Shown: positions 1-61,448, counted from the stretch's first letter. The stretch is DNA of 61,448 nucleotides from a virus (IMGVR_UViG_3300036796_000121:1-61448), one strand, 5' to 3'. The notes: generated by a model not told the origin, from the letters alone. Numbers and translations are program-made.

Positions 1-107
1 CTATAATAATTTTATCTCCAGTATCGAAAATATACGGCTTCGTATTATCCGGTACTTTATTGAGCTTCCAAATCTTCAAATCGTCCACTTGCATCGTATA
101 AACAGGG
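1..107 (+). repeat. Terminal direct repeat, identical to 61342-61448 (circular-assembly overlap)
   Basis: The first 107 nt equal the last 107 nt, and the Dit ORF reads in frame across the join. Confidence 0.95.
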
Positions 108-1363
108 GTATTCCGATCCCATCTACAGATTGCAATCATGACTTGAGCAATCTTACGCCCCGTCATTGGATTTTGTTTGTCGATTTCACTAGTATCAATA
201 TAACGCTCAACCAACGCGGCATCATCTGTTTCGGTTCCGTCTCTAAACCTTGCCACATAAACAGACCATTCATTTCCTCTTCGTGCGATACGTAATCTTC
301 CATAAAAATTATTAAATGTATTAGGATGCATACCACTTGTATCAACCAATAAGCGTGAGCTATTAGGTGTTCCGCTATTACCAATTCTCGCATGAGCCTT
401 AGTGATTTCACCCTCCCAATATAAATCATTCATATTAATACGGGCCACCACTTCGCTTGTTTCACCTAATAGTAAAATTTCGACTCGTCCCATTTGATCT
501 TTATTTCTCGACTGCAGATGGACCCTTGCTTCCATTTCAAAATCTTGTAATGGTCCTCCAAGAATATTCTTCTTCACAATACCACCGTGAAAGCCTTTCG
601 TTCCTTCTGGCCCGTAATAAGGACAATAAAGTGCTGTACCATCTTTTACTTTAAATTCACCTGTTCCTTTCATATCATCAAATTGCCCAGTAACAGGAGT
701 CCAACCAATAGTAGTTGACATATCATCCCACATTACACGCTCGCGCTCCTGTACAGTTGTTTCTTCCACAGTAAGCGGATAGCCGATGCGAAAATAATCA
801 CGTCCACTTGGATATGGACCATACCAGACATCTAGAAAAGTACTTGCTTTATTTGCCTGGATTTCAATTAATGCAGGTGCTTCTACACTACCTTTATTTA
901 CAAAGTAAGAAGTGATTTCGGAAGTTGCTTCTCTAGTAAATAAATGTGTATTTGTTTTCCCTAACTTATACGGGTTTGGGCACGAAAATGAAATTGTTGC
1001 TTGGTGAATATTGGATTTTTCAAGCTTTTCTTCAACCGCTTCCTTAATTCCGTAATATACTAAGTCAGGCTCGTCCGTAAACAAAATTTCTACAGGTCTA
1101 TCTGTATTCAGTAAATCATTTAATTCGTCAATACGTTTTCTTAATTCAAAAAGAGAGACCCCCTTAAGAGAGAAATCTACCTCGATTACTCTCTTGGGAG
1201 TCCTTTTACCTAAAAAATATGAACCTGGGCGGTGAGGTACCGTTAACTCATTAATTTCGTCACTTAAAATTCCGCGACCTCTTATATCGTTAACCATAAA
1301 AAATCCTTTTTCGTACTTTTTCTCAAAGTATTCCTCTAAATTAATTCCATTAAAAACTAACAA
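1..1363 (-). CDS. Distal tail protein (evolved Dit, about 506 aa), 5' part; continues across the circular junction to 61184
   Basis: TTG start at 1363 with AAGGAGG RBS; in frame with ORF 61184-61435; lies between tape measure and tail spike genes; C-terminus ends DIIPPDFTATVSYREKYR, typical of Dit. Confidence 0.85.
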   Translation of the reverse strand, partial: MLVFNGINLEEYFEKKYEKGFFMVNDIRGRGILSDEINELTVPHRPGSYFLGKRTPKRVIEVDFSLKGVSLFELRKRIDELNDLLNTDRPVEILFTDEPDLVYYGIKEAVEEKLEKSNIHQATISFSCPNPYKLGKTNTHLFTREATSEITSYFVNKGSVEAPALIEIQANKASTFLDVWYGPYPSGRDYFRIGYPLTVEETTVQERERVMWDDMSTTIGWTPVTGQFDDMKGTGEFKVKDGTALYCPYYGPEGTKGFHGGIVKKNILGGPLQDFEMEARVHLQSRNKDQMGRVEILLLGETSEVVARINMNDLYWEGEITKAHARIGNSGTPNSSRLLVDTSGMHPNTFNNFYGRLRIARRGNEWSVYVARFRDGTETDDAALVERYIDTSEIDKQNPMTGRKIAQVMIAICRWDRNTPVYTMQVDDLKIWKLNKVPDNTKPYIFDTGDKIII

Positions 1364-1377
1364 TCTACCGCCCTCCT

Positions 1378-4300
1378 TTAAAATACTTCTTTCCGTTTTT
1401 TCGCAGCCTCTTGCTCTCCAGTAATATCGTCAACGAACCTATTAAACTCTTGTCTACCAAGCTGTATATTAATATATGCGGGTTCTCTTTCTCTAGCTGT
1501 AGAATTCGAAGCAGTTCCGGAATCCGTATTTCCTGAGCTTGCTTGTGCTTTCGCTGTCTGATACGCACCTAATCCTCTAGGCATTCCGTATACAGTTTCT
1601 ATGTTTAATGCCTCTGGTTTCATCCAATCAGTCATTTGTTCAGTTGTTCTTTGTACGGCCCCTTTCATCGCATCAATACCATTAATCCAACCTTTCATCA
1701 TGTTGACCCCGATGAAATCCCTGAACCAACGTGACGGTGAATGAATTGATAAAAGTCCAGATATTTTATCTTTTATCCCATTTCCGATGTCCGTAATTTT
1801 ATCCCAAATCGCTCCAGCCATTGAACTTATACCATTCAAAAGTCCTTCCATCATGTTACGTCCTATACTACCTAAATCGATTCCGCTCAAGAAAGACGTC
1901 ACATTATTAAAAATTTGAGTCACTGTGTTGTAGATTGCGTTTAAGATACTGGATGTCGCTGATTTTGCTGCATTCCACATTGCTGAAATGATGCTACCTG
2001 CTGCTGACATCGTCGATGAAATGACCGAACCTATACCTGAAAAAATTGAACTTACTAGAGAACCTATTGCTGATAGAACACTAGAGAAAACGGATTTTAC
2101 TAAATTTAGCCCACCAGTCACGACCGCGGAAATTAAATTTATCGCTCCCTGGATTATATTCCCAATTAATGACATCGCACTCGACGTTATCCCTTTCACC
2201 GCGTTCCACGCTCCACTCCAGTCTCCTTGCAGAACCGAAGTAAATAGCTTTATTATGTTTGTGATTATCCCAATCGCAGAAGTAATTATGCCCATAATAG
2301 CGGGAAAAACTGCTTGGACAATCGACAAAATAAATTGAATCGCCGGGATCACCACGCCTTTTATTATCGTCGCTAAACCTTCAAGAATCGCAATGGCTAT
2401 AGGGATTGCCGCTTGAATTATAGAAACTATTACCGGGAAAACTGCCTGGACGATTTGCAAAATTAAAGGAATAACTGTAGTCGCTATGATAGAGATTACC
2501 TGGCCTAATAATTGAATTATCGGAATCGCAATGGAAATCGCAGCCATGATAATCCCAGCTATTACCGGGAAGACCGCTTGTACTGCCTGAAGAATAATCG
2601 GAATCACTGACGTTGCTATGATTGATAGGATCTCTCCAAATCCTTGAATCAGCATTCCTGCTATACTAAACGCTGCTTGGATGACTGCTAGAATAATAGG
2701 AAATGCTGTTTGAAAAGCTTGCGTAAATATTGGAATGACAGTCGTTGCGAATTCTGAAAATATTTGGGATAAAAATCGAATTCCTTCACTAATCATCGGC
2801 ATAATTTGGATAGTTGTATCTGCAAACATTCGAATAAGGTCAGTGACCATCGGCATAACCTGTTGCATAATTTGACCAAATCCAGTGAACAATCCAGTTA
2901 CTAGTGGTACCACAGATTGTATAAGTTCACCAAACATTCGGAACAAATCAATAGCAAGTGGAACTACAGCCTTCACAACCTCACCAAAAAGACTAGCAAT
3001 CGTAGCACCTAACTCTCCAAATGCTGCACCAAGTTCGGCGAGCGCTGGACCTAAAGTAGCAAAGCTTTCAGCTATAACTTGACCAGTTTTCGCGAATTCT
3101 GGAGCAAGTGGTGCAAATGCTTGGATCAATCCTTGAGCCATAGACTGCACAAGCGGTAAAATTGCAGATAATACAGAACTAAAAATAGCCTGTATGGATT
3201 GCCATGCAGACATGAAAGCCGATTTCACTTGTTCATTCGTATTTACTAATTTAAAGATCGTAGCACCTAAAGATGCGATGATAGCTATTACCCAGCCCAC
3301 AGGTCCCGAAACCCCTAAAAACGTTAAACCTAAACGTACAATTAACGGCGTTAAAGTAGCTATTGTATTTCCTATTGAAGAAAAGGACATTTTTATAAAG
3401 TCAATCACTGGAGAAAGGGCAGATCCAATACCAGCAAATGCCGAACTAAGTCCGGATATTGCCGAACCAAACGCACCACTTATCCCCTGACCAAATTCAC
3501 TGAATTTCGATTTTATTACAGCTAGCGAAACTTCTACAGCCGTTGCGAAACCAGAAAACGCTTGACCTGCTTTAATCAAACCTACCTCTATCGCTACTCC
3601 AATTGCTGTACCCATTGCAGTGAATTTTCCAGGTATTGTCCCAAGATAGGGACCTAAAGAATCAAAAGCTGACTTCATAGCCTCAACTGCTGCTACTGTC
3701 CCGCTTTTTATAGATTCCCATGTATTATTCATGGCGTTTCGGAACGTTTCATTTCGTTGGTATAGCTGAACTAAAGCAATACCTATTACGGTAAGGATGG
3801 CAATGACAGCTCCTACTGGACCAAGTAACAAAGCAAACCCTGCCCTTAGTGCGGATACAGCTCCTTGAAGTAACACTGCTGCTTTTGATGTTCCGGACAT
3901 CCATAACATTAGTTGCCCAAAAGTGATTATCGCACCACCAATTGCGTTAATAATAATACCTGCTACTGTAGCAATAACTAAGAACGCTACTCCTAATGCT
4001 GCTACGGAAGCGATCACTGTCTGCACAGGAGCTGGTAATTTTGTAAATGCGTTTGCCAGAGTTTCAACTACTCCAGCTACAACCATTAATGCCGGGGCTA
4101 ATGCGTCGGTAAATGCACGTGCCGCTACATCAAGAGAGGCTTCCATTTTTGTCATTGCTCCAGCCCATCCCTCAAGCATGGAGTCCGCAGCTTTTTTAGA
4201 CGCCCCGTCTGAATTCACTAATGATTGTGTTAACGCATCAATTTTTTCAGGTCCTGCTGCTACAAGTGCCATCATACCTGATACAGCTTCTGTACCAAAT

Positions 4301-5292
4301 ATCGTTGCTAATGCTGCACCCTTTTGAGCACTTGTCATTCCTTCCATTCCCGTTTTTAACTCACCAATAATTTGAGATAAAGGTTTCATATTTCCTTGCT
4401 GATCTGTAACAGATACACCTAGACGTTTTAACTCATTAGCTGCTGCTTTTGGTGGTTTAACCAGTCGTAGTAAAGATGCACGTAATGCTGTACCAGCTGT
4501 TTCTCCCTTGATACCACTGTTTGACATAATACCAACAGAAGCCGCAAGTTCTTCCATTGAAATCCCTAACTGAGCAGCTGGTCCTGCCGCATATTTAAAT
4601 GCATATTGCATATCACCGACACCAGCGGCGGTCGCATTGGCAGCAGTGGCAAGTACATCAGCAACGTGTGTACTTTGACCCGCTTCCATACCAAATGCGT
4701 TTAATGCCGAGGTAATCGTATCAGCTACCATACCCAGGTCTTCACCCGACGCAGCTGCCGCACTTAACACACCAGGTAATGCTTTAGTTGCTTGTGCAGA
4801 GTCGAATCCTTTTGCTCCCATTTCTGCAAAAGCCGCTGCCACTTGCCCTGTAGAATACACAGAGCTTTTGGCCATGTCTAAAATCGCACCTTTTACTTGA
4901 CCATAATCACCCTGTGTTAATACTGCCGCTTTACGGGTTTGCGATTCGAATTCACGCGACTTTTGAATCATACTCCCTAAAGCAAAAGCCGCCGCTGCAG
5001 CCGCAGGACCAAATGCATTTTGCATCGTTTGTCCTGTTTGCTGTACACGTCGGCCCATTTCAATTGCTTGGTTACCTACTTCTTGAAACCTAGCTCGCCA
5101 TCCCGTGTAATCAGGAGGCGGTGGCGCTGGTGGTAATGGTGGAGGTGACGGTGGTTGCGGAGCTGGTGGTATCGGAGGCGGTTTACTAATCTGCTTAAAA
5201 AAGTTATTCCATGCTTGCGTAGCTTGTCCGAGGTTACCAATTAAATTAGATATATCCGCAATCACCTGAGTTTCTATCTTATTCTGACTCAT
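1378..5292 (-). CDS. Tail tape measure protein
   Basis: 1304 aa, Ala/Gly/Ile-rich amphipathic repeats, TP901-type core (GIKGETAGTALR), C-terminal IHSPSR motif, Pro-rich N-terminal insert. Confidence 0.95.
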   Translation of the reverse strand: MSQNKIETQVIADISNLIGNLGQATQAWNNFFKQISKPPPIPPAPQPPSPPPLPPAPPPPDYTGWRARFQEVGNQAIEMGRRVQQTGQTMQNAFGPAAAAAAFALGSMIQKSREFESQTRKAAVLTQGDYGQVKGAILDMAKSSVYSTGQVAAAFAEMGAKGFDSAQATKALPGVLSAAAASGEDLGMVADTITSALNAFGMEAGQSTHVADVLATAANATAAGVGDMQYAFKYAAGPAAQLGISMEELAASVGIMSNSGIKGETAGTALRASLLRLVKPPKAAANELKRLGVSVTDQQGNMKPLSQIIGELKTGMEGMTSAQKGAALATIFGTEAVSGMMALVAAGPEKIDALTQSLVNSDGASKKAADSMLEGWAGAMTKMEASLDVAARAFTDALAPALMVVAGVVETLANAFTKLPAPVQTVIASVAALGVAFLVIATVAGIIINAIGGAIITFGQLMLWMSGTSKAAVLLQGAVSALRAGFALLLGPVGAVIAILTVIGIALVQLYQRNETFRNAMNNTWESIKSGTVAAVEAMKSAFDSLGPYLGTIPGKFTAMGTAIGVAIEVGLIKAGQAFSGFATAVEVSLAVIKSKFSEFGQGISGAFGSAISGLSSAFAGIGSALSPVIDFIKMSFSSIGNTIATLTPLIVRLGLTFLGVSGPVGWVIAIIASLGATIFKLVNTNEQVKSAFMSAWQSIQAIFSSVLSAILPLVQSMAQGLIQAFAPLAPEFAKTGQVIAESFATLGPALAELGAAFGELGATIASLFGEVVKAVVPLAIDLFRMFGELIQSVVPLVTGLFTGFGQIMQQVMPMVTDLIRMFADTTIQIMPMISEGIRFLSQIFSEFATTVIPIFTQAFQTAFPIILAVIQAAFSIAGMLIQGFGEILSIIATSVIPIILQAVQAVFPVIAGIIMAAISIAIPIIQLLGQVISIIATTVIPLILQIVQAVFPVIVSIIQAAIPIAIAILEGLATIIKGVVIPAIQFILSIVQAVFPAIMGIITSAIGIITNIIKLFTSVLQGDWSGAWNAVKGITSSAMSLIGNIIQGAINLISAVVTGGLNLVKSVFSSVLSAIGSLVSSIFSGIGSVISSTMSAAGSIISAMWNAAKSATSSILNAIYNTVTQIFNNVTSFLSGIDLGSIGRNMMEGLLNGISSMAGAIWDKITDIGNGIKDKISGLLSIHSPSRWFRDFIGVNMMKGWINGIDAMKGAVQRTTEQMTDWMKPEALNIETVYGMPRGLGAYQTAKAQASSGNTDSGTASNSTAREREPAYINIQLGRQEFNRFVDDITGEQEAAKKRKEVF

Positions 5293-5301
5293 TCACCTCA
5301 C

Positions 5302-5634
5302 CTACCCTTCCTCTTCTTGTATTTGACTTTTAATCATCGATTCTATTTGATCAAAGAACGACTCGTTTCTTTGAATTTTTTCAGCTACTTCTTTCCGTTC
5401 GTTTGCTTGTTTTTCAATATCACGAACATTTTCTGGACGTGTATATATGTCAGCCAAGGACTTGATTTTTTCAGATTGTGCATTTCGATTAAATAAAGCT
5501 TGTACACTAGCAAACTCGTATTTATCAAGTAGTTGTTCCTTGTAACCATTCAACATAATATGGTATTCTTTCAGACTAATACGCCAAGATTGCAAGGTGG
5601 TCATATTAAAAAAGCGAAAACACTCACCTTGCAA
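5302..5634 (-). CDS. Tail assembly chaperone, frameshift extension (GT-like)
   Basis: Lies between TAC and TMP; its frame is open back to the T-TTT-TTC slippery site at 5724-5730. Confidence 0.8.
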   Translation of the reverse strand: MQGECFRFFNMTTLQSWRISLKEYHIMLNGYKEQLLDKYEFASVQALFNRNAQSEKIKSLADIYTRPENVRDIEKQANERKEVAEKIQRNESFFDQIESMIKSQIQEEEG

Positions 5635-5645
5635 TTCATCAACAT

Positions 5646-6023
5646 TTATCCGTACAGGCTCTCGAACGACTTCTGTTGCTCCGTCGTCATCGTTGCCAGA
5701 AGTTTCTTCACTGTCTTCTGGAAGAAAAAACTGTTTAACACGACCGCTTTGTTGAATCTTAAAATCTCATCAAGATCTAACTTTTCATCATTAAATAAAG
5801 CCTCAATTTCTTTCTGTACAGCCTCATACGTAATTCCTTTCTCTGTGTGGATTAGTGCGTAATAAATAACATCAACAAAGTTCGTGATACCACCTTGCAT
5901 AGCCTGAGATACGAATTGGAACGGGCCACCGTTTCCATCAATTAACTTGATAGCTTGTAAACAAAATTTCAGTTCGTACTCTTCACCTTTAATTGCAAAA
6001 CGTGTATATGATTTTTCAGCCAT
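5646..6023 (-). CDS. Tail assembly chaperone (G-like)
   Basis: Position; GGAGG RBS before MAEKSY; IKGEEYELKF-type N-terminus. Confidence 0.8.
   Translation of the reverse strand: MAEKSYTRFAIKGEEYELKFCLQAIKLIDGNGGPFQFVSQAMQGGITNFVDVIYYALIHTEKGITYEAVQKEIEALFNDEKLDLDEILRFNKAVVLNSFFFQKTVKKLLATMTTEQQKSFESLYG
5724..5730 (-). other. Programmed -1 frameshift slippery heptamer T TTT TTC
   Basis: X XXY YYZ heptamer in the TAC frame; the -1 frame (FFLPEDSEETSGNDDDG...INVDELQGECF) is open into ORF 5302-5634. Confidence 0.75.
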
Positions 6024-6093
6024 TAAAATTACCTCCAATTATTTTTTGTGCAAAATAAAAAAGCGCCTATATGGACGCCAATTCACATTCCCA

Positions 6094-6312
6094 TTATTCA
6101 TTTCCCATAAATTCATCCATCGTTTTATCAAGCAAACTGATCATGGCTTCCCTTCGTTCACGTGGTGTTGTATTATCGTACAATTCATTATGAATTTCAC
6201 TTACTCTGTCTAACTTCCGAGGATCAACATACTTAACTACCCCTTCATGTCCACCGAGTGCCACAATCAAATTTCCGATTAGAACCGCTTGTTCTTGTTT
6301 GTTTAGTTTCAT
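6094..6312 (-). CDS. Hypothetical protein (paralogue of the 6309-6638 N-terminus)
   Basis: 72-aa ORF translationally coupled to the upstream gene. Confidence 0.7.
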   Translation of the reverse strand: MKLNKQEQAVLIGNLIVALGGHEGVVKYVDPRKLDRVSEIHNELYDNTTPRERREAMISLLDKTMDEFMGNE

Positions 6313-6638
6313 TTGTTCTCACCTTCAATCACAATCTTGTCCGCTTTAATCAAAATCCGTTCTGCATTCTGATCTACAACTGACGTTTTTCCGTCTTTGC
6401 TAACAGTAGATTGCATCTCTTCACCTCCCTGCATTCCTTCTGATAAGCTATCAATGATTTTATTCAAAACACTTATTGTCGCTACACCGCACTGTCTTGC
6501 TGTAGCCTTTTTTATAGGTTCTTCACATAGTTCCGTTAAGCGATTCAAATCAACATGTTGCGCTAATGCACTTTCGCCAATCGCTGAAACAATTGAACTT
6601 GCAATCGAAACCTTCTCAAATCTTGTTAAATCCAACAA
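6309..6638 (-). CDS. Hypothetical protein
   Basis: 109-aa ORF with a G-rich RBS. Confidence 0.65.
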   Translation of the reverse strand: MLDLTRFEKVSIASSIVSAIGESALAQHVDLNRLTELCEEPIKKATARQCGVATISVLNKIIDSLSEGMQGGEEMQSTVSKDGKTSVVDQNAERILIKADKIVIEGENK

Positions 6639-6699
6639 TCCCCACCCCCTAGAAGATTCTTAATTATTTTAAAAACCGATTTACCAAATAGATTCACTA

Positions 6700-7203
6700 T
6701 TACGCTCCAGGAGTAGCTACATCACCAGATGGTGCACCATTAGGCACTGTACTAATCGTTCCCTTAGAAATTTTCCCGTTTAATTTTAAGCCGATAGAAT
6801 ACTTTGAGTACTCTTCATTTTCATGAGAAAGCTCTAAGCTATTCAACATGTATGTTCCTGATTTAACTTTAAAAGCAGAAGTGGTTGTGCTACGTAGATT
6901 CACTTCATGAATTCTTACCAGCACCTTGTTAAGAATTGCTTCTTCTACATAATCAAGACCCTCGTCACCCTCTGTACAAATCCCTTCAATACTAGCAGAC
7001 TGTGTTACGTCACCGTAATCAGATCCACTCTTATCCTTTGTTTTCAACTCAATTTCTCCAGCTTCAATTGATCGTGAACCTGATGTTTGGTTATAAAAGC
7101 GAACCGATTTCGTAGTCTTCCCGTCAGCTTGTGGGATGTCAATTAAATAAAGTGTCTCTACACCTTTAAACTCTGGTGCGTTACTTTTTTTCACCTCTGC
7201 CAT
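6700..7203 (-). CDS. Major tail tube protein
   Basis: Size, position and IELKTKDKSG motif typical of siphovirus tube proteins. Confidence 0.85.
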   Translation of the reverse strand: MAEVKKSNAPEFKGVETLYLIDIPQADGKTTKSVRFYNQTSGSRSIEAGEIELKTKDKSGSDYGDVTQSASIEGICTEGDEGLDYVEEAILNKVLVRIHEVNLRSTTTSAFKVKSGTYMLNSLELSHENEEYSKYSIGLKLNGKISKGTISTVPNGAPSGDVATPGA

Positions 7204-7216
7204 TTTAACTCCCCCT

Positions 7217-7624
7217 CTAATTTCTGATTGTTATAGTTATAAAGCTCAAATGTTTCGCTGTTAAAATTTCAACGTCTTTTTGAGAAAGTGGTTCAAAACC
7301 CTTTACTTTCGCATTAAAAAAACCGATTCGCTCTGGATTCTTTTTGCTTGTGTCGTACAAGTCAATTGAATCCTTTTCGAATCGGTTAATTATTCTATCT
7401 TGCAAATCGTTCCTTTCAAAAACTTTATCAGCATACACACCAACTTGGATTAGATGATCCCGTGAGAAATTCTCCTTTGAATATCTATCAATTTTTCCAG
7501 ACAAATCCTCTATTGTAATAAAAGGCTTGTCTTTCCCTGAGACTGAAACACCATCGTATATCCATGTAGTAGGTGCAAAAACATCCAGCGACTTTTTCAA
7601 TGAATACATTACGTCATTTAACAT
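7217..7624 (-). CDS. Tail terminator protein
   Basis: Directly upstream of the tail tube gene; KPFITI motif. Confidence 0.7.
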   Translation of the reverse strand: MLNDVMYSLKKSLDVFAPTTWIYDGVSVSGKDKPFITIEDLSGKIDRYSKENFSRDHLIQVGVYADKVFERNDLQDRIINRFEKDSIDLYDTSKKNPERIGFFNAKVKGFEPLSQKDVEILTAKHLSFITITIRN

Positions 7625-7626
7625 GA

Positions 7627-7989
7627 TTAATGACCCTTCGCTACACGTTGAACAGTTTTGTTTATATCTTCAACAAATGGTTGCTCACCTTCAAATGCCG
7701 TTTTACGCATAAAACCTTTTTTAGTTTTGTGCGTAAATTCTTGTACCGCTGCATAAATAAGAGGCGACCCATATGTCCCAATAATTCTCGCGCCGACTAC
7801 CATCTTCACACTTGCAGGAATACTTTCAGATAAAGGTCCCCATAAAATCGGAGCACGATTAGATGCTTGATTAGCCTGTAGACGTGTATGTTTTTCTACT
7901 GTTTGTGCAATTGGTTTTTTGTATTTCTCAGGATTATGTGCCCTTAATACATTGGCTTGTCCTTTAACAATAACTCTAATCCCCATCAA
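7627..7989 (-). CDS. HK97 gp10-like tail completion protein
   Basis: AP..G.L..SI, YAAVQEF and GFMRK motifs. Confidence 0.75.
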   Translation of the reverse strand: MMGIRVIVKGQANVLRAHNPEKYKKPIAQTVEKHTRLQANQASNRAPILWGPLSESIPASVKMVVGARIIGTYGSPLIYAAVQEFTHKTKKGFMRKTAFEGEQPFVEDINKTVQRVAKGH

Positions 7990-8360
7990 ATCACCCTCTT
8001 TACAATTACCTCACGACGGTTCATACCACCAAGCCCTCTTTCATCGATAATCTTGATAACGTAAAAAACACCACGTCTTTCAATTCTTTCTACGTTCTCC
8101 AGGTCTGTATTTAAGTGAAATGTAACAAGCGCTTCCCCCTTAGTAACATCAAGAGTATCAAACTTCGTTTTTTCGACTGACGTGACTTTCTTCCAAACTA
8201 CCTGTACTGTTTCTTTTTTTGGTTTCCCTAAAATTTCTTCTCCAGTAATTGGATCCTTTTCAGAAACCCCTTTAATGTGTAAAATCACCGGTTCCTTGCG
8301 TCCTTGCTCAATCATTTCACGATTTTCACGAATCTCTTTAACATCATCTTCGGTAAGCAA
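7986..8360 (-). CDS. Head closure / head-tail joining protein
   Basis: DPITGE motif and position in the neck module. Confidence 0.65.
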   Translation of the reverse strand: MLTEDDVKEIRENREMIEQGRKEPVILHIKGVSEKDPITGEEILGKPKKETVQVVWKKVTSVEKTKFDTLDVTKGEALVTFHLNTDLENVERIERRGVFYVIKIIDERGLGGMNRREVIVKRVI

Positions 8361-8363
8361 TTG

Positions 8364-9170
8364 CTACACCTCCTCACTTATTAAGTAGTTCAGCCGGGAC
8401 GAACATTGTGGATGCGGGCTTATTAATTGATTCATAAGGCTTTCCGGAATAGTTTTCGGATACTTTCCAGCACCTAAACCGTACGAATCACGTCTCGCTA
8501 GCTTATAACACATGTGCCTTGAATGGTTTCTGTGACGGTGGCCATTATCAATAATTTGATAACCCGCTACGATTTCACTTTCTAAACCATTCTGTATAGT
8601 CGCTGCACGATACGTATTGTTACTCTCAGAAATAGCGACGCGCTCAATCTTCCATTTCTCGTTGTCGTGTACTTCTTTTATCTTTTGAGAAATCATACTG
8701 ATACTTTCGCCTTTCAATACAGCCGGACGAATCACACTACTCAATCGATCTCTCATGTCACCCGATAAATTCCATACACGATCAGACAGAATCAACCCAT
8801 CTTCTCCAGGTCTTTTTATAGCCCCTTGAATAATCTGCTTATTTACTGCAGTTATAGATTTCACATCCAAACCAACTTCTGATAATTTTGATGTGGTCCA
8901 TTTCGACGTGTTTTCAATCAATACGTGAAATGATTGCTCCGCCTGTTTACGAAATTCTCTTTCGTATAAAGAAAGATCATTTAGCAAAGCACTCAATCTA
9001 CCACGTTTTATGACTCCATCCTTTTGGTAATCATTCAGCAAATCGATTAAAAACAAACGTATTAAGATAATGGCCTTAACAGTATCGGAAACTTGTTTTT
9101 CATGCTCTTCTTTAAACTCTTCGGAAATGGTATCGAGTGCTGCATCTAGCTCTTGTTGAGAATCACTCAC
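8364..9170 (-). CDS. Minor head morphogenesis protein (MuF/SPP1 gp7-like)
   Basis: LSDRVW, RVAISE and C-terminal PHPQCSS motifs; probable GTG start at 9170 after GGAGG. Confidence 0.75.
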   Translation of the reverse strand: MSDSQQELDAALDTISEEFKEEHEKQVSDTVKAIILIRLFLIDLLNDYQKDGVIKRGRLSALLNDLSLYEREFRKQAEQSFHVLIENTSKWTTSKLSEVGLDVKSITAVNKQIIQGAIKRPGEDGLILSDRVWNLSGDMRDRLSSVIRPAVLKGESISMISQKIKEVHDNEKWKIERVAISESNNTYRAATIQNGLESEIVAGYQIIDNGHRHRNHSRHMCYKLARRDSYGLGAGKYPKTIPESLMNQLISPHPQCSSRLNYLISEEV

Positions 9171-9174
9171 GTAA

Positions 9175-9516
9175 TCACCTCCCATCTGCTCTTTTAGCAA
9201 ATGTTTGGTGTGTACCTTTTCCACGTCTATATTTCCTATACTTTTTAAGAGCATCCGCTGATAATTTCTTGTATTTTGCAAAGATCATCGATTTATCAAC
9301 TGACTCCTCCCCATCTGTGTAAGAAAAATAACGTGCTGCATCTGCTGCTATCGATTCATAAGCAAATGAAAGTGCAAGATAAAAAACAGCATTTGCGTTT
9401 ACTTCTTCGGTTAACTCTGACTCAGTTTCGGCTTCAGCGAGCCAATTTCCGATGTCTTCCGGAGTTACTTTTGGAACTTTCGATAAGCGACTTTCCAGCC
9501 GTTCTGACACCTTCAT
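9175..9516 (-). CDS. Head-tail adaptor protein
   Basis: Position after capsid genes; helical fold with SYTDGEESVD strand. Confidence 0.65.
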   Translation of the reverse strand: MKVSERLESRLSKVPKVTPEDIGNWLAEAETESELTEEVNANAVFYLALSFAYESIAADAARYFSYTDGEESVDKSMIFAKYKKLSADALKKYRKYRRGKGTHQTFAKRADGR

Positions 9517-9545
9517 TTGGCGTCACCTCCGTCACTATAATTTTG

Positions 9546-9770
9546 TTAAGGAGTCATAACCCCTGCAGCTTTTAATTTTGCAATTAGCGCGTTTAAGTCT
9601 TTCACTACACCTGCTACGTCAGTTGCGGTACTATCTACCTGTTTATCAACCTTTTTTGGCATTTGAGCCACTTTTTCTTCTAGCCCTTTAATAACAGATC
9701 CTAGCGAACTTTCTTTAGCAATCGGCATCGATTTGTTTAACCGCTGGGCCTGATTTTCAGAAATAGGCAT
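9546..9770 (-). CDS. Head fibre / decoration protein
   Basis: C-terminal DLNALIAKLKAAGVM motif typical of phage head-fibre proteins. Confidence 0.65.
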   Translation of the reverse strand: MPISENQAQRLNKSMPIAKESSLGSVIKGLEEKVAQMPKKVDKQVDSTATDVAGVVKDLNALIAKLKAAGVMTP

Positions 9771-9819
9771 TTATACCACTCCTTTCAAAATGCAAAAAAG
9801 GTAGCATATCCGCTACCTT

Positions 9820-10944
9820 TTAAGCCATTGTTTTAGAAATATTACCAAGAACCGCGATAGATTCTTTTGCATTTTTGATTTCAAATCCAAACTCTCCACG
9901 AATCACACGAGAGAAATAATCTCCACCTGGCTGTGTAGCATCTTGATCGTAAATCGGAGTTAAATAACGCGCTTTAACTTTCTCTGTATCAAGAAGTAAC
10001 GCACGATCCTTAGGCATATTTAAATCCACTACAACGTTAGAGATTGCTCCGCCCGGTAGATCAGATACAAACGATAAGATTTGGTATCCAGCCGCTGTAT
10101 CTTGACGTGTAGTACGGATTGTATCGCCACCAAGTTTTGTGATTTGTCGTGCGATATTCGGTCCACATAAAATAGTGTTCGCTGAACCGCCTCGAGTGAA
10201 TACTTGTTCTACCGCATCATTTAAAGGTTTTGCCGCAATTTCATTCCCTTTAAAATCTTGTGTATATGAGCCTTCAATACCTGCAAAAGCAAATAAACCA
10301 CCTGTAGTACGTGGTTGCGTTGGAGAACCCGCGTTTCTACGCCCGTAAATTAAAGAGGTATTTGCTTCACGAATCATTTCTTTTAAACGTAAATCCACTT
10401 GGTAGTCCAATTCATTAGACACACCATACGTATTTACTTGTTGTTGTGTACGAGAAACTGACGCATATCGAGAGAAAATTTGAGAAAAGTTATGCGACAC
10501 TAAGCGGTCATTAATCTCATTCTTACGGAAAGCATCTTCTCCTTCTGGTCGTGGTCTTGCGATGACCTTCAGTTCGCCACCAGCTGTAATTGCTTCTGCT
10601 GTTGTGCTATCGTACCCACGTTGCACGGTAATTTTGTCTGCATTTTCATCGACACTTACTACCCGTAAAACTTCTAAACCATTTTGTACTAACGCGTTTT
10701 CAGTGAATTTGCGAGCTTCGCCTTTTTCTAATACTAAATCTGTTGCACCAACAGCCGCTGCTGTTTTTACAATACCTGTGTCGGAATTTAGATAATCATT
10801 TTGCCATTCGAATTTCGTTTGCGTTAATGCATCACCATTTCCGATTAGACCAAATAAAACAGGCGCTTTCGTTAGAATTAAATCCACATTCGCTTGCATT
10901 TGTCTTACTTGTTGTTGAAAATCGTAAGTAGTTGGTACCGGCAT
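9820..10944 (-). CDS. Major capsid protein (SU10/DUF5309-like)
   Basis: 374 aa after the scaffold gene; KFEWQND, NFSQIF, RTTGGL and GEFGFE motifs. Confidence 0.9.
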   Translation of the reverse strand: MPVPTTYDFQQQVRQMQANVDLILTKAPVLFGLIGNGDALTQTKFEWQNDYLNSDTGIVKTAAAVGATDLVLEKGEARKFTENALVQNGLEVLRVVSVDENADKITVQRGYDSTTAEAITAGGELKVIARPRPEGEDAFRKNEINDRLVSHNFSQIFSRYASVSRTQQQVNTYGVSNELDYQVDLRLKEMIREANTSLIYGRRNAGSPTQPRTTGGLFAFAGIEGSYTQDFKGNEIAAKPLNDAVEQVFTRGGSANTILCGPNIARQITKLGGDTIRTTRQDTAAGYQILSFVSDLPGGAISNVVVDLNMPKDRALLLDTEKVKARYLTPIYDQDATQPGGDYFSRVIRGEFGFEIKNAKESIAVLGNISKTMA

Positions 10945-11003
10945 ATTATAGCCCCCTCAAATTTTTTAAATTAAAAAACCGCTGACTTTTCGTCAACGAT
11001 TCG

Positions 11004-11774
11004 TTATTTCCTCGCTTTTGCGTCTAACAATTTGTTGTAAATACGTGTAACTTCTCCTACAAACCTTGAGTCTTTAAACGCTTTTGTTTTTGCTTCTTCC
11101 AGTTCCTTTTCTAAAGCAAGAATTTCATTAGCTCTCGGATTTGTTCCCGGATTCGCTCCACCAGCTGCATCTGCCCCCACAACTTTCTTAAACATCCAAG
11201 GTTTACTTTCTTTCAACGAGTTTACAGCATCTTCAACCCCTTGATAGTTACCATCAGCATCAAGTTGAATGGATGACTTGTCTAAAAGCGCCAATACATC
11301 CCCTGGATCATTCGCGTCTAAAGCACGTGCAATACTCTTGATTTCTGTATTCAAAATACGAGCATTTGCTTTTTCTTGTGCTTTTTGTGCTGATTCAGAA
11401 GCTTCTAATGCTTTTTTATCAGCTTCTTCTTTTTCAGCTTGCAAACGTTCAACCTCCGTCATTTCTTGCTTTTTACGCTCTTCTTCAGCTTTTTCGAATT
11501 CTGCTAATTTTGCTTTAACGTCATCGTAGTCACCATATTGTTCGGCTGACTTGTTACGCTCACGTTCTAAGCGTTTCTTAACGATGTCATCTAGCTCCTC
11601 TTGCGTAAAAGTTTTTGGTGGGTCATTAGGATCTCCAGGGTTATTGTTTGGATCACCTTCAGGATTATCACCATCGGCAAAAAATTGAATGTCTAATCGA
11701 AGTGGGAACTTGGGTGTTTTTTGCACTTTTTCTACAAAGTACTTTAATGCTGTAGCTTGTTTTGCGTATTCCAT
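11004..11774 (-). CDS. Capsid scaffolding protein
   Basis: LRLDIQFFA motif, KTFTQEELD motif, coiled coil, KPWMF. Confidence 0.9.
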   Translation of the reverse strand: MEYAKQATALKYFVEKVQKTPKFPLRLDIQFFADGDNPEGDPNNNPGDPNDPPKTFTQEELDDIVKKRLERERNKSAEQYGDYDDVKAKLAEFEKAEEERKKQEMTEVERLQAEKEEADKKALEASESAQKAQEKANARILNTEIKSIARALDANDPGDVLALLDKSSIQLDADGNYQGVEDAVNSLKESKPWMFKKVVGADAAGGANPGTNPRANEILALEKELEEAKTKAFKDSRFVGEVTRIYNKLLDAKARK

Positions 11775-11847
11775 TTGCAAATCCTCCATTTTGAGCCTGT
11801 CGGCTATAATTTCCGAAAGTTTATAGCGCCGTTTCGTAAGGCAAGTG

Positions 11848-13365
11848 TTACTTTTCGTTATACGGATCCTGAGACTGTCGTTTCAACATCCGTTCTTGCA
11901 TAATCTCCATAAATTTCTGTTCCGCATTTTCTTTACCACTTCTCGTGATTGCGCCTTTGATTGATTCGATTTCGTTAGAAATTTCATCACCCAACTGCTC
12001 GATAAGTGCTTTTTGATCTTGCGGTAACGGTAAACCAAAAATAATCTTGCTAGCATAATAGTTATCTACTTTTTCTAACATCGCTTTATCGTATTTGAAT
12101 TTAGGATCATCCTGCCTTGCTTTCATATAACGCAAAATATACTCATTTAAGGTTTGTAGGCGTGATTGCCATATAACCCATGAGCGTTGTGTTTTGGAAA
12201 TGATATTACTGAATAAAAGCTGTACGGCCATATCATTTATACCGCCTGTATTCATATCGGCTGTATTTACCATTGGCACTTCTGCCTTTTCATGTAGTCG
12301 CTTTTGTAACCGATCAAGATAAGCCTCAATCGTTTCTTTAAATCGAAACCCACTTTCCAGCTTTTTAGCACTAGGCTCACCGGTATCTTCAGTACCATCA
12401 CCTAAATCCCATTTTGCTCCAGGAGCGACTTGTAGGGGATTCTTCGGATCCTCATCTACGTTTGTCAGCAATGTAATAGCAAACATTTCAAAGCGCAGCG
12501 CATCCGAGTAATCAGACATTTTTTTATCGATTTCATCAGACAACTTTATCGTTTTTTCAAGTTCACTATAGCCTGTAGTACGTTTACTCAGTTTTTCAGT
12601 TGGTACAGGTACAACAGGAATAAAATCGATACCCATTGATGAGCGTTTAACACGTTCTTCTTGTTTTTCTAACTCACCGTTGTATACCGATTCTTCAATT
12701 TGACAGTCATACACACCCGCTTCTTCATGCCAAACTAAGAAATACGATAACTTCCACATTTTTGTTTGCTCTTCATCTAGCCAGGCAATAAAATGAATTT
12801 CTTCTAGCTGATCTATATCCCAATCGCTATATTTAGCAATGACTTCCGTCGATGGATGCCAAATAACCTTAAATTCACCACGGCGTTTATCGTAGTGAAT
12901 ACGAGCATACACACCAGTTTTTGAAATGGCTCGGTCCTTCGCTGCTGCTAGTAACTTCTCATGCATTCGGTTGTCGTCCCAAACCCATGTTAATAAACGC
13001 TCTTTTGCTTTTGCTCTACTATTCTCCGCTTGTTGTTCTTCACTAGGTTCATAACCTGACTGATTCATAAGCGCTGGATCATCTATTACATCAGGAGGAA
13101 CTGTTACTTTTGGTTCCTTTTCAAATTGCCATGCCGCAACCATGTTTACGATTTTTTGAGGATAATCAAGTTGTATTTTCGTAGGTTCGTAATCTAGATT
13201 GTCAGGCTTTTTGTAATCAGACCATACATTTAAATCGCCTTCATAACGCTCATACAAACGAACTTCGGCCATAATTCGTTCCCACTCTGAATCCCCAAGC
13301 GCGGTACGAACTGGCATTACAATTTCTACTGGATTCATGAAATTACGATCTCCTTGTACTCTCAC
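11848..13365 (-). CDS. Portal protein (SPP1-like)
   Basis: 505 aa directly after TerL; FIPVVPVP...GYSELE motif. Confidence 0.9.
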   Translation of the reverse strand: MRVQGDRNFMNPVEIVMPVRTALGDSEWERIMAEVRLYERYEGDLNVWSDYKKPDNLDYEPTKIQLDYPQKIVNMVAAWQFEKEPKVTVPPDVIDDPALMNQSGYEPSEEQQAENSRAKAKERLLTWVWDDNRMHEKLLAAAKDRAISKTGVYARIHYDKRRGEFKVIWHPSTEVIAKYSDWDIDQLEEIHFIAWLDEEQTKMWKLSYFLVWHEEAGVYDCQIEESVYNGELEKQEERVKRSSMGIDFIPVVPVPTEKLSKRTTGYSELEKTIKLSDEIDKKMSDYSDALRFEMFAITLLTNVDEDPKNPLQVAPGAKWDLGDGTEDTGEPSAKKLESGFRFKETIEAYLDRLQKRLHEKAEVPMVNTADMNTGGINDMAVQLLFSNIISKTQRSWVIWQSRLQTLNEYILRYMKARQDDPKFKYDKAMLEKVDNYYASKIIFGLPLPQDQKALIEQLGDEISNEIESIKGAITRSGKENAEQKFMEIMQERMLKRQSQDPYNEK

Positions 13366-13381
13366 TCAAGCCCCTCCTTTC

Positions 13382-15097
13382 TTAGTATCTTGAATTCCCT
13401 GTAGTTCCTGCTTTACGTCTTGCACGTTTATACGCAATAGAAAAAGCCATTTGAACCGCATCCGGACCATCATCGTGTGGATGCATCGGATACATTTCAA
13501 ATTGCTCCAATAAAGCACGTAAATGTTTCATAAATCGTAATTTACCACTCTGTATATCCGGTAATAACGACTCAATACGTAGTGCTTTTCGTGTACGCTG
13601 CTTAATTTGTTTTAAGCGAGTCGATGAAGGATACCCTTTCTTTTGTAAAGCCTCCCCAACCTTCTCTGCAAACCACTCCTGAGCTTGTTGCGCCTCTACC
13701 GCAATTGATTCGTATTGATATTCCAGCGTGTATTCCACAGCTTTTTCTAGCAATGTATTTGGATGCACACGCTCCATAAAGATATCAATAACATAACAAG
13801 TACCTGTTTCCACGTTTTTCGCGAGTGTAACAACAACACTGTAATCACCTTTCTCTTTACCCATTGCAAAATCAACCGCACCGTAATACAAAAGCTGTTT
13901 ATCTTTTAGATCACTTTCAGTACAGTACGTGAAATATTTAGGTTTAAATATCTGTCTTTCCTCGTCAGTCGGGTTACATAAATACTCTTGGTTAAACGCT
14001 TTGGTACCGTCATCTTCTCTAATTTCCATCAAATCGATGTAAGGGAAATGTGATGGCCATAATGTTTTTGTACCACGTAGCATTTCTTCTTTGTTCTGCT
14101 CATAAAATTCACGAGCACGATCTGCCGAGTCTGGATCATCCACCTGACGAATCTCGCGCCACTCTTGCCATAAATCTTCCCGCTCTGACCATTTCAAAAT
14201 TGCCGGGAATGATCTTGATACGAAATCACGACGGTTTTTAATAACATGATGCAATAAACTGTCGTAACAAACGATGGTACCCATGTAAATACAAGCACCT
14301 TCTTGACGACTCAGACCTGGAAGCAATTCTTCCTTGAACCAGCGTTTGTTTTTCGCGATTAAATCAACTGTCGCTGTATTTTCTTTACTCTCCAAATCAT
14401 CCAAAATATAGAGCTGAACCCTTTTTGAACCGTGGCGTAACCCACGTACCTGTGTCCCTATACCTTTTGCTTCGACTTTCGTGTTTGTTAAAGTTACAAA
14501 CTCTTTATCGTTATCTACTTCATTTCGGCTTTTCTGCTCGTGAAGTAAGATTCCGAAATCCTCACGTAATTTCTCGTTGTACTTTAACTGGTCACGCGCC
14601 CAAGATATAAAATCACCGGCTACATCACTCGTTTCTGAGATTAAAACGATATACTGCTTTAATCGATACACGACTTGATGACACAAATAACCGTTACTCA
14701 GGTAAGCAGTTTTTGCGTGACCACGTCCTACACTCCAGGCTACTTTTTTCTTTTTCTCCTTACCTGTCGTGATGTCATCTAAAAGCCCACATAACGTTTG
14801 GTGAAATTCTGCTGCATCATCCATCGTTACTCCAGCTGGGATTAAGTTATCAGGATTGCCCGGATTCCCTTCTTCTGAGAAATACTCATACATGAAATAC
14901 AGCATGTCGTATTCTGACCGGTGCACCCTTTTTAACTTTTCTAACTCATCGATGTCAGCAAGTAGTGTATCCATGTAATATTCTGTAGCCTCACCAGTTT
15001 CATATAACTCCTGTAATTTCTTTGCCCTTTCTGCTACAAGAGTGATACGCTCCTGACGTTCTTGACGGGCTAACCACTTTCCGTCTATATATGCCAT
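13382..15097 (-). CDS. terL: Terminase large subunit
   Basis: RGHAKT Walker A, ILDDLE Walker B, FNQEYLCNP, nuclease motifs VDFA and HDDGPDA. Confidence 0.95.
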   Translation of the reverse strand: MAYIDGKWLARQERQERITLVAERAKKLQELYETGEATEYYMDTLLADIDELEKLKRVHRSEYDMLYFMYEYFSEEGNPGNPDNLIPAGVTMDDAAEFHQTLCGLLDDITTGKEKKKKVAWSVGRGHAKTAYLSNGYLCHQVVYRLKQYIVLISETSDVAGDFISWARDQLKYNEKLREDFGILLHEQKSRNEVDNDKEFVTLTNTKVEAKGIGTQVRGLRHGSKRVQLYILDDLESKENTATVDLIAKNKRWFKEELLPGLSRQEGACIYMGTIVCYDSLLHHVIKNRRDFVSRSFPAILKWSEREDLWQEWREIRQVDDPDSADRAREFYEQNKEEMLRGTKTLWPSHFPYIDLMEIREDDGTKAFNQEYLCNPTDEERQIFKPKYFTYCTESDLKDKQLLYYGAVDFAMGKEKGDYSVVVTLAKNVETGTCYVIDIFMERVHPNTLLEKAVEYTLEYQYESIAVEAQQAQEWFAEKVGEALQKKGYPSSTRLKQIKQRTRKALRIESLLPDIQSGKLRFMKHLRALLEQFEMYPMHPHDDGPDAVQMAFSIAYKRARRKAGTTGNSRY

Positions 15098-15113
15098 GTA
15101 GCCCGTCCTCCTT

Positions 15114-15542
15114 TTACTCGCCTGTCAATTTTTTTAATTTCTCAAGCTGTTCTTCGATTTCAGCATTTGTGCGAGTCACATTCCCTAAATCACCTTCAAT
15201 CACTTTCTTATCCGTAAGTAAACCGAATCGCTGCATATACAATTGCATTGCTTTTACACTTGGTTGCGGTCCTAAAATTAACTGCATTAGCTTGCTGTAT
15301 ACCTGCTCTCGCTTCTCTGCAAGGAAACTGTCAGCTACTTCGCTCTTAAATGCGATGAAATCCTGGTTCTTAGTTCGCCACTCCCAAAGCGTCGTTCGAT
15401 TTATGCCAAGCTCGTTCGCCATTTCATCTTGCGTCCTTTTTTCCTCATTGTTCGATTCCATCAACTCGTTTTCCACAAGCAAGTATGCTGCTTGAATTTG
15501 TTTGGCCGTGAGTTTCTGCTTTAATTCGTCTAACTTAGCCAT
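15114..15542 (-). CDS. terS: Terminase small subunit (HTH, phBC6A51-type)
   Basis: HTH (TQDEMANELGINRTTLWEW) immediately upstream of terL; probable start MAKLDE. Confidence 0.8.
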   Translation of the reverse strand: MAKLDELKQKLTAKQIQAAYLLVENELMESNNEEKRTQDEMANELGINRTTLWEWRTKNQDFIAFKSEVADSFLAEKREQVYSKLMQLILGPQPSVKAMQLYMQRFGLLTDKKVIEGDLGNVTRTNAEIEEQLEKLKKLTGE

Positions 15543-15739
15543 TCTTTCGCTCCCCTTTCTTCGTGAAATAGAAAAAGGCAACCGATTTAGTATCGATTGC
15601 CTTGAAATTCGTATGTTTTGTATAGCCCCCCGAGTTTAAAAATCCTGGCGGAACGTTACGAGCGCCTGCCAGGCTTGCACCAGAAAGCGGCTCCCCCCGG
15701 GGGCTGAATTTTTTCGCGTACAAAAAGAAAAAGCCGAAA

Positions 15740-16300
15740 TTATTTTTCCGACTCTTTTTTCTTTTTCGCTCGTATTAGTGTACTTTTACTTATTCCTGTC
15801 ATTCCTTCGACTTGTGTATATGAATGCTTATTTAATAAGCCTAGTGCATGTTCAATTTGCTTCTTGCTATATTTATTTGGTCTACCTTCTCTGAAGTCCG
15901 CACGTTGTTTAGCAATAGCTTTACCTTCTTGCGTTCGTTCAACAATCCTGTCACGTTCGAACTCAGCGAACGCACTCATAACATTAAAGACCAACCTTCC
16001 TGTTGGTGTATCCTCTATCAGTCCCATGTTAAGCACATGAACCTTTACACCTTTTTCAAACAGTTCCCTTACAGTCTGTATTGCGTCGACAGTTGAACGA
16101 GCAAAGCGATCTAGCTTAGTAACTACCAGTGTATCACCTGACTCCAGTACTGAAAGCAACTCCTTAAACTTAGGACGATCAGCTTTAGTACCAGTGAACT
16201 TCTCTGAATAAATTATATTGCAACTTTCCTTCTCCAGCGTTTGGATCTGTACGTCTAAGTCTTGGTGAATTGTACTTACCCTTGCGTATCCGTATTTCAT
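15740..16300 (-). CDS. Small serine recombinase (resolvase/invertase)
   Basis: YGYARVST catalytic motif, [11 protein letters not shown]-terminal HTH. Confidence 0.95.
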
Positions 16301-16329
16301 TCATACCAGCTCCCCTTAGGTGCTAACTA

Positions 16330-16432
16330 ATGAGTGTAAGTTATGACACCGCTTGATACCTTGATACTATCATATTGGTAAAACGTTGTCAAAACCTTTA
16401 AGTTATGGAACTGATATTAATGACTATGACCC
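16330..16432. promoter_or_regulatory. Putative res site for the resolvase
   Basis: Repeated AAGTTATGAC / AAGTTATGGA / ACTATGAC half-sites and an imperfect inverted repeat TGTCAAAAC-N6-GTTATGGAA directly upstream of the resolvase. Confidence 0.4.
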
Positions 16433-16706
16433 CCTGAGTTTCAAAGCCCCTTCTCCCTCAGCGAGCTCGGCTGATAAAAACACCCATCGGTTTCACCTTT
16501 TGTGTTGCCGACAGTAAAGTAACCACTACAGTAGTCACCTTAGTTTCTACCTACTATATACGCCACAGTCAGTCCAATCCAACGGGCACAAAAATAGCCA
16601 TGATACCCTAATGACGGGCCTCATGGCTATGCGCATTATTTATTGTTGGAGTAGGACACAATTTCACCATCCTAACATAAATTGTACCTACTATGACCCC
16701 ACCTTG

Positions 16707-17093
16707 TCAAGCCTCGTACAAATTTTTTATTAACCTTCTCATACCAGCCATATCACCGTTAATACTCATGTGCAATAAATCCACGGCTTGTCTACAGCGT
16801 GAGTAATATAATTTTGCAGTGATATTCATAATCCGTAATGTATTCTTCCTAGGAATCTTGTACACATACCGAGCAAGTACTATATATTTTATATTCTTCG
16901 GTAATTGTTTAATCGCCTGATCCAGTACAATCTTATTCAAACGACCATCGCTTTTCCCGTCCTGTGCACTAGGTCCCGTAAAACTAGGTGGTGCATCAGG
17001 GAAACGGTCACCTACAGCCAGTGATTCGTAATTCTCCAGCCATAGTCGTATTGTTTTCTTTGAAACATAGCCATCAATTCTGGTCATCTCCAA
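16707..17093 (-). CDS. Sigma-70 region-4-like / ArpU-like late transcription activator
   Basis: LDQAIKQLP..KYIVLARY..HTH pattern; lies upstream of the packaging genes. Confidence 0.65.
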   Translation of the reverse strand: MEMTRIDGYVSKKTIRLWLENYESLAVGDRFPDAPPSFTGPSAQDGKSDGRLNKIVLDQAIKQLPKNIKYIVLARYVYKIPRKNTLRIMNITAKLYYSRCRQAVDLLHMSINGDMAGMRRLIKNLYEA

Positions 17094-17125
17094 ACCTCCT
17101 GACTCAGAAAATCAAACCCCTAAAC

Positions 17126-17312
17126 AAAAACCTTAAACCATTAATAGTATTACATACTATATAACTATTAATAAATAATACTATATATATAATATATAAT
17201 TATTAGTTTTATATTTATATTATATATATAAGGTATATTTTTTTAAGGGGGGGTTCTTTTTTATTTTGTTTTTCTTTTTTAAATATTGTAGTGTATTAGA
17301 CCCCCTCCTAAA
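17126..17312 (-). repeat. AT-rich element copy 1 (inverted homologue of 47806-47993); candidate origin
   Basis: 34-bp core 17210-17243 is the exact reverse complement of 47875-47908; flanking TTTAGGAGGGGGT and TAAGGTTTTT blocks are also shared. Confidence 0.9.
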
Positions 17313-17322
17313 ACTTTTTCTT

Positions 17323-17625
17323 TTATATATTTTTATTTTCGCTTAAATGACTGCAATCTCGAAACACGTACCACGCCGCAGTTGTCTCATACCCACGTAG
17401 CACCGACTTTCCAGCTAGGAGAAACCGTTCTTCTGTCACTTCCGTTATCAATCCTTCTCCAGCATATACATTACCTTTCTCTGTCTCGATATTCACACCA
17501 CGTAACTGGTTCGTGGCCACAAATTCACTTACCGCATAATCCACAACATATAGACTCCAGGTGAATTTGCCCATAACTACCCCTTCTTGTACCGTCACAT
17601 ATCCATCGTAAAACAGAACGTCCAA
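17323..17625 (-). CDS. Hypothetical protein
   Basis: 100-aa ORF, beta-rich. Confidence 0.55.
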   Translation of the reverse strand: MDVLFYDGYVTVQEGVVMGKFTWSLYVVDYAVSEFVATNQLRGVNIETEKGNVYAGEGLITEVTEERFLLAGKSVLRGYETTAAWYVFRDCSHLSENKNI

Positions 17626-17849
17626 ACCATCGATTTGTATGTTACTAGCAGTGATTATTTAATTTATCACACTCACAACACATTCTCATAGCATATTTAA
17701 TCATTTTCATCAAACATAAAATATAGTATAGAACCAAAAATAAAAAACAATTAAAGAAAAGAGAATGTCTTCAAAAGTTAATCTGTGGATACTTTTTTGA
17801 CAATCTCTTTTCTTATTTCAAAGCTTTCAAACACGAAATTTATAAGCGA

Positions 17850-19121
17850 TTATACGAATGTTATACCCGCACTTGCGAATCCTGTAATAGCAGTAGCTAT
17901 ATCGAAACCAGGTGTAGTTGATGAAACAACAAGTAATATCTTATCTTGTGGAGCGACCGCAATTGCTTGTGCGCTAATACCACTCGAAGTATCACCGATA
18001 GCAATAAGACCACTAAATGCTGGTGTTAATAATAACGGTGTACCTACTGGAGTGAAAGTATTACTTGCTGCTGGTGCGCTGTACAACTGCATTTGAATTT
18101 GTATGCTTCCTAGTGCTACAGCAACCGCTACAGTTACACTAAAGAATCCTGCTAACGAAGTAATTGTACCTGCGCGAGGTGCTACAAATGCAAAATCAAA
18201 AACTGGAGGTACTGGACCTATAGTAATTGAGCCACCAGGTGGGACAATTACAGGGAAGAATGAACTTCCAAATCCAAGAAGTGCTCCTGTGTTTGCCAAT
18301 CCACCTAAAACAGTTGTTAATGCTACTGGTCCACCTGATGCAAACGGAATAACGGCTCCGGCTCCTGTTGCTCCTGTTAGGCCTGTTGCTCCTGTTGCTC
18401 CTGTTGCTCCCGTTGCTCCTGTTACTCCTGTTGCTCCTGTTGGACCTGTTGCTCCTGTTGCTCCTGTTACTCCTGTTACTCCTGTTGCTCCTGTTGGACC
18501 TGTTGCTCCTGTTGCTCCTGTTGCTCCCGTTGGACCTGCTCCGGTTCCTGCTGGACCTGTTGGGCCTGTTGGACCTGTTGGACCTGTTGGACCTGCTCCG
18601 GTTCCTGCTGGACCTGTTGGGCCTGTTGGACCTGTTGGACCTGTCGCTGCTGGAGTAGCGTTGATTAATTGAATTAATAAACTAAAAAGAAGTTGTAAAG
18701 TTGCAGAATCGACATTTGAGTTGCAGGATATAGGGATAAGATTTAAAGCGAAGAAGAATTGTGCAAGGGCGCTATAAAATTGTTGCAATAATGTTGACAA
18801 TTGTCCTAAATTAGGTGTTGGAGATTGTAATAAAGCTATAATACTTTGAGTTAATTGTTTCAAAAAATTACCTTCTGGGGAAGGTATTAAAGAATTTAAG
18901 AAAATTAAAAATTGATTAAATAAATTGAGTAACGCTAATCTGTTTGCATCACTTGGATTTGCAAAAAATGCTGCAATTGCAGAAATTAGAGAGTTTAACA
19001 AAATAATTAATTGATCTAATTGTTGTCTAGTAATTGGAACTGTTTGAGGGTTATTACAGCATTCTGGATTAAAAGAAAATTCGTTACATTTATTATGGTC
19101 AAAACAATCATTATGTTTCAT
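17850..19121 (-). CDS. Collagen-like exosporium glycoprotein (ExsJ/ExsH-like N-terminus, BclB-type C-terminal domain)
   Basis: [11 protein letters not shown]-terminus, (GXT)n collagen repeats, GAVIPFASG...[20 protein letters not shown]-terminal domain. Confidence 0.85.
18358..18645 (-). repeat. 9-bp tandem repeats encoding G-X-T collagen triplets
   Basis: Runs of cctgttgct / cctgttgga units. Confidence 0.95.
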
Positions 19122-19692
19122 TTACTTCCTCCTTATTTAATAATTTTGAGAGAATATTCTTATACTAAGAAACACTCAAATGTAATGGTGTTGAATATTT
19201 TTAAATATTCATTTTCCTTAGAATAAAAATAGTTACTAATAATTAAACTATAAAAATTCAGTCTAATTATATTCACAACTCACATAATATAATTATACGC
19301 ATCTATATATCTATTGCTTAGATTATTTTCCTAATAAAAACGCATATTTTTAAAGTAATACATTATTACTCCTATCAAAGTGTTTATTTTATCAATAAAC
19401 GAAAAACATATTAATTTATAAGTTCAATAATTCCATTAATAATATCGAATGGATTTTTTTAACAATTACATAAGAAGCTTTTTCATCATTCGAAATATAG
19501 GGTCAGTAAATTTAGTAATATGTAATCTCTCTCCATCTAATCTTCTCCTTAGTTTTTTGAAAAAGTTTAATCCTCGCAACAGGTCTTCATAACCTAGTTG
19601 TTTACATCATGAATTGCTTTCTGATGATGCATTGTATTTTCCATTGAGAGCTAATTGTTTTGCTTTTGCTGACTAATTTTTATTTTTTTGTA

Positions 19693-19830
19693 ACAATTAT
19701 ACTCATCTTACATACAATATCTTGAATCCTTACTTGTCGAACCATTTATTTGTTCATGACTCACAAACATTGACAATATATGAATGGTGTAATGATTCAT
19801 AGAAGAGCACCTTATAATGGTGCTCTTTAT
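19693..19830 (+). ncRNA. Putative sRNA unit M (sigma-K/E-like promoter to terminator)
   Basis: AC-16-CATACAATA (19693-19719); terminator AAGAGCACC/GGTGCTCTT at 19803-19827; no convincing ORF. Confidence 0.45.
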
Positions 19831-20524
19831 TATTTCAGCACCTTTTATATGAATCTGCATACTTTTTTGACCAATTTTCAATGCACTTTCTTAAAGCCTT
19901 AAATAATATGATTGATTATTCAATCCGAGAAAAAGTACTTTTCGAAGACAAATTTTTTCAACACACTAAATATACTTTAAATTTTGATACATACTGTAGA
20001 TACCGTAAGTGTCTTATTTGTTGCTAGTGTAAACGGGACAATTACAAGTTTTCCGATTCCATCAGCGGCTAGTTTTTCTGCAGCAAGATTCTCATTTTCA
20101 AGTCCTATTCCATAATCCATCTTATCCTTTATTAACTTCTATGTTTATTAACAAAGCCAAAATTCTTTATTATAGCCACTACAACAAAAAACACTAAAAA
20201 ATTCGGCTTGCCCCTCTCCCTACTAAGTCGACTATGAGCACTTACGCTAGTTATGCAGGCGCTTTTCATTTAGTAATCCTTCTCTAATTTTTATGTTTCC
20301 TCTTTCTTGTGTTTATAAATCTTCACTTAACGCATTCGTTGAAATATCCTTTATACTTACTCTCCTTACAGAATCATGCTATATTCCTCATTACTAATTC
20401 CACATCGCACGGAACACTAACAATCATTAATTGTTTAGGTATATTCATATAACGTTATCCCCCCTTTAACTTGATAATAGAAATGACTAATAATAAGCTC
20501 CAGCCATAAATAACCACCCATCAA

Positions 20525-20848
20525 CTATCTACACTCCATTTCCGATCTCAATTTATCTCGTAACCACTTAAACTCCATGTCCTTTTTATCGATTTTTGCC
20601 TGAATCACTTTCGCCTGTTCTTTCGTATAACATTTACGGAAACCGTTGTATAATTTCGAAATTTCTTTCTGTAGCTGTCTCATTTCACGGTTCGAATAAT
20701 AACTTACAAATTCCGTTTTACAGCTTGGACAAATGAAGTAGTGCTTGTCCACACGGTTCGGTAATCGTGCAATGAGCATCTGGACGCGAAACACGTGCTC
20801 ACATACTTCACATTTCGCTTTTACGGGTTTCATTTCCTGATCCCTCAC
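20525..20848 (-). CDS. Zn-ribbon hypothetical protein
   Basis: CEVC...CPSC pairs plus a coiled coil. Confidence 0.75.
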   Translation of the reverse strand: MRDQEMKPVKAKCEVCEHVFRVQMLIARLPNRVDKHYFICPSCKTEFVSYYSNREMRQLQKEISKLYNGFRKCYTKEQAKVIQAKIDKKDMEFKWLRDKLRSEMECR

Positions 20849-20858
20849 TTTGAAAGGA

Positions 20859-21128
20859 TTATTTTGCTGAATTTCGCAAAAACTGAATTCCGAATCCTCT
20901 TTCTTTATTAAACTCCCTCATCCATTCATCTTTGTAAACCTGATGTAAACGACCATACAAGTTTATAGTCATTTTCTCCCTCACTATTGGTAGGCTATTA
21001 GGAACACTCGTAGGTAATGCCGCTCCTTCTATTGCTAACGTCATATATTTATCACAGAAATCAACATCGATTCCTTCATTATTTGGATTACATGTTTCCT
21101 TTCCGCACATCGGACAAATATCAACCAC
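20859..21128 (-). CDS. Hypothetical protein (Cys-rich N-terminus)
   Basis: GGAGG/GAGGG RBS; CPMC motif. Confidence 0.7.
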   Translation of the reverse strand: MVDICPMCGKETCNPNNEGIDVDFCDKYMTLAIEGAALPTSVPNSLPIVREKMTINLYGRLHQVYKDEWMREFNKERGFGIQFLRNSAK

Positions 21129-21144
21129 TTCCCTCTACCTCCCT

Positions 21145-21253
21145 GAATAAAAATCGACATTCCGTCAATACTATAGACACCTAGTTGAGACAAGACCTCC
21201 ATTAGGTGAGCAGTTAGCTTTTGCGGTTCGCGCCCTTGCTAGCTGCTCTTTTT
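21145..21253 (+). ncRNA. Putative sRNA unit A (sigma-G-like promoter to terminator)
   Basis: GAATA-17-AATACTA; CACCTA/TAGGTG stem enclosing ACCTCC; GAGCAGTTAGC...GCTAGCTGCTC-T5 terminator. Confidence 0.6.
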
Positions 21254-21513
21254 ATTTTCCCCTTTTCTACAAAATGAAATTTTTATACCAATCCTCATCA
21301 AGTGTTACAACAATTGTGTCACTCCTTGTCTTCTTCTTTTAGCCAATTCATTTTAATATAGCTATATCCTATACCTTCTAATAAATTTTTTTTTAGAAGA
21401 TTACAAACACATGTTTATTGCCCATTCCTCAAACAACCCATACCCGCATAAATTATTAAGTATCTAAAATCCATAATTGATAATTATTTTAATCAAAAGA
21501 GAGGAGTGTTAAT

Positions 21514-21801
21514 ATGGACATCAATAATCAACAATCTTATACCCCTATTGATTATTATCGAGAGCCTCAGCAATCCTTATATCCACAATCACATAACCTT
21601 CAACAACAAACTCTTACTATAATAACTCCAGCTGTTAGTCATGGGTTACGAGAAGCCCAGCACCTTGGCTATCGACATGCATTAACAGAAGCTGTTGCCA
21701 TAGGATACTTGATGGGAAGAGGTTACAATTATAATGCTGCTTGGAAAACCGTTGAGTCTTGGTGGAGACCGCCAGGGACTCCACTTCCTACGCCGTACTA
21801 A
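21514..21801 (+). CDS. Hypothetical moron protein (Gln/Pro/Tyr-rich N-terminus; sporulation-type)
   Basis: GAGGAG RBS; opposite strand to phage genes; upstream CATAAATTA sigma-K-like -10. Confidence 0.75.
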   Translation: MDINNQQSYTPIDYYREPQQSLYPQSHNLQQQTLTIITPAVSHGLREAQHLGYRHALTEAVAIGYLMGRGYNYNAAWKTVESWWRPPGTPLPTPY

Positions 21802-21891
21802 AGTTATTAATAAAGTCTTTAATTTGAAAAGTATTACTATATAGTGCACTTTTGAGTACGGAGAATTTCTACAAAATGAAGTTTTTATTAA

Positions 21892-22026
21892 GTTCACTTC
21901 CGTATAACTTTTCCAATCTTGTTTACACTACAACTGTAACTTAAGGTTACACATCATTACTTGTAGGGCCTAATTTTCTTTTGTACAACAAGTAGTTAGC
22001 TAATTAAGCTGGCTGCCTTGTTGTGC
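21892..22026 (+). ncRNA. Putative sRNA unit B1 (direct repeat of 24199-24333)
   Basis: GTATA-17-TACACTA promoter; TGTAAC/GTTACA hairpin; terminator at 21985-22024. Confidence 0.6.
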
Positions 22027-22051
22027 CTAATGAAGTCTTTATTGAATTTAT

Positions 22052-22175
22052 GAATAAATCTATAAATCCCAGACCAAACTACTCATGAGCTATTACAGAT
22101 ATAGCTCAATCTTCAAAAAATAAACGTAAAAAGTTCATTCACTTGGCAGACAGTTTTTACAATTGTCTGCCAAGT
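22052..22175 (+). ncRNA. Putative sRNA unit C
   Basis: GAATA-18-CAAACTA; TGAGCTAT/ATAGCTCA hairpin; 15-bp terminal stem at 22141-22175. Confidence 0.55.
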
Positions 22176-22187
22176 AATATTTTACGT

Positions 22188-22326
22188 ACATAATTTCAAA
22201 AACAAAATTCATACTATATATAGGTCTAAATTTCTAAATCCTCATTTCAGCCTTTGGCTTTAGACCTAATAAGTTGCTCTTTTCTCCTGAAGAGCTGAGC
22301 AGTTAGCTTTTGCTAGCTGCTCTTTT
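22188..22326 (+). ncRNA. Putative sRNA unit D
   Basis: ACATA-17-CATACTA; TAGGTCTAAA/TTTAGACCTA stem; GCTCTT/AAGAGC stem with loop TTCTCCTG; conserved terminator at 22297-22326. Confidence 0.65.
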
Positions 22327-22367
22327 ATTTAAAACAATGCCATCTGCCCACTTTTATTCTGCTCTTC

Positions 22368-22562
22368 TTATTCTTTTACTCTCTTCTCAAGCCTTTGTAT
22401 TTCTTGATTTAAAAGATGGTTCGTTTTATTGTTGTTATTCCTTGTTTTAAGACATCTCTCATGAACCACGTTGTCATATTGATCAAGTATCCATTCATCT
22501 TCAAATACCCAATCCTCACAAATAGGAAATTCAGCTATGATACAACCAGACGCCATATCCAT
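22368..22562 (-). CDS. Small hypothetical protein (possibly truncated phage gene)
   Basis: GGGGG RBS; degenerate Zn-binding pattern (PIC...HERC). Confidence 0.5.
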   Translation of the reverse strand: MDMASGCIIAEFPICEDWVFEDEWILDQYDNVVHERCLKTRNNNNKTNHLLNQEIQRLEKRVKE

Positions 22563-22570
22563 TCCCCCTT

Positions 22571-22675
22571 GAATAAATTCCTAAATTTTGTCCATACTAT
22601 AAATACACTTAATGATTGAACTTCCTTCTTAACTTTTTTGGGAGAGCAGTTAGCTTTTGCTAACTGCTCTTTTTT
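22571..22675 (+). ncRNA. Putative sRNA unit E
   Basis: GAATA-17-CATACTA (sigma-G consensus); CTTCCTTC segment; AGAGCAGTTAGC-TTTT-GCTAACTGCTCT terminator with T-tail. Confidence 0.65.
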
Positions 22676-22684
22676 AGTTTGTCC

Positions 22685-22812
22685 GAATAAAATTCTAAAT
22701 TCTGTCCAATACTATACATAGGCTGATACAGCTTGAATTCACAGTGACCTCTTTAATTTTCTTTTCCCTTTCTCTGAGGGCTTAGCAGTTAGCTTTTGCT
22801 AGCTGCTTTTTT
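22685..22812 (+). ncRNA. Putative sRNA unit F
   Basis: GAATA-18-AATACTA; pyrimidine-rich body; AGCAGTTAGC-TTTT-GCTAGCTGCT terminator with T-tail. Confidence 0.6.
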
Positions 22813-22814
22813 GT

Positions 22815-22911
22815 TCTTATTTTTCTACTTATTACATACATTTTTAACGTGTTCATTTTGTTCACTGAGTTACCTCCTATCTGTAGAGCAACCTAAATGG
22901 GTGCTCTTTTT
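22815..22911 (+). ncRNA. Putative sRNA unit G
   Basis: CATACATT sigma-E-like -10 at 22835; TACCTCCT at 22871-22878; AGAGCA/TGCTCT terminator with T-tail. Confidence 0.45.
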
Positions 22912-23011
22912 CAATTTCTCCTTCACTACAAAATGAAATTTTTGTTACATATATCTGCAGAAAATGACACCAATAATAGAAAATAAATTAGAATTAATAA
23001 CTTAATTAATT

Positions 23012-24091
23012 CTACTCTTTACTTTGTAATAAGTTATTAAAATATTGATGATTATACACCACTGCTGGATGATCTGGTATATATTTTGCTGCCAATTCAT
23101 TATAATAATATGCTTTTTCATAGTCCCCTAAATGGCTATGGCACAAGGATAATTGGAAATATGGAATCCAAGTATAGCTTGCGGGATTGCAAAGTAACGC
23201 CTCAGTAGGACAATTGATTCTGATAGCCGCTAAATACCAACGAATTGCTTCCTTATATTTTTGTTGCGCCATCATGGCATGCCCTATACCTACACACATT
23301 TCTCCTCTTGGAGTTCCATATTGAAATGTTCTCATGTATGCCTCTATTGCTTTATCCCATTTTTGAAGTTCTGCATAACAATATCCTAAATTCCCATATA
23401 CATAAATATACTCTTCCCCCCACTCCCCTTTGCTCTCTAATACATTTTTATACTGTTGAATTGCTTCATCATATTTCCCCCGAAACATACATTCATTCGC
23501 ATAATTAAACCTATCTGTATTAGTAGCTTCTTTTGCTTCAACTATGGATCGAAGAATGTTAAAATTCTGATCAATCCGCGGCCTTTCTTTACAATGAGTA
23601 ATAACTATATCACTGTGCGCTGTATTTCCTTGGACCTGTATTACTTCATGCACTTTATTAATCCATTTAAAATTTCTTGAGCGTTTAACAAGTCTATGAC
23701 GAGTTGCAATATACATCGGTTTATCATCTAAACTCACCCCCAAATGATAAAACATTGAAATTGCATCAATATCAGGATCTATTTCTTGTTTTAATTTTAA
23801 AAATTTCTGCTGATCTTTTTCAAATAGCACATCATCAGCATCTAGCCATAAAATATAATCTTTTTTTGCTTTAGAAAACGAAAAATTTCTAGCGGCTGCA
23901 AAATTATCATTCCACTTATAATCATAAATGTTATCTGTATACTTCCGAACAATATCTTTTGTTTTATCTGTAGACCCAGTATCTACAATCACTATTTCAT
24001 CAACTATATGTTTTATGGAATCTAAACACCTCGCAATAACCTGTTCCTCATCTTTTACAATCATACATAAACTAATTGTTATTTGAGTCAA
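23012..24091 (-). CDS. GT2-family glycosyltransferase with TPR repeats
   Basis: ISLCMIVKDEE, IVDTGSTD, FAAARN, WLDADD and VHE motifs followed by TPRs; TTG start at 24091 after GGGGGGAG. Confidence 0.92.
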   Translation of the reverse strand: MTQITISLCMIVKDEEQVIARCLDSIKHIVDEIVIVDTGSTDKTKDIVRKYTDNIYDYKWNDNFAAARNFSFSKAKKDYILWLDADDVLFEKDQQKFLKLKQEIDPDIDAISMFYHLGVSLDDKPMYIATRHRLVKRSRNFKWINKVHEVIQVQGNTAHSDIVITHCKERPRIDQNFNILRSIVEAKEATNTDRFNYANECMFRGKYDEAIQQYKNVLESKGEWGEEYIYVYGNLGYCYAELQKWDKAIEAYMRTFQYGTPRGEMCVGIGHAMMAQQKYKEAIRWYLAAIRINCPTEALLCNPASYTWIPYFQLSLCHSHLGDYEKAYYYNELAAKYIPDHPAVVYNHQYFNNLLQSKE

Positions 24092-24198
24092 GATAACTCC
24101 CCCCTTTGATTTACTATATTCAGGATCCAAAGATAACTTATCTACACAAATATTTTTTGTATGTTTAGACATTAAATATAAAATGAAGGTTTTATTAC

Positions 24199-24333
24199 GT
24201 TCACTTCCGTATAACTTTTCCAATCTTGTTTACACTACAACTGTAACTTAAAGTTACACATCATTACTTGTAGGGCCTAATTTCCTTTTGTACAACGAGC
24301 AGTTAGTTTTATTAACTAGCTGCTTTGTTGTGC
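24199..24333 (+). ncRNA. Putative sRNA unit B2 (direct repeat of 21892-22026)
   Basis: 135-bp near-identical copy with stem-preserving substitutions. Confidence 0.6.
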
Positions 24334-24360
24334 TTAATAAGGTTTTTATTTATTTTTCTT

Positions 24361-24476
24361 GCATAACATTTTCGCTTCTGCTCATACTATAGTTGCAACC
24401 TTAATTTACAGTGTATTGTGGGTATCGTCATTGTTGGACGATAAAGCAGTTAGTTCGTTGAGCTAGCTGCTTTATC
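24361..24476 (+). ncRNA. Putative sRNA unit H
   Basis: GCATA-17-CATACTA (sigma-G consensus); 17-bp stem GATAAAGCAGTTAGTTC/GAGCTAGCTGCTTTATC. Confidence 0.65.
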
Positions 24477-24702
24477 ATTTACTAAGTACAAAATAGCATT
24501 TTTATTACAATTCCAGATTTATGATTTCTCCTTGAAGTTCAATTGAGAGAATTCAAAAAACAAATCGTATAAAATCTATTATTTATCTATTATTTTTACA
24601 AATATAAAATTTCACCTAAGTGACACTTCACAACCTTAATACATATACTATGTACCATCTACATTTATATAAATTCCAAATTTAAAGTGAGGGAAAACAA
24701 AG

Positions 24703-24933
24703 ATGGCATCTTGTACAGGAATAGCTTGTTATTTACTTTCTAATTGGACGATAGGAACTATCATTACAGTAACAACCAAGTCTGGACAAATAATCGGTCC
24801 CGCTACTCTCTCTAATTTTTATCCAACACTTTGTTTAGTTATATTAAAAGAGGAAGATATAATAACCCCTGAATCTACTAATATCATATTTATAGGTTGT
24901 GAAGATATTGAAAGTGTTACCTTAACAGTTTAA
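24703..24933 (+). CDS. Small Cys-containing moron protein (spore-coat-like)
   Basis: GAGGG RBS; upstream AC-17-CATATACTA sigma-K-type promoter at about 24623-24650. Confidence 0.65.
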   Translation: MASCTGIACYLLSNWTIGTIITVTTKSGQIIGPATLSNFYPTLCLVILKEEDIITPESTNIIFIGCEDIESVTLTV

Positions 24934-25127
24934 TATAGTACTTCTATTATTTGAAAACTTACTATTCTATTTTTTAATTGTGTTATATCAAGCATCCTTA
25001 ACAGGGTATTTCTAATTCATTTAAAATACCCTGAACCAATCTTTTGCAATCAAATTTACTATCAAAAGAACTATTCCCATTACATATCTCAACTTTTTCA
25101 TTTCACAATTCCCTTCAAATAACGATT

Positions 25128-25253
25128 TTATTTGATATCCATTTCCTCTTGCATCAGAACTACAGTTTTAAGCATTACCTGCTCAGAGTCTTTTTCATTC
25201 AAATATGGCTTTACGATTTCTAAAATTGCAGTGATCCATTCAGATTTGTTCAC
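25128..25253 (-). CDS. 41-aa hypothetical protein (not in ORF track)
   Basis: AGGTGAGG RBS, GTG start, MNKSEWITAILEIVKPY...; stop codon lies inside the 18-bp boundary motif. Confidence 0.5.
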   Translation of the reverse strand: MNKSEWITAILEIVKPYLNEKDSEQVMLKTVVLMQEEMDIK

Positions 25254-25287
25254 GTCCTCACCTCTATCGTTAAATAAAGATATACAG

Positions 25288-25426
25288 TTGCACTTCTAAT
25301 TAGCATAGTGTTATAATGCCTTGAAACCTCCTATAGAAATTTCCATATACTTTCCTTTAGGATTTTTCATACAATCTCATAAGAGTTCTCTAATCACAGC
25401 CCCTTGACGCGCACCGTTAGGGGCTG
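25288..25426 (+). ncRNA. Putative sRNA unit I (sigma-A promoter)
   Basis: TTGCAC-18-TATAAT with extended TG; ACCTCCT at 25326-25332; CAGCCCCT/AGGGGCTG stem. Confidence 0.5.
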
Positions 25427-25459
25427 AACTCATTTAAATAAAGGTTTTGTTAAAAAACT

Positions 25460-25548
25460 CACACTCTGAGAAAAAACACATATATTATCATGTACTCTTT
25501 TACAATAAGAGTCTTGGTCTAAAGAGCGCACGGGAAAGTGCTCTTTTT
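25460..25548 (+). ncRNA. Putative sRNA unit J (sigma-K-like promoter)
   Basis: AC-16-CATATATTA; ACTCTT/AAGAGT hairpin; AAAGAGCGC/GTGCTCTTT terminator. Confidence 0.5.
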
Positions 25549-25680
25549 ATTTGTTGTTAAATAACTATTTTATTAAATTTCTCAATTCACAAAGTACTAA
25601 CTTTATAAAATGAGTTCATACATATTTATTGAATACATTTTAAATTCTTGTAAAATCAAATAATTTAGGAGCTGATTAGT

Positions 25681-25875
25681 ATGACAAGTAAACCACTAGT
25701 AATAACGCTTCCTCCTATATCAAAAACCAAAATTACATTTTATTCTTCTTCTGGCGAAGTAATTAACCACACTTTTTTAACAAACGAAACTTCAGAACCT
25801 ATAGCAACGTTTGCACATTGCCCTATAGAATTCGAAAGATTTGAAACTAAAAGAATGCCAGTCCTTATAAAATAA
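25681..25875 (+). CDS. Small hypothetical moron protein
   Basis: AGGAG RBS; upstream CATACATAT -10-like box; downstream hairpin TAATCCCC/GGGGTTA. Confidence 0.6.
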   Translation: MTSKPLVITLPPISKTKITFYSSSGEVINHTFLTNETSEPIATFAHCPIEFERFETKRMPVLIK

Positions 25876-25989
25876 TTTTTCATAGATAATCCCCTAAATT
25901 CCCTAGATTTCAGGGGGTTATTTCATATCAAATAACGCTTTTGTGCTTTTAAAACCGATTAACTATTCTTTAAAACATTGGATAAATAT

Positions 25990-26120
25990 TTCTAATGTTT
26001 CTTCTAAACATTCATGATATTATTTTGTTTAGTGACTGGTTTTCACCAACCTGAGAACTCAGTAGCTTCATCCATAGGTCCTACTCTCACCATTCCCTTT
26101 TGAGAGTAGGGCCTTTTATT
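25990..26120 (+). ncRNA. Putative sRNA unit K
   Basis: Two small hairpins, then 14-bp stem AGGTCCTACTCTCA/TGAGAGTAGGGCCT with C-rich loop CCATTCCCTTT and T-tail; promoter uncertain. Confidence 0.45.
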
Positions 26121-26229
26121 TATAAGGAGTATCCCAACGTTCTCTACATATTTGTACAAAATTCAAATTTGATATTTATCAAAATCTTCAATACCATGTA
26201 AAATTTACGTAAAGATTGCTATGACTCAG

Positions 26230-26339
26230 CCTGTCCACCCCAGAAACGTTATATAATGAATTTGCAAACACCTAGTTTGCACACAAGTACCTTTCTGTAC
26301 GACATAACTCTTTTGCTAGGAGAAATCCTAGCCTTTTTT
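26230..26339 (+). ncRNA. Putative sRNA unit L
   Basis: TATAAT at 26252; TGCAAAC/GTTTGCA hairpin; GCTAGGA/TCCTAGC terminator; shares ACACCTAGTT and ACAAG with unit A. Confidence 0.4.
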
Positions 26340-26348
26340 ATTTAATTT

Positions 26349-27125
26349 CTAAACCAAGACGTTCTCAGGTTTTATCACCATTTTCGTTTTAAATCGATAG
26401 CCCTTACTTTCTAAGTAAGCAGTAAGTACTAATGCACTTTTCCCAAACCTTTCCGCGATTGCATCTACCGTGTACCCTTTTTCAAATAGATCTAAACTAA
26501 TCCGTATTTCATCTTCTGTATAAGATGCCTGACTTTCTACTGGCCTCTCAAAAAATCCGAGATCTTCCAGTCTTCTTTTCACTGCATTTTCTGTACGCTG
26601 CAATCGTTTAGCGATATCCAAATATGTGTAGCAATTTGCTTTCACCATACTTCGAAGCAGTAACTCCTCTTCTTTGGTCCAGTGATACCCCTCCTTTTTC
26701 CTTCTATACACATCGGCATCTCGTTTCTCTTTCATCCATTTCGGTTCAGGTCCTAAAATGCCGTATTCAACCTTCGAAAAATCAACCACCTGCTTGTGTC
26801 GTTTTAACCACTCCCAAAAATCCTTGTAATAAACAACCCTTACTTTTTGAGTTCTTGCGAATATTTTTAGCCTTATAGGAAATGAAAATCGTTCGTACCA
26901 CGATTCGATTGTTTTATAACTTACATGTAATACGTCTGCTAATTGAAGCACTGTAAGTCCATTAAAATGTAATCGTGGATCACTTAACCCGATACGATTT
27001 GCTTTTAGTTTTATAGCATTAACAGTACGTCCTAACTTTTTTGCTATATGTTTAATGCTGTATGTTCCCCATGAATCCTCCAGATACACCAACTCTTCTT
27101 TTGTCCAAAGAGTAACTTTCCCCAC
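26349..27125 (-). CDS. Multi-HTH (Myb-like WTxEE repeats) DNA-binding protein
   Basis: Repeated WTKEE...IAKKLGRT..A helix-turn-helix units. Confidence 0.7.
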   Translation of the reverse strand: MGKVTLWTKEELVYLEDSWGTYSIKHIAKKLGRTVNAIKLKANRIGLSDPRLHFNGLTVLQLADVLHVSYKTIESWYERFSFPIRLKIFARTQKVRVVYYKDFWEWLKRHKQVVDFSKVEYGILGPEPKWMKEKRDADVYRRKKEGYHWTKEEELLLRSMVKANCYTYLDIAKRLQRTENAVKRRLEDLGFFERPVESQASYTEDEIRISLDLFEKGYTVDAIAERFGKSALVLTAYLESKGYRFKTKMVIKPENVLV

Positions 27126-27139
27126 CGTTTCGCCTCCTT

Positions 27140-27679
27140 TTAGTACCCGGATGCCTGACGATCATGATTGATTTTATTTTTTTCGATATACGCGTTGTAA
27201 ATTTCAATAGCTGTAAATCCAAGTGCTGCGCCTAAGTATGCTAAGTCATTCATTAATGTCATATAATGAGCTGCGGTCCATAACTTGTTTTCATATAAAT
27301 CGTTAAACACATCGATAATTTCTGTTTTTGTATTTCCTTTGCTATTACGCACTACAAAAGCATCGATATATTTATTCCATTCACGTTCTAAACCGATCGA
27401 TAAAGCAAAATGAAGCGTGTCTACAAATTCGTCTAGCAATGGATTGTAGTATTCCTTATCCTCTTCCATCATTTGACCCTCATTACGCACAGCTTTTGTA
27501 ATTGGTTTGCTATTTTCGCTCCAGAACTTATGGCCACGCCACACATGAAGTAACTCACTTAATTCATCACGAAATGATAATTTCTTTTCTTGAAACAACG
27601 GCACATTTTGTAAACCACGTTTTTCCACAATCTTGTTATCAAGTACTTTTTGAAGCTGGAATAAATGAGTGATATTCAT
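27140..27679 (-). CDS. dut: Dimeric (all-alpha) dUTPase
   Basis: ELSEL..W..HKFWS, DEFVDTLHF and YIEKNKINHDRQ motifs. Confidence 0.9.
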   Translation of the reverse strand: MNITHLFQLQKVLDNKIVEKRGLQNVPLFQEKKLSFRDELSELLHVWRGHKFWSENSKPITKAVRNEGQMMEEDKEYYNPLLDEFVDTLHFALSIGLEREWNKYIDAFVVRNSKGNTKTEIIDVFNDLYENKLWTAAHYMTLMNDLAYLGAALGFTAIEIYNAYIEKNKINHDRQASGY

Positions 27680-27978
27680 TTGTTTACACTCTCCTCTTTT
27701 TTAAACATATCTATAAAGCTTCTTACCATTCTCTCTACACTGGCACCCGTTAAGTAATTAACAAAAGATGCCGTTTCTGCGAATTTTAAAGAGTCTTTTT
27801 CTGGTATCCCTGCATACATCAACTTTTCTTTTACCGCTTCAATAATTTTTATTCTTTTCTCGTTCTTACTATTGAATTGTGCCTCCACTACCTTTACAGC
27901 TTCATCCTTATAGCAATCGTGTTCTTCCATGTAGTAATACACTTCTTTCCAGAACTCGTTGTCTTTCACCACAGACAT
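27676..27978 (-). CDS. Hypothetical protein
   Basis: AGGAG RBS; coupled to the dUTPase gene. Confidence 0.7.
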   Translation of the reverse strand: MSVVKDNEFWKEVYYYMEEHDCYKDEAVKVVEAQFNSKNEKRIKIIEAVKEKLMYAGIPEKDSLKFAETASFVNYLTGASVERMVRSFIDMFKKEESVNK

Positions 27979-27994
27979 CTCAATCGCTCCTTTC

Positions 27995-28360
27995 TTATCC
28001 CATTAGTACAATACTGACAACCGCTGCCGCGATCATATAGGAAACTACTAATGCAAGGAATTTCTTTCGTAGACTTTTATTCTTCTCACGTAATTCCTTA
28101 TTTTCGTTCATTACACGTTTTGCATAATTATCTTTCACTTTTACCTGAGACTTGTACAAATCAACTTCTAACTGTAAATCACGATTTTCTTGCATCACAT
28201 CTTTTAAATGTTGCTCTGAATTGTTCAAATAAATTACCACCTTTCGTGGTTCACCTGTTGCCATTTTCCTTTTCTGTTTGACCATTTCACGCTTTAATCT
28301 TTCCATCTTCCGATCACTTTTTCGATTCTCGTACCCCTTTCCTTGTTGTCTACCACCCAC
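27995..28360 (-). CDS. Coiled-coil protein with C-terminal TM helix
   Basis: Heptad-rich body; hydrophobic tail FLALVVSYMIAAAVVSIVLMG. Confidence 0.7.
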   Translation of the reverse strand: MGGRQQGKGYENRKSDRKMERLKREMVKQKRKMATGEPRKVVIYLNNSEQHLKDVMQENRDLQLEVDLYKSQVKVKDNYAKRVMNENKELREKNKSLRKKFLALVVSYMIAAAVVSIVLMG

Positions 28361-28385
28361 AGTCCCACTCCCTTTCCAGTAGTTT

Positions 28386-28649
28386 TTATTTTCTTAAATG
28401 CTCTAAAAATAGGTCATTGAAATTCTCGTTTTCTAGTTCTTCCAATCGTTTCTGTACACGCTCTAAACGAACTGAACCTAGTCCTAACACTTCTTTTACC
28501 GCTTGCAATGCTAATGTCCGTCCATCTTTATACGATAAAAGGGATACTTGCTGTACTTCACCTCGATGAAAGCTTTGACGTTCCCTTGTCTTCTTTCCTT
28601 CACGTTCACTCGCTCGGCGCTGTTGACGATTCAAGTTCTCGTCCATCAT
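28386..28649 (-). CDS. Hypothetical protein
   Basis: LNRQQRR N-terminal motif common in phage early proteins. Confidence 0.7.
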   Translation of the reverse strand: MMDENLNRQQRRASEREGKKTRERQSFHRGEVQQVSLLSYKDGRTLALQAVKEVLGLGSVRLERVQKRLEELENENFNDLFLEHLRK

Positions 28650-28881
28650 CTTCCCTCCATTTCTTAAAACAACTTTTGAATAATGATTCCGCGTATGGAT
28701 CCTGTGGTACTGGGTCTAATACCCCGGTCTTTTTATCTTTTCTTAATGAACTTACTACCCAAACCATGTTGTACGGTTCTCCAGCAATACTTCCTACGAT
28801 TCTCGCTGGCTTTACACGTGGTAATGCTGTTGCATGACGCTTTGCAAATAACGATTTACGTGGTCCCTCTCCTCTTCCCAC
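28606..28881 (-). CDS. Hypothetical protein
   Basis: GGAGG RBS directly after the polymerase gene. Confidence 0.6.
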   Translation of the reverse strand: MGRGEGPRKSLFAKRHATALPRVKPARIVGSIAGEPYNMVWVVSSLRKDKKTGVLDPVPQDPYAESLFKSCFKKWREDDGRELESSTAPSE

Positions 28882-28884
28882 ATG

Positions 28885-31311
28885 CTATTCCTCCCTTTGT
28901 TTAAGCCAGGACTCAACACTCATTTTCTCGCCCCATCGATACCCTACGCTTCCTTCTGCTTCAATCGGAACTGGAAATCCTGGTACTGGAGGTTGCTCCA
29001 TAACTTGTTTAATTTGTTTTTCTACTGCCACTACAATCTCTGGATCCTCATCTATTTCAAAAATAATTTCATCGTGAATTTGCGCAATCATATCAGCACT
29101 ACCATGAGCTAGTACGCCTTCTTGTTTACCGATAGATTCGTAAATTTCATTTTGTACTTTCTTCATAATGTCAGCTGCACTACCTTGTACTGGTGTATTC
29201 GCTGCCTGTCTTTCAGCTGAGCCGCGATCTCTTCTATTCGCGCTGTTAATGCCAGGTAGTAATCTCATATATCCGTAAATTGTTTGTACATATCCTTGTT
29301 CTCTAGCTTCTAATACGATTTTGCGTTGATACTCTGGTATTCGTTTGTATGCTGTTTTAACGGCATTTACAATCTGAGCACATTCATCTAACGTTTTACG
29401 AATCAAGTACTTTGTTTTAAATGTGAACTGCAACGCGTGCTCAGTGCCTCCATAAGAGATACCGAAATTACCCGCCTTAGCATCTGTACGTTCTTTCTTC
29501 ACGATTTCATCCTCAGGCTTTCCAGTCATAACAGACGCGGTTCTACGGTGCATATCACCGCCTGTATTAAACAATTCCGTCATTACTTCATCGCCTGATT
29601 TCCACGCCATTAAGCGTAGCTCGAAACCTGAGAAGTCAATGAAGAATAGTATCTTTCCTGGTTTAGGTAAAAAGAAATTTCGGATACCAAATTCATCGTT
29701 ATCAGTTCTAGGTACATTCTGGCCATTCGGATTAAAACTGTTCAAACGTCCTGTTTCTGTAAATGGACTGTACCCTGCATGAATCCGTCCACTCATGAAA
29801 TTCAAGTATTTTTCACGTCCTACGATGTGTGAAGAAAGTAACGTCGTGTATTTTTGTATTTTCTTCAGCTGATCGATAACTTCCAGTGCTTGTTCTTTAT
29901 AAGGATGCGGTTCACGTTGTGCGATACGAATTGCTCCGCGTTCTAACTTATCTAAAGTAGGATCCTTTTCCGGATCAATACTTTCCAAATTTTCAGGCAA
30001 TAAAACACTGAGATACTTTTCCTCATCGATGTCATTCAGCTTATTTTCAAGCATAAATGCCATATCGATAAGTGCCTCTTGATCAAGACTTGCACCTGTT
30101 TTTCCGTACTTGGCCACCGGTATTTTTAAGTAATCAAACATTAAACTTTTTACTTCGTTCGTCTTGCCTGACTTACCGGTGTTTATGTCAACGTTGAACG
30201 TTTCTTTTGCGATTTGTTTAATACGTTCCGCGGCTTGTTCCTGCATAATTTCAGCTTCTTGTTTCTTTTGCGTAGCAAGGTTTGGATCCCATGCCATTCC
30301 CCAGTACTCCATAAGACCGATAACACGCGTGAAAGGCATTTCAATTTCACGCAGCCATTCCTCATATCGCGGAATTTGAGACGCAATTTGAGACCAATAC
30401 TCATAATGCTGCAGTGCATAATCCGCATCTTCAGCTGAGTAAAGCAATCCTTCTCCCTTACTCGCATCAATCTCGTCAAAGAAATCGACCTTATATTTCT
30501 TTAAAAGAGCTGTAAAGTCGTTCATCGTTACACCGAAAATGTGTTTTGTAGCGGGTTTTAAGCCCCATCCGCTTGTAGGTTTTTTCGGGTTATTAATCTT
30601 TTGAGGTGCTGCAATTTGTAAACACCGCACCCACATAATTAGTGGGTCTACTACCTTACCTAGAATGTACTTTCCGTACTTCGCTGCGTATTTCGTTTCA
30701 AAAGATAAGTTGACCGCAATTTTTAATACCTTTTCATTTTTAAATAGGTACTCATCAAGTAGATCTAATACAAGTTTTCTAGCTTCATCCCTATCCATAC
30801 TTGGTTCAAATACTTGGCCAACTTTATGTGAGATTGGAACGACGCGTGATTCATGAGCTGCTGCTGATAGTGATACCGTACAAATTTCACCTTTCCACGG
30901 ATCAAGTGGTGTTTTTAAATACGCTTTTTCTAAACTTTCTCTTCGGCTTTCTGCTTCTTTATCGTCAATAATACCTGTCGCACATGCTTCTTCTATACCT
31001 TCAAATGCTGTTTTATAATACGCTCTAATTTCTTCACTCGCTGCAGTCTCCCAATCAAATCCTGCTTTGCCTGTTTGTATACAACGCTCTAAGTATTTCT
31101 TTAAATCTGAAACTGTAAGAATGGCTTGATAGTCTTTCACTTGTTGAGGTTCTACTTTTGGCCAAACAATATCAAATTGTCCTGGTTTCTTCTTTTTCTC
31201 CATTTCTACCGCTAGTTTTGATTCTTTTGCGGGGACCTGTTTTTTACTACTTGCTAATGTTTTCGGTTTTCCGAATAGACTTCCGAGTTTCATATTTTCA
31301 CTTCCAGTCAT
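28885..31311 (-). CDS. polA: DNA polymerase family A with 3'-5' exonuclease
   Basis: FDWET exonuclease I, TGRLNSFNPN, DFSGFELR (motif A), R..AKAGNFGISYG (B), QIHDE (C). Confidence 0.95.
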   Translation of the reverse strand: MTGSENMKLGSLFGKPKTLASSKKQVPAKESKLAVEMEKKKKPGQFDIVWPKVEPQQVKDYQAILTVSDLKKYLERCIQTGKAGFDWETAASEEIRAYYKTAFEGIEEACATGIIDDKEAESRRESLEKAYLKTPLDPWKGEICTVSLSAAAHESRVVPISHKVGQVFEPSMDRDEARKLVLDLLDEYLFKNEKVLKIAVNLSFETKYAAKYGKYILGKVVDPLIMWVRCLQIAAPQKINNPKKPTSGWGLKPATKHIFGVTMNDFTALLKKYKVDFFDEIDASKGEGLLYSAEDADYALQHYEYWSQIASQIPRYEEWLREIEMPFTRVIGLMEYWGMAWDPNLATQKKQEAEIMQEQAAERIKQIAKETFNVDINTGKSGKTNEVKSLMFDYLKIPVAKYGKTGASLDQEALIDMAFMLENKLNDIDEEKYLSVLLPENLESIDPEKDPTLDKLERGAIRIAQREPHPYKEQALEVIDQLKKIQKYTTLLSSHIVGREKYLNFMSGRIHAGYSPFTETGRLNSFNPNGQNVPRTDNDEFGIRNFFLPKPGKILFFIDFSGFELRLMAWKSGDEVMTELFNTGGDMHRRTASVMTGKPEDEIVKKERTDAKAGNFGISYGGTEHALQFTFKTKYLIRKTLDECAQIVNAVKTAYKRIPEYQRKIVLEAREQGYVQTIYGYMRLLPGINSANRRDRGSAERQAANTPVQGSAADIMKKVQNEIYESIGKQEGVLAHGSADMIAQIHDEIIFEIDEDPEIVVAVEKQIKQVMEQPPVPGFPVPIEAEGSVGYRWGEKMSVESWLKQREE

Positions 31312-31334
31312 ATTTAAATAGCTTGTCCATATAA

Positions 31335-34300
31335 TTAGTAGTACTCATCTTGTATATGATCAAAGAGCCCCTTTTTCATGCAATAGGAAATGTATGCATT
31401 AAAGCGTGGTGTTTTTCGATAACCACCGCTTGTTAAAAGGATCATCCTCATTTTCGCTAATTGATTTACAATTGCTTTTGCTTCTTCTTTATCGATAGAC
31501 AACATAGCCTCAACATCACCAAGTCGTAAGTACTTCTGTTGAGCAAATAGCTTGATAAATTCATAGAACTTCATTTCACCTGTCAACGTATCGATTTTCT
31601 TAAGGTCTGTCGTAAACTTCTCATATCTTTCTTCTGTCATTTCTTCCTCTTTTATTGCCAAACGAGCATAGTAATTCAGGCCACAACCTGGAGCATTGTA
31701 TAACGCTTTTAAGTACTCCCCTATAAACTCAACGTGTCCTGGCCAAACTTGAATCCGTTCTCCTGATTCATCTACTGAATGTGTAAGAGCTGCAAGCGCA
31801 ACTGCTAATCGTGCTACTTTATTCCGTTGATCAGAAGGGGAAACAAGCGGTATATCATTCGCGTTTCCGTATACTTTCGCAAGGTCTGTCGCAACATCCA
31901 GTACTTTATCAATCGTACCGTCCGTAAACAATACATCTTCCGGCTTTCGTGACCAAGCGTATAAGATATTATTTTTTAATGTATCTTTCTGAATGATTGA
32001 TGGATACGTAGCAAGTGTTTGATTATATAATTCAGGATCCACGTCACTCGCTCTCATAAAGACTGCAAAGTCAAAGCGTCGGATATCCTCATTATTGAAA
32101 ATATCTTTTAAGCTTTCCGCACCTTGAGAATAGTCAGCAAGTCGTTTCCCTTTCGGTACGTTCCCTGACATAATGGCGCGCACACGACAAGGCGTTTCAG
32201 CTGTTACAGCTCGTTTGACTTCTAACTTACCGTCAGAACGGGCAAGTGTCATTTCACCATAATCATCTTTCGTAATCCCTGTATCCTCATCGATCCAAAT
32301 CATTTCTTTGTCTGCAAGTGGCCACGCGCCCCAAACGATGTACCACGCACCCTGTGCACCTGACTGTTCCATCTTGTACGTTAGACCTGTACGAGAAGTA
32401 CTTTCTGCATTTACTCGTGTTCCAAGCCCCGCATATTTCATTACTTTTTCAATGAGCGCTGACTTACCGGTACCTGTATCACCAACTATTTTTAATTCCA
32501 GCCACCCACGTAATGGATTTAAATCCCAAGGCACTTTAAAACGTAGAACACTATGAAGAGTCAATAACACTGCAAGTAGCGTCTCATCACGCTCTACAAT
32601 GTGTGTTACGTTGTACGTTAAGTCGTTACAAATAGCTCCCAACTTTTGCTCAATTGATTCAGCTGTATAATCCGCTGGTTGGAATGTCGCTAAATCTTCT
32701 TTTACTTGTTCAGTTATCTCAAAGCTTTCAACAACGTCCTGAAGTGGTGTAGCACTCTTTACGAGTAACGTTGACTCCTGATTCTTTGGATGCGGGTATA
32801 CATAACCGGTTAACTCGTAGTACTTGTTTTCACTTACGTTTAGTCCATTTACGGCGTACACTTTTCGTAGTACATAATTCCCTTTATGCTGCTCTTGCTT
32901 TTCGTCATCTTCCTCAGCCATCGGGATTACAAGTAACTCCTCCACGTTCATATTTTCTAAAATATCCGTATTGTATTTCGGACAATTCGGAATGCCTGAT
33001 ATTTCTCGTAAAATGCCTTTTATGTTATCGTCACCTACACCCGTCATTTGAATAACTTCCCTGTCACTCACCCCCAGGTCTTTATACCCTGTATGAGTAT
33101 GGATGTCGTATAACGGGCAATGTACCTTTTTACAACTTTCTCTACCCCAGCAATGGTACTCAATGTTTTTAGGAATGATGTAAGGCGTATGCTTTTTACC
33201 TGCAACCATGATGCGAGTTTTTACAAGCTTTCCAGTAAGATCTGCATTGCCTGTCTCCGCTAAATGAAGTAGCTTTGCATTTTCCTCTTCTTCGGCATTT
33301 TTCTTAATACAGTGACACATATCACCAGCACACGCTACACGTTCATAATCTTTGCTTCCTGGTTTCTTTTCGCCATGTAGTGAACGAATAAACGCGCAAC
33401 CGAATTTGTATGTATTATCACCGCTGTATACCGCATCGATAACACTTCTCGTATTTGCAACACGTTGTTGCTTACCATACTCGTTATCCTCAGATGTAAA
33501 TTTAAGCACCCATTCTTCCAGTGTTTTCAGCGTTTCTTCCCTTGTGTACCCTGCATCCTTAAAGTAACAAGCAAGCTGTACTGTTGCTTGGTTTCGGTCA
33601 CCGTCTTTTTTCCAGCCGCCGTTTAAAATATCAACTACACATGCCGGTGGTTTGCCTTTCTTAAACTGGAATTCCTCTTTCACATATTTACGAGCACTCG
33701 TTGCTGCAGCTTGTTCGTATTCTTCCGTTTTATTTATTAGTAAATACCCCGTACGAGGTCTGTATTTCATTGCCTTTTTACGTTCTTCTGCCGTATAAGG
33801 TAGATCTTCAGCGTGTCTCGGTGCCCTTGCTAACTCCTTTATTTCTTCCAGCGTTAATTTGTTTAATTCATTTACACTGATTTCTGTTTTAAATAGGTTT
33901 GTTTTTTGATGCATACTGTTCGGTAAACGAATCATCCGCTTTTCTGTATACACCACAAGGTCTAGTGACGTGAGTCCTAGTCGATGGACTAAGTACCCAG
34001 CCATATGCTTGAAGATTTTATGAAGGTCGTTTCTCGGTTCAATACCGAGCGCATCGGAGCTTATTAAGATGTGGAATCCTTTTGATCCAGAAAAGTATAC
34101 CCACATATCCGATTCACGAATGTCCATTTCTACCGTAAAAAATTCCACCAGCTTTATTGCATCCTTTTGGCTGACTGATGGGTCTTCCGCATGGTCAAGG
34201 TCAAAATATAGGGGAGCAATAAATGCCTCCCCCTTTACTTTTGTGTCGTTCGCAAATCGTTGAACTGTAGCAAAGCAATTGAAATTGAATGCCTCTCCCG

Positions 34301-34421
34301 TTTGGAATTGCTTCACTTCAGAAGATGGGATTCGTTTCCACGGAATGCTTCTACCGTTCTGATTGCTGTACCATGCGTCTACATATTGATACTCACTTGT
34401 TTTGTCTTTCTTTTTTGCCAT
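31335..34421 (-). CDS. AEP primase-polymerase / MCM helicase fusion (BcMCM-like)
   Basis: FDLDH and YFSGSKGFH AEP motifs, PriCT-like GDRNQ, Cys cluster, IVGDTGTGKS Walker A, WIDED Walker B, IRRFD Arg finger. Confidence 0.9.
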   Translation of the reverse strand: MAKKKDKTSEYQYVDAWYSNQNGRSIPWKRIPSSEVKQFQTGEAFNFNCFATVQRFANDTKVKGEAFIAPLYFDLDHAEDPSVSQKDAIKLVEFFTVEMDIRESDMWVYFSGSKGFHILISSDALGIEPRNDLHKIFKHMAGYLVHRLGLTSLDLVVYTEKRMIRLPNSMHQKTNLFKTEISVNELNKLTLEEIKELARAPRHAEDLPYTAEERKKAMKYRPRTGYLLINKTEEYEQAAATSARKYVKEEFQFKKGKPPACVVDILNGGWKKDGDRNQATVQLACYFKDAGYTREETLKTLEEWVLKFTSEDNEYGKQQRVANTRSVIDAVYSGDNTYKFGCAFIRSLHGEKKPGSKDYERVACAGDMCHCIKKNAEEEENAKLLHLAETGNADLTGKLVKTRIMVAGKKHTPYIIPKNIEYHCWGRESCKKVHCPLYDIHTHTGYKDLGVSDREVIQMTGVGDDNIKGILREISGIPNCPKYNTDILENMNVEELLVIPMAEEDDEKQEQHKGNYVLRKVYAVNGLNVSENKYYELTGYVYPHPKNQESTLLVKSATPLQDVVESFEITEQVKEDLATFQPADYTAESIEQKLGAICNDLTYNVTHIVERDETLLAVLLTLHSVLRFKVPWDLNPLRGWLELKIVGDTGTGKSALIEKVMKYAGLGTRVNAESTSRTGLTYKMEQSGAQGAWYIVWGAWPLADKEMIWIDEDTGITKDDYGEMTLARSDGKLEVKRAVTAETPCRVRAIMSGNVPKGKRLADYSQGAESLKDIFNNEDIRRFDFAVFMRASDVDPELYNQTLATYPSIIQKDTLKNNILYAWSRKPEDVLFTDGTIDKVLDVATDLAKVYGNANDIPLVSPSDQRNKVARLAVALAALTHSVDESGERIQVWPGHVEFIGEYLKALYNAPGCGLNYYARLAIKEEEMTEERYEKFTTDLKKIDTLTGEMKFYEFIKLFAQQKYLRLGDVEAMLSIDKEEAKAIVNQLAKMRMILLTSGGYRKTPRFNAYISYCMKKGLFDHIQDEYY

Positions 34422-34440
34422 TTGTAGACGCCCTCCTTAT

Positions 34441-35184
34441 TTATTCTGAAGCTTTTTCTGCTTGTTCTGTTTCTTCTACGTTAATTCCGTAATCTTCCGG
34501 CTTGAATACTCCTACAGGTTGGAAGTCGATACCGATCCATTGGTTACTAGCATTTGTACGACTCTTACGTTCTGTCGTTACTAAACGCGTAACAATTTTG
34601 TTGACACCTAATTTAGATGGAACACCAAGCGCTTTATATTTTCCTGTGTACACATTCATTGCAAAGCGACCGAAGATAATCGTATCTGTTGGACTGAAAC
34701 TCATTAAGTAAAAACGAGGGAAATCATCTGGACTTAGTGTTGATACTGGAACAACTGATGCCATATAACGAAGCTGAATATCGTCTAATTCGTAACGTTC
34801 CTCCGCTTGTGGATTTTCAGCTAACCATTGATTGAAAACGACTTCCGCTTCTTCTTTTGTTTTTTCCGCTACAATCAACTGACCATCTTCAGGAGAATCT
34901 TGTTTCCCCCATACAGACCAACGTTGCTCGCCGTATCCGATTACTACATCGATATTGTCACCGTACATTACATTTTCATCATCTTTTTCTACGAAGTTCC
35001 CTTTCTTGTTAACTGTTAACCATTCGCCCATACGGACGAAATCCATGTCCAGACCATTATTTGCTTCAACGAATCCTTGCTTTGTTTCTTCTAAAATAGC
35101 TGAAATATAATTACTGCCACTGTTTGTTTTCGCTACCGCGTTATTTTGTACCACTACTTCATTTTGATTGGTTTCTTGTGTCAT
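34441..35184 (-). CDS. Putative single-stranded DNA-binding protein
   Basis: Position in the replication cluster; aromatic beta-rich core; acidic C-terminal tail. Confidence 0.5.
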   Translation of the reverse strand: MTQETNQNEVVVQNNAVAKTNSGSNYISAILEETKQGFVEANNGLDMDFVRMGEWLTVNKKGNFVEKDDENVMYGDNIDVVIGYGEQRWSVWGKQDSPEDGQLIVAEKTKEEAEVVFNQWLAENPQAEERYELDDIQLRYMASVVPVSTLSPDDFPRFYLMSFSPTDTIIFGRFAMNVYTGKYKALGVPSKLGVNKIVTRLVTTERKSRTNASNQWIGIDFQPVGVFKPEDYGINVEETEQAEKASE

Positions 35185-35453
35185 TATTGTTTCCTCCCGC
35201 GCCCCTGTAGGCTATTTTTTTTCCATGCTTTACGTTTTGCTTGGCTTTTCTTTTTCCGATAAGTTACTTGTCTTCTACGCTTGGTACGTTTCGTTTCAAG
35301 TTGTTGAACTTCTTGTATAAAAGGTTGCATTTTTTTAACTGTTGTTACCACTTCATTACCGATACCTTGAAACATCGTTTTCAAAGTATTCCAAGCCTTA
35401 CCAACCATAGCCAGAACCGACTTTACAGCTTTTGTTTTCTCATCTTGATCCAC
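35184..35453 (-). CDS. Basic hypothetical protein
   Basis: 89 aa, Lys/Arg-rich C-terminus, GAGGTG RBS. Confidence 0.6.
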   Translation of the reverse strand: MDQDEKTKAVKSVLAMVGKAWNTLKTMFQGIGNEVVTTVKKMQPFIQEVQQLETKRTKRRRQVTYRKKKSQAKRKAWKKNSLQGRGRKQ

Positions 35454-35542
35454 TTACTTCACCTCTTTCGCTGAAGCAATCAATTCTGTAATTTCATAAA
35501 GCGCACCTACATATTCATACTTTTCCATCGTTATCACCCCTT

Positions 35543-37222
35543 TCACCAAGGCATATCATTTAAGAAACTAGCTACTGTATCGCGTTCTGCTTTCGGCTTT
35601 CTTGGTACAGTCAATCCGATACGGCTGTATACTTTCCTGCGGCTGTGGTATTGGTCCTTAAACACCCCGACGTTGTAGTCAACGTAATCAAACCAATGCG
35701 CTTTCTTCTCCGGATTGTTCCGATCAGGACGCATGATACGTCCGATTTCTTGCTCTACCGATGAACCACTATTACTTTCACGGGAATCACCACGTTTAGG
35801 CATTACCATGTGGCCAACTGCTAAATGCTGCATGTCTAGTCCTTCACGTGCTAACTGTGTAGCGAATAAAATGTCTACTTCTTTTCGGTCGCAAGCTTCT
35901 AAAATGTCTTTACGTTGTTGCTTTGTTACTTGCCATTCGCGAATTTCTTTTTCTGAATACTGCGCAACCTTTACTTGCCAACCATGCTTTCCTTGCTTTT
36001 TATCAACCGCATAACCGCTATCGATAAGTTGCTGCGCATGTTTTTCGCTTTTCGCTTTTCTCCAGGTGTAACGACTGATTCCACCATGTACGACTGCTGT
36101 TCTAACATCAATACCGAATTTCTTTTTAGCCATTTGTTTTACGAGTTCCTCGAGTACAAAACAGTAACGAACGGACTCTGTTATAACGATGGATGAACCT
36201 AAGCTTGCAGACCCAACAATATTCTCAGCAACTAACTTCGCACGCTTTTTATCAGAAATGAGGTGTCGTATTAAATCTGTATAATCAAGATCTTCTCCAC
36301 CTGCATCCACACTATCAATCTCGTTACGGTTACTTGCTGTTTCATAATTGAATTCTGTATACACAAATTTCACTGTAGGCTTTATTAATCTTCCAGCCTC
36401 GTACATCCCGTCTCTACTAATCTCATACACTTTCGGGCCGACACCGTTGTACATATAAATTTCCAATCCATCTTTCCGAGAAGGTGTTGCTGTAAGACCA
36501 ATCATGTTTTGAGCAGTTAATTTCCCAGCTGTTTCAATGAATTGTATCGCAGGAAAATGATGAGCTTCATCCACTACTACTGTTCCGATAAAGTCATTTA
36601 GAGCATCGATTAGTTGTGGATTCCGCTGTAAGGTTTGCACTGTAGCGACAATTAAATTACCGTCTCCCCAATCATGTACTCCGTCACCGAAAAAGCCGAT
36701 ACGACCGATACCAGACATTGTAGCCTTAGCTCGCTTTGCGGATTGATACATTAAATCTTTTGTATGTGTAAGCCATAAAGCAGCTCTCCCTTTTTCATAA
36801 ATGTAGCGCATACCCATTACGGTTTTACCTGAACCAGCCGGTGCTACACCTATTCCATTTTCTTGCATAAGTGCTTCAACCATCGGTATCTGGTCTTCTT
36901 TTAAAACAAAGTCAGCATTCCATTCTCTGAAACTAACATCTCGGCCATATGAAATCTGTGACGTAATAACTTTTTCTGGATCGTATCCTAAGTTTTTCAG
37001 CACATCCTCCAGTTTTTTTAGAAAACCTCGAGGCGTAACAATATCACCTCTGTCATAGACAAATAGCTCAAGCTTTGGTTGTACACCCCATGTAGGTCTA
37101 CGTTGTTTTTTCGCTTTCGTATACGCTGGATTATCAAATGTTAGTGCCTTAGTAATTGCCGCCTTAAGAGGTGTACTAGCACCTCTTATTCGGATGTTGT
37201 GTTTTACAAAGATTTGTAGCAA
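35543..37222 (-). CDS. SF2 DEAH-box helicase
   Basis: APAGSGKT, VVVDEAHH, GLTATP, EGLD and QEIGRIMR motifs; probable TTG start at 37222. Confidence 0.92.
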   Translation of the reverse strand: MLQIFVKHNIRIRGASTPLKAAITKALTFDNPAYTKAKKQRRPTWGVQPKLELFVYDRGDIVTPRGFLKKLEDVLKNLGYDPEKVITSQISYGRDVSFREWNADFVLKEDQIPMVEALMQENGIGVAPAGSGKTVMGMRYIYEKGRAALWLTHTKDLMYQSAKRAKATMSGIGRIGFFGDGVHDWGDGNLIVATVQTLQRNPQLIDALNDFIGTVVVDEAHHFPAIQFIETAGKLTAQNMIGLTATPSRKDGLEIYMYNGVGPKVYEISRDGMYEAGRLIKPTVKFVYTEFNYETASNRNEIDSVDAGGEDLDYTDLIRHLISDKKRAKLVAENIVGSASLGSSIVITESVRYCFVLEELVKQMAKKKFGIDVRTAVVHGGISRYTWRKAKSEKHAQQLIDSGYAVDKKQGKHGWQVKVAQYSEKEIREWQVTKQQRKDILEACDRKEVDILFATQLAREGLDMQHLAVGHMVMPKRGDSRESNSGSSVEQEIGRIMRPDRNNPEKKAHWFDYVDYNVGVFKDQYHSRRKVYSRIGLTVPRKPKAERDTVASFLNDMPW

Positions 37223-37722
37223 GTGAGCACCCCCGATAGATCGTAAGAAGGTTCGTGGTATGTAAGTCTTGGAAGTGGTACACAAGGAACCGTCTGATTT
37301 TGAAACTCTTCAAGTTTTATATGGTTCACATTTCGTTTTTTCATATGAATAAGAGCTGTAATAAGCCTGAATGCATAAGCTTCATCAAGTCCTTTACTCT
37401 CGTTTAGAAAGCTGATAAATACTAAACCTAAATTTCTAGCAATAATCTGATCAAAATCTCGTAAGCCGAGAATCTGATTCGGTCTCATATAATCAAGTGA
37501 AAATCTACGACTCTCAGTACGTTTCATTTCTGCTAATATATTTACTTCAGGTGTTAATACAATCTCATCACCTGGACGAGTTGCACCTGCACCATCTGCT
37601 ATTCTCATGCGCCATACATTCGGAATTTCTCTCCAGCTTCTTCTAATTTCAGATTGGAAGTCATCCCCACGTTGCTGCCGTTCACGTTGTTTATTTCTCA
37701 TTGCTGTTTGTTTTGGATCCAT
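37204..37722 (-). CDS. RecU-like PD-(D/E)xK Holliday junction resolvase
   Basis: RG..FQ, PGD, AEMK motifs and R..Q. Confidence 0.7.
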   Translation of the reverse strand: MDPKQTAMRNKQRERQQRGDDFQSEIRRSWREIPNVWRMRIADGAGATRPGDEIVLTPEVNILAEMKRTESRRFSLDYMRPNQILGLRDFDQIIARNLGLVFISFLNESKGLDEAYAFRLITALIHMKKRNVNHIKLEEFQNQTVPCVPLPRLTYHEPSYDLSGVLTCYKSL

Positions 37723-37731
37723 AGCAACCTC

Positions 37732-38283
37732 CTACGCCAAAAACTTCAATAGATTTGCTTGTACATAGGCTTTTGCTTTTACCAGATCAGCCGATTCTTT
37801 TGCTGTTTCCCACGCATCTTTTGTTTGATAAATTTTAATATCAATTGAAGCTAATTCCTGCTCTACATCAGTAAGCTGTTGACGTTCCTCTTTACTGTAA
37901 TGTTGTCGATACGCATCACGTAATGTATCATTCGTAAGGGCTACTTTTTGATCATTTACATAAGCAAACTGATTACGCCCCTCACCTTGAATTTGCATAA
38001 ACGCTTCGGCTTCTTTTAGTTCTACAGCAGTTTTAAGTTTCACTTTTTGCTTAATTAACTCTGCTTTCTTCCCATAAGCTTCTTCACGTGCCTTACCTTT
38101 TTCAAGAACATCCTGTACTGCAGCATCTATTTGTTGTAAGGATGCTTGTAACTCAAGTGGATCTAATACACGAACGAAATCAGTAGGTACCTTCTTACCT
38201 AAAATTTCTCTTGCTGCAGCAAGTAATTTTTCTGTCCCATGTACATCTTGCAGACTACGAATCTGATTATTTAGTTCAGTCAT
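37732..38283 (-). CDS. Coiled-coil hypothetical protein (UvsY-like NDxxRxAY motif)
   Basis: Long helical ORF; LTNDTLRDAY. Confidence 0.55.
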   Translation of the reverse strand: MTELNNQIRSLQDVHGTEKLLAAAREILGKKVPTDFVRVLDPLELQASLQQIDAAVQDVLEKGKAREEAYGKKAELIKQKVKLKTAVELKEAEAFMQIQGEGRNQFAYVNDQKVALTNDTLRDAYRQHYSKEERQQLTDVEQELASIDIKIYQTKDAWETAKESADLVKAKAYVQANLLKFLA

Positions 38284-38564
38284 AGATTAAGTCCCCCATC
38301 TTTTTGTATTGCCACAACTAATTTCTCAATCGTTACCGACTTTTTCACTACCTGTTCGATTGTGATATTCATCGTTTCAACGCGGTCATGCTCCTCTTTG
38401 TTGTAACCCGCTACGCTTATCATTAGAGGTGAAAACTCTACCACTATAGCGTTCCAATTATTTTTATTACTGCTGTTATATCCATATTTCTTACTTGCAG
38501 TAACTTGTACCGCCGTACCTTCGCTTAATTCGTTCTCATCAAACTGCGGTTTATTTACAATCAT
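38280..38564 (-). CDS. Hypothetical protein
   Basis: 94-aa translationally coupled ORF. Confidence 0.65.
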   Translation of the reverse strand: MIVNKPQFDENELSEGTAVQVTASKKYGYNSSNKNNWNAIVVEFSPLMISVAGYNKEEHDRVETMNITIEQVVKKSVTIEKLVVAIQKDGGLNL

Positions 38565-39544
38565 GCTCGTAATCCCTCCTTTGCTTCTGCTATTTTCGTT
38601 AACGCTATTTCTACCACGTCAGGATTAATGCAATCTGTTTTGGCAATGCTTTCGATAATTGTATTAATATCAACCAATACATCTTCTCCTGTTTCTGTTT
38701 GAATCAAAGAAGCGAACTCTTCCATTGCGTAGGCACGTTTTTTCTCCGCTTCAATTCGGCTACGGTCAAGTACTTCTTCTCCAGGCTTTGCACTTTGAAG
38801 TGGGATGCGTTCTAAATCAAATACACCTGGTGATTTCACATCGATAAGAAGTACTTGTATCGGTCTACTAATCTCAGCTTCTGAAGCCGACAGACGTGTG
38901 ATACTACCGATATTCGCAAATACTTTTCCATCTGAACGGTTATAAACACCGAAACCTGTATGATCATGGCCACACAAAACCAAATCCGCCTCTGTTTTTA
39001 CATCCTGTACTTTTGTGTATCGGTCAAAAGGTGGATCATGATCAAGTAGCATACCGTGTGATACATGTATTTTAGTTGACTCGTAATCTTCAATAACTTC
39101 TGGCGAATAACCATAGCCAGCTTTATCAATTTGATCATTGTATGGTGTAAATGTAAGCTGTACATGATTACCATCTTGATGAAACATTTGAGCTTGCCCA
39201 GGGTCATTAATGACTGTAAGCTGCGGAACAATTAATTCCAGTACCTTAAGGCTTGTCCGTTCATACGTTGCTAAGTTATATCCATAAATATCGTGATTAC
39301 CAGCTGTCGTATAAATTGAAACTGGACTCTCCTTCAATACCTTTGCAAACTCTAGTAACACGCCTGTCGTAACTTCTGGTCTATCAAACGTATCACCAGG
39401 CTGAATAATTGCTGTCACACCTTTATACTTAGCTAATGCAAAAATCTCCCGCAATTTCGCAATTAATGCCTCTTTATAGTTATCTTTACGGTTACGAGGG
39501 TTTGTACCTCGTATATGTGGATCCCCGAAATATAGAAACTTCAT
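38561..39544 (-). CDS. sbcD: SbcD/Mre11-like metallophosphoesterase nuclease
   Basis: GDPH, GDTFD, GNHD, HG and GHDH motifs; start MKFLYF at 39544. Confidence 0.9.
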   Translation of the reverse strand: MKFLYFGDPHIRGTNPRNRKDNYKEALIAKLREIFALAKYKGVTAIIQPGDTFDRPEVTTGVLLEFAKVLKESPVSIYTTAGNHDIYGYNLATYERTSLKVLELIVPQLTVINDPGQAQMFHQDGNHVQLTFTPYNDQIDKAGYGYSPEVIEDYESTKIHVSHGMLLDHDPPFDRYTKVQDVKTEADLVLCGHDHTGFGVYNRSDGKVFANIGSITRLSASEAEISRPIQVLLIDVKSPGVFDLERIPLQSAKPGEEVLDRSRIEAEKKRAYAMEEFASLIQTETGEDVLVDINTIIESIAKTDCINPDVVEIALTKIAEAKEGLRA

Positions 39545-39618
39545 ACTCTCACCTCTGTTTTTTCGTGTTCCGCGTAACGTTGTATCTAAGGTAATTCCAC
39601 CATCAACAATGTGCCGCA

Positions 39619-39990
39619 TTAGTGAAGGTTGTTTGATTCTTTTTTCTTAATAACTTGTTTTGTGATTTCACCTGTTTCAGTATCTAACGTCAAATTATCC
39701 TCACCGTTTATACCTAATTCAGAGTTAATATCAGACCATACAGCATCGTGCCATTCCTCTAATCCTTTGGTCGCATTATCTAATTTCTTTTTATATTTTT
39801 CTTTAATTGGTTCAAGTTCAGCCTTTAGTTCTTTAGCCACTGCTTCTTTAATTGCTTCTGTTTCTTTACGAATACGTAGTAATTCATGCACTTGTTCTTC
39901 AGTTGCTTGACCTACAACTTCCTCTTTCACTTCTACACCTACAGCCGCTGCAGCCAAGTCTTTTAGAAAACATTTAATACACATATCCAA
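39619..39990 (-). CDS. Hypothetical protein
   Basis: MCIKC N-terminus plus coiled coil. Confidence 0.65.
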   Translation of the reverse strand: MDMCIKCFLKDLAAAAVGVEVKEEVVGQATEEQVHELLRIRKETEAIKEAVAKELKAELEPIKEKYKKKLDNATKGLEEWHDAVWSDINSELGINGEDNLTLDTETGEITKQVIKKKESNNLH

Positions 39991-40000
39991 ATCTCCCTTT

Positions 40001-40636
40001 CTATAAAGCAGTTACTATGCTTTTTCCTTGTTTTTGAGTCACACCAAGACTTACGTCACCTATCTCAGCTAAGTGAGTATTGTGCGTAATAAGAATAATT
40101 TGACGGTTAAATTTAATACTGTATTCCTTCAAGAAGTACGCCACGTTCGGCGCATACTCTTGACTTACCATCTTCCCGACTTCATCTAGGAATAATGGGC
40201 CTCTCACACCACTAATCTCTCCTACAGCCAATCTGAGCGCTAAACTTACTACGTCTGCCACACCACCACCACGATCATAATCAGGTGGCTTTAATTGTGT
40301 TCGCACATCTTCAGATTGGAGCCAGTATTCCGCTACAGGTTGATTACCTTTTACCGCAATTTCAATTTCGAATCTGTAGTCTTTATCGAATACAACTGTA
40401 AGAGCTGATGTTACTATTTCTTCAATACGACGTTTTGCTTGCTGCCTTGCATAATCACTTGTCTTTTGAAGAAGAATCTGTACTAAATCAAACTCTCCAA
40501 GCTGCTCCTCAGCTTTTGCTTTTCTTGTTTCTGCGCTTTTTTGTTGCTTAACTAACAAGTCACGTTGACCAATTTTCATCTTTAATTTATCGCTTGCCTG
40601 ACGGATATCCGCTCTTGCTTTTAGAAGCTCGTACAT
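40001..40636 (-). CDS. SbcC/Rad50-like ATPase, C-terminal half
   Basis: Signature RGGG, Walker B LFLDE, H-loop ILITH. Confidence 0.85.
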   Translation of the reverse strand: MYELLKARADIRQASDKLKMKIGQRDLLVKQQKSAETRKAKAEEQLGEFDLVQILLQKTSDYARQQAKRRIEEIVTSALTVVFDKDYRFEIEIAVKGNQPVAEYWLQSEDVRTQLKPPDYDRGGGVADVVSLALRLAVGEISGVRGPLFLDEVGKMVSQEYAPNVAYFLKEYSIKFNRQIILITHNTHLAEIGDVSLGVTQKQGKSIVTAL

Positions 40637-40649
40637 AAGAACAACCTCC

Positions 40650-40883
40650 TTATACCCGCGGGATGAGTCGTTCTACATGCTCCAGGTTTTCTTTAACAGA
40701 TGAATCAAGCTTGTTGATTTCGTCCTGGATTGTTTCAGGCGTTACTCCGTGCTGCGCCATTTGTTCAGCGATTTCCGTTAATTGCTTTTCTGCTGATGAC
40801 TTTTCCGCCTCTGCTTGAATCTTTGCTGTTTCAGCTTTCTTTAAATTAACCTTTGCAATTTCAATACGTTGCTTTAATTCCAT
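40650..40883 (-). CDS. Small coiled-coil protein
   Basis: 77 aa with heptads, between the two SbcC halves. Confidence 0.7.
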   Translation of the reverse strand: MELKQRIEIAKVNLKKAETAKIQAEAEKSSAEKQLTEIAEQMAQHGVTPETIQDEINKLDSSVKENLEHVERLIPRV

Positions 40884-41179
40884 TACTCATTTCCCCCTTC
40901 AAGTTGTTTAGATAATAAGGTCTGTAGTTCTGATTCCACGAATTGTTCTTTATCTTTTAAATGGCTAATAATAACCTGTTTAATTTCGGTTTCTAGTGCT
41001 TTACGGTCTACAGTTTTCAAACTATAGATATCTTGCTTTGTACTTCCACGAAGTATACTCATATCGATTAATGCTTTTCCTGATTCAAGTTCGTATAAAG
41101 CTGTACGTAATTCTTTCAAGGCTTCATTTAACCTTCCAGCCGTTATGATAAATTCGCTCACCTTATCCACATCAATCAC
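40883..41179 (-). CDS. Hypothetical protein
   Basis: 98 aa, GAGGAG RBS. Confidence 0.65.
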   Translation of the reverse strand: MIDVDKVSEFIITAGRLNEALKELRTALYELESGKALIDMSILRGSTKQDIYSLKTVDRKALETEIKQVIISHLKDKEQFVESELQTLLSKQLEGGNE

Positions 41180-41192
41180 TACGAATCACTCC

Positions 41193-42752
41193 TCAATGAG
41201 AATGCTCAAAAGACATTGGTGATTCGCATAGCGGACAAACTCCACCAGCCTCATTCCATGTCTCTTCCAATTCCTTTGTATAATTTTCAATGTGCGTTTC
41301 ATATAGTTCCAATGTGCTTGTACTATGACGAACCCTTTGATGCCAGATCATATAATTCCGTAGCAAGTCGTTTAACTCACCTAAACAAGCTACGCTTTTC
41401 TCAGCTTCTGTTACCTGTACTTCCGCTTCCTCTGGAATATTTAAACGATCAACACGACTCGCATAATTCATATATTGTGTATGTGTATCTTCATATTTTT
41501 GAAGCAACACACTCATCTGATTTAAACGTGTAATGCTTATTTCATATTCTTGTAATTGATCTGCCGTATTGCTTGGTACAACCAATCGTTCTACATCAAT
41601 GCTTGTTTTTTCATAACGTTGTTTTACCACGCTATACTGTACAAAAAGTTTCTTTAACTCATCCGCTTTCTTTACTTCCTCCTCAATCGCAGCAACATCT
41701 ATGCACTCAATTACAGTTAATCTTCCTAGCTGTAATTGAACCTCTTGTAATGCTTGACTATACTTTTTATAGTTTTGTGATAAGATAGAAAGCAAAGAAT
41801 ATCTTTCTTCAAATTTAGTAGAATCTTGTAACAAGTTACTTACTTCTACTAATCCATCAAATTGTTTTAATGTTTCAGTCAGTGTCTTCTTGGCGGTGGA
41901 CAGTGACTCGTATCTTTTTTGTAAGTCCAGTAGTGTTTGTAGACGCTGCTGGTCTTTTTCTGTTTGTTCAAGTATTTGTATAAGGACTGGTACATTCTCA
42001 AGTCGTTTTTCGATTTCCCAAGCTGCTATGTGCTTTTGTTTACGACTCGTGTATATTTGAGCTATTTCTTTTAATGACTCTTTCTTTTTGTGTAATTCCT
42101 CCACGTGTTCCATCAGACTTTCAGTTGTCTTTAATTGCTGTACTTTATCATCCACATCCAAGTACTCGAGTAAGTTACCTGCTAATCTCTCAATTTCTTT
42201 TTCAGCTAGTAATCTCTCTTGCCTTGCTGCGTATGTATCTTTTGAAACACTTTTTACTGCGAGATCTACAGCTTCTGTTCCTGCTAACTTACCCAGCACT
42301 TTCGCACCAGATGATGGTGTTTCGCTTATTAAGAATGGAGCCTCAAGCTGAAATGCGAAGTTTAAAGCTGTAACAAAATCCCCAAATGTTTGCTTTGTAA
42401 TACCGAGTAACTGCTTTACTTCTTCTGGTACCTCAGACTTCTCAAACACACTACCTTCGTCTCCAGGATTCGTTTGGATTCTGTAAGATGTTTTCCCTTT
42501 TCTACGGTGCTTTGAAATAGTAATACCGTTATCCAAGTGAATCGCTACTGTAGCATGTCCAACCGATTCGTTTACGAAAGCCTCACCTTGAGGTTCGTTA
42601 AATGCTACCCAGCGAACCGCTCGTATGATGGCTGTTTTACCACTATCAGATGGTCCAGTAATTACGTTCAGCCCATTTCCTAAATTGAAATGACAATTCG
42701 TATGTGACTGGAAACCTTCTACGAAAATCTCATTAATGGCCAATACGTTCAC
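41193..42752 (-). CDS. SbcC/Rad50-like ATPase, N-terminal half with zinc hook
   Basis: GFQSH, Walker A GPSDSGKT, Q-loop, long coiled coil, terminal CPLC. Confidence 0.88.
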   Translation of the reverse strand: MNVLAINEIFVEGFQSHTNCHFNLGNGLNVITGPSDSGKTAIIRAVRWVAFNEPQGEAFVNESVGHATVAIHLDNGITISKHRRKGKTSYRIQTNPGDEGSVFEKSEVPEEVKQLLGITKQTFGDFVTALNFAFQLEAPFLISETPSSGAKVLGKLAGTEAVDLAVKSVSKDTYAARQERLLAEKEIERLAGNLLEYLDVDDKVQQLKTTESLMEHVEELHKKKESLKEIAQIYTSRKQKHIAAWEIEKRLENVPVLIQILEQTEKDQQRLQTLLDLQKRYESLSTAKKTLTETLKQFDGLVEVSNLLQDSTKFEERYSLLSILSQNYKKYSQALQEVQLQLGRLTVIECIDVAAIEEEVKKADELKKLFVQYSVVKQRYEKTSIDVERLVVPSNTADQLQEYEISITRLNQMSVLLQKYEDTHTQYMNYASRVDRLNIPEEAEVQVTEAEKSVACLGELNDLLRNYMIWHQRVRHSTSTLELYETHIENYTKELEETWNEAGGVCPLCESPMSFEHSH

Positions 42753-42891
42753 TCCTTTCCGTTAGCTTTAACATGATGTTTACTGCTTGTTTTTCTGATC
42801 CATTCTTGAAGTAATTTTTACTCTCGCAACATACAGCTTTTACGTCTTTTGCTTTTACTAATCGAGTTGCATAAGACACGTATCGTTGCAT
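42733..42891 (-). CDS. 52-aa hypothetical protein (not in ORF track)
   Basis: AAGGAGGTG RBS, ATG, MQRYVSYATRL... Confidence 0.55.
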   Translation of the reverse strand: MQRYVSYATRLVKAKDVKAVCCESKNYFKNGSEKQAVNIMLKLTERSERIGH

Positions 42892-42914
42892 GTGTATCAC
42901 CTCCTTTCAATAAT

Positions 42915-43064
42915 TTAGCTTGCCTTTACCTCTGCTTTCTTCTTTCTTGTGACCGTTACTTTGACGCCTAAATATTTTTCATACACTTCTTGAAACAGAG
43001 CTTCCTTTTTCTCTGTACCGTAGTACTCGTTACGGACGTATAAGCCGGATTTCTTTTTCCCCAA
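42915..43064 (-). CDS. 49-aa hypothetical protein (not in ORF track)
   Basis: GAGGAG RBS, TTG start, directly downstream of the cro-like gene. Confidence 0.5.
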   Translation of the reverse strand: MGKKKSGLYVRNEYYGTEKKEALFQEVYEKYLGVKVTVTRKKKAEVKAS

Positions 43065-43069
43065 GCTCC

Positions 43070-43378
43070 TCAGCTCCCTACAGTTGTATCTTTGTAATGA
43101 GGATATTCTTCAAAAAATTGTTCTTCAGGCGGGAATCCCAGCTCAAATGACAGTTTAACTTCTTTCTTACTGGCGTTTTGCAAGTAAGCAGGTAAATAAA
43201 AATGTTCCATAGGGAACCCAAGTACAATTGCGATTTGCAAGGCTAATTTTCCTCCTGGATCACGTCTACCAGTCTCTAAGTCTGCAATATGACCTGGAGT
43301 CACACCAACCTTATCTGCTAGAGCCGCCTGCGACATACGTTTTTTTCCACGTAAATCTGCCAACCAAGTCCTTTTCAT
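43070..43378 (-). CDS. Cro-like XRE HTH regulator
   Basis: SQAALADKVGVTPGHIADLETG; divergent from the cI-like gene. Confidence 0.85.
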   Translation of the reverse strand: MKRTWLADLRGKKRMSQAALADKVGVTPGHIADLETGRRDPGGKLALQIAIVLGFPMEHFYLPAYLQNASKKEVKLSFELGFPPEEQFFEEYPHYKDTTVGS

Positions 43379-43676
43379 ATGTCCACCTCCAGACAACCTT
43401 TAATGATTTTTATTATACTGGCGTTTTGCAAGTAAGTAAAGTGGTATTTCAAATTTTTTTTATGTTTTTAATGCCCTTGATTAGAAAATGAACGTATTTT
43501 TTAAAATTTTCACTTGCAATATGCGTACATTTTCCATTGTGCAATTACGTCATAAAGTGTTATCTTATATATAGATAACAGCAAAAAAATAAAAAGCATT
43601 TTATATTTTTTATAAATTTTATTAAAAACAAAACCATTAAAAATATAATAAAGAATTTTACCGGGAGGTAATATAC

Positions 43677-44015
43677 ATGAACATTGGGGCACAATTAAAA
43701 TTTTTACGAAATAGACGTGGTTGGACAATGCAAGAAGTCGCAGATCGTATTGGTAAAAATGATTCTACGTATAGCGGATATGAGACAAATAAAAGAAAAC
43801 CAAACGCCGAAGTTCTTGTACAACTAGCCGATACCTTCGATACTACTACAGACTTTATTCTAGGGAGAACAGAAAATCCAAACGGCCTTAACTTTAATGT
43901 AAAAGACTTTTTAGATCAGGGTAGACTACACTCTGACGGGGTAGAAATCACAGATGAGCAAGCTGAACTTGTTAACGTTTTATTAAGACAAGTTCTACAA
44001 AGAAAACAGCAATAA
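43677..44015 (+). CDS. CI-like XRE repressor (no peptidase domain)
   Basis: TMQEVADRIG..STYSGYETNKRKP HTH; TTDFILGR. Confidence 0.9.
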   Translation: MNIGAQLKFLRNRRGWTMQEVADRIGKNDSTYSGYETNKRKPNAEVLVQLADTFDTTTDFILGRTENPNGLNFNVKDFLDQGRLHSDGVEITDEQAELVNVLLRQVLQRKQQ

Positions 44016-44037
44016 CAAAAAAAGGATTAGCCAGATG

Positions 44038-44214
44038 CTATTCCTTTTTTTGTTGCAATATAGTTATGATTTGATTGTACTGTTCCTGTGTAATCTGACC
44101 TTGTTTATACAGTTCCTCCATAAGATCATTCATGTCACAACTCACTTTTTCATTTTCAAATAATTCCCCAATTAAACGTTTTGTTTCTTGCTTTGCAGTC
44201 TTTTTTTTCACCAT
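44038..44214 (-). CDS. aimX: AimX-like small protein (58 aa; not in ORF track)
   Basis: GGGGAGG RBS, MVKKKTAKQETKRL...; downstream of the aimP terminator and convergent with the repressor gene. Confidence 0.55.
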   Translation of the reverse strand: MVKKKTAKQETKRLIGELFENEKVSCDMNDLMEELYKQGQITQEQYNQIITILQQKKE

Positions 44215-44302
44215 AGTTCCTCCCCTTCATCCTTAATAGTTTGTGAAATATATATCAAATGGTCTAGTTTTTTCAAAGTCTCAAAAAACGTGACACCCCT
44301 TA

Positions 44303-44339
44303 AAAAGACGAAAGACGCTACTATAAGTAGCGTCTTTTT
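44303..44339. terminator. Intrinsic terminator after aimP
   Basis: AAAGACGCTAC/GTAGCGTCTTT hairpin. Confidence 0.75.
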
Positions 44340-44354
44340 AACTATTTATTTATA

Positions 44355-44510
44355 TTACATGCCACCCGGATCGACTCTCATTAATTGCACCTTTTCAGTA
44401 TGTACAGTAGCTTTTTCTTTACCTAAATTTTTAGTTTTGTCTGCACCAGCACCAATAACCCCAATTGATAACGCTAGTGCGCATAATGTAGTTATTACAA
44501 ACTTTTTCAT
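44355..44510 (-). CDS. aimP: Arbitrium signalling pro-peptide (51 aa; not in ORF track)
   Basis: MKKFVITTLCALALSIGVIGAGADKTKNLGKEKATVHTEKVQLMRVDPGGM: Sec signal peptide plus C-terminal DPGG peptide, directly after aimR. Confidence 0.85.
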   Translation of the reverse strand: MKKFVITTLCALALSIGVIGAGADKTKNLGKEKATVHTEKVQLMRVDPGGM

Positions 44511-44511
44511 T

Positions 44512-45675
44512 TTACAACACTCCTTCTGTTATTAGAACTCGCTTTGCAAGTTGAGCGTACATTAAATTTCCCATTTTTTCAAATAATTCCAAAGATTCTC
44601 TTGCCATAATTGTATCATTTTCTATTCTTGAAAGATAGTACATCTGGAAAGCGGATAAACCTTGCTCTTTCAATCTATCAAAAATCTCATAGCCCTTTTT
44701 CTTATCACCATATAAACACTCATAATAAGCTAAATCTCCATCACTGATAAAATTAAAATCTATGTTTTCTAAGTTAAAACCAAACTCGATATACAAAAAT
44801 GCAAGAGTTGTCTTAAAGGATGTATATTTTTGAGTCCCTTTAGGCGAGCTTATTCCTTCAAGGCATTTTATAGCTTTTAATATAAATTTTTCAGCCATTA
44901 ACGGATCCTCAAAGATGTAACTTTCACCTAAACAACAGTATGCTGTAGCCTTGACAACTGTGAAATTCATTTCGGAATCTATAATTTCCAAACAACTAGA
45001 TCTACAGTTATCAATTTCGTTAGCATGTAACTGAGTATATGCAATTCGCTCTTTATGTTGCATACATAAACAGTCTTTAATATAACCGTTGTCCATATTA
45101 GCGACATGTGCTTCCGCAGCTTTTGCATACGACGTCATCGCACTATACCTTTGCTCATCATATTCTGCAGCCATAAATAACGTATTCAATAAAACTTGGC
45201 AATCGGAATCTGCAGAAACACGTTTCTCGTAAATCTCATCCAGTAATGTTTGTCCTCTTTTTCTGTTCATATTACGATGATTGTACAAGGTATATATACT
45301 TAAATATTTATGTACATCATTTTGGAGCTTTTTCAGATTTTCATCTTCTGTTACTACGCTGAGCTTTTCAATAAGAGAATCTATCAGCTCATACTCCCCA
45401 GCCACTTGACAGAAACTTAAAGCCTTTCTTACATTCATGCTAGTCGAGCACTTTAATATAAATTCTTTTATTTTGTGGGTTTGTTCCAACGGATTTTTAT
45501 ATACATAATGTATTAACTTCTCGTAAACATCAAACTTCATTTCTCCAATTTTTAATTCTAGGCCGTTAGAGATAGTTGTCCTACTTATACCAATCTCTTT
45601 TGCTATTTTCCGTACACTCATGTTCTTTGACTGTATCACATTATTCAGCTCATTCATCAAAGCTTTCATGTTCAT
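44512..45675 (-). CDS. aimR: AimR-family lysis-lysogeny peptide receptor (HTH + TPR)
   Basis: 387 aa, N-terminal HTH, TPR-like helices (CCLGESYIFE), followed by a secreted peptide gene, between integrase and repressor. Confidence 0.88.
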   Translation of the reverse strand: MNMKALMNELNNVIQSKNMSVRKIAKEIGISRTTISNGLELKIGEMKFDVYEKLIHYVYKNPLEQTHKIKEFILKCSTSMNVRKALSFCQVAGEYELIDSLIEKLSVVTEDENLKKLQNDVHKYLSIYTLYNHRNMNRKRGQTLLDEIYEKRVSADSDCQVLLNTLFMAAEYDEQRYSAMTSYAKAAEAHVANMDNGYIKDCLCMQHKERIAYTQLHANEIDNCRSSCLEIIDSEMNFTVVKATAYCCLGESYIFEDPLMAEKFILKAIKCLEGISSPKGTQKYTSFKTTLAFLYIEFGFNLENIDFNFISDGDLAYYECLYGDKKKGYEIFDRLKEQGLSAFQMYYLSRIENDTIMARESLELFEKMGNLMYAQLAKRVLITEGVL

Positions 45676-45761
45676 CCTCCTCAGGATCAGAACACAAGAC
45701 TCCTCCCGTTTTATTTTTCAATAGGAAAACGTCCACAATAATTATGTATGCCTGAGAAGTA

Positions 45762-45864
45762 TGTTATACTTAGTGCTGACTCATGGAAAGTTTTCCCTAC
45801 ACGCGATAGGGTAAAACGTTACAACGGTGCGGCCACACCAGTTGTAACGCCGTGGGTCTTTTTG
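45762..45864 (+). ncRNA. Structured RNA antisense to the aimR leader
   Basis: TGnTATACT -10; closing stem GACTCATGG/CCGTGGGTC enclosing two hairpins; T-tail. Confidence 0.5.
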
Positions 45865-45902
45865 CTCTTTTATTTTATTATTTTCATCTTATCATAAAAT
45901 TT

Positions 45903-45916
45903 AGAACATTCGTTTC
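45903..45916. promoter_or_regulatory. LexA (SOS) box upstream of aimR
   Basis: AGAACATTCGTTTC, close to the Firmicutes consensus CGAACRNRYGTTYC. Confidence 0.55.
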
Positions 45917-45991
45917 GCTCTTTCTCACATCATGTTGAGAAAGTTTTTTCTAAAAATAACAGAATCCCCACAAGAATATTTTACCACTAAC

Positions 45992-46005
45992 CGAACAATT
46001 GTTCT
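45992..46005. promoter_or_regulatory. LexA (SOS) box overlapping the putative aimR promoter
   Basis: CGAACAATTGTTCT; adjacent minus-strand TGGTAAAAT extended -10. Confidence 0.7.
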
Positions 46006-46204
46006 ACCTGTTATTTAAATGCATACAAAATAGCACATATTGTATTTAAACCAAATTCCCTGGTATTTATAGTTTTAAAATAATGCCTTATTTATAATAA
46101 AGGCACGAATAACAATACAGAAACCGAGAGGACAAGTTTAACTCTCGGTTTTTTATACCCTAATTATACACTGCACTCGCGGTATGTCAATAAGGCATAC
46201 GAAT

Positions 46205-47668
46205 TTATTCTAAGAATCTATAGTAGATATCTATTGCCCCATCTTGAGCAACTTCTATCCTCTTTATTAGTTTTTGAAATACGCCATGTAAATCTTTTGA
46301 CTCTTCTAATAAAGCAAACGCATCTCTAACTTCTTGTTTCTCCTTCATTTGAATTTCGATATTGTTCGCTTTCCGTATTTCCAGTTCTTTTAATTCGATT
46401 TCTTTTTCAATTTTTTTATTACGAACAGTAAAAGTATCTTTATCAATTCTTTCGCCTTCTAAATATAAGTCTAATAAACGCTCCTTCTTAAACTTCAAAT
46501 CTTTAATATCTCTGTTAAGCTTTCTTAATTTAACTTGTAGTTGATTTTCATCCGAAAAAAACTCTTTTTCTAAAACACTTTCTTTTTCTTTCAATTTATC
46601 TAGTACTAATACCCTTAAATCCTTGTAATGTATTGGAACATGTTTTACACATTCTCGACGTGCTGTAGCTCTACTCCAATCACACATCATATATGAGTAT
46701 TCTTTTATTGTCCCATTCTTATTTACACGTACATTATTTTTCTTACTCATCGCCGTACCGCAATGTGCACAGAACGTTATACCCCTTAATTCATTAGTTG
46801 TTGATATACGACGCTTTTTTTGGAACTTATTAGGATCCTTATCGTTAACTTTATCCCATAATTCGTGACTAATTATAGCAGGGTGATGATTCTCAAAAAT
46901 CACCCACTTCTCTTTAGGATTTATAACTTTCTTCTTCTTCCCGTTAACTTTCACTGTTGTATATTTTTGCATTGTATAAGTGCCTTTGTAAGTCGGGTTT
47001 TTTATCATCTTGCATAATGTAGAGTATGTCCAAGGCTCCCCTTTCCTTGTACGATCCCCCTTATCATTTATAGTATTCGCAATCTTAATATAACCAAATC
47101 CTTGCGCATATAATTCAAACATTTCTCTAACTAGAGCAGCTTCCTCTTCATTAATTGCATATTTATCATCTATAATTTCATAACCATATGGAACAAATCC
47201 CCCAGTATAACCACCTCTACGCACTTTCGCTGCCAAAGCTGCGGTTGTAGACACAGATAATGTTTTAGGCAACTGAGCTGCAAACATGGCATACATTTCA
47301 AATTTCATATCATTCTTACCTTCGTAATGACTGTCATAGCCTTCTTCCAGCGTTATTAAGCGTACACCGTGCCCTAAAAGTATCTCCTTAATCTCCAGTG
47401 CGTCCTTTAAATCCCGTGCCAATCGATGTATGGATTTAAATATAACTGTGTCGAGTTCTTTTTTTCTAGCTTTATTTAAGATCAGTTGCATTGCATGCCT
47501 TTCTAACCAGGCCGTCCCAGATATACCATCGTCAAAGTAAACAGCATTCTCATCCCATTCAAAACCGTTATTCTCTAGCCAATATCTACAAATGTCAATC
47601 TGATTTTCTACAGAAGAAACCTGTTCATCTTTATCACTTGATACACGTACATAAACAGCATATGCCAA
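46205..47668 (-). CDS. int: Large serine recombinase (integrase)
   Basis: YVRVSS, DDGISG, SIHRLAR, PYGY, recombinase domain, CAHCG Zn ribbon, coiled coil. Confidence 0.95.
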   Translation of the reverse strand: MAYAVYVRVSSDKDEQVSSVENQIDICRYWLENNGFEWDENAVYFDDGISGTAWLERHAMQLILNKARKKELDTVIFKSIHRLARDLKDALEIKEILLGHGVRLITLEEGYDSHYEGKNDMKFEMYAMFAAQLPKTLSVSTTAALAAKVRRGGYTGGFVPYGYEIIDDKYAINEEEAALVREMFELYAQGFGYIKIANTINDKGDRTRKGEPWTYSTLCKMIKNPTYKGTYTMQKYTTVKVNGKKKKVINPKEKWVIFENHHPAIISHELWDKVNDKDPNKFQKKRRISTTNELRGITFCAHCGTAMSKKNNVRVNKNGTIKEYSYMMCDWSRATARRECVKHVPIHYKDLRVLVLDKLKEKESVLEKEFFSDENQLQVKLRKLNRDIKDLKFKKERLLDLYLEGERIDKDTFTVRNKKIEKEIELKELEIRKANNIEIQMKEKQEVRDAFALLEESKDLHGVFQKLIKRIEVAQDGAIDIYYRFLE

Positions 47669-47805
47669 AATTACCGCTCCTTTCATCGATCTCCAAATAT
47701 ATTATGTCTGAATTATATAACTCCAAGAGTAAACTGGCAATCTATTACCAACGCAAAAAGACGACTTACTACAGTCGTCAAAATAAAATATATAAATCTC
47801 AAAAA

Positions 47806-47993
47806 TTTAGGAGGGGGTAAACAACACACAACATCATTTAATAAAAACAAAAAAGAAAAAAGACCCCCCTCTATAAAAAATATACCTTATATATATAATA
47901 TAAATATATAACTTATAAATATATATATTATATATAGAGTATATTTTTAATAGTAATATATAAGTATTATTACTATAGGGTTCTAAGGTTTTT
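47806..47993 (+). repeat. AT-rich element copy 2 (inverted homologue of 17126-17312); candidate origin
   Basis: 34-bp identity with copy 1; G-run/C-run inverted pair followed by a (TA)-rich tract. Confidence 0.9.
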
Positions 47994-48018
47994 ATACTGT
48001 ATGTTTTTTATATAGATT

Positions 48019-48639
48019 TTAAACACCTGGGACAACATACACCTTTGCATATACATCATATTTAGCTGCAAGTTGCTCCAGCTTTTTTTGTCGATATTCC
48101 GTCACTGTAAAGAAATGTATCAAAGGTATTTTCCCACTATATTTATTTTTATAATATAATGAAAATTCCCTGTAACGACTCATCTTTTCCGCGTTCACAT
48201 TCATCATCTGAGTCCGATCTATTTCTACAGCATTTAATATCCCTTCTTCATCTCGAAACTTCACATCAGGAATAATTGTCTTCTTTTTATCATCTACTTT
48301 ATAACGTATAGGTATTTCTATCTGCCAGTCATCCGGACAAAACAGATAGAGCCATGCTTCATTTCTCATTAAGCTGTGCGCTAATCGACTATTTGGTACA
48401 ATCTTTTCTGTATCGTCGAATAGTTCACGGCCCTTTTTATTTAAGTAATACACGTACTCTTTTTGATACACCGCGTTATTTACGTACTGACTAAGGTCTT
48501 TTAAAATACGGTTCGCGTTACGAATCCCACCCATTTCATGCACCGCCATTAAATGCCTACGTGTTGCGAACTTCAGCTTTCTAATCGAGGTCAAAATCGT
48601 CATCTGACGGTTTATTTTGATATGAGTCTGGATGTTCAT
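48019..48639 (-). CDS. Replication-relaxation family protein
   Basis: wHTH N-terminus, HSLMRNE, IIPD, AVEIDR motifs; coupled to FtsK. Confidence 0.85.
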   Translation of the reverse strand: MNIQTHIKINRQMTILTSIRKLKFATRRHLMAVHEMGGIRNANRILKDLSQYVNNAVYQKEYVYYLNKKGRELFDDTEKIVPNSRLAHSLMRNEAWLYLFCPDDWQIEIPIRYKVDDKKKTIIPDVKFRDEEGILNAVEIDRTQMMNVNAEKMSRYREFSLYYKNKYSGKIPLIHFFTVTEYRQKKLEQLAAKYDVYAKVYVVPGV

Positions 48640-49765
48640 CTTTCTTCACCTCGTATTGTTTTAGATGTTCCCACATAACCTTATCATCGATATACGGGAC
48701 CTGTATCTCCGTTAGATTCTCCTTCATATAAATCGCACGCCCCTGAATTGAAGGTAAGTTTTCTAATCCAGATTGATCAATAACAACTTCTGATGCCACA
48801 CGTGTCGGCAATCGAAAACCTAATTTCGCATTGGCCATTTGTTTGATTACTCGAGGCAATGTATCAGCTGTAGGATACTGCGTACAAAAGATTATTCGGA
48901 AACCTAGTGCCCCACCAACACGTGCAATATGGCTAAGCATATATTGGCATTCCTCCAGCATTTTATTATGTTCCCTGGACAATCCTTTTGACGGAGCTAA
49001 TACAGCCCCCTCATCTACAACGACAAAGTATCTATCCTTTTCTTTAGTATGAACAATATTTTTAAACCTTCTTTCTTTCATGTACTTACCGCGCTCATTC
49101 ATCTTCTCCATTACTTTAAACAGCATTTCATGAGCTTGATCTGGTGTCTCTGCAATATGTTCCACTTGTTTCAAGTCTTTGTATTCACCAAATTCAAGTC
49201 CTTCTTCTTTCAAATCAATTAAGTAAAAATGAGCGTGATCGGGATTCGCTACTGCTAATGATGTAAATAAGTTTTTTAAAAACACCGTTTTCCCCATACG
49301 TATTAGTCCACCCACAGCCAAATGAGGTGTTTCATCAAAGTCATGCGAAATTAACTTTTCTAGGCTTTGCCCTACAGGAACAAACCATTTACCCGGCGTA
49401 ATTAAACCTGTAGACCATTTCCATTTCTTCGGTATTTCCTTGCTAAATACACGAATGCTTAACCTATAATTGTTGTAGTGAATTCGTATAGGTTTTCCTA
49501 ATCCCTCACTTACTACATCCTCAACTTTTTGTATTAGTTTTGAAGGCATCCCTAACGGTAATCTGTACACATACGTCGTACTACGATCATCTTCTTTTCG
49601 CTCAAGAAAAACTGGATAATGTAATTTCTCATCCTTCCTAATGGCAATTCCACTCACTTCAAAGAACACTTGTATCTTCTTTCTATCATCCTCTTTACCT
49701 TTTAATCTATCGTTTATCAAAGCGTATCCGAGCGAAACTACAGGTATTAATAACAATTCAAGCAT
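48581..49765 (-). CDS. FtsK/SpoIIIE-family ATPase
   Basis: PHLAVGG..RMGKT, IDLK, VVVDEG, TQYP motifs; N-terminal membrane anchor. Confidence 0.9.
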   Translation of the reverse strand: MLELLLIPVVSLGYALINDRLKGKEDDRKKIQVFFEVSGIAIRKDEKLHYPVFLERKEDDRSTTYVYRLPLGMPSKLIQKVEDVVSEGLGKPIRIHYNNYRLSIRVFSKEIPKKWKWSTGLITPGKWFVPVGQSLEKLISHDFDETPHLAVGGLIRMGKTVFLKNLFTSLAVANPDHAHFYLIDLKEEGLEFGEYKDLKQVEHIAETPDQAHEMLFKVMEKMNERGKYMKERRFKNIVHTKEKDRYFVVVDEGAVLAPSKGLSREHNKMLEECQYMLSHIARVGGALGFRIIFCTQYPTADTLPRVIKQMANAKLGFRLPTRVASEVVIDQSGLENLPSIQGRAIYMKENLTEIQVPYIDDKVMWEHLKQYEVKKDEHPDSYQNKPSDDDFDLD

Positions 49766-49880
49766 AGGGGTTCACTCCTTATATATCCTTAAAGGATATA
49801 GTTGCTCTTTACTGGAAGATTTACGTACAAGTTATTTTTCTTATATAGCAAAATGTCCTATGATTCCAGGTTCCATTCCT

Positions 49881-50063
49881 TCAAAGAAACACCATTAGCA
49901 CATAACGTAGAAGATACAAAAACGAGCCTGTAAGAGTCGTGTACATCGTAATACGTGGAAGCCAATGTGGAACATTCATCCCCATTTTCTCAGCTGCCTT
50001 CATTGCCACCACAGACAAGCCTGTTGCCGTCCAAATTACTACAGCTTCCCCCGCCAATGTCAT
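49881..50063 (-). CDS. Small membrane protein
   Basis: 60 aa with two hydrophobic segments. Confidence 0.7.
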   Translation of the reverse strand: MTLAGEAVVIWTATGLSVVAMKAAEKMGMNVPHWLPRITMYTTLTGSFLYLLRYVLMVFL

Positions 50064-50365
50064 ATCGAATCCCTCTTTCTTTTTAGTTGTAATCCTTTTG
50101 CTTTTAGCACTGGCTGATACTGATTAACCACTTCATCCCACTCAAGAGTCTCTTCCTCATCTCCACATAGATCATCCATAATATCGTTAGATAAGCTGTA
50201 ATAACCGCGGTATTCTTTATTATTAAACACCTCATGTCTTTCCATATGCTTGATGATGGAACTGGCTTCACCTTTCCCCCTGGACTCTTTATACATACTT
50301 TTCAGTTCTTTTGATGGATACAAATACGGCGTGTCATTCAAGTAATCATATTGCCACCTCATCAT
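50060..50365 (-). CDS. Hypothetical protein (first gene of the FtsK operon)
   Basis: AAGGTGAG RBS; 101 aa. Confidence 0.7.
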   Translation of the reverse strand: MMRWQYDYLNDTPYLYPSKELKSMYKESRGKGEASSIIKHMERHEVFNNKEYRGYYSLSNDIMDDLCGDEEETLEWDEVVNQYQPVLKAKGLQLKRKRDSI

Positions 50366-50514
50366 TACTCACCTTTCCCCTCTTGATGTCCTTAGTTCCA
50401 CTTGGTATTCCTCGTGGTCTTGATATAGGTATATGACTTAGAAAGAAGGATTTTGCAAGTCCACATTAAAAATATAAAAAGTACAAGTATATTTTTTTCT
50501 AAGGAGTGATACTT

Positions 50515-50706
50515 ATGCGAAGCCATTTGAAGGAGATTTTAGATAGTAAAGGTATCAAATATGGTTTTATTGCAAAGCAAGCAGGTATAAGTAATGCTGC
50601 TATGACTAATCTCATAAAAGGTGGCTTACCTACACTTCCTGTGGCTGCTCGAATCGCAAAAGCATTAGATAGACCCATTGAGGAGATCTGGACCATCGAG
50701 GAGTAA
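50515..50706 (+). CDS. XRE HTH regulator
   Basis: LKEILDSKGIK..IAKQAGIS..P..AARIAKAL..IEEIW. Confidence 0.85.
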   Translation: MRSHLKEILDSKGIKYGFIAKQAGISNAAMTNLIKGGLPTLPVAARIAKALDRPIEEIWTIEE

Positions 50707-50879
50707 TCCCTCCCCTCCAGCCTTAATAAGTTTTTATCTTTATTTTCCTTTTTACACTTGACTTTTGCGGTTGACAGACAATCATGGGATGAGGGTACAG
50801 GACAACGGCTAGGGCAGAGAATGACTACCTTACAACACTTCAAAAAATAAAAGTGTCGTAAAGTAGACGTTCTGTCAAT

Positions 50880-51320
50880 CATGGTCTATCAGGTTAAGGA
50901 ATCCGTATAGTAACACCCTGTTTAAACGCTGTAATTTCTTACACAGCAGATTTTTTACAGATAAAGCTTGTCCTATCTGCAGAAAGAATCAGGAAAGGAA
51001 ATGCACTACTGGCGTATCCTTCATTACTCGTAACCTATAATTCTTTCATTATCCGCTGCTACCCGTGCCGTAACACGCCAAGCAACCGCCGTACCGTTAA
51101 TGGCCGTACTCGCCTAGACTCCTAACAACGCAAACAAGGAAACGTTATACGTTAGGACGCTTAATTTTCTGACATTGGCTTAGCTAACCTGTTCAAGTTT
51201 AACGAGTGTTAGGTCATTCCTCGTGTGGATTTCCTCCCTTAGTTACCTAAAAAAGACAATAGGAAACTAGACCTCGTGTATATCTGTTTTTTCGAGTGAA
51301 GATATTCACGAGGCTGGAGG
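50880..51320. other. Long hairpin-dense non-coding element (ncRNA or oriT/sso candidate)
   Basis: No credible ORF; stems at about 50927-50948, 50953-50983, 51120-51157 and 51272-51313; locally GC-rich. Confidence 0.45.
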
Positions 51321-51348
51321 TTGTCCGATATTTAGTTAAAGAAAGAGC

Positions 51349-51471
51349 CTATAGCACGTGAGCTATAAGCATATTAATAATGAATAGAACAGAAGCTACA
51401 GTATAAAAACCATAAAACCAAATACAATCAGATTTTGTTTCTAAACCGAAGTACTCGCTTATTTTTTGCAT
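51349..51471 (-). CDS. DUF3961-like 40-aa membrane peptide (not in ORF track)
   Basis: MQKISEYFGLETKSDCIWFYGFYTVASVLFIINMLIAHVL; GGAG RBS; TTGACG-17-TATATT promoter upstream. Confidence 0.7.
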   Translation of the reverse strand: MQKISEYFGLETKSDCIWFYGFYTVASVLFIINMLIAHVL

Positions 51472-51506
51472 CTATACCGCTCCACCCTTCTCACTTCGTA
51501 TAAAAG

Positions 51507-51561
51507 TATGACTTTAGAAGTAAAACTTTGTTAGTATCAATATATAACTCTAGGAGTCATA
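51507..51561. promoter_or_regulatory. Paired palindromic operators TATGACT-N5-AGTyATA
   Basis: Sites at 51507-51525 and 51543-51561 overlap divergent promoters next to an HTH gene. Confidence 0.5.
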
Positions 51562-51653
51562 CGTCAATAGTGTTCCGGAAAAAGTTTTACTTTAATATGT
51601 AAATTGTGTAAAATGTAAAGTAATAAACGATCGGAATGAACGGAGGTATTACC

Positions 51654-51893
51654 ATGAGTTCTATGGTATTCACTTTAGGGGAAACAATGGAGGAAATAGG
51701 AATTACGAAAAACAAATTAGCTGTAGAATCAAAAGTACGTCCAGCCACTATTAGTAATCTAGTGAATGGTGAGGTTGGTCTTGTACGTATCGATACATTA
51801 CAGTCAATCTTAGATGCTTTAAATCAATTAGCTGCAGAAAATGACATTGATAAAACATACCGTATTGAAGACGTTGTACAGTACATAAAATAA
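51654..51893 (+). CDS. XRE/HTH_26 regulator
   Basis: ITKNKLAVESKVRPATISNLVNG. Confidence 0.85.
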   Translation: MSSMVFTLGETMEEIGITKNKLAVESKVRPATISNLVNGEVGLVRIDTLQSILDALNQLAAENDIDKTYRIEDVVQYIK

Positions 51894-51969
51894 ATGTACT
51901 GTTTTTGTTTATAGAAATATTTCTTAATACTCTGATATACTTATTTAAAAATGGTAAAGGAGGAGAAAT

Positions 51970-52296
51970 ATGGAGACAAAAACAACTGCAGATGGTAACA
52001 CATTTATCATTGAAGTGGATCAAAAAAAGAGTACCGGAAAAGAGAAATTCGGCCGTAAAACGTCATTAATTCTCGGCATTTTCGGTATCCTTTTTTCTGT
52101 TATTTTAGGTATCACTATAGTTGGGTTATTATTCGCAATTCCGCTTTTTCTCTTCTCATTAGGATTTATATATGCATCATTTGAAAAACAAGAGGTACAA
52201 TGCCCCCACTGTAATCACAAGCGTAGGGTCACAAAAGGTACAGGATACTTTGACTGCGGTAGTTGCAAGAAACGTACTTTAATAGAATGGAAATAA
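51970..52296 (+). CDS. Membrane protein with C-terminal Zn ribbon
   Basis: Two TM helices; CPHC...CGSC. Confidence 0.75.
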   Translation: METKTTADGNTFIIEVDQKKSTGKEKFGRKTSLILGIFGILFSVILGITIVGLLFAIPLFLFSLGFIYASFEKQEVQCPHCNHKRRVTKGTGYFDCGSCKKRTLIEWK

Positions 52297-52319
52297 ATTT
52301 TAATATAAGGGGTTAAATA

Positions 52320-53759
52320 ATGAGTAAAAACATTAAAGATTTAACAATTTATGACGAATTTGAATCAACTGGAATGTGGTGGCTTCCCGAAAATGAACAA
52401 CGTATAGCGGGCAGTATAAAATATACTTCAGATGGTATCACTTTAAAAGTACTAGATAATCCTAAAGATCTTGGAAATGAGCCATCATTTTCAGATGTTT
52501 ATTACCCTGTCTTACATGGGATTACTGAAGATGGAGAGCTTATTACTTTATGTGACGGTTTTTTAGAGTCTTGTTCAACATCAAACGTGATAACGGTGGT
52601 GCTCAAGTTTAACCAATTAATAGTCGGAGACCATTTTAATTCTTTAGGAGACATTAAATTTCATTCAGTAGCAGTGAACTATTCATCGTTAGAAGAATGG
52701 TTTAATGTGCATCCATTTTCACGTATACCTACAGATGAACCCGGACAAACAACTGTCAGTTATGAGTTCCCTTCTACTTTTAAAGTTTACATACAAGAAA
52801 AATCTACTAGCATAGAATCTTCTTATACACTCAACACATCAAGGGAGCTATACAAATCACATACTTTTAAACAACAGGCGAGTTTAAAAATAACCCCAGA
52901 CATTTCTATGGGGTTGAATTGGTATACAGACATGATTCACGAGCTACAAGATTTTCTGACAGTCATGACAAATCAGGCTATTTATCCTAAAAAAATTGTG
53001 GCTACAGGTCATATATTGAATGAAACCTACAATCCTATTGGTCGAGAAAGGTTTAGTATTTTTATACTACCTCAAAAGATGTTTGAAGAACAAAGGCTTA
53101 GCAATTATAAATTACAAATAAAATATAAAGAAATCCAAAACAATTTGGAATCTATACTGAATAATTGGTTTACTGATTTATCGTATTCCTCAAGAAAGAT
53201 TTACCTTAGAAATTTGTATGAGAAAACCATTGACAGGGAATCAAAATTTTTAAATTACACTAAATCCTTAGAAAGCTTCCACAGGGATACTAATAAGATT
53301 TCTGGACAATTTATACCCGATGAGGAATACCTACCAATTAAAAAACAAATGCTAGATGCTATACACCAAGGAGAAATTGACGCTAAAACATTTAATGATT
53401 TTAAAACCAAAATGGCAAGTGCACTAAAATACGCGCACCATTTTGGCTTTGAAAGACGAATTAGAGACATGTTTAAAGACCTGGATTCTCGCCTTAAAGA
53501 CGTTACCTTCCCAGATAAATTACCGGAAATAAAAACGTTTGCCCGTAACGTTACTACTACTCGAGATTACTATACTCATTACGGAGATTTGCCAGACTTC
53601 TACTTTAAAGAAACTGACTTATATTTCGTAAATATAAGATTACACACTATCCTATACTACTATTTCTGCAAAAACCTTGGAATTAGTGATGATATTATTT
53701 GGTCAGCTGTGAATAATGATTTTTCCCTGCAGCATCAACTGGAAGTAAAAACGGAATAG
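52320..53759 (+). CDS. ApeA-like HEPN anti-phage protein
   Basis: GMWWLP..I.G.I.Y N-terminal domain, LESFHR, HEPN RDYYTH (Rx4H). Confidence 0.8.
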   Translation: MSKNIKDLTIYDEFESTGMWWLPENEQRIAGSIKYTSDGITLKVLDNPKDLGNEPSFSDVYYPVLHGITEDGELITLCDGFLESCSTSNVITVVLKFNQLIVGDHFNSLGDIKFHSVAVNYSSLEEWFNVHPFSRIPTDEPGQTTVSYEFPSTFKVYIQEKSTSIESSYTLNTSRELYKSHTFKQQASLKITPDISMGLNWYTDMIHELQDFLTVMTNQAIYPKKIVATGHILNETYNPIGRERFSIFILPQKMFEEQRLSNYKLQIKYKEIQNNLESILNNWFTDLSYSSRKIYLRNLYEKTIDRESKFLNYTKSLESFHRDTNKISGQFIPDEEYLPIKKQMLDAIHQGEIDAKTFNDFKTKMASALKYAHHFGFERRIRDMFKDLDSRLKDVTFPDKLPEIKTFARNVTTTRDYYTHYGDLPDFYFKETDLYFVNIRLHTILYYYFCKNLGISDDIIWSAVNNDFSLQHQLEVKTE

Positions 53760-53789
53760 TTTACAATGATGAAATATAACTTCGCGACA

Positions 53790-53803
53790 AGAACATTCGT
53801 TCG
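53790..53803. promoter_or_regulatory. LexA (SOS) box upstream of the yolD-like gene
   Basis: AGAACATTCGTTCG adjacent to TATAAT. Confidence 0.8.
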
Positions 53804-53842
53804 TGTATAATGATAGTAAATCACACGAATCGAGGGATCATC

Positions 53843-54196
53843 ATGGAAAACCAAAACTGGGGAACACCGAAATTACACGGGAGAGGTATGGTCAAGTGGC
53901 AACCTTTCGCCTCATTACCAGAACAGTTCGAAGGAATTAGAGAGATACTGAATGACTTAAATAAGGTCCCGAAACCAATTGTAACGGAAGATATGAAGGA
54001 ACAACTTCAGCATGGGCTAATACAGTCCTTACAAAATAAAGAAGAAATATTGATTTCCTTTTACCGTGACGGTACGATTCAAGACATGTACATAAATGTA
54101 TTGCATATAGAACCGATGACGAGAACTGTATACTGTACAGATGCTTTCGGTTTGAATACTGAGTTTAAGTTTGATGAATTAGTGAATAAAAAATAG
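53843..54196 (+). CDS. YolD-like protein
   Basis: GRGMVKWQPFASLPEQ signature; SOS box upstream. Confidence 0.85.
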   Translation: MENQNWGTPKLHGRGMVKWQPFASLPEQFEGIREILNDLNKVPKPIVTEDMKEQLQHGLIQSLQNKEEILISFYRDGTIQDMYINVLHIEPMTRTVYCTDAFGLNTEFKFDELVNKK

Positions 54197-54218
54197 AACC
54201 GACTTATAAGAGTCGGTT

Positions 54219-55508
54219 CTATTTTTTATTCTTTTCACATTCACTCCAAAGTTCGTCGATTGCATCCATCAATTGGTCTAAGTTATTTTCTGATGAATCG
54301 TTACTGTGCTCTGTTTTTTTATCTTTTTCACATTGACTCCAATCATAGTCTAATGCATAAATTAATAGCTCTCTGCACTTCCCTGATAGAATGGTACTGT
54401 ACTCTGGTAAAATTTCATTATCAATTAAACACTCTAAAGAAAGAATCCCCGTTTCAGTCCACTCATTAATACAATCTAATACCTTTCCGAAATAGTAGTG
54501 ATTATCAATATACACCTGTGAACTTAAATGAAATTTTTCAAAATCATCAAACTCACCATTATCTACATTTTGAATTATATTTATATATATCGGGATAATC
54601 GACTTTAAAGATTCTAAATAACTTACAATAATCTTTCGGTCGGCTGGTTCAAATTCTTCTATATCACATTCTAAAAATGACTTATATAATAATATTTGAT
54701 CTTCATAATGTTCACTTGTTAGCTTTCTTTCTTTTGCTTGCTGATAAAGCTGATTTACTTGAACCAACTCATTGCTATTTCTATCCCATTTTATAGTAGT
54801 CTTTTGTAATTTCTTTTTTTCTTTAAGGTACAACTGATCAATTTCTTCCATAAGTTTATCTAATGTTTTATATCTTAAAACTATAAATTCCAAAATATCC
54901 TTAATTTTAACTTCTTTTCTCCCTCCATATATTCTCTCCGCTTCATGATTATTGGAATACAATTGAAGTGAGAACGTTAATTCTTCAGAAGGTTTGAGCC
55001 AACTCGAATTTGATGACCAACTACTAAAAAACCTTACTTTCACTTCATTTTCTTCATTTATCTTTACTTTTCTCTCATTACCATTCACTGAATGAATACC
55101 AAACCATGCTCTTATTTCTTTAAAATAATCTTCATCATTAAATTTTTTCCCAAACTCTTCTGCTTTAAAAATATGATTGTCATTAATATGAGGCCGTTTT
55201 TTATTGATTGCCGGAATAAAAGATTTCCACAAATTATCAATAGCTTCTAAAATCATATCAATGGTTATTAAAAAATGAGTAAATTCAAGTGCTGATTTAT
55301 TCATTTTTTTACTACTTTTAGGTTTTTCTAACCCTTCAGTAGCTACAGTTAACCAATCCATACAGGAACAAATTTTACTCCATATATCTATACCGGGCTC
55401 ATCACTTTTTATCTTATATTCCGTGAAATAACATCTTATAAAATTATTATTCTCGTGAACTTTTCTTCTAAATTTTTTCACTAATTCAGGATTAATTTCA
55501 GGTATCAT
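54219..55508 (-). CDS. Uncharacterised protein with HEPN-like Rx5H motif (candidate defence)
   Basis: Very AT-rich moron; CSCMDW and IRAWFGIH; GGAGGG RBS before MIPEIN. Confidence 0.55.
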   Translation of the reverse strand: MIPEINPELVKKFRRKVHENNNFIRCYFTEYKIKSDEPGIDIWSKICSCMDWLTVATEGLEKPKSSKKMNKSALEFTHFLITIDMILEAIDNLWKSFIPAINKKRPHINDNHIFKAEEFGKKFNDEDYFKEIRAWFGIHSVNGNERKVKINEENEVKVRFFSSWSSNSSWLKPSEELTFSLQLYSNNHEAERIYGGRKEVKIKDILEFIVLRYKTLDKLMEEIDQLYLKEKKKLQKTTIKWDRNSNELVQVNQLYQQAKERKLTSEHYEDQILLYKSFLECDIEEFEPADRKIIVSYLESLKSIIPIYINIIQNVDNGEFDDFEKFHLSSQVYIDNHYYFGKVLDCINEWTETGILSLECLIDNEILPEYSTILSGKCRELLIYALDYDWSQCEKDKKTEHSNDSSENNLDQLMDAIDELWSECEKNKK

Positions 55509-55665
55509 TTTATTACGTCCCTCCGCATTTCTATAATACATTTTCATATTCAAAATATACTATATCATTATACAGATACTATCATTCCAGCTAAAGCCAT
55601 TCTTATGAAAATATTGGATAAAATAAAAAAAGGTGGTCTACTCATAGTTGAGCAGACCACCTTTT

Positions 55666-56730
55666 TCACTTCACATACACATAGGCTTCATTTGCTGTTA
55701 CATAGTATGTTTTACCTTTGCTATTGTGCACTTTATATTGTGAATATCCATTGACACTTACTTTCGCATCAATCATAAATCCTAAACCTGCATCTACAGA
55801 TCCTGTAACATCTTTATCCTGCCAAGATGGAGCATCATAGAAACGTAGATTGTTAACTTTAGAGACAACACGCTTTCCTACAATAGAGGAATCCACTGTA
55901 CTTTTCTTATCAAACTTCACATAAGATGGATCATTTTTAATCCATTGCTCACCACCAAGGTTTAACCAACCATCCTTTTCGCCCCACACAATATATGATT
56001 CTGGTTTATTTAACTGACGAATCTTAGAATAGCTTGTGTCTGGTCCTTTACGCAAGTTAACGTTATATCCTTCAATGTATGCTACACCATCTGTTACGGC
56101 TGTTGGCACTTCTGCTGGTTTAGATGGTTTCTCAGGAACAGAAACGTCCACACTAGAATTGTTATAAGCTCGTTGTACATCAGCACGGAATTGAGCTTCT
56201 GACACACCATGACTACGTAAATAATCCAGTGGGTCTTCATGATCTGTTCCGCCAAGGTATTTCGTTACATCGTAGTGAGTCCATAATCCTTTTTCTACAG
56301 ATAGCCCACGATCACGTAGAATTTTAGCTAGTAACTTTACATATTTATCATAGGAACGCTTGAACTTCTCATAGTTTGCTGTTTCACAAAGCTCTACATG
56401 TACAAAGCGTTTATTTGCTCCTGGTCCAGCACCATAAGCAATGTATTTTGTATCTGCAATTTGAATTGTTTCATCCCAATCAACTGCGTAATGTACGAAT
56501 GCTGAACGCCATGTACGAGATTCATATTTTTGGATATTAATTGCTGGAGCTTCTGGAGTTGCTGTAGAATGAGCTACCACACCTTCATAAGCACCAACAC
56601 CATTACGATATGGTTGTTTAGGTAGATCAGGAATAATAAGCGTTCTATCAGCAAAAGCACTAGTTGCAATGGATAATACTAAAATAGCTGCAAAGACTAC
56701 AGAAGAAATATGTTTTAATGTCTTTTTCAT
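55666..56730 (-). CDS. Endolysin: N-acetylmuramoyl-L-alanine amidase (Amidase_2) with signal peptide and SH3b-type cell-wall binding domains
   Basis: VAHSTA, FVHYAVD, HVELC, THYDV..GGTDHEDP; NVNLRKGP SH3. Confidence 0.93.
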   Translation of the reverse strand: MKKTLKHISSVVFAAILVLSIATSAFADRTLIIPDLPKQPYRNGVGAYEGVVAHSTATPEAPAINIQKYESRTWRSAFVHYAVDWDETIQIADTKYIAYGAGPGANKRFVHVELCETANYEKFKRSYDKYVKLLAKILRDRGLSVEKGLWTHYDVTKYLGGTDHEDPLDYLRSHGVSEAQFRADVQRAYNNSSVDVSVPEKPSKPAEVPTAVTDGVAYIEGYNVNLRKGPDTSYSKIRQLNKPESYIVWGEKDGWLNLGGEQWIKNDPSYVKFDKKSTVDSSIVGKRVVSKVNNLRFYDAPSWQDKDVTGSVDAGLGFMIDAKVSVNGYSQYKVHNSKGKTYYVTANEAYVYVK

Positions 56731-56966
56731 TTCACATCATCATCCTTTTTCATAATTTTTGTGTGGTCAAATAATCCACTTGCTGACAGTCCGATGATGA
56801 TGCCTTTAAATACACACGTTTTGATATCTCCGCCCAAAAATAAAACGCCTAGCACAATGCCAAGCGTTAAATTCAATAACGGAATGTACTTCGTTTGTAA
56901 TCCAATTGTCTTTGCTATTTGTGATAAACCTACGACAATTCCAATCATTACAGTGATTTCAATCAT
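56727..56966 (-). CDS. Holin
   Basis: Three TM segments, GIIIGLSASGLFD; start at 56966. Confidence 0.85.
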   Translation of the reverse strand: MIEITVMIGIVVGLSQIAKTIGLQTKYIPLLNLTLGIVLGVLFLGGDIKTCVFKGIIIGLSASGLFDHTKIMKKDDDVK

Positions 56967-57211
56967 TACATAGCACCTCCTTTCAATAAGAAGGTGAGAA
57001 TGGCCCCAACTATTCCTCCAACAATAAGACGTAAAATCCAAGTTGTGTTAGCGCTAATCTTATCCAGTTGTTTGTTAATATTGATAATGTCTTTTTCATT
57101 ACCTGTTGTTCGTATTTCTAGGTTTGTAATCTTTAATTGGAGTTCCTTCATTTCTTGCTTAATTTCTTGAACCTCGCTTCTTACTTCTTGTAATCCTTCC
57201 ACTTTGACCAC
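56966..57211 (-). CDS. xhlA: XhlA-family haemolysin/holin-like protein
   Basis: Coiled coil plus LDKISANTTWILRLIVG. Confidence 0.85.
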   Translation of the reverse strand: MVKVEGLQEVRSEVQEIKQEMKELQLKITNLEIRTTGNEKDIININKQLDKISANTTWILRLIVGGIVGAILTFLLKGGAM

Positions 57212-57274
57212 CTCATTTCAAAATAAAAAGAGAGACTCTTGTCCCTCTTTCGCAAATACTTTTATACTCACACC

Positions 57275-57499
57275 CTAAATACCACCTTTGAGTATCAATC
57301 CCAAAACTGCCATAACTATAGCGCTAATAACAAGTCGTAAAATCCATGTGGTATTCAGACTGATTTTTTCTAATTGTTTATTGATTGTAGAAATATCTTT
57401 TTCATTTATCGTTGTACGAGTTTCTAGGTTACGAATATCTCGCATGATTTCTTTTTGTTCTGCTTTTAGGCTGTCGATTTTTACATATACGTCTTCCAT
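57275..57499 (-). CDS. xhlA: Second XhlA-family protein
   Basis: LEKISLNTTWILRL; has its own sigma-K-like promoter. Confidence 0.85.
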   Translation of the reverse strand: MEDVYVKIDSLKAEQKEIMRDIRNLETRTTINEKDISTINKQLEKISLNTTWILRLVISAIVMAVLGLILKGGI

Positions 57500-57626
57500 A
57501 CATTCACACCCTTTTTAAAATCTTAATAAAGCAATCTCTATATACTATGAGACAACCTTTTACACGGTGAATGCATGGCAAACATTTTCGTACAAAAGTC
57601 GTATTTTGAACAAAATAAAAAACAGC

Positions 57627-60600
57627 TTATGGCTGCTCTGGTTTCTCGCTTATAAATTGTTGTAGTAATGATTCTTCTAACTTTGCAATTCTATCTTCTT
57701 GACTGTCTACTAAAACCTTTAACTTGCTAAATTGATTCTGGATGGATACTTTCTCAAGTTTTTCTGCTTCAAGCGCTTGTTTTACCATTCCAATATCAAA
57801 CTGCATATTGTCTGCTTTCCAGTCTAATTCTTGTACCGATTGCATTGTAATAGAAACAGAACTATATAATGTGACTGCATTTCTTTCTGGAGTTGTAAAT
57901 ACACTATCAGAATCCTCAGCAATCATACCATAGTATACAGGCAATACATCAATTTCACCTTCATTGTACTTTTCAACGTCAGAAATCATATTGTATTTTT
58001 TAATACGTACAGAGTTGAGTGTTTGTAGCGCAGAGAACTGCAAATCTTCAATGTTTGTTTTGATTTTACGAGATGAGTTAGGAATAAATTCCCTGGCCCA
58101 TACGCCTCCAGTTGCGGAGATGTTTTCTTTTGCTCTTAATGTTCTTAATTCTAAATCTCGCCATGAATTGCCAAGTGTATCTTTAATTTGTAGTCCGGTG
58201 TCGTAACCTGATGCAAGGCTTGACCTTATCATCACTCTTCCCATGACTAAATCATGATCATTCACGCCATTGGTAAAGTATATACTGTTGCCAGTACTTT
58301 TTCTATCAAAATGAAACTCACCATAGTTATTTTTAAAATAATGCGGTTCTGTTGTCGTCACCATAAATTTCCCGTATCCTGGAGCCCATCCTACTGAGTT
58401 AAAAACAATATCATTCAAATTGTCAAAATACAATCTCCCGTCTGCATACGCATATAGATGACCACCATCATTTTGCATCTGAATATACGATGACCATATA
58501 TTGCTCCCTGATGCATTTTCTCCTTTTGAGAGTCCAAAAGTGGCCCAAGCTTTAGAAGGTTGTTCAATACCGTTAATTCGTGGTGTTTTTTGATAAATAT
58601 AGAATGAGCCTGTACCAGAGAATTTTCTGTTATCAGAACCAAGAACAAGTGCAGGTTGAATACTTCCATCCTCTGCTTCCATAAACCCCATATAACCACG
58701 CGGTTTATCTAAATCGAAAATCTTCATGTCTTGCTTATTTATTTCAACAAATCTGTTTCCACTCGTTTTAAGTGTTACCCCTTCCAAAACTTGTCCTTTA
58801 ATATGATCAGCTGTAACGAAACCTTTTAAGTTAATTCTAGGTGCATCAATTAGAATTTGTTCTGCCGATTGATTAATCTGGGATATAACATCCCCTTTTT
58901 TAACTCTAGAGTTAATATTTTGGTTTGTTAAATTAATAGCCGCTTCCATATCGACTACATAAGCGAATTTGTTATCAGCATCCTTTTTTGAATAAACTTC
59001 TGTCGCCTTCGCTCGTAGGTCTATTTCTCCTGTATTCTGTCGGATTTCAGTCCACATGTTTTTTGTTACAGTATCAAAATCACTCTTAGCTATCTTATCT
59101 GCGACCAGATCAACTAATTCTTTATAATTGGTAATATCTTTCGGGTTTGGCATGTATACAGATGATTCTTTCCCTTGCTGTAGCTGCGGTTGAGATACCC
59201 AAATTGTACCGTTACGTCGTATCCATATATCAGCACGTATATTTGTAAATCCAGTAGCAGGTGCTTTAGCAGTTACACTTACCAGCACCCACGATCCATT
59301 TGCCAATAATTCTTTAATTTCTGTTTGTACGTAGCTTATTTGTGTTGCACCATTATAAAATCCAATTTTAATAACAGCACCGTTAGCTATAGTGTTTTTA
59401 TCAACGGTGTAAACCCACGCTGAGTATACATAGTCACCACTATCTAAAGGTACACCAGCACTTTGAGATATCCCTGTATAGTTATCAGAATTTAACCCTG
59501 CAGCATTTATGCGTACTGCATTATAACCGTCGTGTTTTCTATCGGTTACAACGTCAATTGTAGTACCCGTAACATTTCCGATTTTGGACCATTTGGTTAA
59601 ACTGGGAATTTCATTCACTACATTACCGTTCGCATCCACTTTCTTATCTTTAAACTCAGTGTTGAACAGTTGGTTTATACTACCAAGTGCTCCTACATAA
59701 GCCTTCATTTGCTTTTCCGAAATCTTTGAGCTTAATGACTCGTTCGTTTTTTTGAGCTCATTCTTCACTTCATCCACATCTGGAACAACCGATTCCCAAG
59801 CTGAACCTGTCCATATTTTCAATATACCAGGCTTACCGTTGCTAACATCTCGCCACAATGTTTTATTTGCTTTAAGACCTGTTGTTGGCGGATTCTTAGC
59901 TTCAATAATGTCCACCATATTATTTTCTATGTTCTCTTTTAATTTCTCAGATATATCTTTAGCCGTTTTTGATTCCTTTACAGCTTGTCCAGATTCCTTC
60001 TTTGCTTCTTCGGCCAACTTTTCTAGTTGTTCTAACAGCTCTTTGTTAGCTTTGCCTTCTAACCAAGCTCGCATTTTGTTATATAACTTTCGTAATTCCT
60101 CGTTCGGATCTATAATCTCTCGATAGTCTCCGAATACATATTTATCTTGTGTAGGGTCTGTAAAAGATTCATCTCCTGCAATAACACGAGCTTCTAAATA
60201 TAGTTTTGGTGTAAATCCTGTATCTTTTATTTTGATTGTATCGCCTTCGTTTACTAATTCGTGCGCCAATCCAAATATACGCCCAATAGCTCGTGCTTCT
60301 ACTAGATAAGAAACCGATGTATTAACACGTTTTTTAAACTCAGTTTTCATGAGTGTCATTAAACGCTGGGGTGTCATATTTTGATCTTCAGTCTCTGGAC
60401 TATAAAAACCAAACTTGTGTTTCCCACGCTCATTCCAGCGTTGAAAGGCATCGCTATCAGTAATGTAAGGAAGACCATTATTGATACTCTCAGCCGTAAT
60501 TATTTCGTCTCCTTCACCTTTAACAAATCCCACAAGAGCTGTACAAATATCTCTAGAATGCTCAATTCGTTTTACACCAACCAGGTCCTTTCCTAAAACC

Positions 60601-61187
60601 ACTTCCTTACCGGTTTCTCGGCCACGTTTCTTTATCATATCAACGTACCAACCAGTGATTCTAGAACCAACTACCTCTACACGATATTGAATTTCTAAAT
60701 CAAATAACGCAGCGATTTTCTTTAAAAATGTAAGAGGATCTATAATTTCGTCGATTGTCATTGTGTGGAAGCCCCTATATTCCGTTCTACCGCGTTTCCA
60801 CTTCATACCTATCAGGGCCATATCGATAAACTCATTTACGGTTTTACCTTCTATACGTTGCGGCATTATATAGCCGTCTTTCGCTATTTGACTCCAAGCA
60901 CCTGAAGCATGTATAGTAATTGATCTATCATCAGAATCTTTCTCAACTTCATTGTTGATTACATATGGAACCATTCGGCCATCACGAACTTCTTTTACAA
61001 TTAAATTCTGTTGTTGCAAAGTAATTGCGTGAGGCGTTCCATCAAAAGTTTTAAACTCTAACATATCAACATTATTTTTGATTTCCCAATGACGAATATC
61101 ATCCCAGTAGTCTTTTGGTTGGATAACTGAAACAATTTGTTCAGTCTTAAAATCCACGACATGTAATATCCCAGTCGGCGTTCTCAT
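57627..61187 (-). CDS. Tail spike / Tal-like protein with carbohydrate-binding-like domain and C-terminal S74 chaperone
   Basis: Prophage tail endopeptidase-like N-terminus; QPQLQQG..S.YMPNP; SSRKIKTNI...YGMIAED. Confidence 0.88.
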   Translation of the reverse strand: MRTPTGILHVVDFKTEQIVSVIQPKDYWDDIRHWEIKNNVDMLEFKTFDGTPHAITLQQQNLIVKEVRDGRMVPYVINNEVEKDSDDRSITIHASGAWSQIAKDGYIMPQRIEGKTVNEFIDMALIGMKWKRGRTEYRGFHTMTIDEIIDPLTFLKKIAALFDLEIQYRVEVVGSRITGWYVDMIKKRGRETGKEVVLGKDLVGVKRIEHSRDICTALVGFVKGEGDEIITAESINNGLPYITDSDAFQRWNERGKHKFGFYSPETEDQNMTPQRLMTLMKTEFKKRVNTSVSYLVEARAIGRIFGLAHELVNEGDTIKIKDTGFTPKLYLEARVIAGDESFTDPTQDKYVFGDYREIIDPNEELRKLYNKMRAWLEGKANKELLEQLEKLAEEAKKESGQAVKESKTAKDISEKLKENIENNMVDIIEAKNPPTTGLKANKTLWRDVSNGKPGILKIWTGSAWESVVPDVDEVKNELKKTNESLSSKISEKQMKAYVGALGSINQLFNTEFKDKKVDANGNVVNEIPSLTKWSKIGNVTGTTIDVVTDRKHDGYNAVRINAAGLNSDNYTGISQSAGVPLDSGDYVYSAWVYTVDKNTIANGAVIKIGFYNGATQISYVQTEIKELLANGSWVLVSVTAKAPATGFTNIRADIWIRRNGTIWVSQPQLQQGKESSVYMPNPKDITNYKELVDLVADKIAKSDFDTVTKNMWTEIRQNTGEIDLRAKATEVYSKKDADNKFAYVVDMEAAINLTNQNINSRVKKGDVISQINQSAEQILIDAPRINLKGFVTADHIKGQVLEGVTLKTSGNRFVEINKQDMKIFDLDKPRGYMGFMEAEDGSIQPALVLGSDNRKFSGTGSFYIYQKTPRINGIEQPSKAWATFGLSKGENASGSNIWSSYIQMQNDGGHLYAYADGRLYFDNLNDIVFNSVGWAPGYGKFMVTTTEPHYFKNNYGEFHFDRKSTGNSIYFTNGVNDHDLVMGRVMIRSSLASGYDTGLQIKDTLGNSWRDLELRTLRAKENISATGGVWAREFIPNSSRKIKTNIEDLQFSALQTLNSVRIKKYNMISDVEKYNEGEIDVLPVYYGMIAEDSDSVFTTPERNAVTLYSSVSITMQSVQELDWKADNMQFDIGMVKQALEAEKLEKVSIQNQFSKLKVLVDSQEDRIAKLEESLLQQFISEKPEQP

Positions 61188-61448
61188 CTATATTTCTCCC
61201 TATAGCTCACTGTCGCGGTGAAATCCGGTGGTATAATATCAATACGATTTTCTCCTCGCATTACGGTTGGGAAATTACTGAAAAACTCTTTTAAATCTAT
61301 AGCATCCATACCATTGATTGTTACAAGACTCCGCTCGGTATCTATAATAATTTTATCTCCAGTATCGAAAATATACGGCTTCGTATTATCCGGTACTTTA
61401 TTGAGCTTCCAAATCTTCAAATCGTCCACTTGCATCGTATAAACAGGG
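61184..61448 (-). CDS. Distal tail protein, 3' part (continuation of 1-1363)
   Basis: Same frame across the circular junction. Confidence 0.85.
   Translation of the reverse strand, partial: PVYTMQVDDLKIWKLNKVPDNTKPYIFDTGDKIIIDTERSLVTINGMDAIDLKEFFSNFPTVMRGENRIDIIPPDFTATVSYREKYR

What the first reader, a model, noticed from the sequence alone, without database searches (positions are those of the whole stretch)
17126..47993. Two inverted homologous AT-rich elements sit almost exactly antipodal on the circular genome
Seen: 17126-17312 and 47806-47993 are reverse-complement homologues. They share a perfect 34-bp core (AAAAAATATACCTTATATATATAATATAAATATA; 17210-17243 vs 47875-47908), a TTTAGGAGGGGGT block, a G-run/C-run inverted pair around an A-rich spacer, and a long (TA)-rich tract. 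On the 61,341-bp circle the core centres are 30,665 bp apart one way and 30,676 bp the other. Established: G-strings next to an AT-rich unwinding element are a feature of MCM-using archaeal origins, and this phage encodes a primase-MCM. Inference: these are paired, oppositely oriented origins, or an origin/terminus pair, for an unusual two-origin or strand-specific replication scheme. The exact spacing could be coincidence.
Basis: partly seen in the sequence, partly recalled or inferred. Interest (0 to 1): 0.8.

Follow-up and report, generated by a model that had tools for sequence, protein, structure and literature searches.

The report
Paired boundary elements in MCM phages
Two copies of a conserved, symmetric non-coding DNA element sit at the two joints between the early and late gene blocks of this Bacillus phage and its relatives; they most likely control the switch to late gene expression, while a role as replication origins is still open.

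Summary
Two homologous elements of about 215 nt lie at 17126-17340 and 47780-47993, inverted, and share a perfect 34-nt core. No third copy exists. The pair is kept in phBC6A51, in PHBA67-T and in every sufficiently long IMG/VR relative. It is also kept in distant relatives whose late-regulator protein is only 38-51% identical.

The exact half-circle spacing is a coincidence. Where record lengths can be trusted, the elements split the genome between 47/53 and 58/42. The spacing arises because the elements mark the two junctions between an early and a late gene block of similar size, all on one strand.

Each element has a two-fold symmetric core: a TATATAA-like box, about 15 nt, a G-run, a fixed span, a C-run, about 15-17 nt, then a TTATAT box. 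A very AT-rich tract lies on one side only. Each half has promoter-like geometry and points outward.

Element A always precedes a small basic sigma-region-4-like protein of the late-activator (Ltr) kind. In two relatives A is flipped, so the pair is direct, and that gene then sits about 50-60 nt behind the other half.

Best reading: transcription boundary and switch elements (about 0.5). Replication origins like SPP1 oriL/oriR remain possible (about 0.25). Nothing tested here showed replication.

The parts
17126..17340 (-). Element A, whole homologous block. Its 'forward' reading is on the minus strand, the strand of the genes.
   Evidence: 94-97% identical in 21 IMG/VR records
17247..17305 (.). 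A: G-run ... C-run inverted repeat (H1), outer span 59 nt, with an A-rich spacer whose sequence is not conserved
   Evidence: outer span 55-61 nt in 43 of 45 distinct copies
17323..17330 (+). A: box-1-side TTATAT box, starting 17 nt after the C-run when read outward (towards the early genes). The stop codon of the upstream ORF lies in this box.
   Evidence: ORF list; translation
17226..17231 (-). A: TA-side TTATAT box, starting 15 nt after the C-run when read outward (towards p128). It lies in the perfect core and overlaps a sigma-A-like match, TTAAAA-16-TATAAT.
17140..17245 (.). A: AT-rich tract holding a long imperfect TA palindrome and a second short palindrome. It contains the most AT-rich 80-nt window of the genome (17166-17245, 95% A+T).
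16707..17087 (-). p128/p126: small basic sigma-region-4-like protein, a candidate late transcriptional regulator (Ltr type). It is the first gene after element A.
   Evidence: position in relatives
47780..47993 (+). Element B, whole homologous block. Its 'forward' reading is on the plus strand, opposite to the genes.
47813..47869 (.). B: G-run ... C-run inverted repeat (H1), outer span 57 nt
47790..47795 (-). B: box-1-side TTATAT box, pointing towards the integrase side
47887..47892 (+). B: TA-side TTATAT box, pointing back into the end of the late block
47872..47980 (.). B: AT-rich tract with a long TA palindrome (I3) and a second short palindrome. It contains the second most AT-rich 80-nt window of the genome (47872-47951, 93.8%).
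   Evidence: (I3)
47760..47779 (-). Classical intrinsic terminator hairpin followed by a T-run, directly after element B in the direction of the genes
47712..47740 (-). Sigma-A-like promoter TTGCCA-17-TATAAT of the integrase gene, outside the element
46205..47686 (-). Large serine recombinase (integrase). It flanks B in phBC6A51-like phages only.
48019..48639 (-). Replic_Relax family protein, the last gene before B in phBC6A51-like phages only
31335..34421 (-). Primase-MCM fusion, in the middle of the early arc and far from both elements

Best explanation
A and B are two copies of a clade-wide 'module boundary' control element. The genome is a circle read on one strand. It has exactly two junctions between the early block (lysogeny, replication, accessory genes) and the late block (late regulator, terminase, virion, lysis), and one element sits at each.

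The functional core is a two-fold symmetric unit. Two outward-facing promoter-like halves stand back to back: a C-run in the place of a -35 element, 14-18 nt, then a TTATAT(A/T)T box in the place of a -10 element. They are held at a fixed distance by the G-run/C-run inverted repeat.

At A, one half drives, or gates read-through into, the gene for a small sigma-region-4-like late activator. That activator then turns on the packaging-to-lysis operon. At B, the same unit read in the direction of the genes (AT tract, hairpin, T-rich box side) closes the late transcription unit and separates it from the next block.

The poor -35 surrogate implies that a phage factor, not host sigma-A alone, operates the unit. 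The half-genome spacing is a by-product of two blocks of similar size.

Shown: conservation, positions, dyad anatomy, spacing statistics, the sigma-4-like fold of the neighbouring gene, and the orientation flip.

Inferred: that the halves are promoters, that B terminates, and which protein binds.
For: (1) Position. In 37 of 37 loci of phBC6A51-like phages the context is upstream ORF -> A -> p128 -> (hin) -> terS, and FtsK-like -> Replic_Relax -> B -> integrase. In vB_BboS-125, A lies directly before the p128 homologue/terS/terL/portal. B lies directly after the holin and before the first early genes, with no FtsK, Replic_Relax or integrase nearby. The elements therefore follow the early/late junctions, not any particular flanking gene.

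(2) p128 is Ltr-like. It is 126 aa with pI 9.95. Of 56 family members, 8 match Sigma70_r4_2, 7 match Sigma70_r4 and 5 match DUF1492. The family profile hits sigma factor region 4 in PDB sequences (SigF 1l0o_C, E 7.9e-6). The AF2 model has pLDDT 83.9, and its best Foldseek rows are all sigma region 4. Ltr proteins are described as small basic proteins encoded upstream of terS, with Sigma70_r4 and DUF1492 families (PMC3753634, passages read).

(3) Promoter-like geometry. TTATAT starts 14-18 nt after the C-run in 80 of 88 half-units, against 0.9% of 5000 random window positions. In the window the half-unit occurs only in A and B (5 matches, 0.26 expected). In 5 relatives all 20 listed matches lie in the two elements, and the reversed control pattern gives 0.

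(4) Orientation flip. In G026 and G027 element A is turned round. The p128 homologue then starts 52-58 nt after the C-run on the other half, behind the TTATAT box and a ribosome-binding site. Either half can therefore face the regulator gene.

(5) B keeps one orientation relative to the late genes in all lineages examined. In the window it is followed by a classical terminator. In G027 a tight G6-loop-C6 hairpin with a T-rich tail lies in it.

(6) Primary sequence is conserved more strongly than the neighbouring proteins. The 34-nt core is identical in A and B, and boxes and runs are kept where p128 is 38-51% identical. This points to protein or RNA polymerase recognition.
Against: No transcript data: no RNA run was listed and no reads could be laid.

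A C-run is unlike any known -35 element. The TTATAT box could be simply part of an AT-rich unwinding region.

A dyad with fixed arm spacing next to a 55-110-nt tract of nearly pure A+T is also what a bidirectional origin looks like.

Two of the four half-units per genome would fire antisense into genes, which needs an explanation.

In the Ltr systems studied so far the regulated repeat region lies downstream of ltr (upstream of terS), not upstream of ltr.

The half-unit statistic is inflated by near-identical phBC6A51-like copies. Part of the set was also collected with patterns that required one box or the runs.

Foldseek gave no match with E <= 0.001 for p128.
Confidence: 0.5

Rival explanations
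1. Replication elements. One or both copies are origins for the primase-MCM replisome. The AT tract is the unwinding element and the G-run/C-run dyad is the binding site of an unknown initiator. Alternatively they form an origin plus a second origin-like site that stalls the fork and triggers the switch from circle to concatemer replication, as proposed for SPP1 oriL/oriR.
For: A and B are the two most AT-rich 80-nt windows of the genome (95% and 93.8%). In GC-richer relatives the tract stands out as about 55-110 nt of nearly pure A+T.

The core has dyad symmetry with a fixed span of 55-61 nt in 43 of 45 copies.

The pair co-occurs with a well-conserved primase-MCM, 66-73% identical in the three distant relatives tested.

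No origin is defined for this phage in the BcMCM papers, in the passages read.

Precedent: SPP1 has two similarly organised origin regions with an AT-rich unwinding element, and fork stalling at oriR is proposed to start concatemer synthesis with a Holliday-junction resolvase and an exonuclease (PMC6316719 passages; PMC3485210 abstract). This phage encodes a resolvase, an exonuclease and SbcCD-like proteins.
Against: There is no GC-skew switch or arc difference at A or B.

No Cdc6/Orc1 domain is encoded.

Both copies lie about 14-17 kb from the replication genes and exactly at transcription-unit borders.

A is tied to the late-regulator gene in either orientation.

The element has inverted half-sites, not the direct repeats of SPP1 origins.

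BcMCM is reported to prefer single-stranded or bubble DNA, so a separate initiator would be needed, and none is identified.
Confidence: 0.25
2. An architectural or other DNA-level site: a binding site for a phage or host DNA-bending, silencing, partition or packaging protein that isolates the late block as a topological or silenced domain.
For: The core is dyad-symmetric with about 52 bp (about five helical turns) between arm centres. The flanks are extremely AT-rich. There are two sites per genome, and they bracket the late block in every genome examined.
Against: No candidate protein is identified. In none of the records examined does position 1 or an end fall at A or B, but this does not test packaging, because record starts may be arbitrary. 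The flip of A in G026/G027 removes the symmetric bracketing there.
Confidence: 0.12
3. A cis-acting RNA, transcribed from both copies: a processive antitermination or attenuator RNA, or a small RNA. This would resemble lambda nutL/nutR or HK022 putL/putR, which also occur as oppositely oriented homologous copies (recalled, not checked in any call).
For: Both copies fold into the same three hairpins, with z-scores -2.2 and -3.4 against shuffles. The second short palindrome differs in sequence between A, B and the lineages but stays a palindrome in most.
Against: Rfam gives no match. Complementarity stops right after G-run+T, at 27%, 13%, 18% and 20% for the next four positions, which is chance level. 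In one copy (G024 B) the short palindrome is replaced by direct repeats. B would be transcribed antisense to genes. The fixed length of a sequence-free 43-nt loop is hard to explain for an RNA.
Confidence: 0.07
4. Recombination sites: a 30-kb invertible half-genome flipped by the neighbouring serine recombinases or by homologous recombination. The yeast 2-micron circle, recalled here and not checked, has such an arrangement.
For: The repeats are inverted. A Hin-like invertase gene lies 800 bp from A and a large serine recombinase lies next to B.
Against: 0 of 37 loci show a recombinant junction. A-type and B-type copies stay distinct (about 80% identical) in every genome, so there is no homogenisation. 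Among loci that show the stretch after p128, hin is present in 12 and absent in 6, and it is absent with the integrase in vB_BboS-125. The pair is direct in G026/G027.
Confidence: 0.03

Closest known systems
Ltr (RinA / ArpU / LtrA-C) late-operon control regions of Firmicute siphophages (PMC3753634, PMC3152322)
   Same: [quoted passage not shown] A repeat-bearing regulatory region lies at the early/late border.
   Different: Here the conserved repeat element lies upstream of the regulator gene, not between it and terS. It is a large dyad with G/C runs. A second copy closes the late block. Binding of p128 to it is not shown.
SPP1 oriL / oriR (PMC6316719; PMC3485210)
   Same: A Bacillus siphophage read on one strand carries two distant, similarly organised AT-rich non-coding elements. 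One is proposed to act as a fork barrier that starts concatemer replication, helped by a phage resolvase and exonuclease.
   Different: The SPP1 origins carry direct repeats bound by gp38 and are about 13 kb apart on a 44-kb circle. oriL lies inside the initiator gene, and the helicase is DnaB-type. Here the half-sites are inverted, the copies sit at module borders, the helicase is a primase-MCM, and no initiator is known.
Polyomavirus non-coding control region (recalled; only a title and abstract on its bidirectional promoter appeared)
   Same: A compact dyad-symmetric region between early and late genes combines a bidirectional promoter with an AT-rich tract and palindromes. It serves a virus-encoded initiator helicase.
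   Different: It is an eukaryotic virus with divergent early and late genes and one copy per genome. Here all genes lie on one strand, there are two copies, and origin activity is not shown.
Archaeal ORB / mini-ORB origins with G-strings
   Same: G-runs in inverted orientation lie near an AT-rich stretch in a genome that uses an MCM helicase.
   Different: ORB elements are bound by Orc1/Cdc6, and no Cdc6_C domain is found here. The stretch between the runs is not AT-rich in GC-richer relatives. No ORB dyad consensus was tested.
Phage P4 ori / crr (recalled, not checked)
   Same: Two separated cis sites share repeats and serve a primase-helicase fusion protein.
   Different: The P4 alpha protein binds octamer iterons. 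There is no evidence that the primase-MCM binds duplex DNA specifically.

Membership tests
Replication origin of the archaeal Orc1/Cdc6-MCM type | An Orc1/Cdc6 initiator is encoded, usually next to the origin | tested here: not met
   PF09079 Cdc6_C gives 0 matches in the 61-kb record, while the control finds it in 3 archaea. The genes flanking A and B are a sigma-4-like protein, an unknown ORF, Replic_Relax and an integrase.
Replication origin of the archaeal Orc1/Cdc6-MCM type | Inverted initiator sites flank an AT-rich unwinding element | tested here: inconclusive
   The G-run/C-run arms are inverted. The spacer between them is A-rich only in AT-rich phages and is mixed or GC-rich in G024, G025 and L090. 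The pure A+T tract lies beside the dyad, not within it.
Replication origin (any type) | Replication starts there: marker-frequency peak, nascent strands, or autonomous replication | not testable with these tools
GC skew is uninformative.
SPP1-type origin pair | Direct repeats bound by an origin-binding protein next to an AT-rich unwinding element, present at two sites | tested here: inconclusive
   Two sites and an AT-rich tract are present. The repeats are inverted, not direct. No gp38-like protein was searched for.
Ltr-controlled late switch | A small basic protein with a sigma-region-4-like C-terminal domain is encoded upstream of terS | tested here: met
   126 aa, pI 9.95. Pfam on family members, PDB profile, model and fold search. 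Gene order is shown.
Ltr-controlled late switch | The Ltr protein binds a repeat region upstream of terS and activates the late operon | not testable with these tools
   No DNA-protein tool is available. G/C runs upstream of terS in the window are not more frequent than composition predicts (6 C6 runs against 7 expected).
Sigma-70-type promoter | Two hexamers 16-18 nt apart, with a -10 like TATAAT | tested here: inconclusive
   The spacing (C-run to TTATAT, 14-18 nt) and a -10-like box are conserved in 80 of 88 half-units. The -35 position holds a C-run, unlike TTGACA. Only the TA-side half of A passes the consensus scan.
Hin/Gin-type invertible segment | Both orientations of the segment occur in nature, and the recombinase is kept with the sites | tested here: not met
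   0 of 37 loci have recombinant junctions. hin is present in 12 and absent in 6 informative loci. No recombinase lies near either site in vB_BboS-125.
Known RNA family | A match to a curated covariance model | tested here: not met
   Rfam 15 at gathering thresholds gives 0 matches in the whole window.
Dispersed repeat / MITE of the Bacillus cereus group | Many copies at varied places in host genomes | tested here: not met
   There are two copies per phage genome at fixed places. One pattern scan of 185,579 species genomes found a single hit, on a 15.5-kb Bacillus hominis contig.

The most novel reading that the evidence does not exclude
Each element is a combined control region of the polyomavirus kind: a bidirectional, factor-dependent promoter fused to a loading site for the primase-MCM. 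The phage carries two of them, one at each early/late junction. Replication would start at one, run into the other (or into converging transcription), and there switch to concatemer synthesis. Meanwhile the four outward promoters would give sense and antisense transcripts that time the early-to-late switch. This would be the first defined origin architecture for a bacterial-virus MCM replisome, and a case of replication and late transcription being coupled through one repeated element.
Probability: 0.15. Interest if true: 0.85.

Novelty: new variant of a known kind. Interest (0 to 1): 0.55.

Why it matters
phBC6A51 is the source of the only biochemically studied bacterial-virus MCM (BcMCM). 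In the passages I read, neither its origin nor its late-gene switch has been defined.

This work delimits a small, sharply conserved cis element present exactly twice per genome across a whole clade of MCM phages. It gives base-level predictions: four putative transcription starts, two G/C arms at a fixed span, and one AT tract. It also offers a natural 'flip' experiment in the G026/G027 lineage.

These make both open questions directly testable: where this replisome loads, and how these phages commit to late transcription. The work also shows that the eye-catching exact antipodal spacing is not a designed feature.

Tried and rejected
Rfam scan of the whole window: no family.

GC and AT skew, whole sequence and third codon positions, early against late arc: no switch at A or B. 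The arcs are alike (-0.199 / -0.170; GC3 skew 0.226 / 0.282). The only inflections are where plus-strand genes lie.

Extended hairpin: complementarity beyond G-run+T is at chance level, so I dropped a long conserved stem.

A short reading frame after the AGGAGG: no start codon is kept, and AGGAGG itself is not conserved in vB_BboS-125.

attP: in phBC6A51 the prophage end lies beyond the integrase, not in B, so B is not the attachment site.

Link to FtsK/Replic_Relax: that module is in 105 phage records, but element B is found by BLAST in only 4 records, representing 3 phages. vB_BboS-125 has B without the module.

G/C runs as p128 sites upstream of terS: not enriched.

More copies of the half-unit as stand-alone late promoters: none in the window or in 5 relatives.

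BSP7, a B. subtilis phage with a distant MCM-like primase: it has an unrelated 35-nt inverted repeat between its late-operon start and the region upstream of its primase. This is not homologous and is inconclusive.

Sequencing runs: no RNA holder was listed. The 24 rows are contigs of DNA runs, and the best one may be the source sample.

Papers: full-text searches for 'phBC6A51' (22 papers), 'BcMCM' (27) and 'vB_BboS-125' (5). In the passages I read of PMC2715239, PMC3273815, PMC5135824 and PMC6375668 these elements are not mentioned. I did not read the other listed papers. McGeoch & Bell 2005 is not in the library, and supplements were not consulted.

Full report
OBSERVATION

The two regions are reverse-complement homologues. 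The repeat finder gives 17158-17278 / 47840-47960 (121 nt, 83%) and 17291-17338 / 47780-47827. BLAST inside the record aligns 17126-17339 with 47780-47993 at 81% identity, E 4e-47.

A 28-nt part of the perfect core occurs exactly twice, with 0.00 expected. G5-N30-60-C5 occurs only at these two sites, with 0.04 expected.

The primase-MCM is real.

GENOME LAYOUT

Nearly all long ORFs lie on the minus strand.

Reading along that strand from A (17.2 kb) downwards, the order is:
- a 126-aa protein (p128);
- a Hin-like serine recombinase;
- small and large terminase and portal;
- virion genes, across the circle joint, with tail and lysis genes;
- a short plus-strand cluster;
- an FtsK-like gene and a Replic_Relax gene;
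- element B (47.9 kb).

From B downwards the order is:
- a terminator, then a sigma-A-like promoter and the large serine integrase;
- an AimR-like regulator and two divergent HTH_3 genes;
- exonuclease, SbcCD-like proteins, a resolvase, a helicase, the primase-MCM and a DNA polymerase;
- a dUTPase, a 258-aa multi-HTH protein and accessory genes;
- back to A.

A and B are thus the two joints between a late and an early arc. The arcs are 30.5 and 30.4 kb long.

CLOSE RELATIVES

phBC6A51 and PHBA67-T each hold both copies on opposite strands. phBC6A51 (61,395 bp) has them at 28461-28711 and 59577-59794. PHBA67-T (63,270 bp, circular) has them at 18964-19214 and 48717-48928. The splits are 50.7/49.3 and 47/53.

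A pattern scan of IMG/VR gave 33 stretches in 23 records. BLAST of element A against those 23 records matched all of them.
- Eleven records hold an A-type copy (94-97% identical) and a B-type copy (79-82% identical). The two are on opposite strands in all eleven and lie 28.2 to 35.3 kb apart.
- In the other twelve records, the expected place of the partner falls beyond the end of the record. I worked this out from the coordinates and strands.

Where IMG/VR calls the record complete, the share of the record between the copies ranges from 49.5% to 57.8% (G010, G011, G015, G005, G019, G016, G008, G009). Provirus limits are IMG/VR's, not mine.

The context is invariant in 37 of 37 loci, and no recombinant junction is seen. 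A-type and B-type copies stay distinct in every genome.

DISTANT RELATIVES

BLAST of element B found vB_BboS-125, a 58,528-bp phage of Bacillus bogoriensis with all genes on one strand and no integrase. Its copies lie at 40117-40305 and 9555-9785, inverted.
- A lies directly before the p128 homologue (51% identical), followed by the terminase and portal genes.
- B lies directly after the holin and an annotated terminator, and before the first early genes. No FtsK, Replic_Relax or integrase is nearby.

Through p128 homologues and a looser pattern I found further genomes with two copies:

| Record | Length (bp) | Distance between copies (kb) |
|---|---|---|
| G024 | 56,247 | 30.3 |
| G025 | 55,815 | 28.0 |
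| G026 | 53,337 | 27.8 |
| G027 | 57,004 | 30.8 |
| G028 | 53,370 | 29.2 |
| G029 (61% fragment) | 35,115 | 27.0 |

p128 in these records is 38-42% identical to the window's. The primase-MCM is 66-73% identical in the three tested.

The pair is therefore an old feature of this clade. Roughly half-genome spacing is general, and exact halving is not.

ANATOMY

Comparing lineages shows which parts are conserved. In order, they are:
- a TATATAA-like box;
- 14-16 nt;
- a G-run ending in T (often TA);
- a spacer of free sequence, A-rich only in the AT-rich phages;
- a C-run preceded by A;
- 14-18 nt;
- a TTATAT(A/T)T box.

The outer span from G-run to C-run is 55-61 nt in 43 of 45 distinct copies. 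The arms therefore sit about five helical turns apart.

Complementarity stops right after G-run+T, at 27%, 13%, 18% and 20% for the next four positions. The conserved item is thus an 6-9-bp GC-rich inverted repeat at a fixed distance, not a long stem.

The unit is two-fold symmetric. Read outward from either C-run, TTATAT begins 14-18 nt away in 80 of 88 half-units, against 0.9% of random positions. Two caveats apply: the set is redundant, and it was partly collected with patterns that fixed one box or the runs.

The half-unit occurs nowhere else in the window or in five relatives.

On one side only follows a tract of nearly pure A+T with a long TA palindrome and one or more short palindromes or repeats built on AGTAAT-like words. 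In the window, the two tracts are the two most AT-rich 80-nt windows of the genome.

As RNA, both copies fold into three hairpins, with z-scores -2.2 and -3.4. Rfam has no match.

THE GENE BEHIND A

p128 has no Pfam hit of its own. The evidence on its kind is as follows:
- Of its 56 aligned relatives, 8 match Sigma70_r4_2, 7 match Sigma70_r4 and 5 match DUF1492.
- The family profile finds sigma region 4 of SigF, ECF sigmas and FliA among PDB sequences (best E 7.9e-6).
- NCBIfam gives weak sigma hits over residues 43-115.
- The ESM Atlas lists ArpU-like and sigma-like clusters, which I treat as a lead only.
- The AF2 model (pLDDT 83.9) has its best Foldseek rows all on sigma region 4. These cover about 55-60 columns at 1.3-1.8 A, but no E-value is below 0.08.
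- It has 126 aa and pI 9.95.

ORIENTATION

B has the same orientation relative to the late genes in every lineage examined. The AT tract faces the late block and the box-1 side faces the next block.

A is turned the other way in most genomes, which gives the inverted pair. In G026 and G027, however, both copies lie on the same strand. There A is flipped.

In that arrangement the p128 homologue starts 52 nt (G026) or 58 nt (G027) after the C-run on the box-1 side. It lies behind the TTATAT box and a ribosome-binding site.

Three things follow:
- The opposite orientation is not required.
- Either half of the dyad can face the regulator gene.
- The distance in G026/G027 is what one expects between a promoter and its gene.

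In G027 a tight G6-loop-C6 hairpin with a T-rich tail also lies inside each copy, in the direction of the genes. In the window a classical terminator follows B.

WEIGHING

I read the element as a transcription boundary and switch module. It would consist of two back-to-back, factor-dependent promoter-like halves plus an AT-rich structured flank.

A controls the late activator gene and B closes the late unit. The half-genome spacing follows from two gene blocks of similar size.

This reading rests on position, geometry and the flip. No transcript data were available.

The origin reading remains a serious rival. In its favour:
- The AT tracts look like unwinding elements.
- The dyad with fixed arm spacing would suit a symmetric loader.
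- SPP1 offers a precedent for two origin-like regions, one of which is proposed to stall the fork and start concatemer replication.

Against it:
- There is no skew signal.
- There is no Orc1/Cdc6.
- Both copies lie 14-17 kb from the replication genes.
- A is tied to the regulator gene in either orientation.

The two functions could also be combined in one element, as in polyomavirus control regions (recalled). That is my most novel admissible reading.

Inversion of the 30-kb arc is close to excluded.

NOVELTY

Three full-text searches were run. In the passages of the four papers I read, neither the elements nor an origin for these phages is mentioned. I did not see supplements or McGeoch & Bell 2005.

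The kind of feature is known: repeated cis-control or origin elements at module borders. This dyad architecture, its strict two-copy use and its spread through the MCM-phage clade appear undescribed.

Noticed in passing
window 44512-45675 (-): The 387-aa regulator matches Pfam AimR (E 2.5e-29). This suggests an arbitrium-type peptide communication system beside the lysogeny switch. The signal-peptide gene was not looked for.
   Followed up: no
window 15740-16300 (-): A Hin-like small serine recombinase (Resolvase + HTH) lies between p128 and the small terminase. It is present in 12 and absent in 6 informative relatives' loci, including phBC6A51. Its target sites are unknown.
   Followed up: partly
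window 48019-49765 (-): An FtsK/SpoIIIE-like and Replic_Relax gene pair ends the late arc. Replic_Relax homologues occur in 105 phage records of Bacillus, Geobacillus and Staphylococcus, usually beside an FtsK-like gene. Its role in phages is unclear.
   Followed up: partly
window 17850-19121 (-), repeats 18325-18661: A collagen-like (G-X-Y) protein gene with 20-28 tandem 9-nt units, scored as tail-fibre-like by PHROGs. It lies in the accessory region just upstream of A.
   Followed up: no
window 19647-22815 and 21870-24356: An AT-rich accessory region (GC about 0.30) holds five copies of a terminator-like 39-nt hairpin family (D4) and a 180-nt direct repeat at 88% identity (D3). It also holds a TPR-glycosyltransferase gene at 23012-24223.
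   Followed up: no
window 43583-43662: The third most AT-rich 80-nt window (90%) lies between the two divergent HTH_3 genes (43070-43396 minus strand, 43677-44015 plus strand). This is probably the lysis/lysogeny switch region.
   Followed up: no
window 16681-16710 (-): A near-consensus sigma-A promoter match, TTGACA-18-TACAAT, sits at the very end of the p128 gene and points into the 400-nt gap before the invertase gene.
   Followed up: no
L091, L092, L050 (after the p128 homologue); L100, L101, L127 (box-1 side of B): In the GC-richer relatives, repeats of AGTAAAG / CTTTACT recur upstream of the small terminase gene and around the sigma-A-like promoter of the first gene after B. They are a candidate operator or Ltr site, and they are not seen in the window's lineage.
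   Followed up: partly
L123 (Bacillus phage BSP7) 105-139 and 35219-35253; 35231-35415: A B. subtilis phage with a distant MCM-like primase and one-strand layout has an unrelated inverted repeat. It links the start of its late block with the region upstream of its LuxR-like and primase genes.
   Followed up: partly
window 26349-27125 (-): A 258-aa protein has several helix-turn-helix modules, including a Sigma70_r4_2 match (E 1.4e-12). It is another candidate binder of the dyad or a middle-gene regulator.
   Followed up: no

Follow-up and report, generated by a model that had tools for sequence, protein, structure and literature searches.

Described systems with which the present locus can be compared are the OOP RNA of phage lambda, a short antisense transcript that pairs with the early polycistronic message, and the bcr1-bcr18 repeat elements of the B. 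cereus group, whose mobility one account associates with the motif TTTAT (PMC6542083). The window analysed here (the whole stretch of DNA, 61,448 nt) comes from a temperate Bacillus cereus-group phage, a lifestyle proposed in the initial annotation and borne out by a serine integrase, HTH repressor-type regulators, an AimR-like regulator and an endolysin. On the plus strand of its 19.7-26.3 kb region, one grammar recurs antisense to the phage genes, namely a promoter-like pair followed by a variable body of 30-80 nt and a hairpin with a T-run, making up an array of ~14 tiny promoter-to-terminator units. The units have no match in Rfam and, as the initial annotation supposed, no earlier description was found in open-access text. 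The reading we favour, held with about as much doubt as belief, is that the array would encode sibling small RNAs timed to sporulation, with transcription, sigma factors, targets and effect all predicted from the sequence.

The plus-strand grammar is present at the coordinates originally named and exceeds chance expectation, with 13 terminator-like sites between 18500 and 27500, 11 of them on the plus strand, compared with 3.0±1.5 in shuffles (n = 50). A 15-nt upstream motif (AAATAAGGATTTTGTT-like) has 10 copies in the window versus 2.07±1.5 in shuffles, nine of which lie on the plus strand between 21380 and 25560, and 13 of the 14 predicted RNAs have fold z-scores of -2.7 to -7.8, the sole exception being unit 8 (-0.97 for 22850-22915). 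Two families can be distinguished: family 1 combines TGAATAAA / N17 / CATACTATA-like boxes with one conserved terminator hairpin, and family 2 combines AC / N16 / CATAnnnTA boxes with a covarying AGAGCRC hairpin. The region had been called ORF-poor; it is indeed an array of short units, but three small plus-strand protein genes and several minus-strand genes lie inside it. The features are as follows (z, fold z-score; motif, the upstream motif; transcription start sites of the units are estimates):

17850..19121, minus strand: collagen-like protein with collagen repeats and a BclB-related exosporium glycoprotein C-terminal domain (NCBIfam TIGR03721, 9.2e-51; 172 bits versus a cut-off of 93), just outside 19690-26345.
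19693..19835, plus strand: unit 1, sigma-K/E-like; AC (19693-19694), 16-nt spacer, CATACAATA (19711-19719), body of ~80 nt, AGAGCAC/GTGCTCT hairpin (19802-19828), T-rich tail; z -3.70.
20525-20848, 20859-21128 and 22368-22562, minus strand: genes within the array stretch.
21145..21258, plus strand: unit 2; GAATA (21145-21149), 17-nt spacer, AATACTA (21167-21173), ACCUCC in the body, family-1 terminator with an inserted inner hairpin and T-run (21208-21248); z -4.34; nearly identical unit in L017.
21514-21801, plus strand: small protein gene (95 aa) with ribosome-binding site, no family match and no homologue in the collected loci.
21870..22049, plus strand: unit 3, the first of two 180-nt repeat copies (D1; 88% identity with 24177-24356); motif (21875-21889), GTATA (21902-21906), 17-nt spacer, TACACTA (21924-21930; CATACTAT in homologues at other loci), extended family-1 hairpin without a clean T-run (21984-22025); z -3.26.
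22052..22185, plus strand: unit 4; GAATA (22052-22056), 18-nt spacer, CAAACTA (ending 22081), 15-bp hairpin with weak T tail (22141-22175); z -7.82; no homologues among the collected loci (coverage 0).
22188..22330, plus strand: unit 5; ACATA (22188-22192), 17-nt spacer, CATACTA (22210-22216), two-hairpin body with UUCUCC in one of the loops, family-1 terminator (22297-22322); z -5.84.
22571..22680, plus strand: unit 6; strict sigma-G consensus GAATA, 17-nt spacer, CATACTA (22571-22599), unstructured 5' body with GAACUUCCUUCUUAA, family-1 terminator (22640-22673); z -4.87.
22685..22815, plus strand: unit 7; GAATA (22685-22689), 18-nt spacer, AATACTA (22708-22714), CU-rich body, family-1 terminator (22784-22807); z -2.70; homologues in L021, L167 and L200.
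22835..22915, plus strand: unit 8, the weakest; -10-like CATACATT (22835-22842) lacking a convincing -35 box, UUACCUCCUAUCU in the body, AGAGCAACC/GGGTGCTCT hairpin with T-run (22885-22907; repeat D9); kept in prophage array L231.
23012..24094, minus strand: GT2-TPR gene, for a family-2 glycosyltransferase with TPR repeats (Pfam Glycos_transf_2, 3.7e-23, plus TPR families; PHROG moron category).
24177..24356, plus strand: unit 9, second copy of the 180-nt repeat; motif (24182-24196), GTATA (24209-24213), 17-nt spacer, TACACTA (24231-24237), extended family-1 hairpin (24290-24332); z -3.26.
24336..24478, plus strand: unit 10; motif (24336-24350), strict sigma-G GCATA, 17-nt spacer, CATACTA (24361-24389), family-1 terminator (24445-24470); z -5.15; relatives 87-93% identical in phages 11143 and MY192 and in IMG/VR loci.
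24703-24933, plus strand: small protein gene (76 aa) with ribosome-binding site and no family match; sigma-K-like AC-N17-CATATACTA box at ~24622-24649 and hairpin at ~25005-25035 (feature 24622..25035).
25288..25432, plus strand: unit 11; AAACCUCCUAUAG at the 5' end, sigma-A-like TTGCAC (25288-25293), 18-nt spacer, TATAAT (25312-25317) preceded by TGT, a promoter read by eye and missing from the promoter scan of 18500-27500; hairpin with a poor T tail (25398-25424), kept in L002 and L004; z -4.06.
25437..25552, plus strand: unit 12 (family 2); motif (25437-25451), AC (25461-25462), 16-nt spacer, CATATATTA (25479-25487), terminator (25521-25546); z -2.76; predicted RNA of ~59 nt with a 5' hairpin, single-stranded CUUGGUC and the terminator.
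25681-25875, plus strand: small protein gene (64 aa) with ribosome-binding site and a BA_2335-like match below the Pfam cut-off; motif before (25560-25574) and terminator after (25897-25919; feature 25560..25919).
26030..26125, plus strand: unit 13, two hairpins, the second (~26076-26114) with a CCAUUCCCUUU loop and T-run; no promoter assigned; z -6.88; four homologous matches among the loci.
26252..26340, plus strand: unit 14; TATAAT-like box near 26252 without a good -35, two small hairpins, terminator GCTAGGA/TCCTAGC with T-run (26315-26332), also found ahead of family-1 units in L133 and L178; z -4.62.

The AGCAGTTAG..CTAGCTGC hairpin occurs in six plus-strand copies (21209, 22298, 22645, 22784, 24298 and 24445) with a diverged seventh at 21992, matching the seven-unit terminator family first proposed, and is absent elsewhere in the 61,448 nt, the only other match being the palindromic reverse reading of the 22645 copy; the three AGAGCA/TGCTCT-type hairpins lie at 19802, 22885 and 25521, again as claimed. 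In 69 of 70 cluster representatives the family-1 terminator is more stable as plus-strand RNA, a signal that is largely one inherited wobble, and the stem variants GCTAGC, GCTAAC, GCTGGC, GCTGAC and GTTAGC can pair on the plus strand alone. Covariation is seen in the family-2 stem (AU 14, GC 7, UA 1), which also contains G·U pairs; these would be A·C on the other strand and thus place the hairpins on plus-strand RNA. Folding of the bodies is without strand asymmetry (34 vs 29, 7 equal). Relative to neighbouring coding sequence, 100 units are antisense to most of it, 60 mixed and 7 on the same strand, a further 37 having too little flank to be classified, and none of 111 loci carries units on both strands.

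These observations bear on a reading without any plus-strand RNA, in which the repeats would be modules of the minus-strand message or of the DNA: portable leaders before ribosome-binding sites (5' stabilisers, processing sites or standby ribosome sites) or, in a variant, conserved boundaries promoting the exchange of small-gene cassettes between phages. Indeed, the -35 box lies near a divergent start codon or ribosome-binding site in 50 of 204 units, at 14-18 nt in 40 of them, and the 50 partner proteins represent 32 unrelated clusters. Within the window, the -35 box is 17 nt from the GTG start (21128) of 20859-21128 in unit 2 and 9 nt from the start codon of 22368-22562 in unit 6. Units are also present or absent before the same gene, with two true empty sites, established by inspection (L024 at 4776 and L189 at 12918), among six genes flagged; one body occurs with two spacer types, a mosaic pattern, and the minus strand carries Shine-Dalgarno-like purine runs. 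However, on the plus strand, and there alone, a T-run (at least five T in the next 9 nt) follows 120 of 129 unique hairpins, and the commonest stem has an A·C mismatch on the minus strand. Moreover, most window units are arranged in tandem with no minus-strand gene that they could serve, the 17±1 box spacing has no minus-strand reading (TTGACG there has no -10 partner, as judged by eye), and the minus-strand mini-ORFs are in different frames. We regard this cis-acting reading as distinctly unlikely.

Many related phages and plasmids carry the same units, which are unannotated. The family-1 terminator (AGCAGTTAGC/GCTAGCTGCT) was found with a T tail in 204 unique units, forming 84 body clusters across phage and prophage loci. 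All 14 genome loci with units have Bacillus titles (13 name a species), as do 36 of 38 phage records and 237 of 238 plasmid records, so that among the records searched these units are restricted to B. cereus-group hosts. Alignments made on whole units, A1 (25 sequences, family 2) and A2 (36 sequences, unit-6 type), show that the promoter boxes are conserved in homologues: the -35 AC is invariant and the -10 CAT nearly so (90% or more) in A1, and A2 has invariant A9, T10 and A12 in GAATAA and invariant A30 and T34 in the -10 box, whereas its spacer columns 14-25 include no invariant column. For the unit-6 type, 35 unique relatives were found, which share a nearly invariant GAACTTCCTTCTTA core. 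Hence the independent plus-strand cassettes antisense to phage genes proposed initially are kept in related phages, with conserved boxes and drifting spacers.

Restriction to one clade, occurrence at up to eight places per record, insertion polymorphism and the TTTAT-containing tails that follow many units would also suit selfish or neutral B. cereus-group repeats accumulating in phage and plasmid DNA, like the bcr1-bcr18 or MITE-type elements, in which the promoter and terminator look would be incidental. The bcr elements were compared with the units by description rather than by sequence. This explanation appears very improbable, given that the two empty sites show neither terminal inverted repeats nor target duplications, the strand is fixed relative to the phage genes, the bodies are hypervariable, unlike MITE copies, which resemble one another from end to end, and conservation is concentrated in the promoter boxes and stem pairing.

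Within the array region, the strict sigma-G pattern GHATR-N17/18-CATWHTA occurs at 22571 and 24361 only, both on the plus strand, with a further match at 48937 and none on the minus strand. The pattern scan thus confirms the two perfect matches among the eight sites named sigma-G-like in the initial annotation; the other six, read by eye, are one or two bases off consensus. Among 83 units sampled by their terminator alone, six have a strict match upstream on the same strand (controls: four downstream, none on the opposite strand and 0.15 in shuffles), and of the 84 clusters 22 include a strict member and 71 a relaxed match. The sigma-G label is accordingly too specific. The commonest subfamily has GTCAATACTG at -10, which we take to be closer to the sigma-F pattern, and the cluster with most members (48 of 204 units) carries CAATACTGTA there, an exact fit to no consensus. 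Promoters of the host clade speak for the sporulation reading, with GTATA-N17-CATACTA upstream of a SASP gene in a B. thuringiensis genome and GGATA-N17-CATTCTA upstream of sspK, but such SASP promoters are themselves loose, and a sequence match is therefore weakly diagnostic. The sigma-G, -F and -E consensus strings used here are those of the initial annotation and of general background, and the examples taken from a paper are of sigma-K and sigma-F; one sigma-K promoter is given there as CATATACT with an AC-containing -35 (PMC4383634). On this basis, the family-1 boxes fit the forespore (sigma-G/F) consensus and those of family 2 the mother-cell sigma-K consensus, the corresponding sigma factors being putative.

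The gene neighbourhood indirectly connects the arrays with the spore. A GerPA/PF spore-germination gene (Pfam, 6.5e-22) is present in 12 loci of related arrays, in all 12 on the units' strand. The upstream motif stands before it, and the promoter pattern AC-N16-CATATACTA matched there in four of the five loci displayed. The sporulation reading of the initial annotation thus receives indirect support from co-oriented GerPA/PF genes behind the family-2 promoter module and by the BclB-related neighbour, but not in its sigma-G specificity. Protein genes of the same arrays share the motif, promoter type and similar terminators; the L167 homologue of 24703-24933 is co-oriented with the units and has the motif and an AC..CATATCCTA box ahead of it. 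This sharing would also be expected if the units were promoters and terminators left behind after deletion of the protein-coding part of accessory cassettes, a scenario we consider extremely improbable: the bodies contain no plus-strand ribosome-binding site or ORF remnant, particular bodies are kept across many phages (as in the unit-6 type), and the bodies are enriched in CU-rich motifs. Specifically, CU-rich 5-mers occur in 41 of 68 bodies compared with 24.8±4.2 in Markov simulations, none of 500 reaching the observed value, an enrichment equivalent to that of Shine-Dalgarno-like sequences on the opposite strand.

The arrays lie at the distal end of the early operon, 1-3 kb upstream of an ArpU-type late regulator, as seen in phages 11143 and MY192 and two plasmid-borne prophages. 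This position and the antisense orientation would also suit genuine antisense sRNA genes that the housekeeping polymerase transcribes, perhaps aided by a phage activator, in the lysogen or the lytic cycle rather than in sporulation; such units, likened to OOP RNA, would adjust the transition from early to late genes. Sigma-A-like boxes are found in units 11 and 14, TTGAAT-N18-CATACT in some units allows a weak sigma-A reading, and the gene beside the array at 26349-27125 specifies a DNA-binding regulator that contains a sigma-70 region-4 domain. Yet sigma-70-like promoter matches are not enriched in 18500-27500 (35 vs 40.3±6.5 in shuffles), the conserved family-1 -35 box is TGAATAAA or TGCATAA with TTG unconserved, family 2 keeps exactly AC and CATAnnnTA, and the promoter module is common to the co-oriented GerPA/PF genes, making a housekeeping origin rather unlikely in our estimation.

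Under the favoured sporulation-timed reading, the array would comprise about a dozen independent non-coding RNA genes of ~60-110 nt each, situated in an accessory region between early (replication) and late (packaging) genes and transcribed against the phage genes. Each would consist of a sporulation-type promoter, often preceded by an A/T-rich motif around -60 to -43, a variable body, in many cases containing a hairpin and an exposed CU-rich stretch resembling an anti-Shine-Dalgarno sequence, and an intrinsic terminator. The RNAs may pair with the complementary read-through phage transcript, so that late-gene progress would be silenced in the sporulating cell, or alternatively in trans with ribosome-binding sites of other mRNAs; no trans target emerged, a 14-nt seed returning just another array and a same-sense coding match in one host genome. 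Together with the exosporium BclB-like gene and, in relatives, GerPA/PF, the units could form a spore-directed accessory island built on the same promoter module. In the window, the BclB-like gene and the moron-type GT2-TPR gene lie on the phage strand, opposite to the units, the latter between both copies of the 180-nt repeat.

The array proposed in the initial annotation was borne out: the grammar of promoter, variable body and terminator recurs on the plus strand between about 19.7 and 26.3 kb, where 14 units could be delimited, and the interpretation placed on it, a battery of small RNAs expressed during sporulation, found partial support overall. The stretch 18500-27500 contains 13 terminator-like sites, 11 of them on the plus strand, compared with 3.0 ± 1.5 in shuffled sequences, and sigma-70-like promoter matches are not enriched there (35 versus 40.3 ± 6.5 in shuffles). 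Six copies of the hairpin AGCAGTTAG..CTAGCTGC were located, each of them plus-strand and together spanning 21209-24470, and a seventh, which has diverged, is found at 21992, in agreement with the seven-unit terminator family described initially (family 1); the three AGAGCA/TGCTCT hairpins of the second family (family 2) are likewise present, at 19802, 22885 and 25521. When folded, 13 of the 14 predicted unit RNAs yielded z-scores of -2.7 to -7.8, and unit 8 a z-score of -0.97. The array stretch also encodes three plus-strand small proteins and several minus-strand genes.

The window contains 10 copies of a 15-nt A/T-rich upstream motif of the type AAATAAGGATTTTGTT, nine of which are plus-strand copies within 21380-25560 (2.07 ± 1.5 in shuffles). 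Relative to the estimated start sites of two protein genes and of units 3, 9, 10 and 12, the motif is centred on the stretch from about -60 to -43, from which we infer that it occupies the position of a UP element or an activator site. By-eye comparison of the motif with consensus strings gave no fit to GerE or SpoIIID sites, and Spo0A boxes are not a feature of the window (TGTCGAA found once, 7.6 ± 2.6 expected). Units 3 and 9 belong to a duplicated 180-nt segment (21870-22049 and 24177-24356, 88% identity). Between the two copies lie units 4-8 and a GT2-TPR glycosyltransferase gene (23012-24094, minus strand); judging from the repeats, the intervening segment could be lost or exchanged by recombination. 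In locus L167, an 89% identical GT2-TPR gene neighbours a copy of the window's 76-aa gene that has 97% identity.

The possibility that the hairpins serve only as terminators of minus-strand transcription, raised together with the initial annotation, is made unlikely by T-runs, G·U pairs and covariation, all of which place the hairpins on the plus strand. Intrinsic terminators combine a G+C-rich hairpin with a T-run behind it on the strand that is transcribed, and 11 plus-strand sites have this form; units 3, 9 and 11 have no clean T-run. At least five T residues fall within the 9 nt after the hairpin in 120 of 129 unique family-1 hairpins. The commonest family-1 stem includes a plus-strand U·G pair that would read C·A on the minus strand, and for 69 of 70 cluster representatives the plus-strand RNA forms the more stable hairpin, although this is largely one inherited feature. 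Stem variants hold plus-strand pairing through A/G changes opposite U, with a double compensatory change in one copy, and the family-2 stem covaries at one pair (AU 14, GC 7, UA 1) and has G·U at four positions. The bodies, in contrast to the hairpins, show no strand preference in folding (34 versus 29, with 7 equal, among the 70 cluster representatives). From start site to stem end, the predicted RNAs have a median length of 70.5 nt (range 25-99). Minus-strand mini-ORFs of 5-12 codons behind SD-like runs were rejected as genes because their start, frame and length differ among subfamilies.

Eight units had been assigned to sigma-G. Under the consensus used here (-35 GHATR, spacer of 17-18 nt, -10 CATWHTA, taken from the initial annotation), the assignment holds strictly for those at 22571 and 24361, and the other six depart from it by one or two bases. 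Across the whole window, strict GHATR-N17/18-CATWHTA is found at 22571, 24361 and 48937, with no occurrence on the minus strand. To avoid selecting on the promoter, new loci were scanned with the terminator only; among the matches listed, a strict sigma-G pair was located upstream on the same strand in 6 of 83 unique regions, compared with control counts of 4 (downstream), 0 (opposite strand) and 0.15 (shuffles). With a relaxed promoter pattern, the corresponding counts among the matches listed were 21 upstream, 8 downstream, 9 on the opposite strand and 1.65 in shuffles. The relaxed pattern missed the commonest family-1 subfamily, TGAATAAAACTCAATATTCCGTCAATACTGTAGA; after widening for TGAATAAAACTCAATATTCCGTCAATACTGTAGA, a promoter-like pair was found in 71 and strict sigma-G in 22 of 84 clusters, which comprise 204 unique units with a T tail among the matches listed.

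Conservation in homologues, proposed as a test of the promoter matches, gave a favourable outcome, in that boxes are kept and spacers vary in two alignments of sequences gathered by whole-unit similarity. In the 36-sequence alignment of the type of unit 6 (22571..22680), columns G7-A13 (GAATAAA), G26, T27 and A30-A37 (ATACTATA) are invariant or at least 90% conserved, spacer columns 14-25 are variable, and one body is joined to two distinct spacer types. The unit-6-type body carries the spacer of the commonest subfamily in five loci (L022, L024, L053, L099 and L133), indicating that promoter and body modules recombine near the transcription start. In the 25-sequence alignment of the unit-12 type, the -35 AC is invariant, C44, A45, T46 and the final -10 A are at least 90% conserved, and the upstream motif is conserved next to a variable spacer. 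Unit 12 (25437..25552) itself displays the features expected of sigma-K promoters (AC at -35, a 16-17-nt spacer, CATAnnnTA), namely AC, N16 and CATATATTA. Published examples are CATATACT with an AC-containing -35 box for sigma-K and GTATA with GGGGAGGCTA for sigma-F (PMC4383634). For comparison within the host clade, GTATA-N17-CATACTA precedes a SASP gene in a B. thuringiensis genome and GGATA-N17-CATTCTA precedes sspK; further SASP promoters are looser, so that sigma-G matches in the clade run from strict (L224) to loose. By these sequence criteria, the unit promoters belong with the sporulation sigma classes.

The units are widespread among mobile elements of the same host group. By megablast, the array interval aligns only patchily, to 33 phage records, and what aligns are the small units rather than the protein genes. 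A pattern linking the -10 box to the terminator matched at least 119 IMG/VR stretches and, among the matches listed, retrieved 73 complete units in 44 of 124 loci. In bacterial genomes sampled at one per species, all 14 matches bear Bacillus titles; 13 name species that belong to the B. cereus group, and the remaining one reads "Bacillus sp.". Matches were obtained in 38 of 50,697 phage records, 36 of them Bacillus phages and the other two the record "Staphylococcus phage SpaA1" (HE614281.1 / NC_018277.1), and in 238 of 72,556 plasmid records, all but one from Bacillus (237/238). The two plasmid contexts inspected are both prophage-like, with ArpU, RecU and integrase. SpaA1 and Bacillus phage BceA1 share a terminator element at the same position, and the host label of the SpaA1 record looks doubtful. 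In none of the matching phage or plasmid records are the units annotated as RNA, the labels being either absent or those of overlapping hypothetical proteins.

With respect to coding sequence within ±3 kb, 100 units are antisense to most of it, 60 are mixed and 7 co-directional (37 have too little flank), and none of 111 loci carries units on both strands. Among the matches listed, 50 of 204 units have the start of a divergent ORF no more than 70 nt from the -35 box, at 14-18 nt in 40 of them. Antisense RNAs of type I toxin-antitoxin systems would be expected to overlap a fixed partner gene encoding a small hydrophobic toxin, and this reading was rejected because the 50 divergent proteins (35-131 aa) fall into 32 unrelated clusters, leaving no fixed partner gene; many units have no adjacent gene at all. 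A unit can be present or absent before one and the same gene in different phages, with two clear empty sites, at which neither the inverted terminal repeats nor the TTTAT target duplications expected of bcr repeats or MITEs of the B. cereus group were seen.

Comparison with phage records identifies the window phage as a phBC6A51/PHBA67-T-like siphovirus of the B. cereus group, with nearly all long ORFs on the minus strand. By its gene content it is temperate, since it encodes an integrase, HTH repressor-type regulators, an AimR-like regulator and an endolysin.

Protein-coding features of the window around and beyond the array ("before" and "after" refer to the array in the direction of phage transcription)
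13382-15097, 571-aa ORF without a family match, after
15114-15581, HTH_Tnp_1_2-domain protein, after
15740-16300, minus strand, second, small serine recombinase of the invertase type, after, adjoining the HTH_Tnp_1_2-domain gene
17850-19121, minus strand, collagen-like protein (GPT/GAT triplet repeats) whose C-terminal domain is of the BclB-related exosporium glycoprotein type (TIGR03721, 9.2e-51, 172 bits)
26349-27125, three-HTH regulator, before
27140-27679, dUTPase, before
43070-43396 and 43677-44015, HTH repressor-type regulators
44512-45675, minus strand, AimR-like regulator (Pfam AimR 2.5e-29; PHROG transcriptional regulator 6.6e-105)
46205-47686, serine integrase
48581-49765, minus strand, FtsK/SpoIIIE-like protein
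52320-53759, plus strand, ApeA-like protein with HEPN domain (ApeA_NTD1 2.1e-41, HEPN_Apea 5.7e-17)
53810-54196, plus strand, YolD-like protein, directly after the ApeA-like gene
55666-56730, endolysin

From its position only, we take the HTH_Tnp_1_2-domain gene to be a putative small terminase subunit gene. In PHBA67-T and phBC6A51, the slot equivalent to the array is occupied by small minus-strand genes; phBC6A51, a prophage of B. cereus ATCC 14579, does harbour family-2 units.

The link to sporulation comes from the sigma assignments made on sequence, and gene context adds weight to it. A spore germination gene of the GerPA/PF family (Pfam 6.5e-22) is present in 12 related array loci, in all 12 on the units' strand (4394-4609 in L238, 4581-4796 in L239 and 10 further loci); these genes are preceded by the upstream motif, and the regular expression AC-N16-CATATACTA, for a sigma-K-like promoter, matched in four of the five loci displayed. 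BclB-like domains were found in 10 loci, 8 of them on the units' strand, whereas the window copy is on the opposite strand. Several BclB-like genes are directly downstream of unit-12-type elements, so that read-through from unit into gene is possible. PHROGs labels the collagen-like protein of the window a tail fibre; it may decorate the virion or the spore.

Of 68 bodies, 41 contain CU-rich 5-mers that resemble anti-Shine-Dalgarno sequences, compared with 24.8 ± 4.2 under a first-order Markov model (0 of 500 simulations reached the observed value); in the predicted folds of window units 2, 5, 6, 7, 8, 11 and 13, these 5-mers are placed in loops or at unpaired 5' ends. Two modes of action can be envisaged: unit RNAs would pair with the perfectly complementary read-through phage message, or in trans with ribosome-binding sites of other messages. 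The former is possible because the only two minus-strand terminator-like sites in 18500-27500 are both weak. For the latter, the complement of the 14-nt conserved seed of unit 6 gave no trans target in one B. thuringiensis genome; of its two exact matches, one is another array, and the second, within coding sequence, has the orientation of the small RNA itself and is thus not a target. BLAST of the 68 bodies against 2.0 Mb of collected loci likewise revealed no targets among the matches inspected; 44 bodies matched outside the terminator pattern, and those inspected are the same bodies joined to variant terminators.

We consider the chances about even that the units are sporulation-timed small RNAs. 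As to their role, we favour silencing of early-to-late read-through of the phage in sporulating cells, because several phages carry their array a short distance upstream of the late regulator. A broader and distinctly more speculative proposal is that the units constitute an exchangeable phage library of compartment-specific small RNAs, which would silence lytic genes in the developing spore and, together with GerP- and BclB-like proteins, reprogramme spore surface and germination. A standard scaffold of forespore or mother-cell promoter and terminator would then frame interchangeable seed bodies, of which more than 80 types were seen, with modules recombining at the promoter and at the terminator; the whole would amount to a phage-run RNA regulatory layer of sporulation.

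The units appear to be undescribed as a family. In Rfam 15, no match reached the gathering threshold; the five matches at E ≤ 1 (best, 29.6 versus 100 bits) all belong to eukaryotic or unrelated families, and neither tRNA nor tmRNA was found. Literature listings and abstracts, which cover phage small RNAs as well as small RNAs of sporulation in B. subtilis and C. difficile, contained no description of such arrays, in line with the novelty claimed initially. CsfG, SurA and SurC are sporulation-controlled small RNAs of Bacillus subtilis, each encoded by a single chromosomal gene. They resemble the units in being short non-coding RNAs of an endospore former with sporulation-sigma promoters and intrinsic terminators; the units, however, are borne by phages and plasmids, in arrays, and form large families that share promoter and terminator around variable bodies. 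By analogy, the units may work like sibling small RNAs and lambda OOP. LhrC1-5 of Listeria are sibling small RNAs, and RsaE/RoxS are C-rich, UCCC-motif RNAs of Firmicutes; the likeness consists in adjacent related RNA genes, each with its own promoter and terminator, and exposed CU- or C-rich stretches (predicted for the units) that might pair with Shine-Dalgarno sequences, but there is no sequence relation, the promoter type differs and the unit bodies are far more diverse (84 clusters). Lambda OOP is also an RNA of ~70-100 nt with its own promoter and terminator, directed against an early phage operon in a cis-antisense-like manner. It is encoded by one gene, whose sigma-70 promoter is controlled by LexA, whereas the units number up to 14 per phage and have boxes of the sporulation type.

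Among phage elements, morons are accessory genes flanked by their own promoter and terminator. The GerPA/PF-like and BclB-like genes of the arrays fit this definition, and the units share with morons their autonomy between phage genes and, as predicted, expression independent of the lytic programme, but most encode no protein. The start-associated sequences (SAS/ESAS) of cluster K mycobacteriophages are similarly conserved intergenic elements immediately before the starts of many unrelated small phage genes; unlike the units, they act on the coding strand, without promoter-terminator grammar on the opposite strand. The B. cereus-group repeats bcr1-bcr18 are described as interspersed, intergenic, 100-400 nt long and clade-restricted, and some are transcribed and predicted to act as RNA (PMC6542083, PMC3446304). 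Compared by description rather than by sequence, they resemble the units as clade-restricted intergenic repeats, but they are described there as mostly chromosomal, whereas the units are borne by phages and plasmids.

Few small RNAs are controlled by sporulation sigma factors; these are poorly understood, and to our knowledge none is phage-borne. If the proposed reading is true, phages of spore formers carry dozens of families of cell-type-specific regulatory RNAs, offering a direct route to test what a prophage does in the forespore (self-silencing, survival of dormancy, resumption at germination) and whether phages alter spore traits, such as exosporium and germination, relevant to ecology and food safety. 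Since every record seen either leaves the units without annotation or treats them as hypothetical proteins, a covariance model would allow hundreds of phages, prophages and plasmids of the B. cereus group to be annotated better.

Several further observations concern regulation and the accessory genes. AbrB/SpoVT-family DNA-binding proteins are encoded in the same accessory region of relatives (L001 1262-1543, L229 4855-5136 and L239 7666-7944) and are possible candidate regulators of the units; none was seen in the window. At 17130-17300, between gene 16707-17093, which has a weak sigma region-4-like match (E 0.0018), and gene 17323-17625, the window is extremely A/T-rich, with TATATA-type runs and a CATACTATA box at 17153 on the plus strand. 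The AimR-like gene hints that the phage may use an arbitrium-type peptide signal. The ApeA-like gene, probably a prophage-borne defence gene, and its YolD-like neighbour are on the opposite strand to most phage genes, within a stretch of reversed GC skew.
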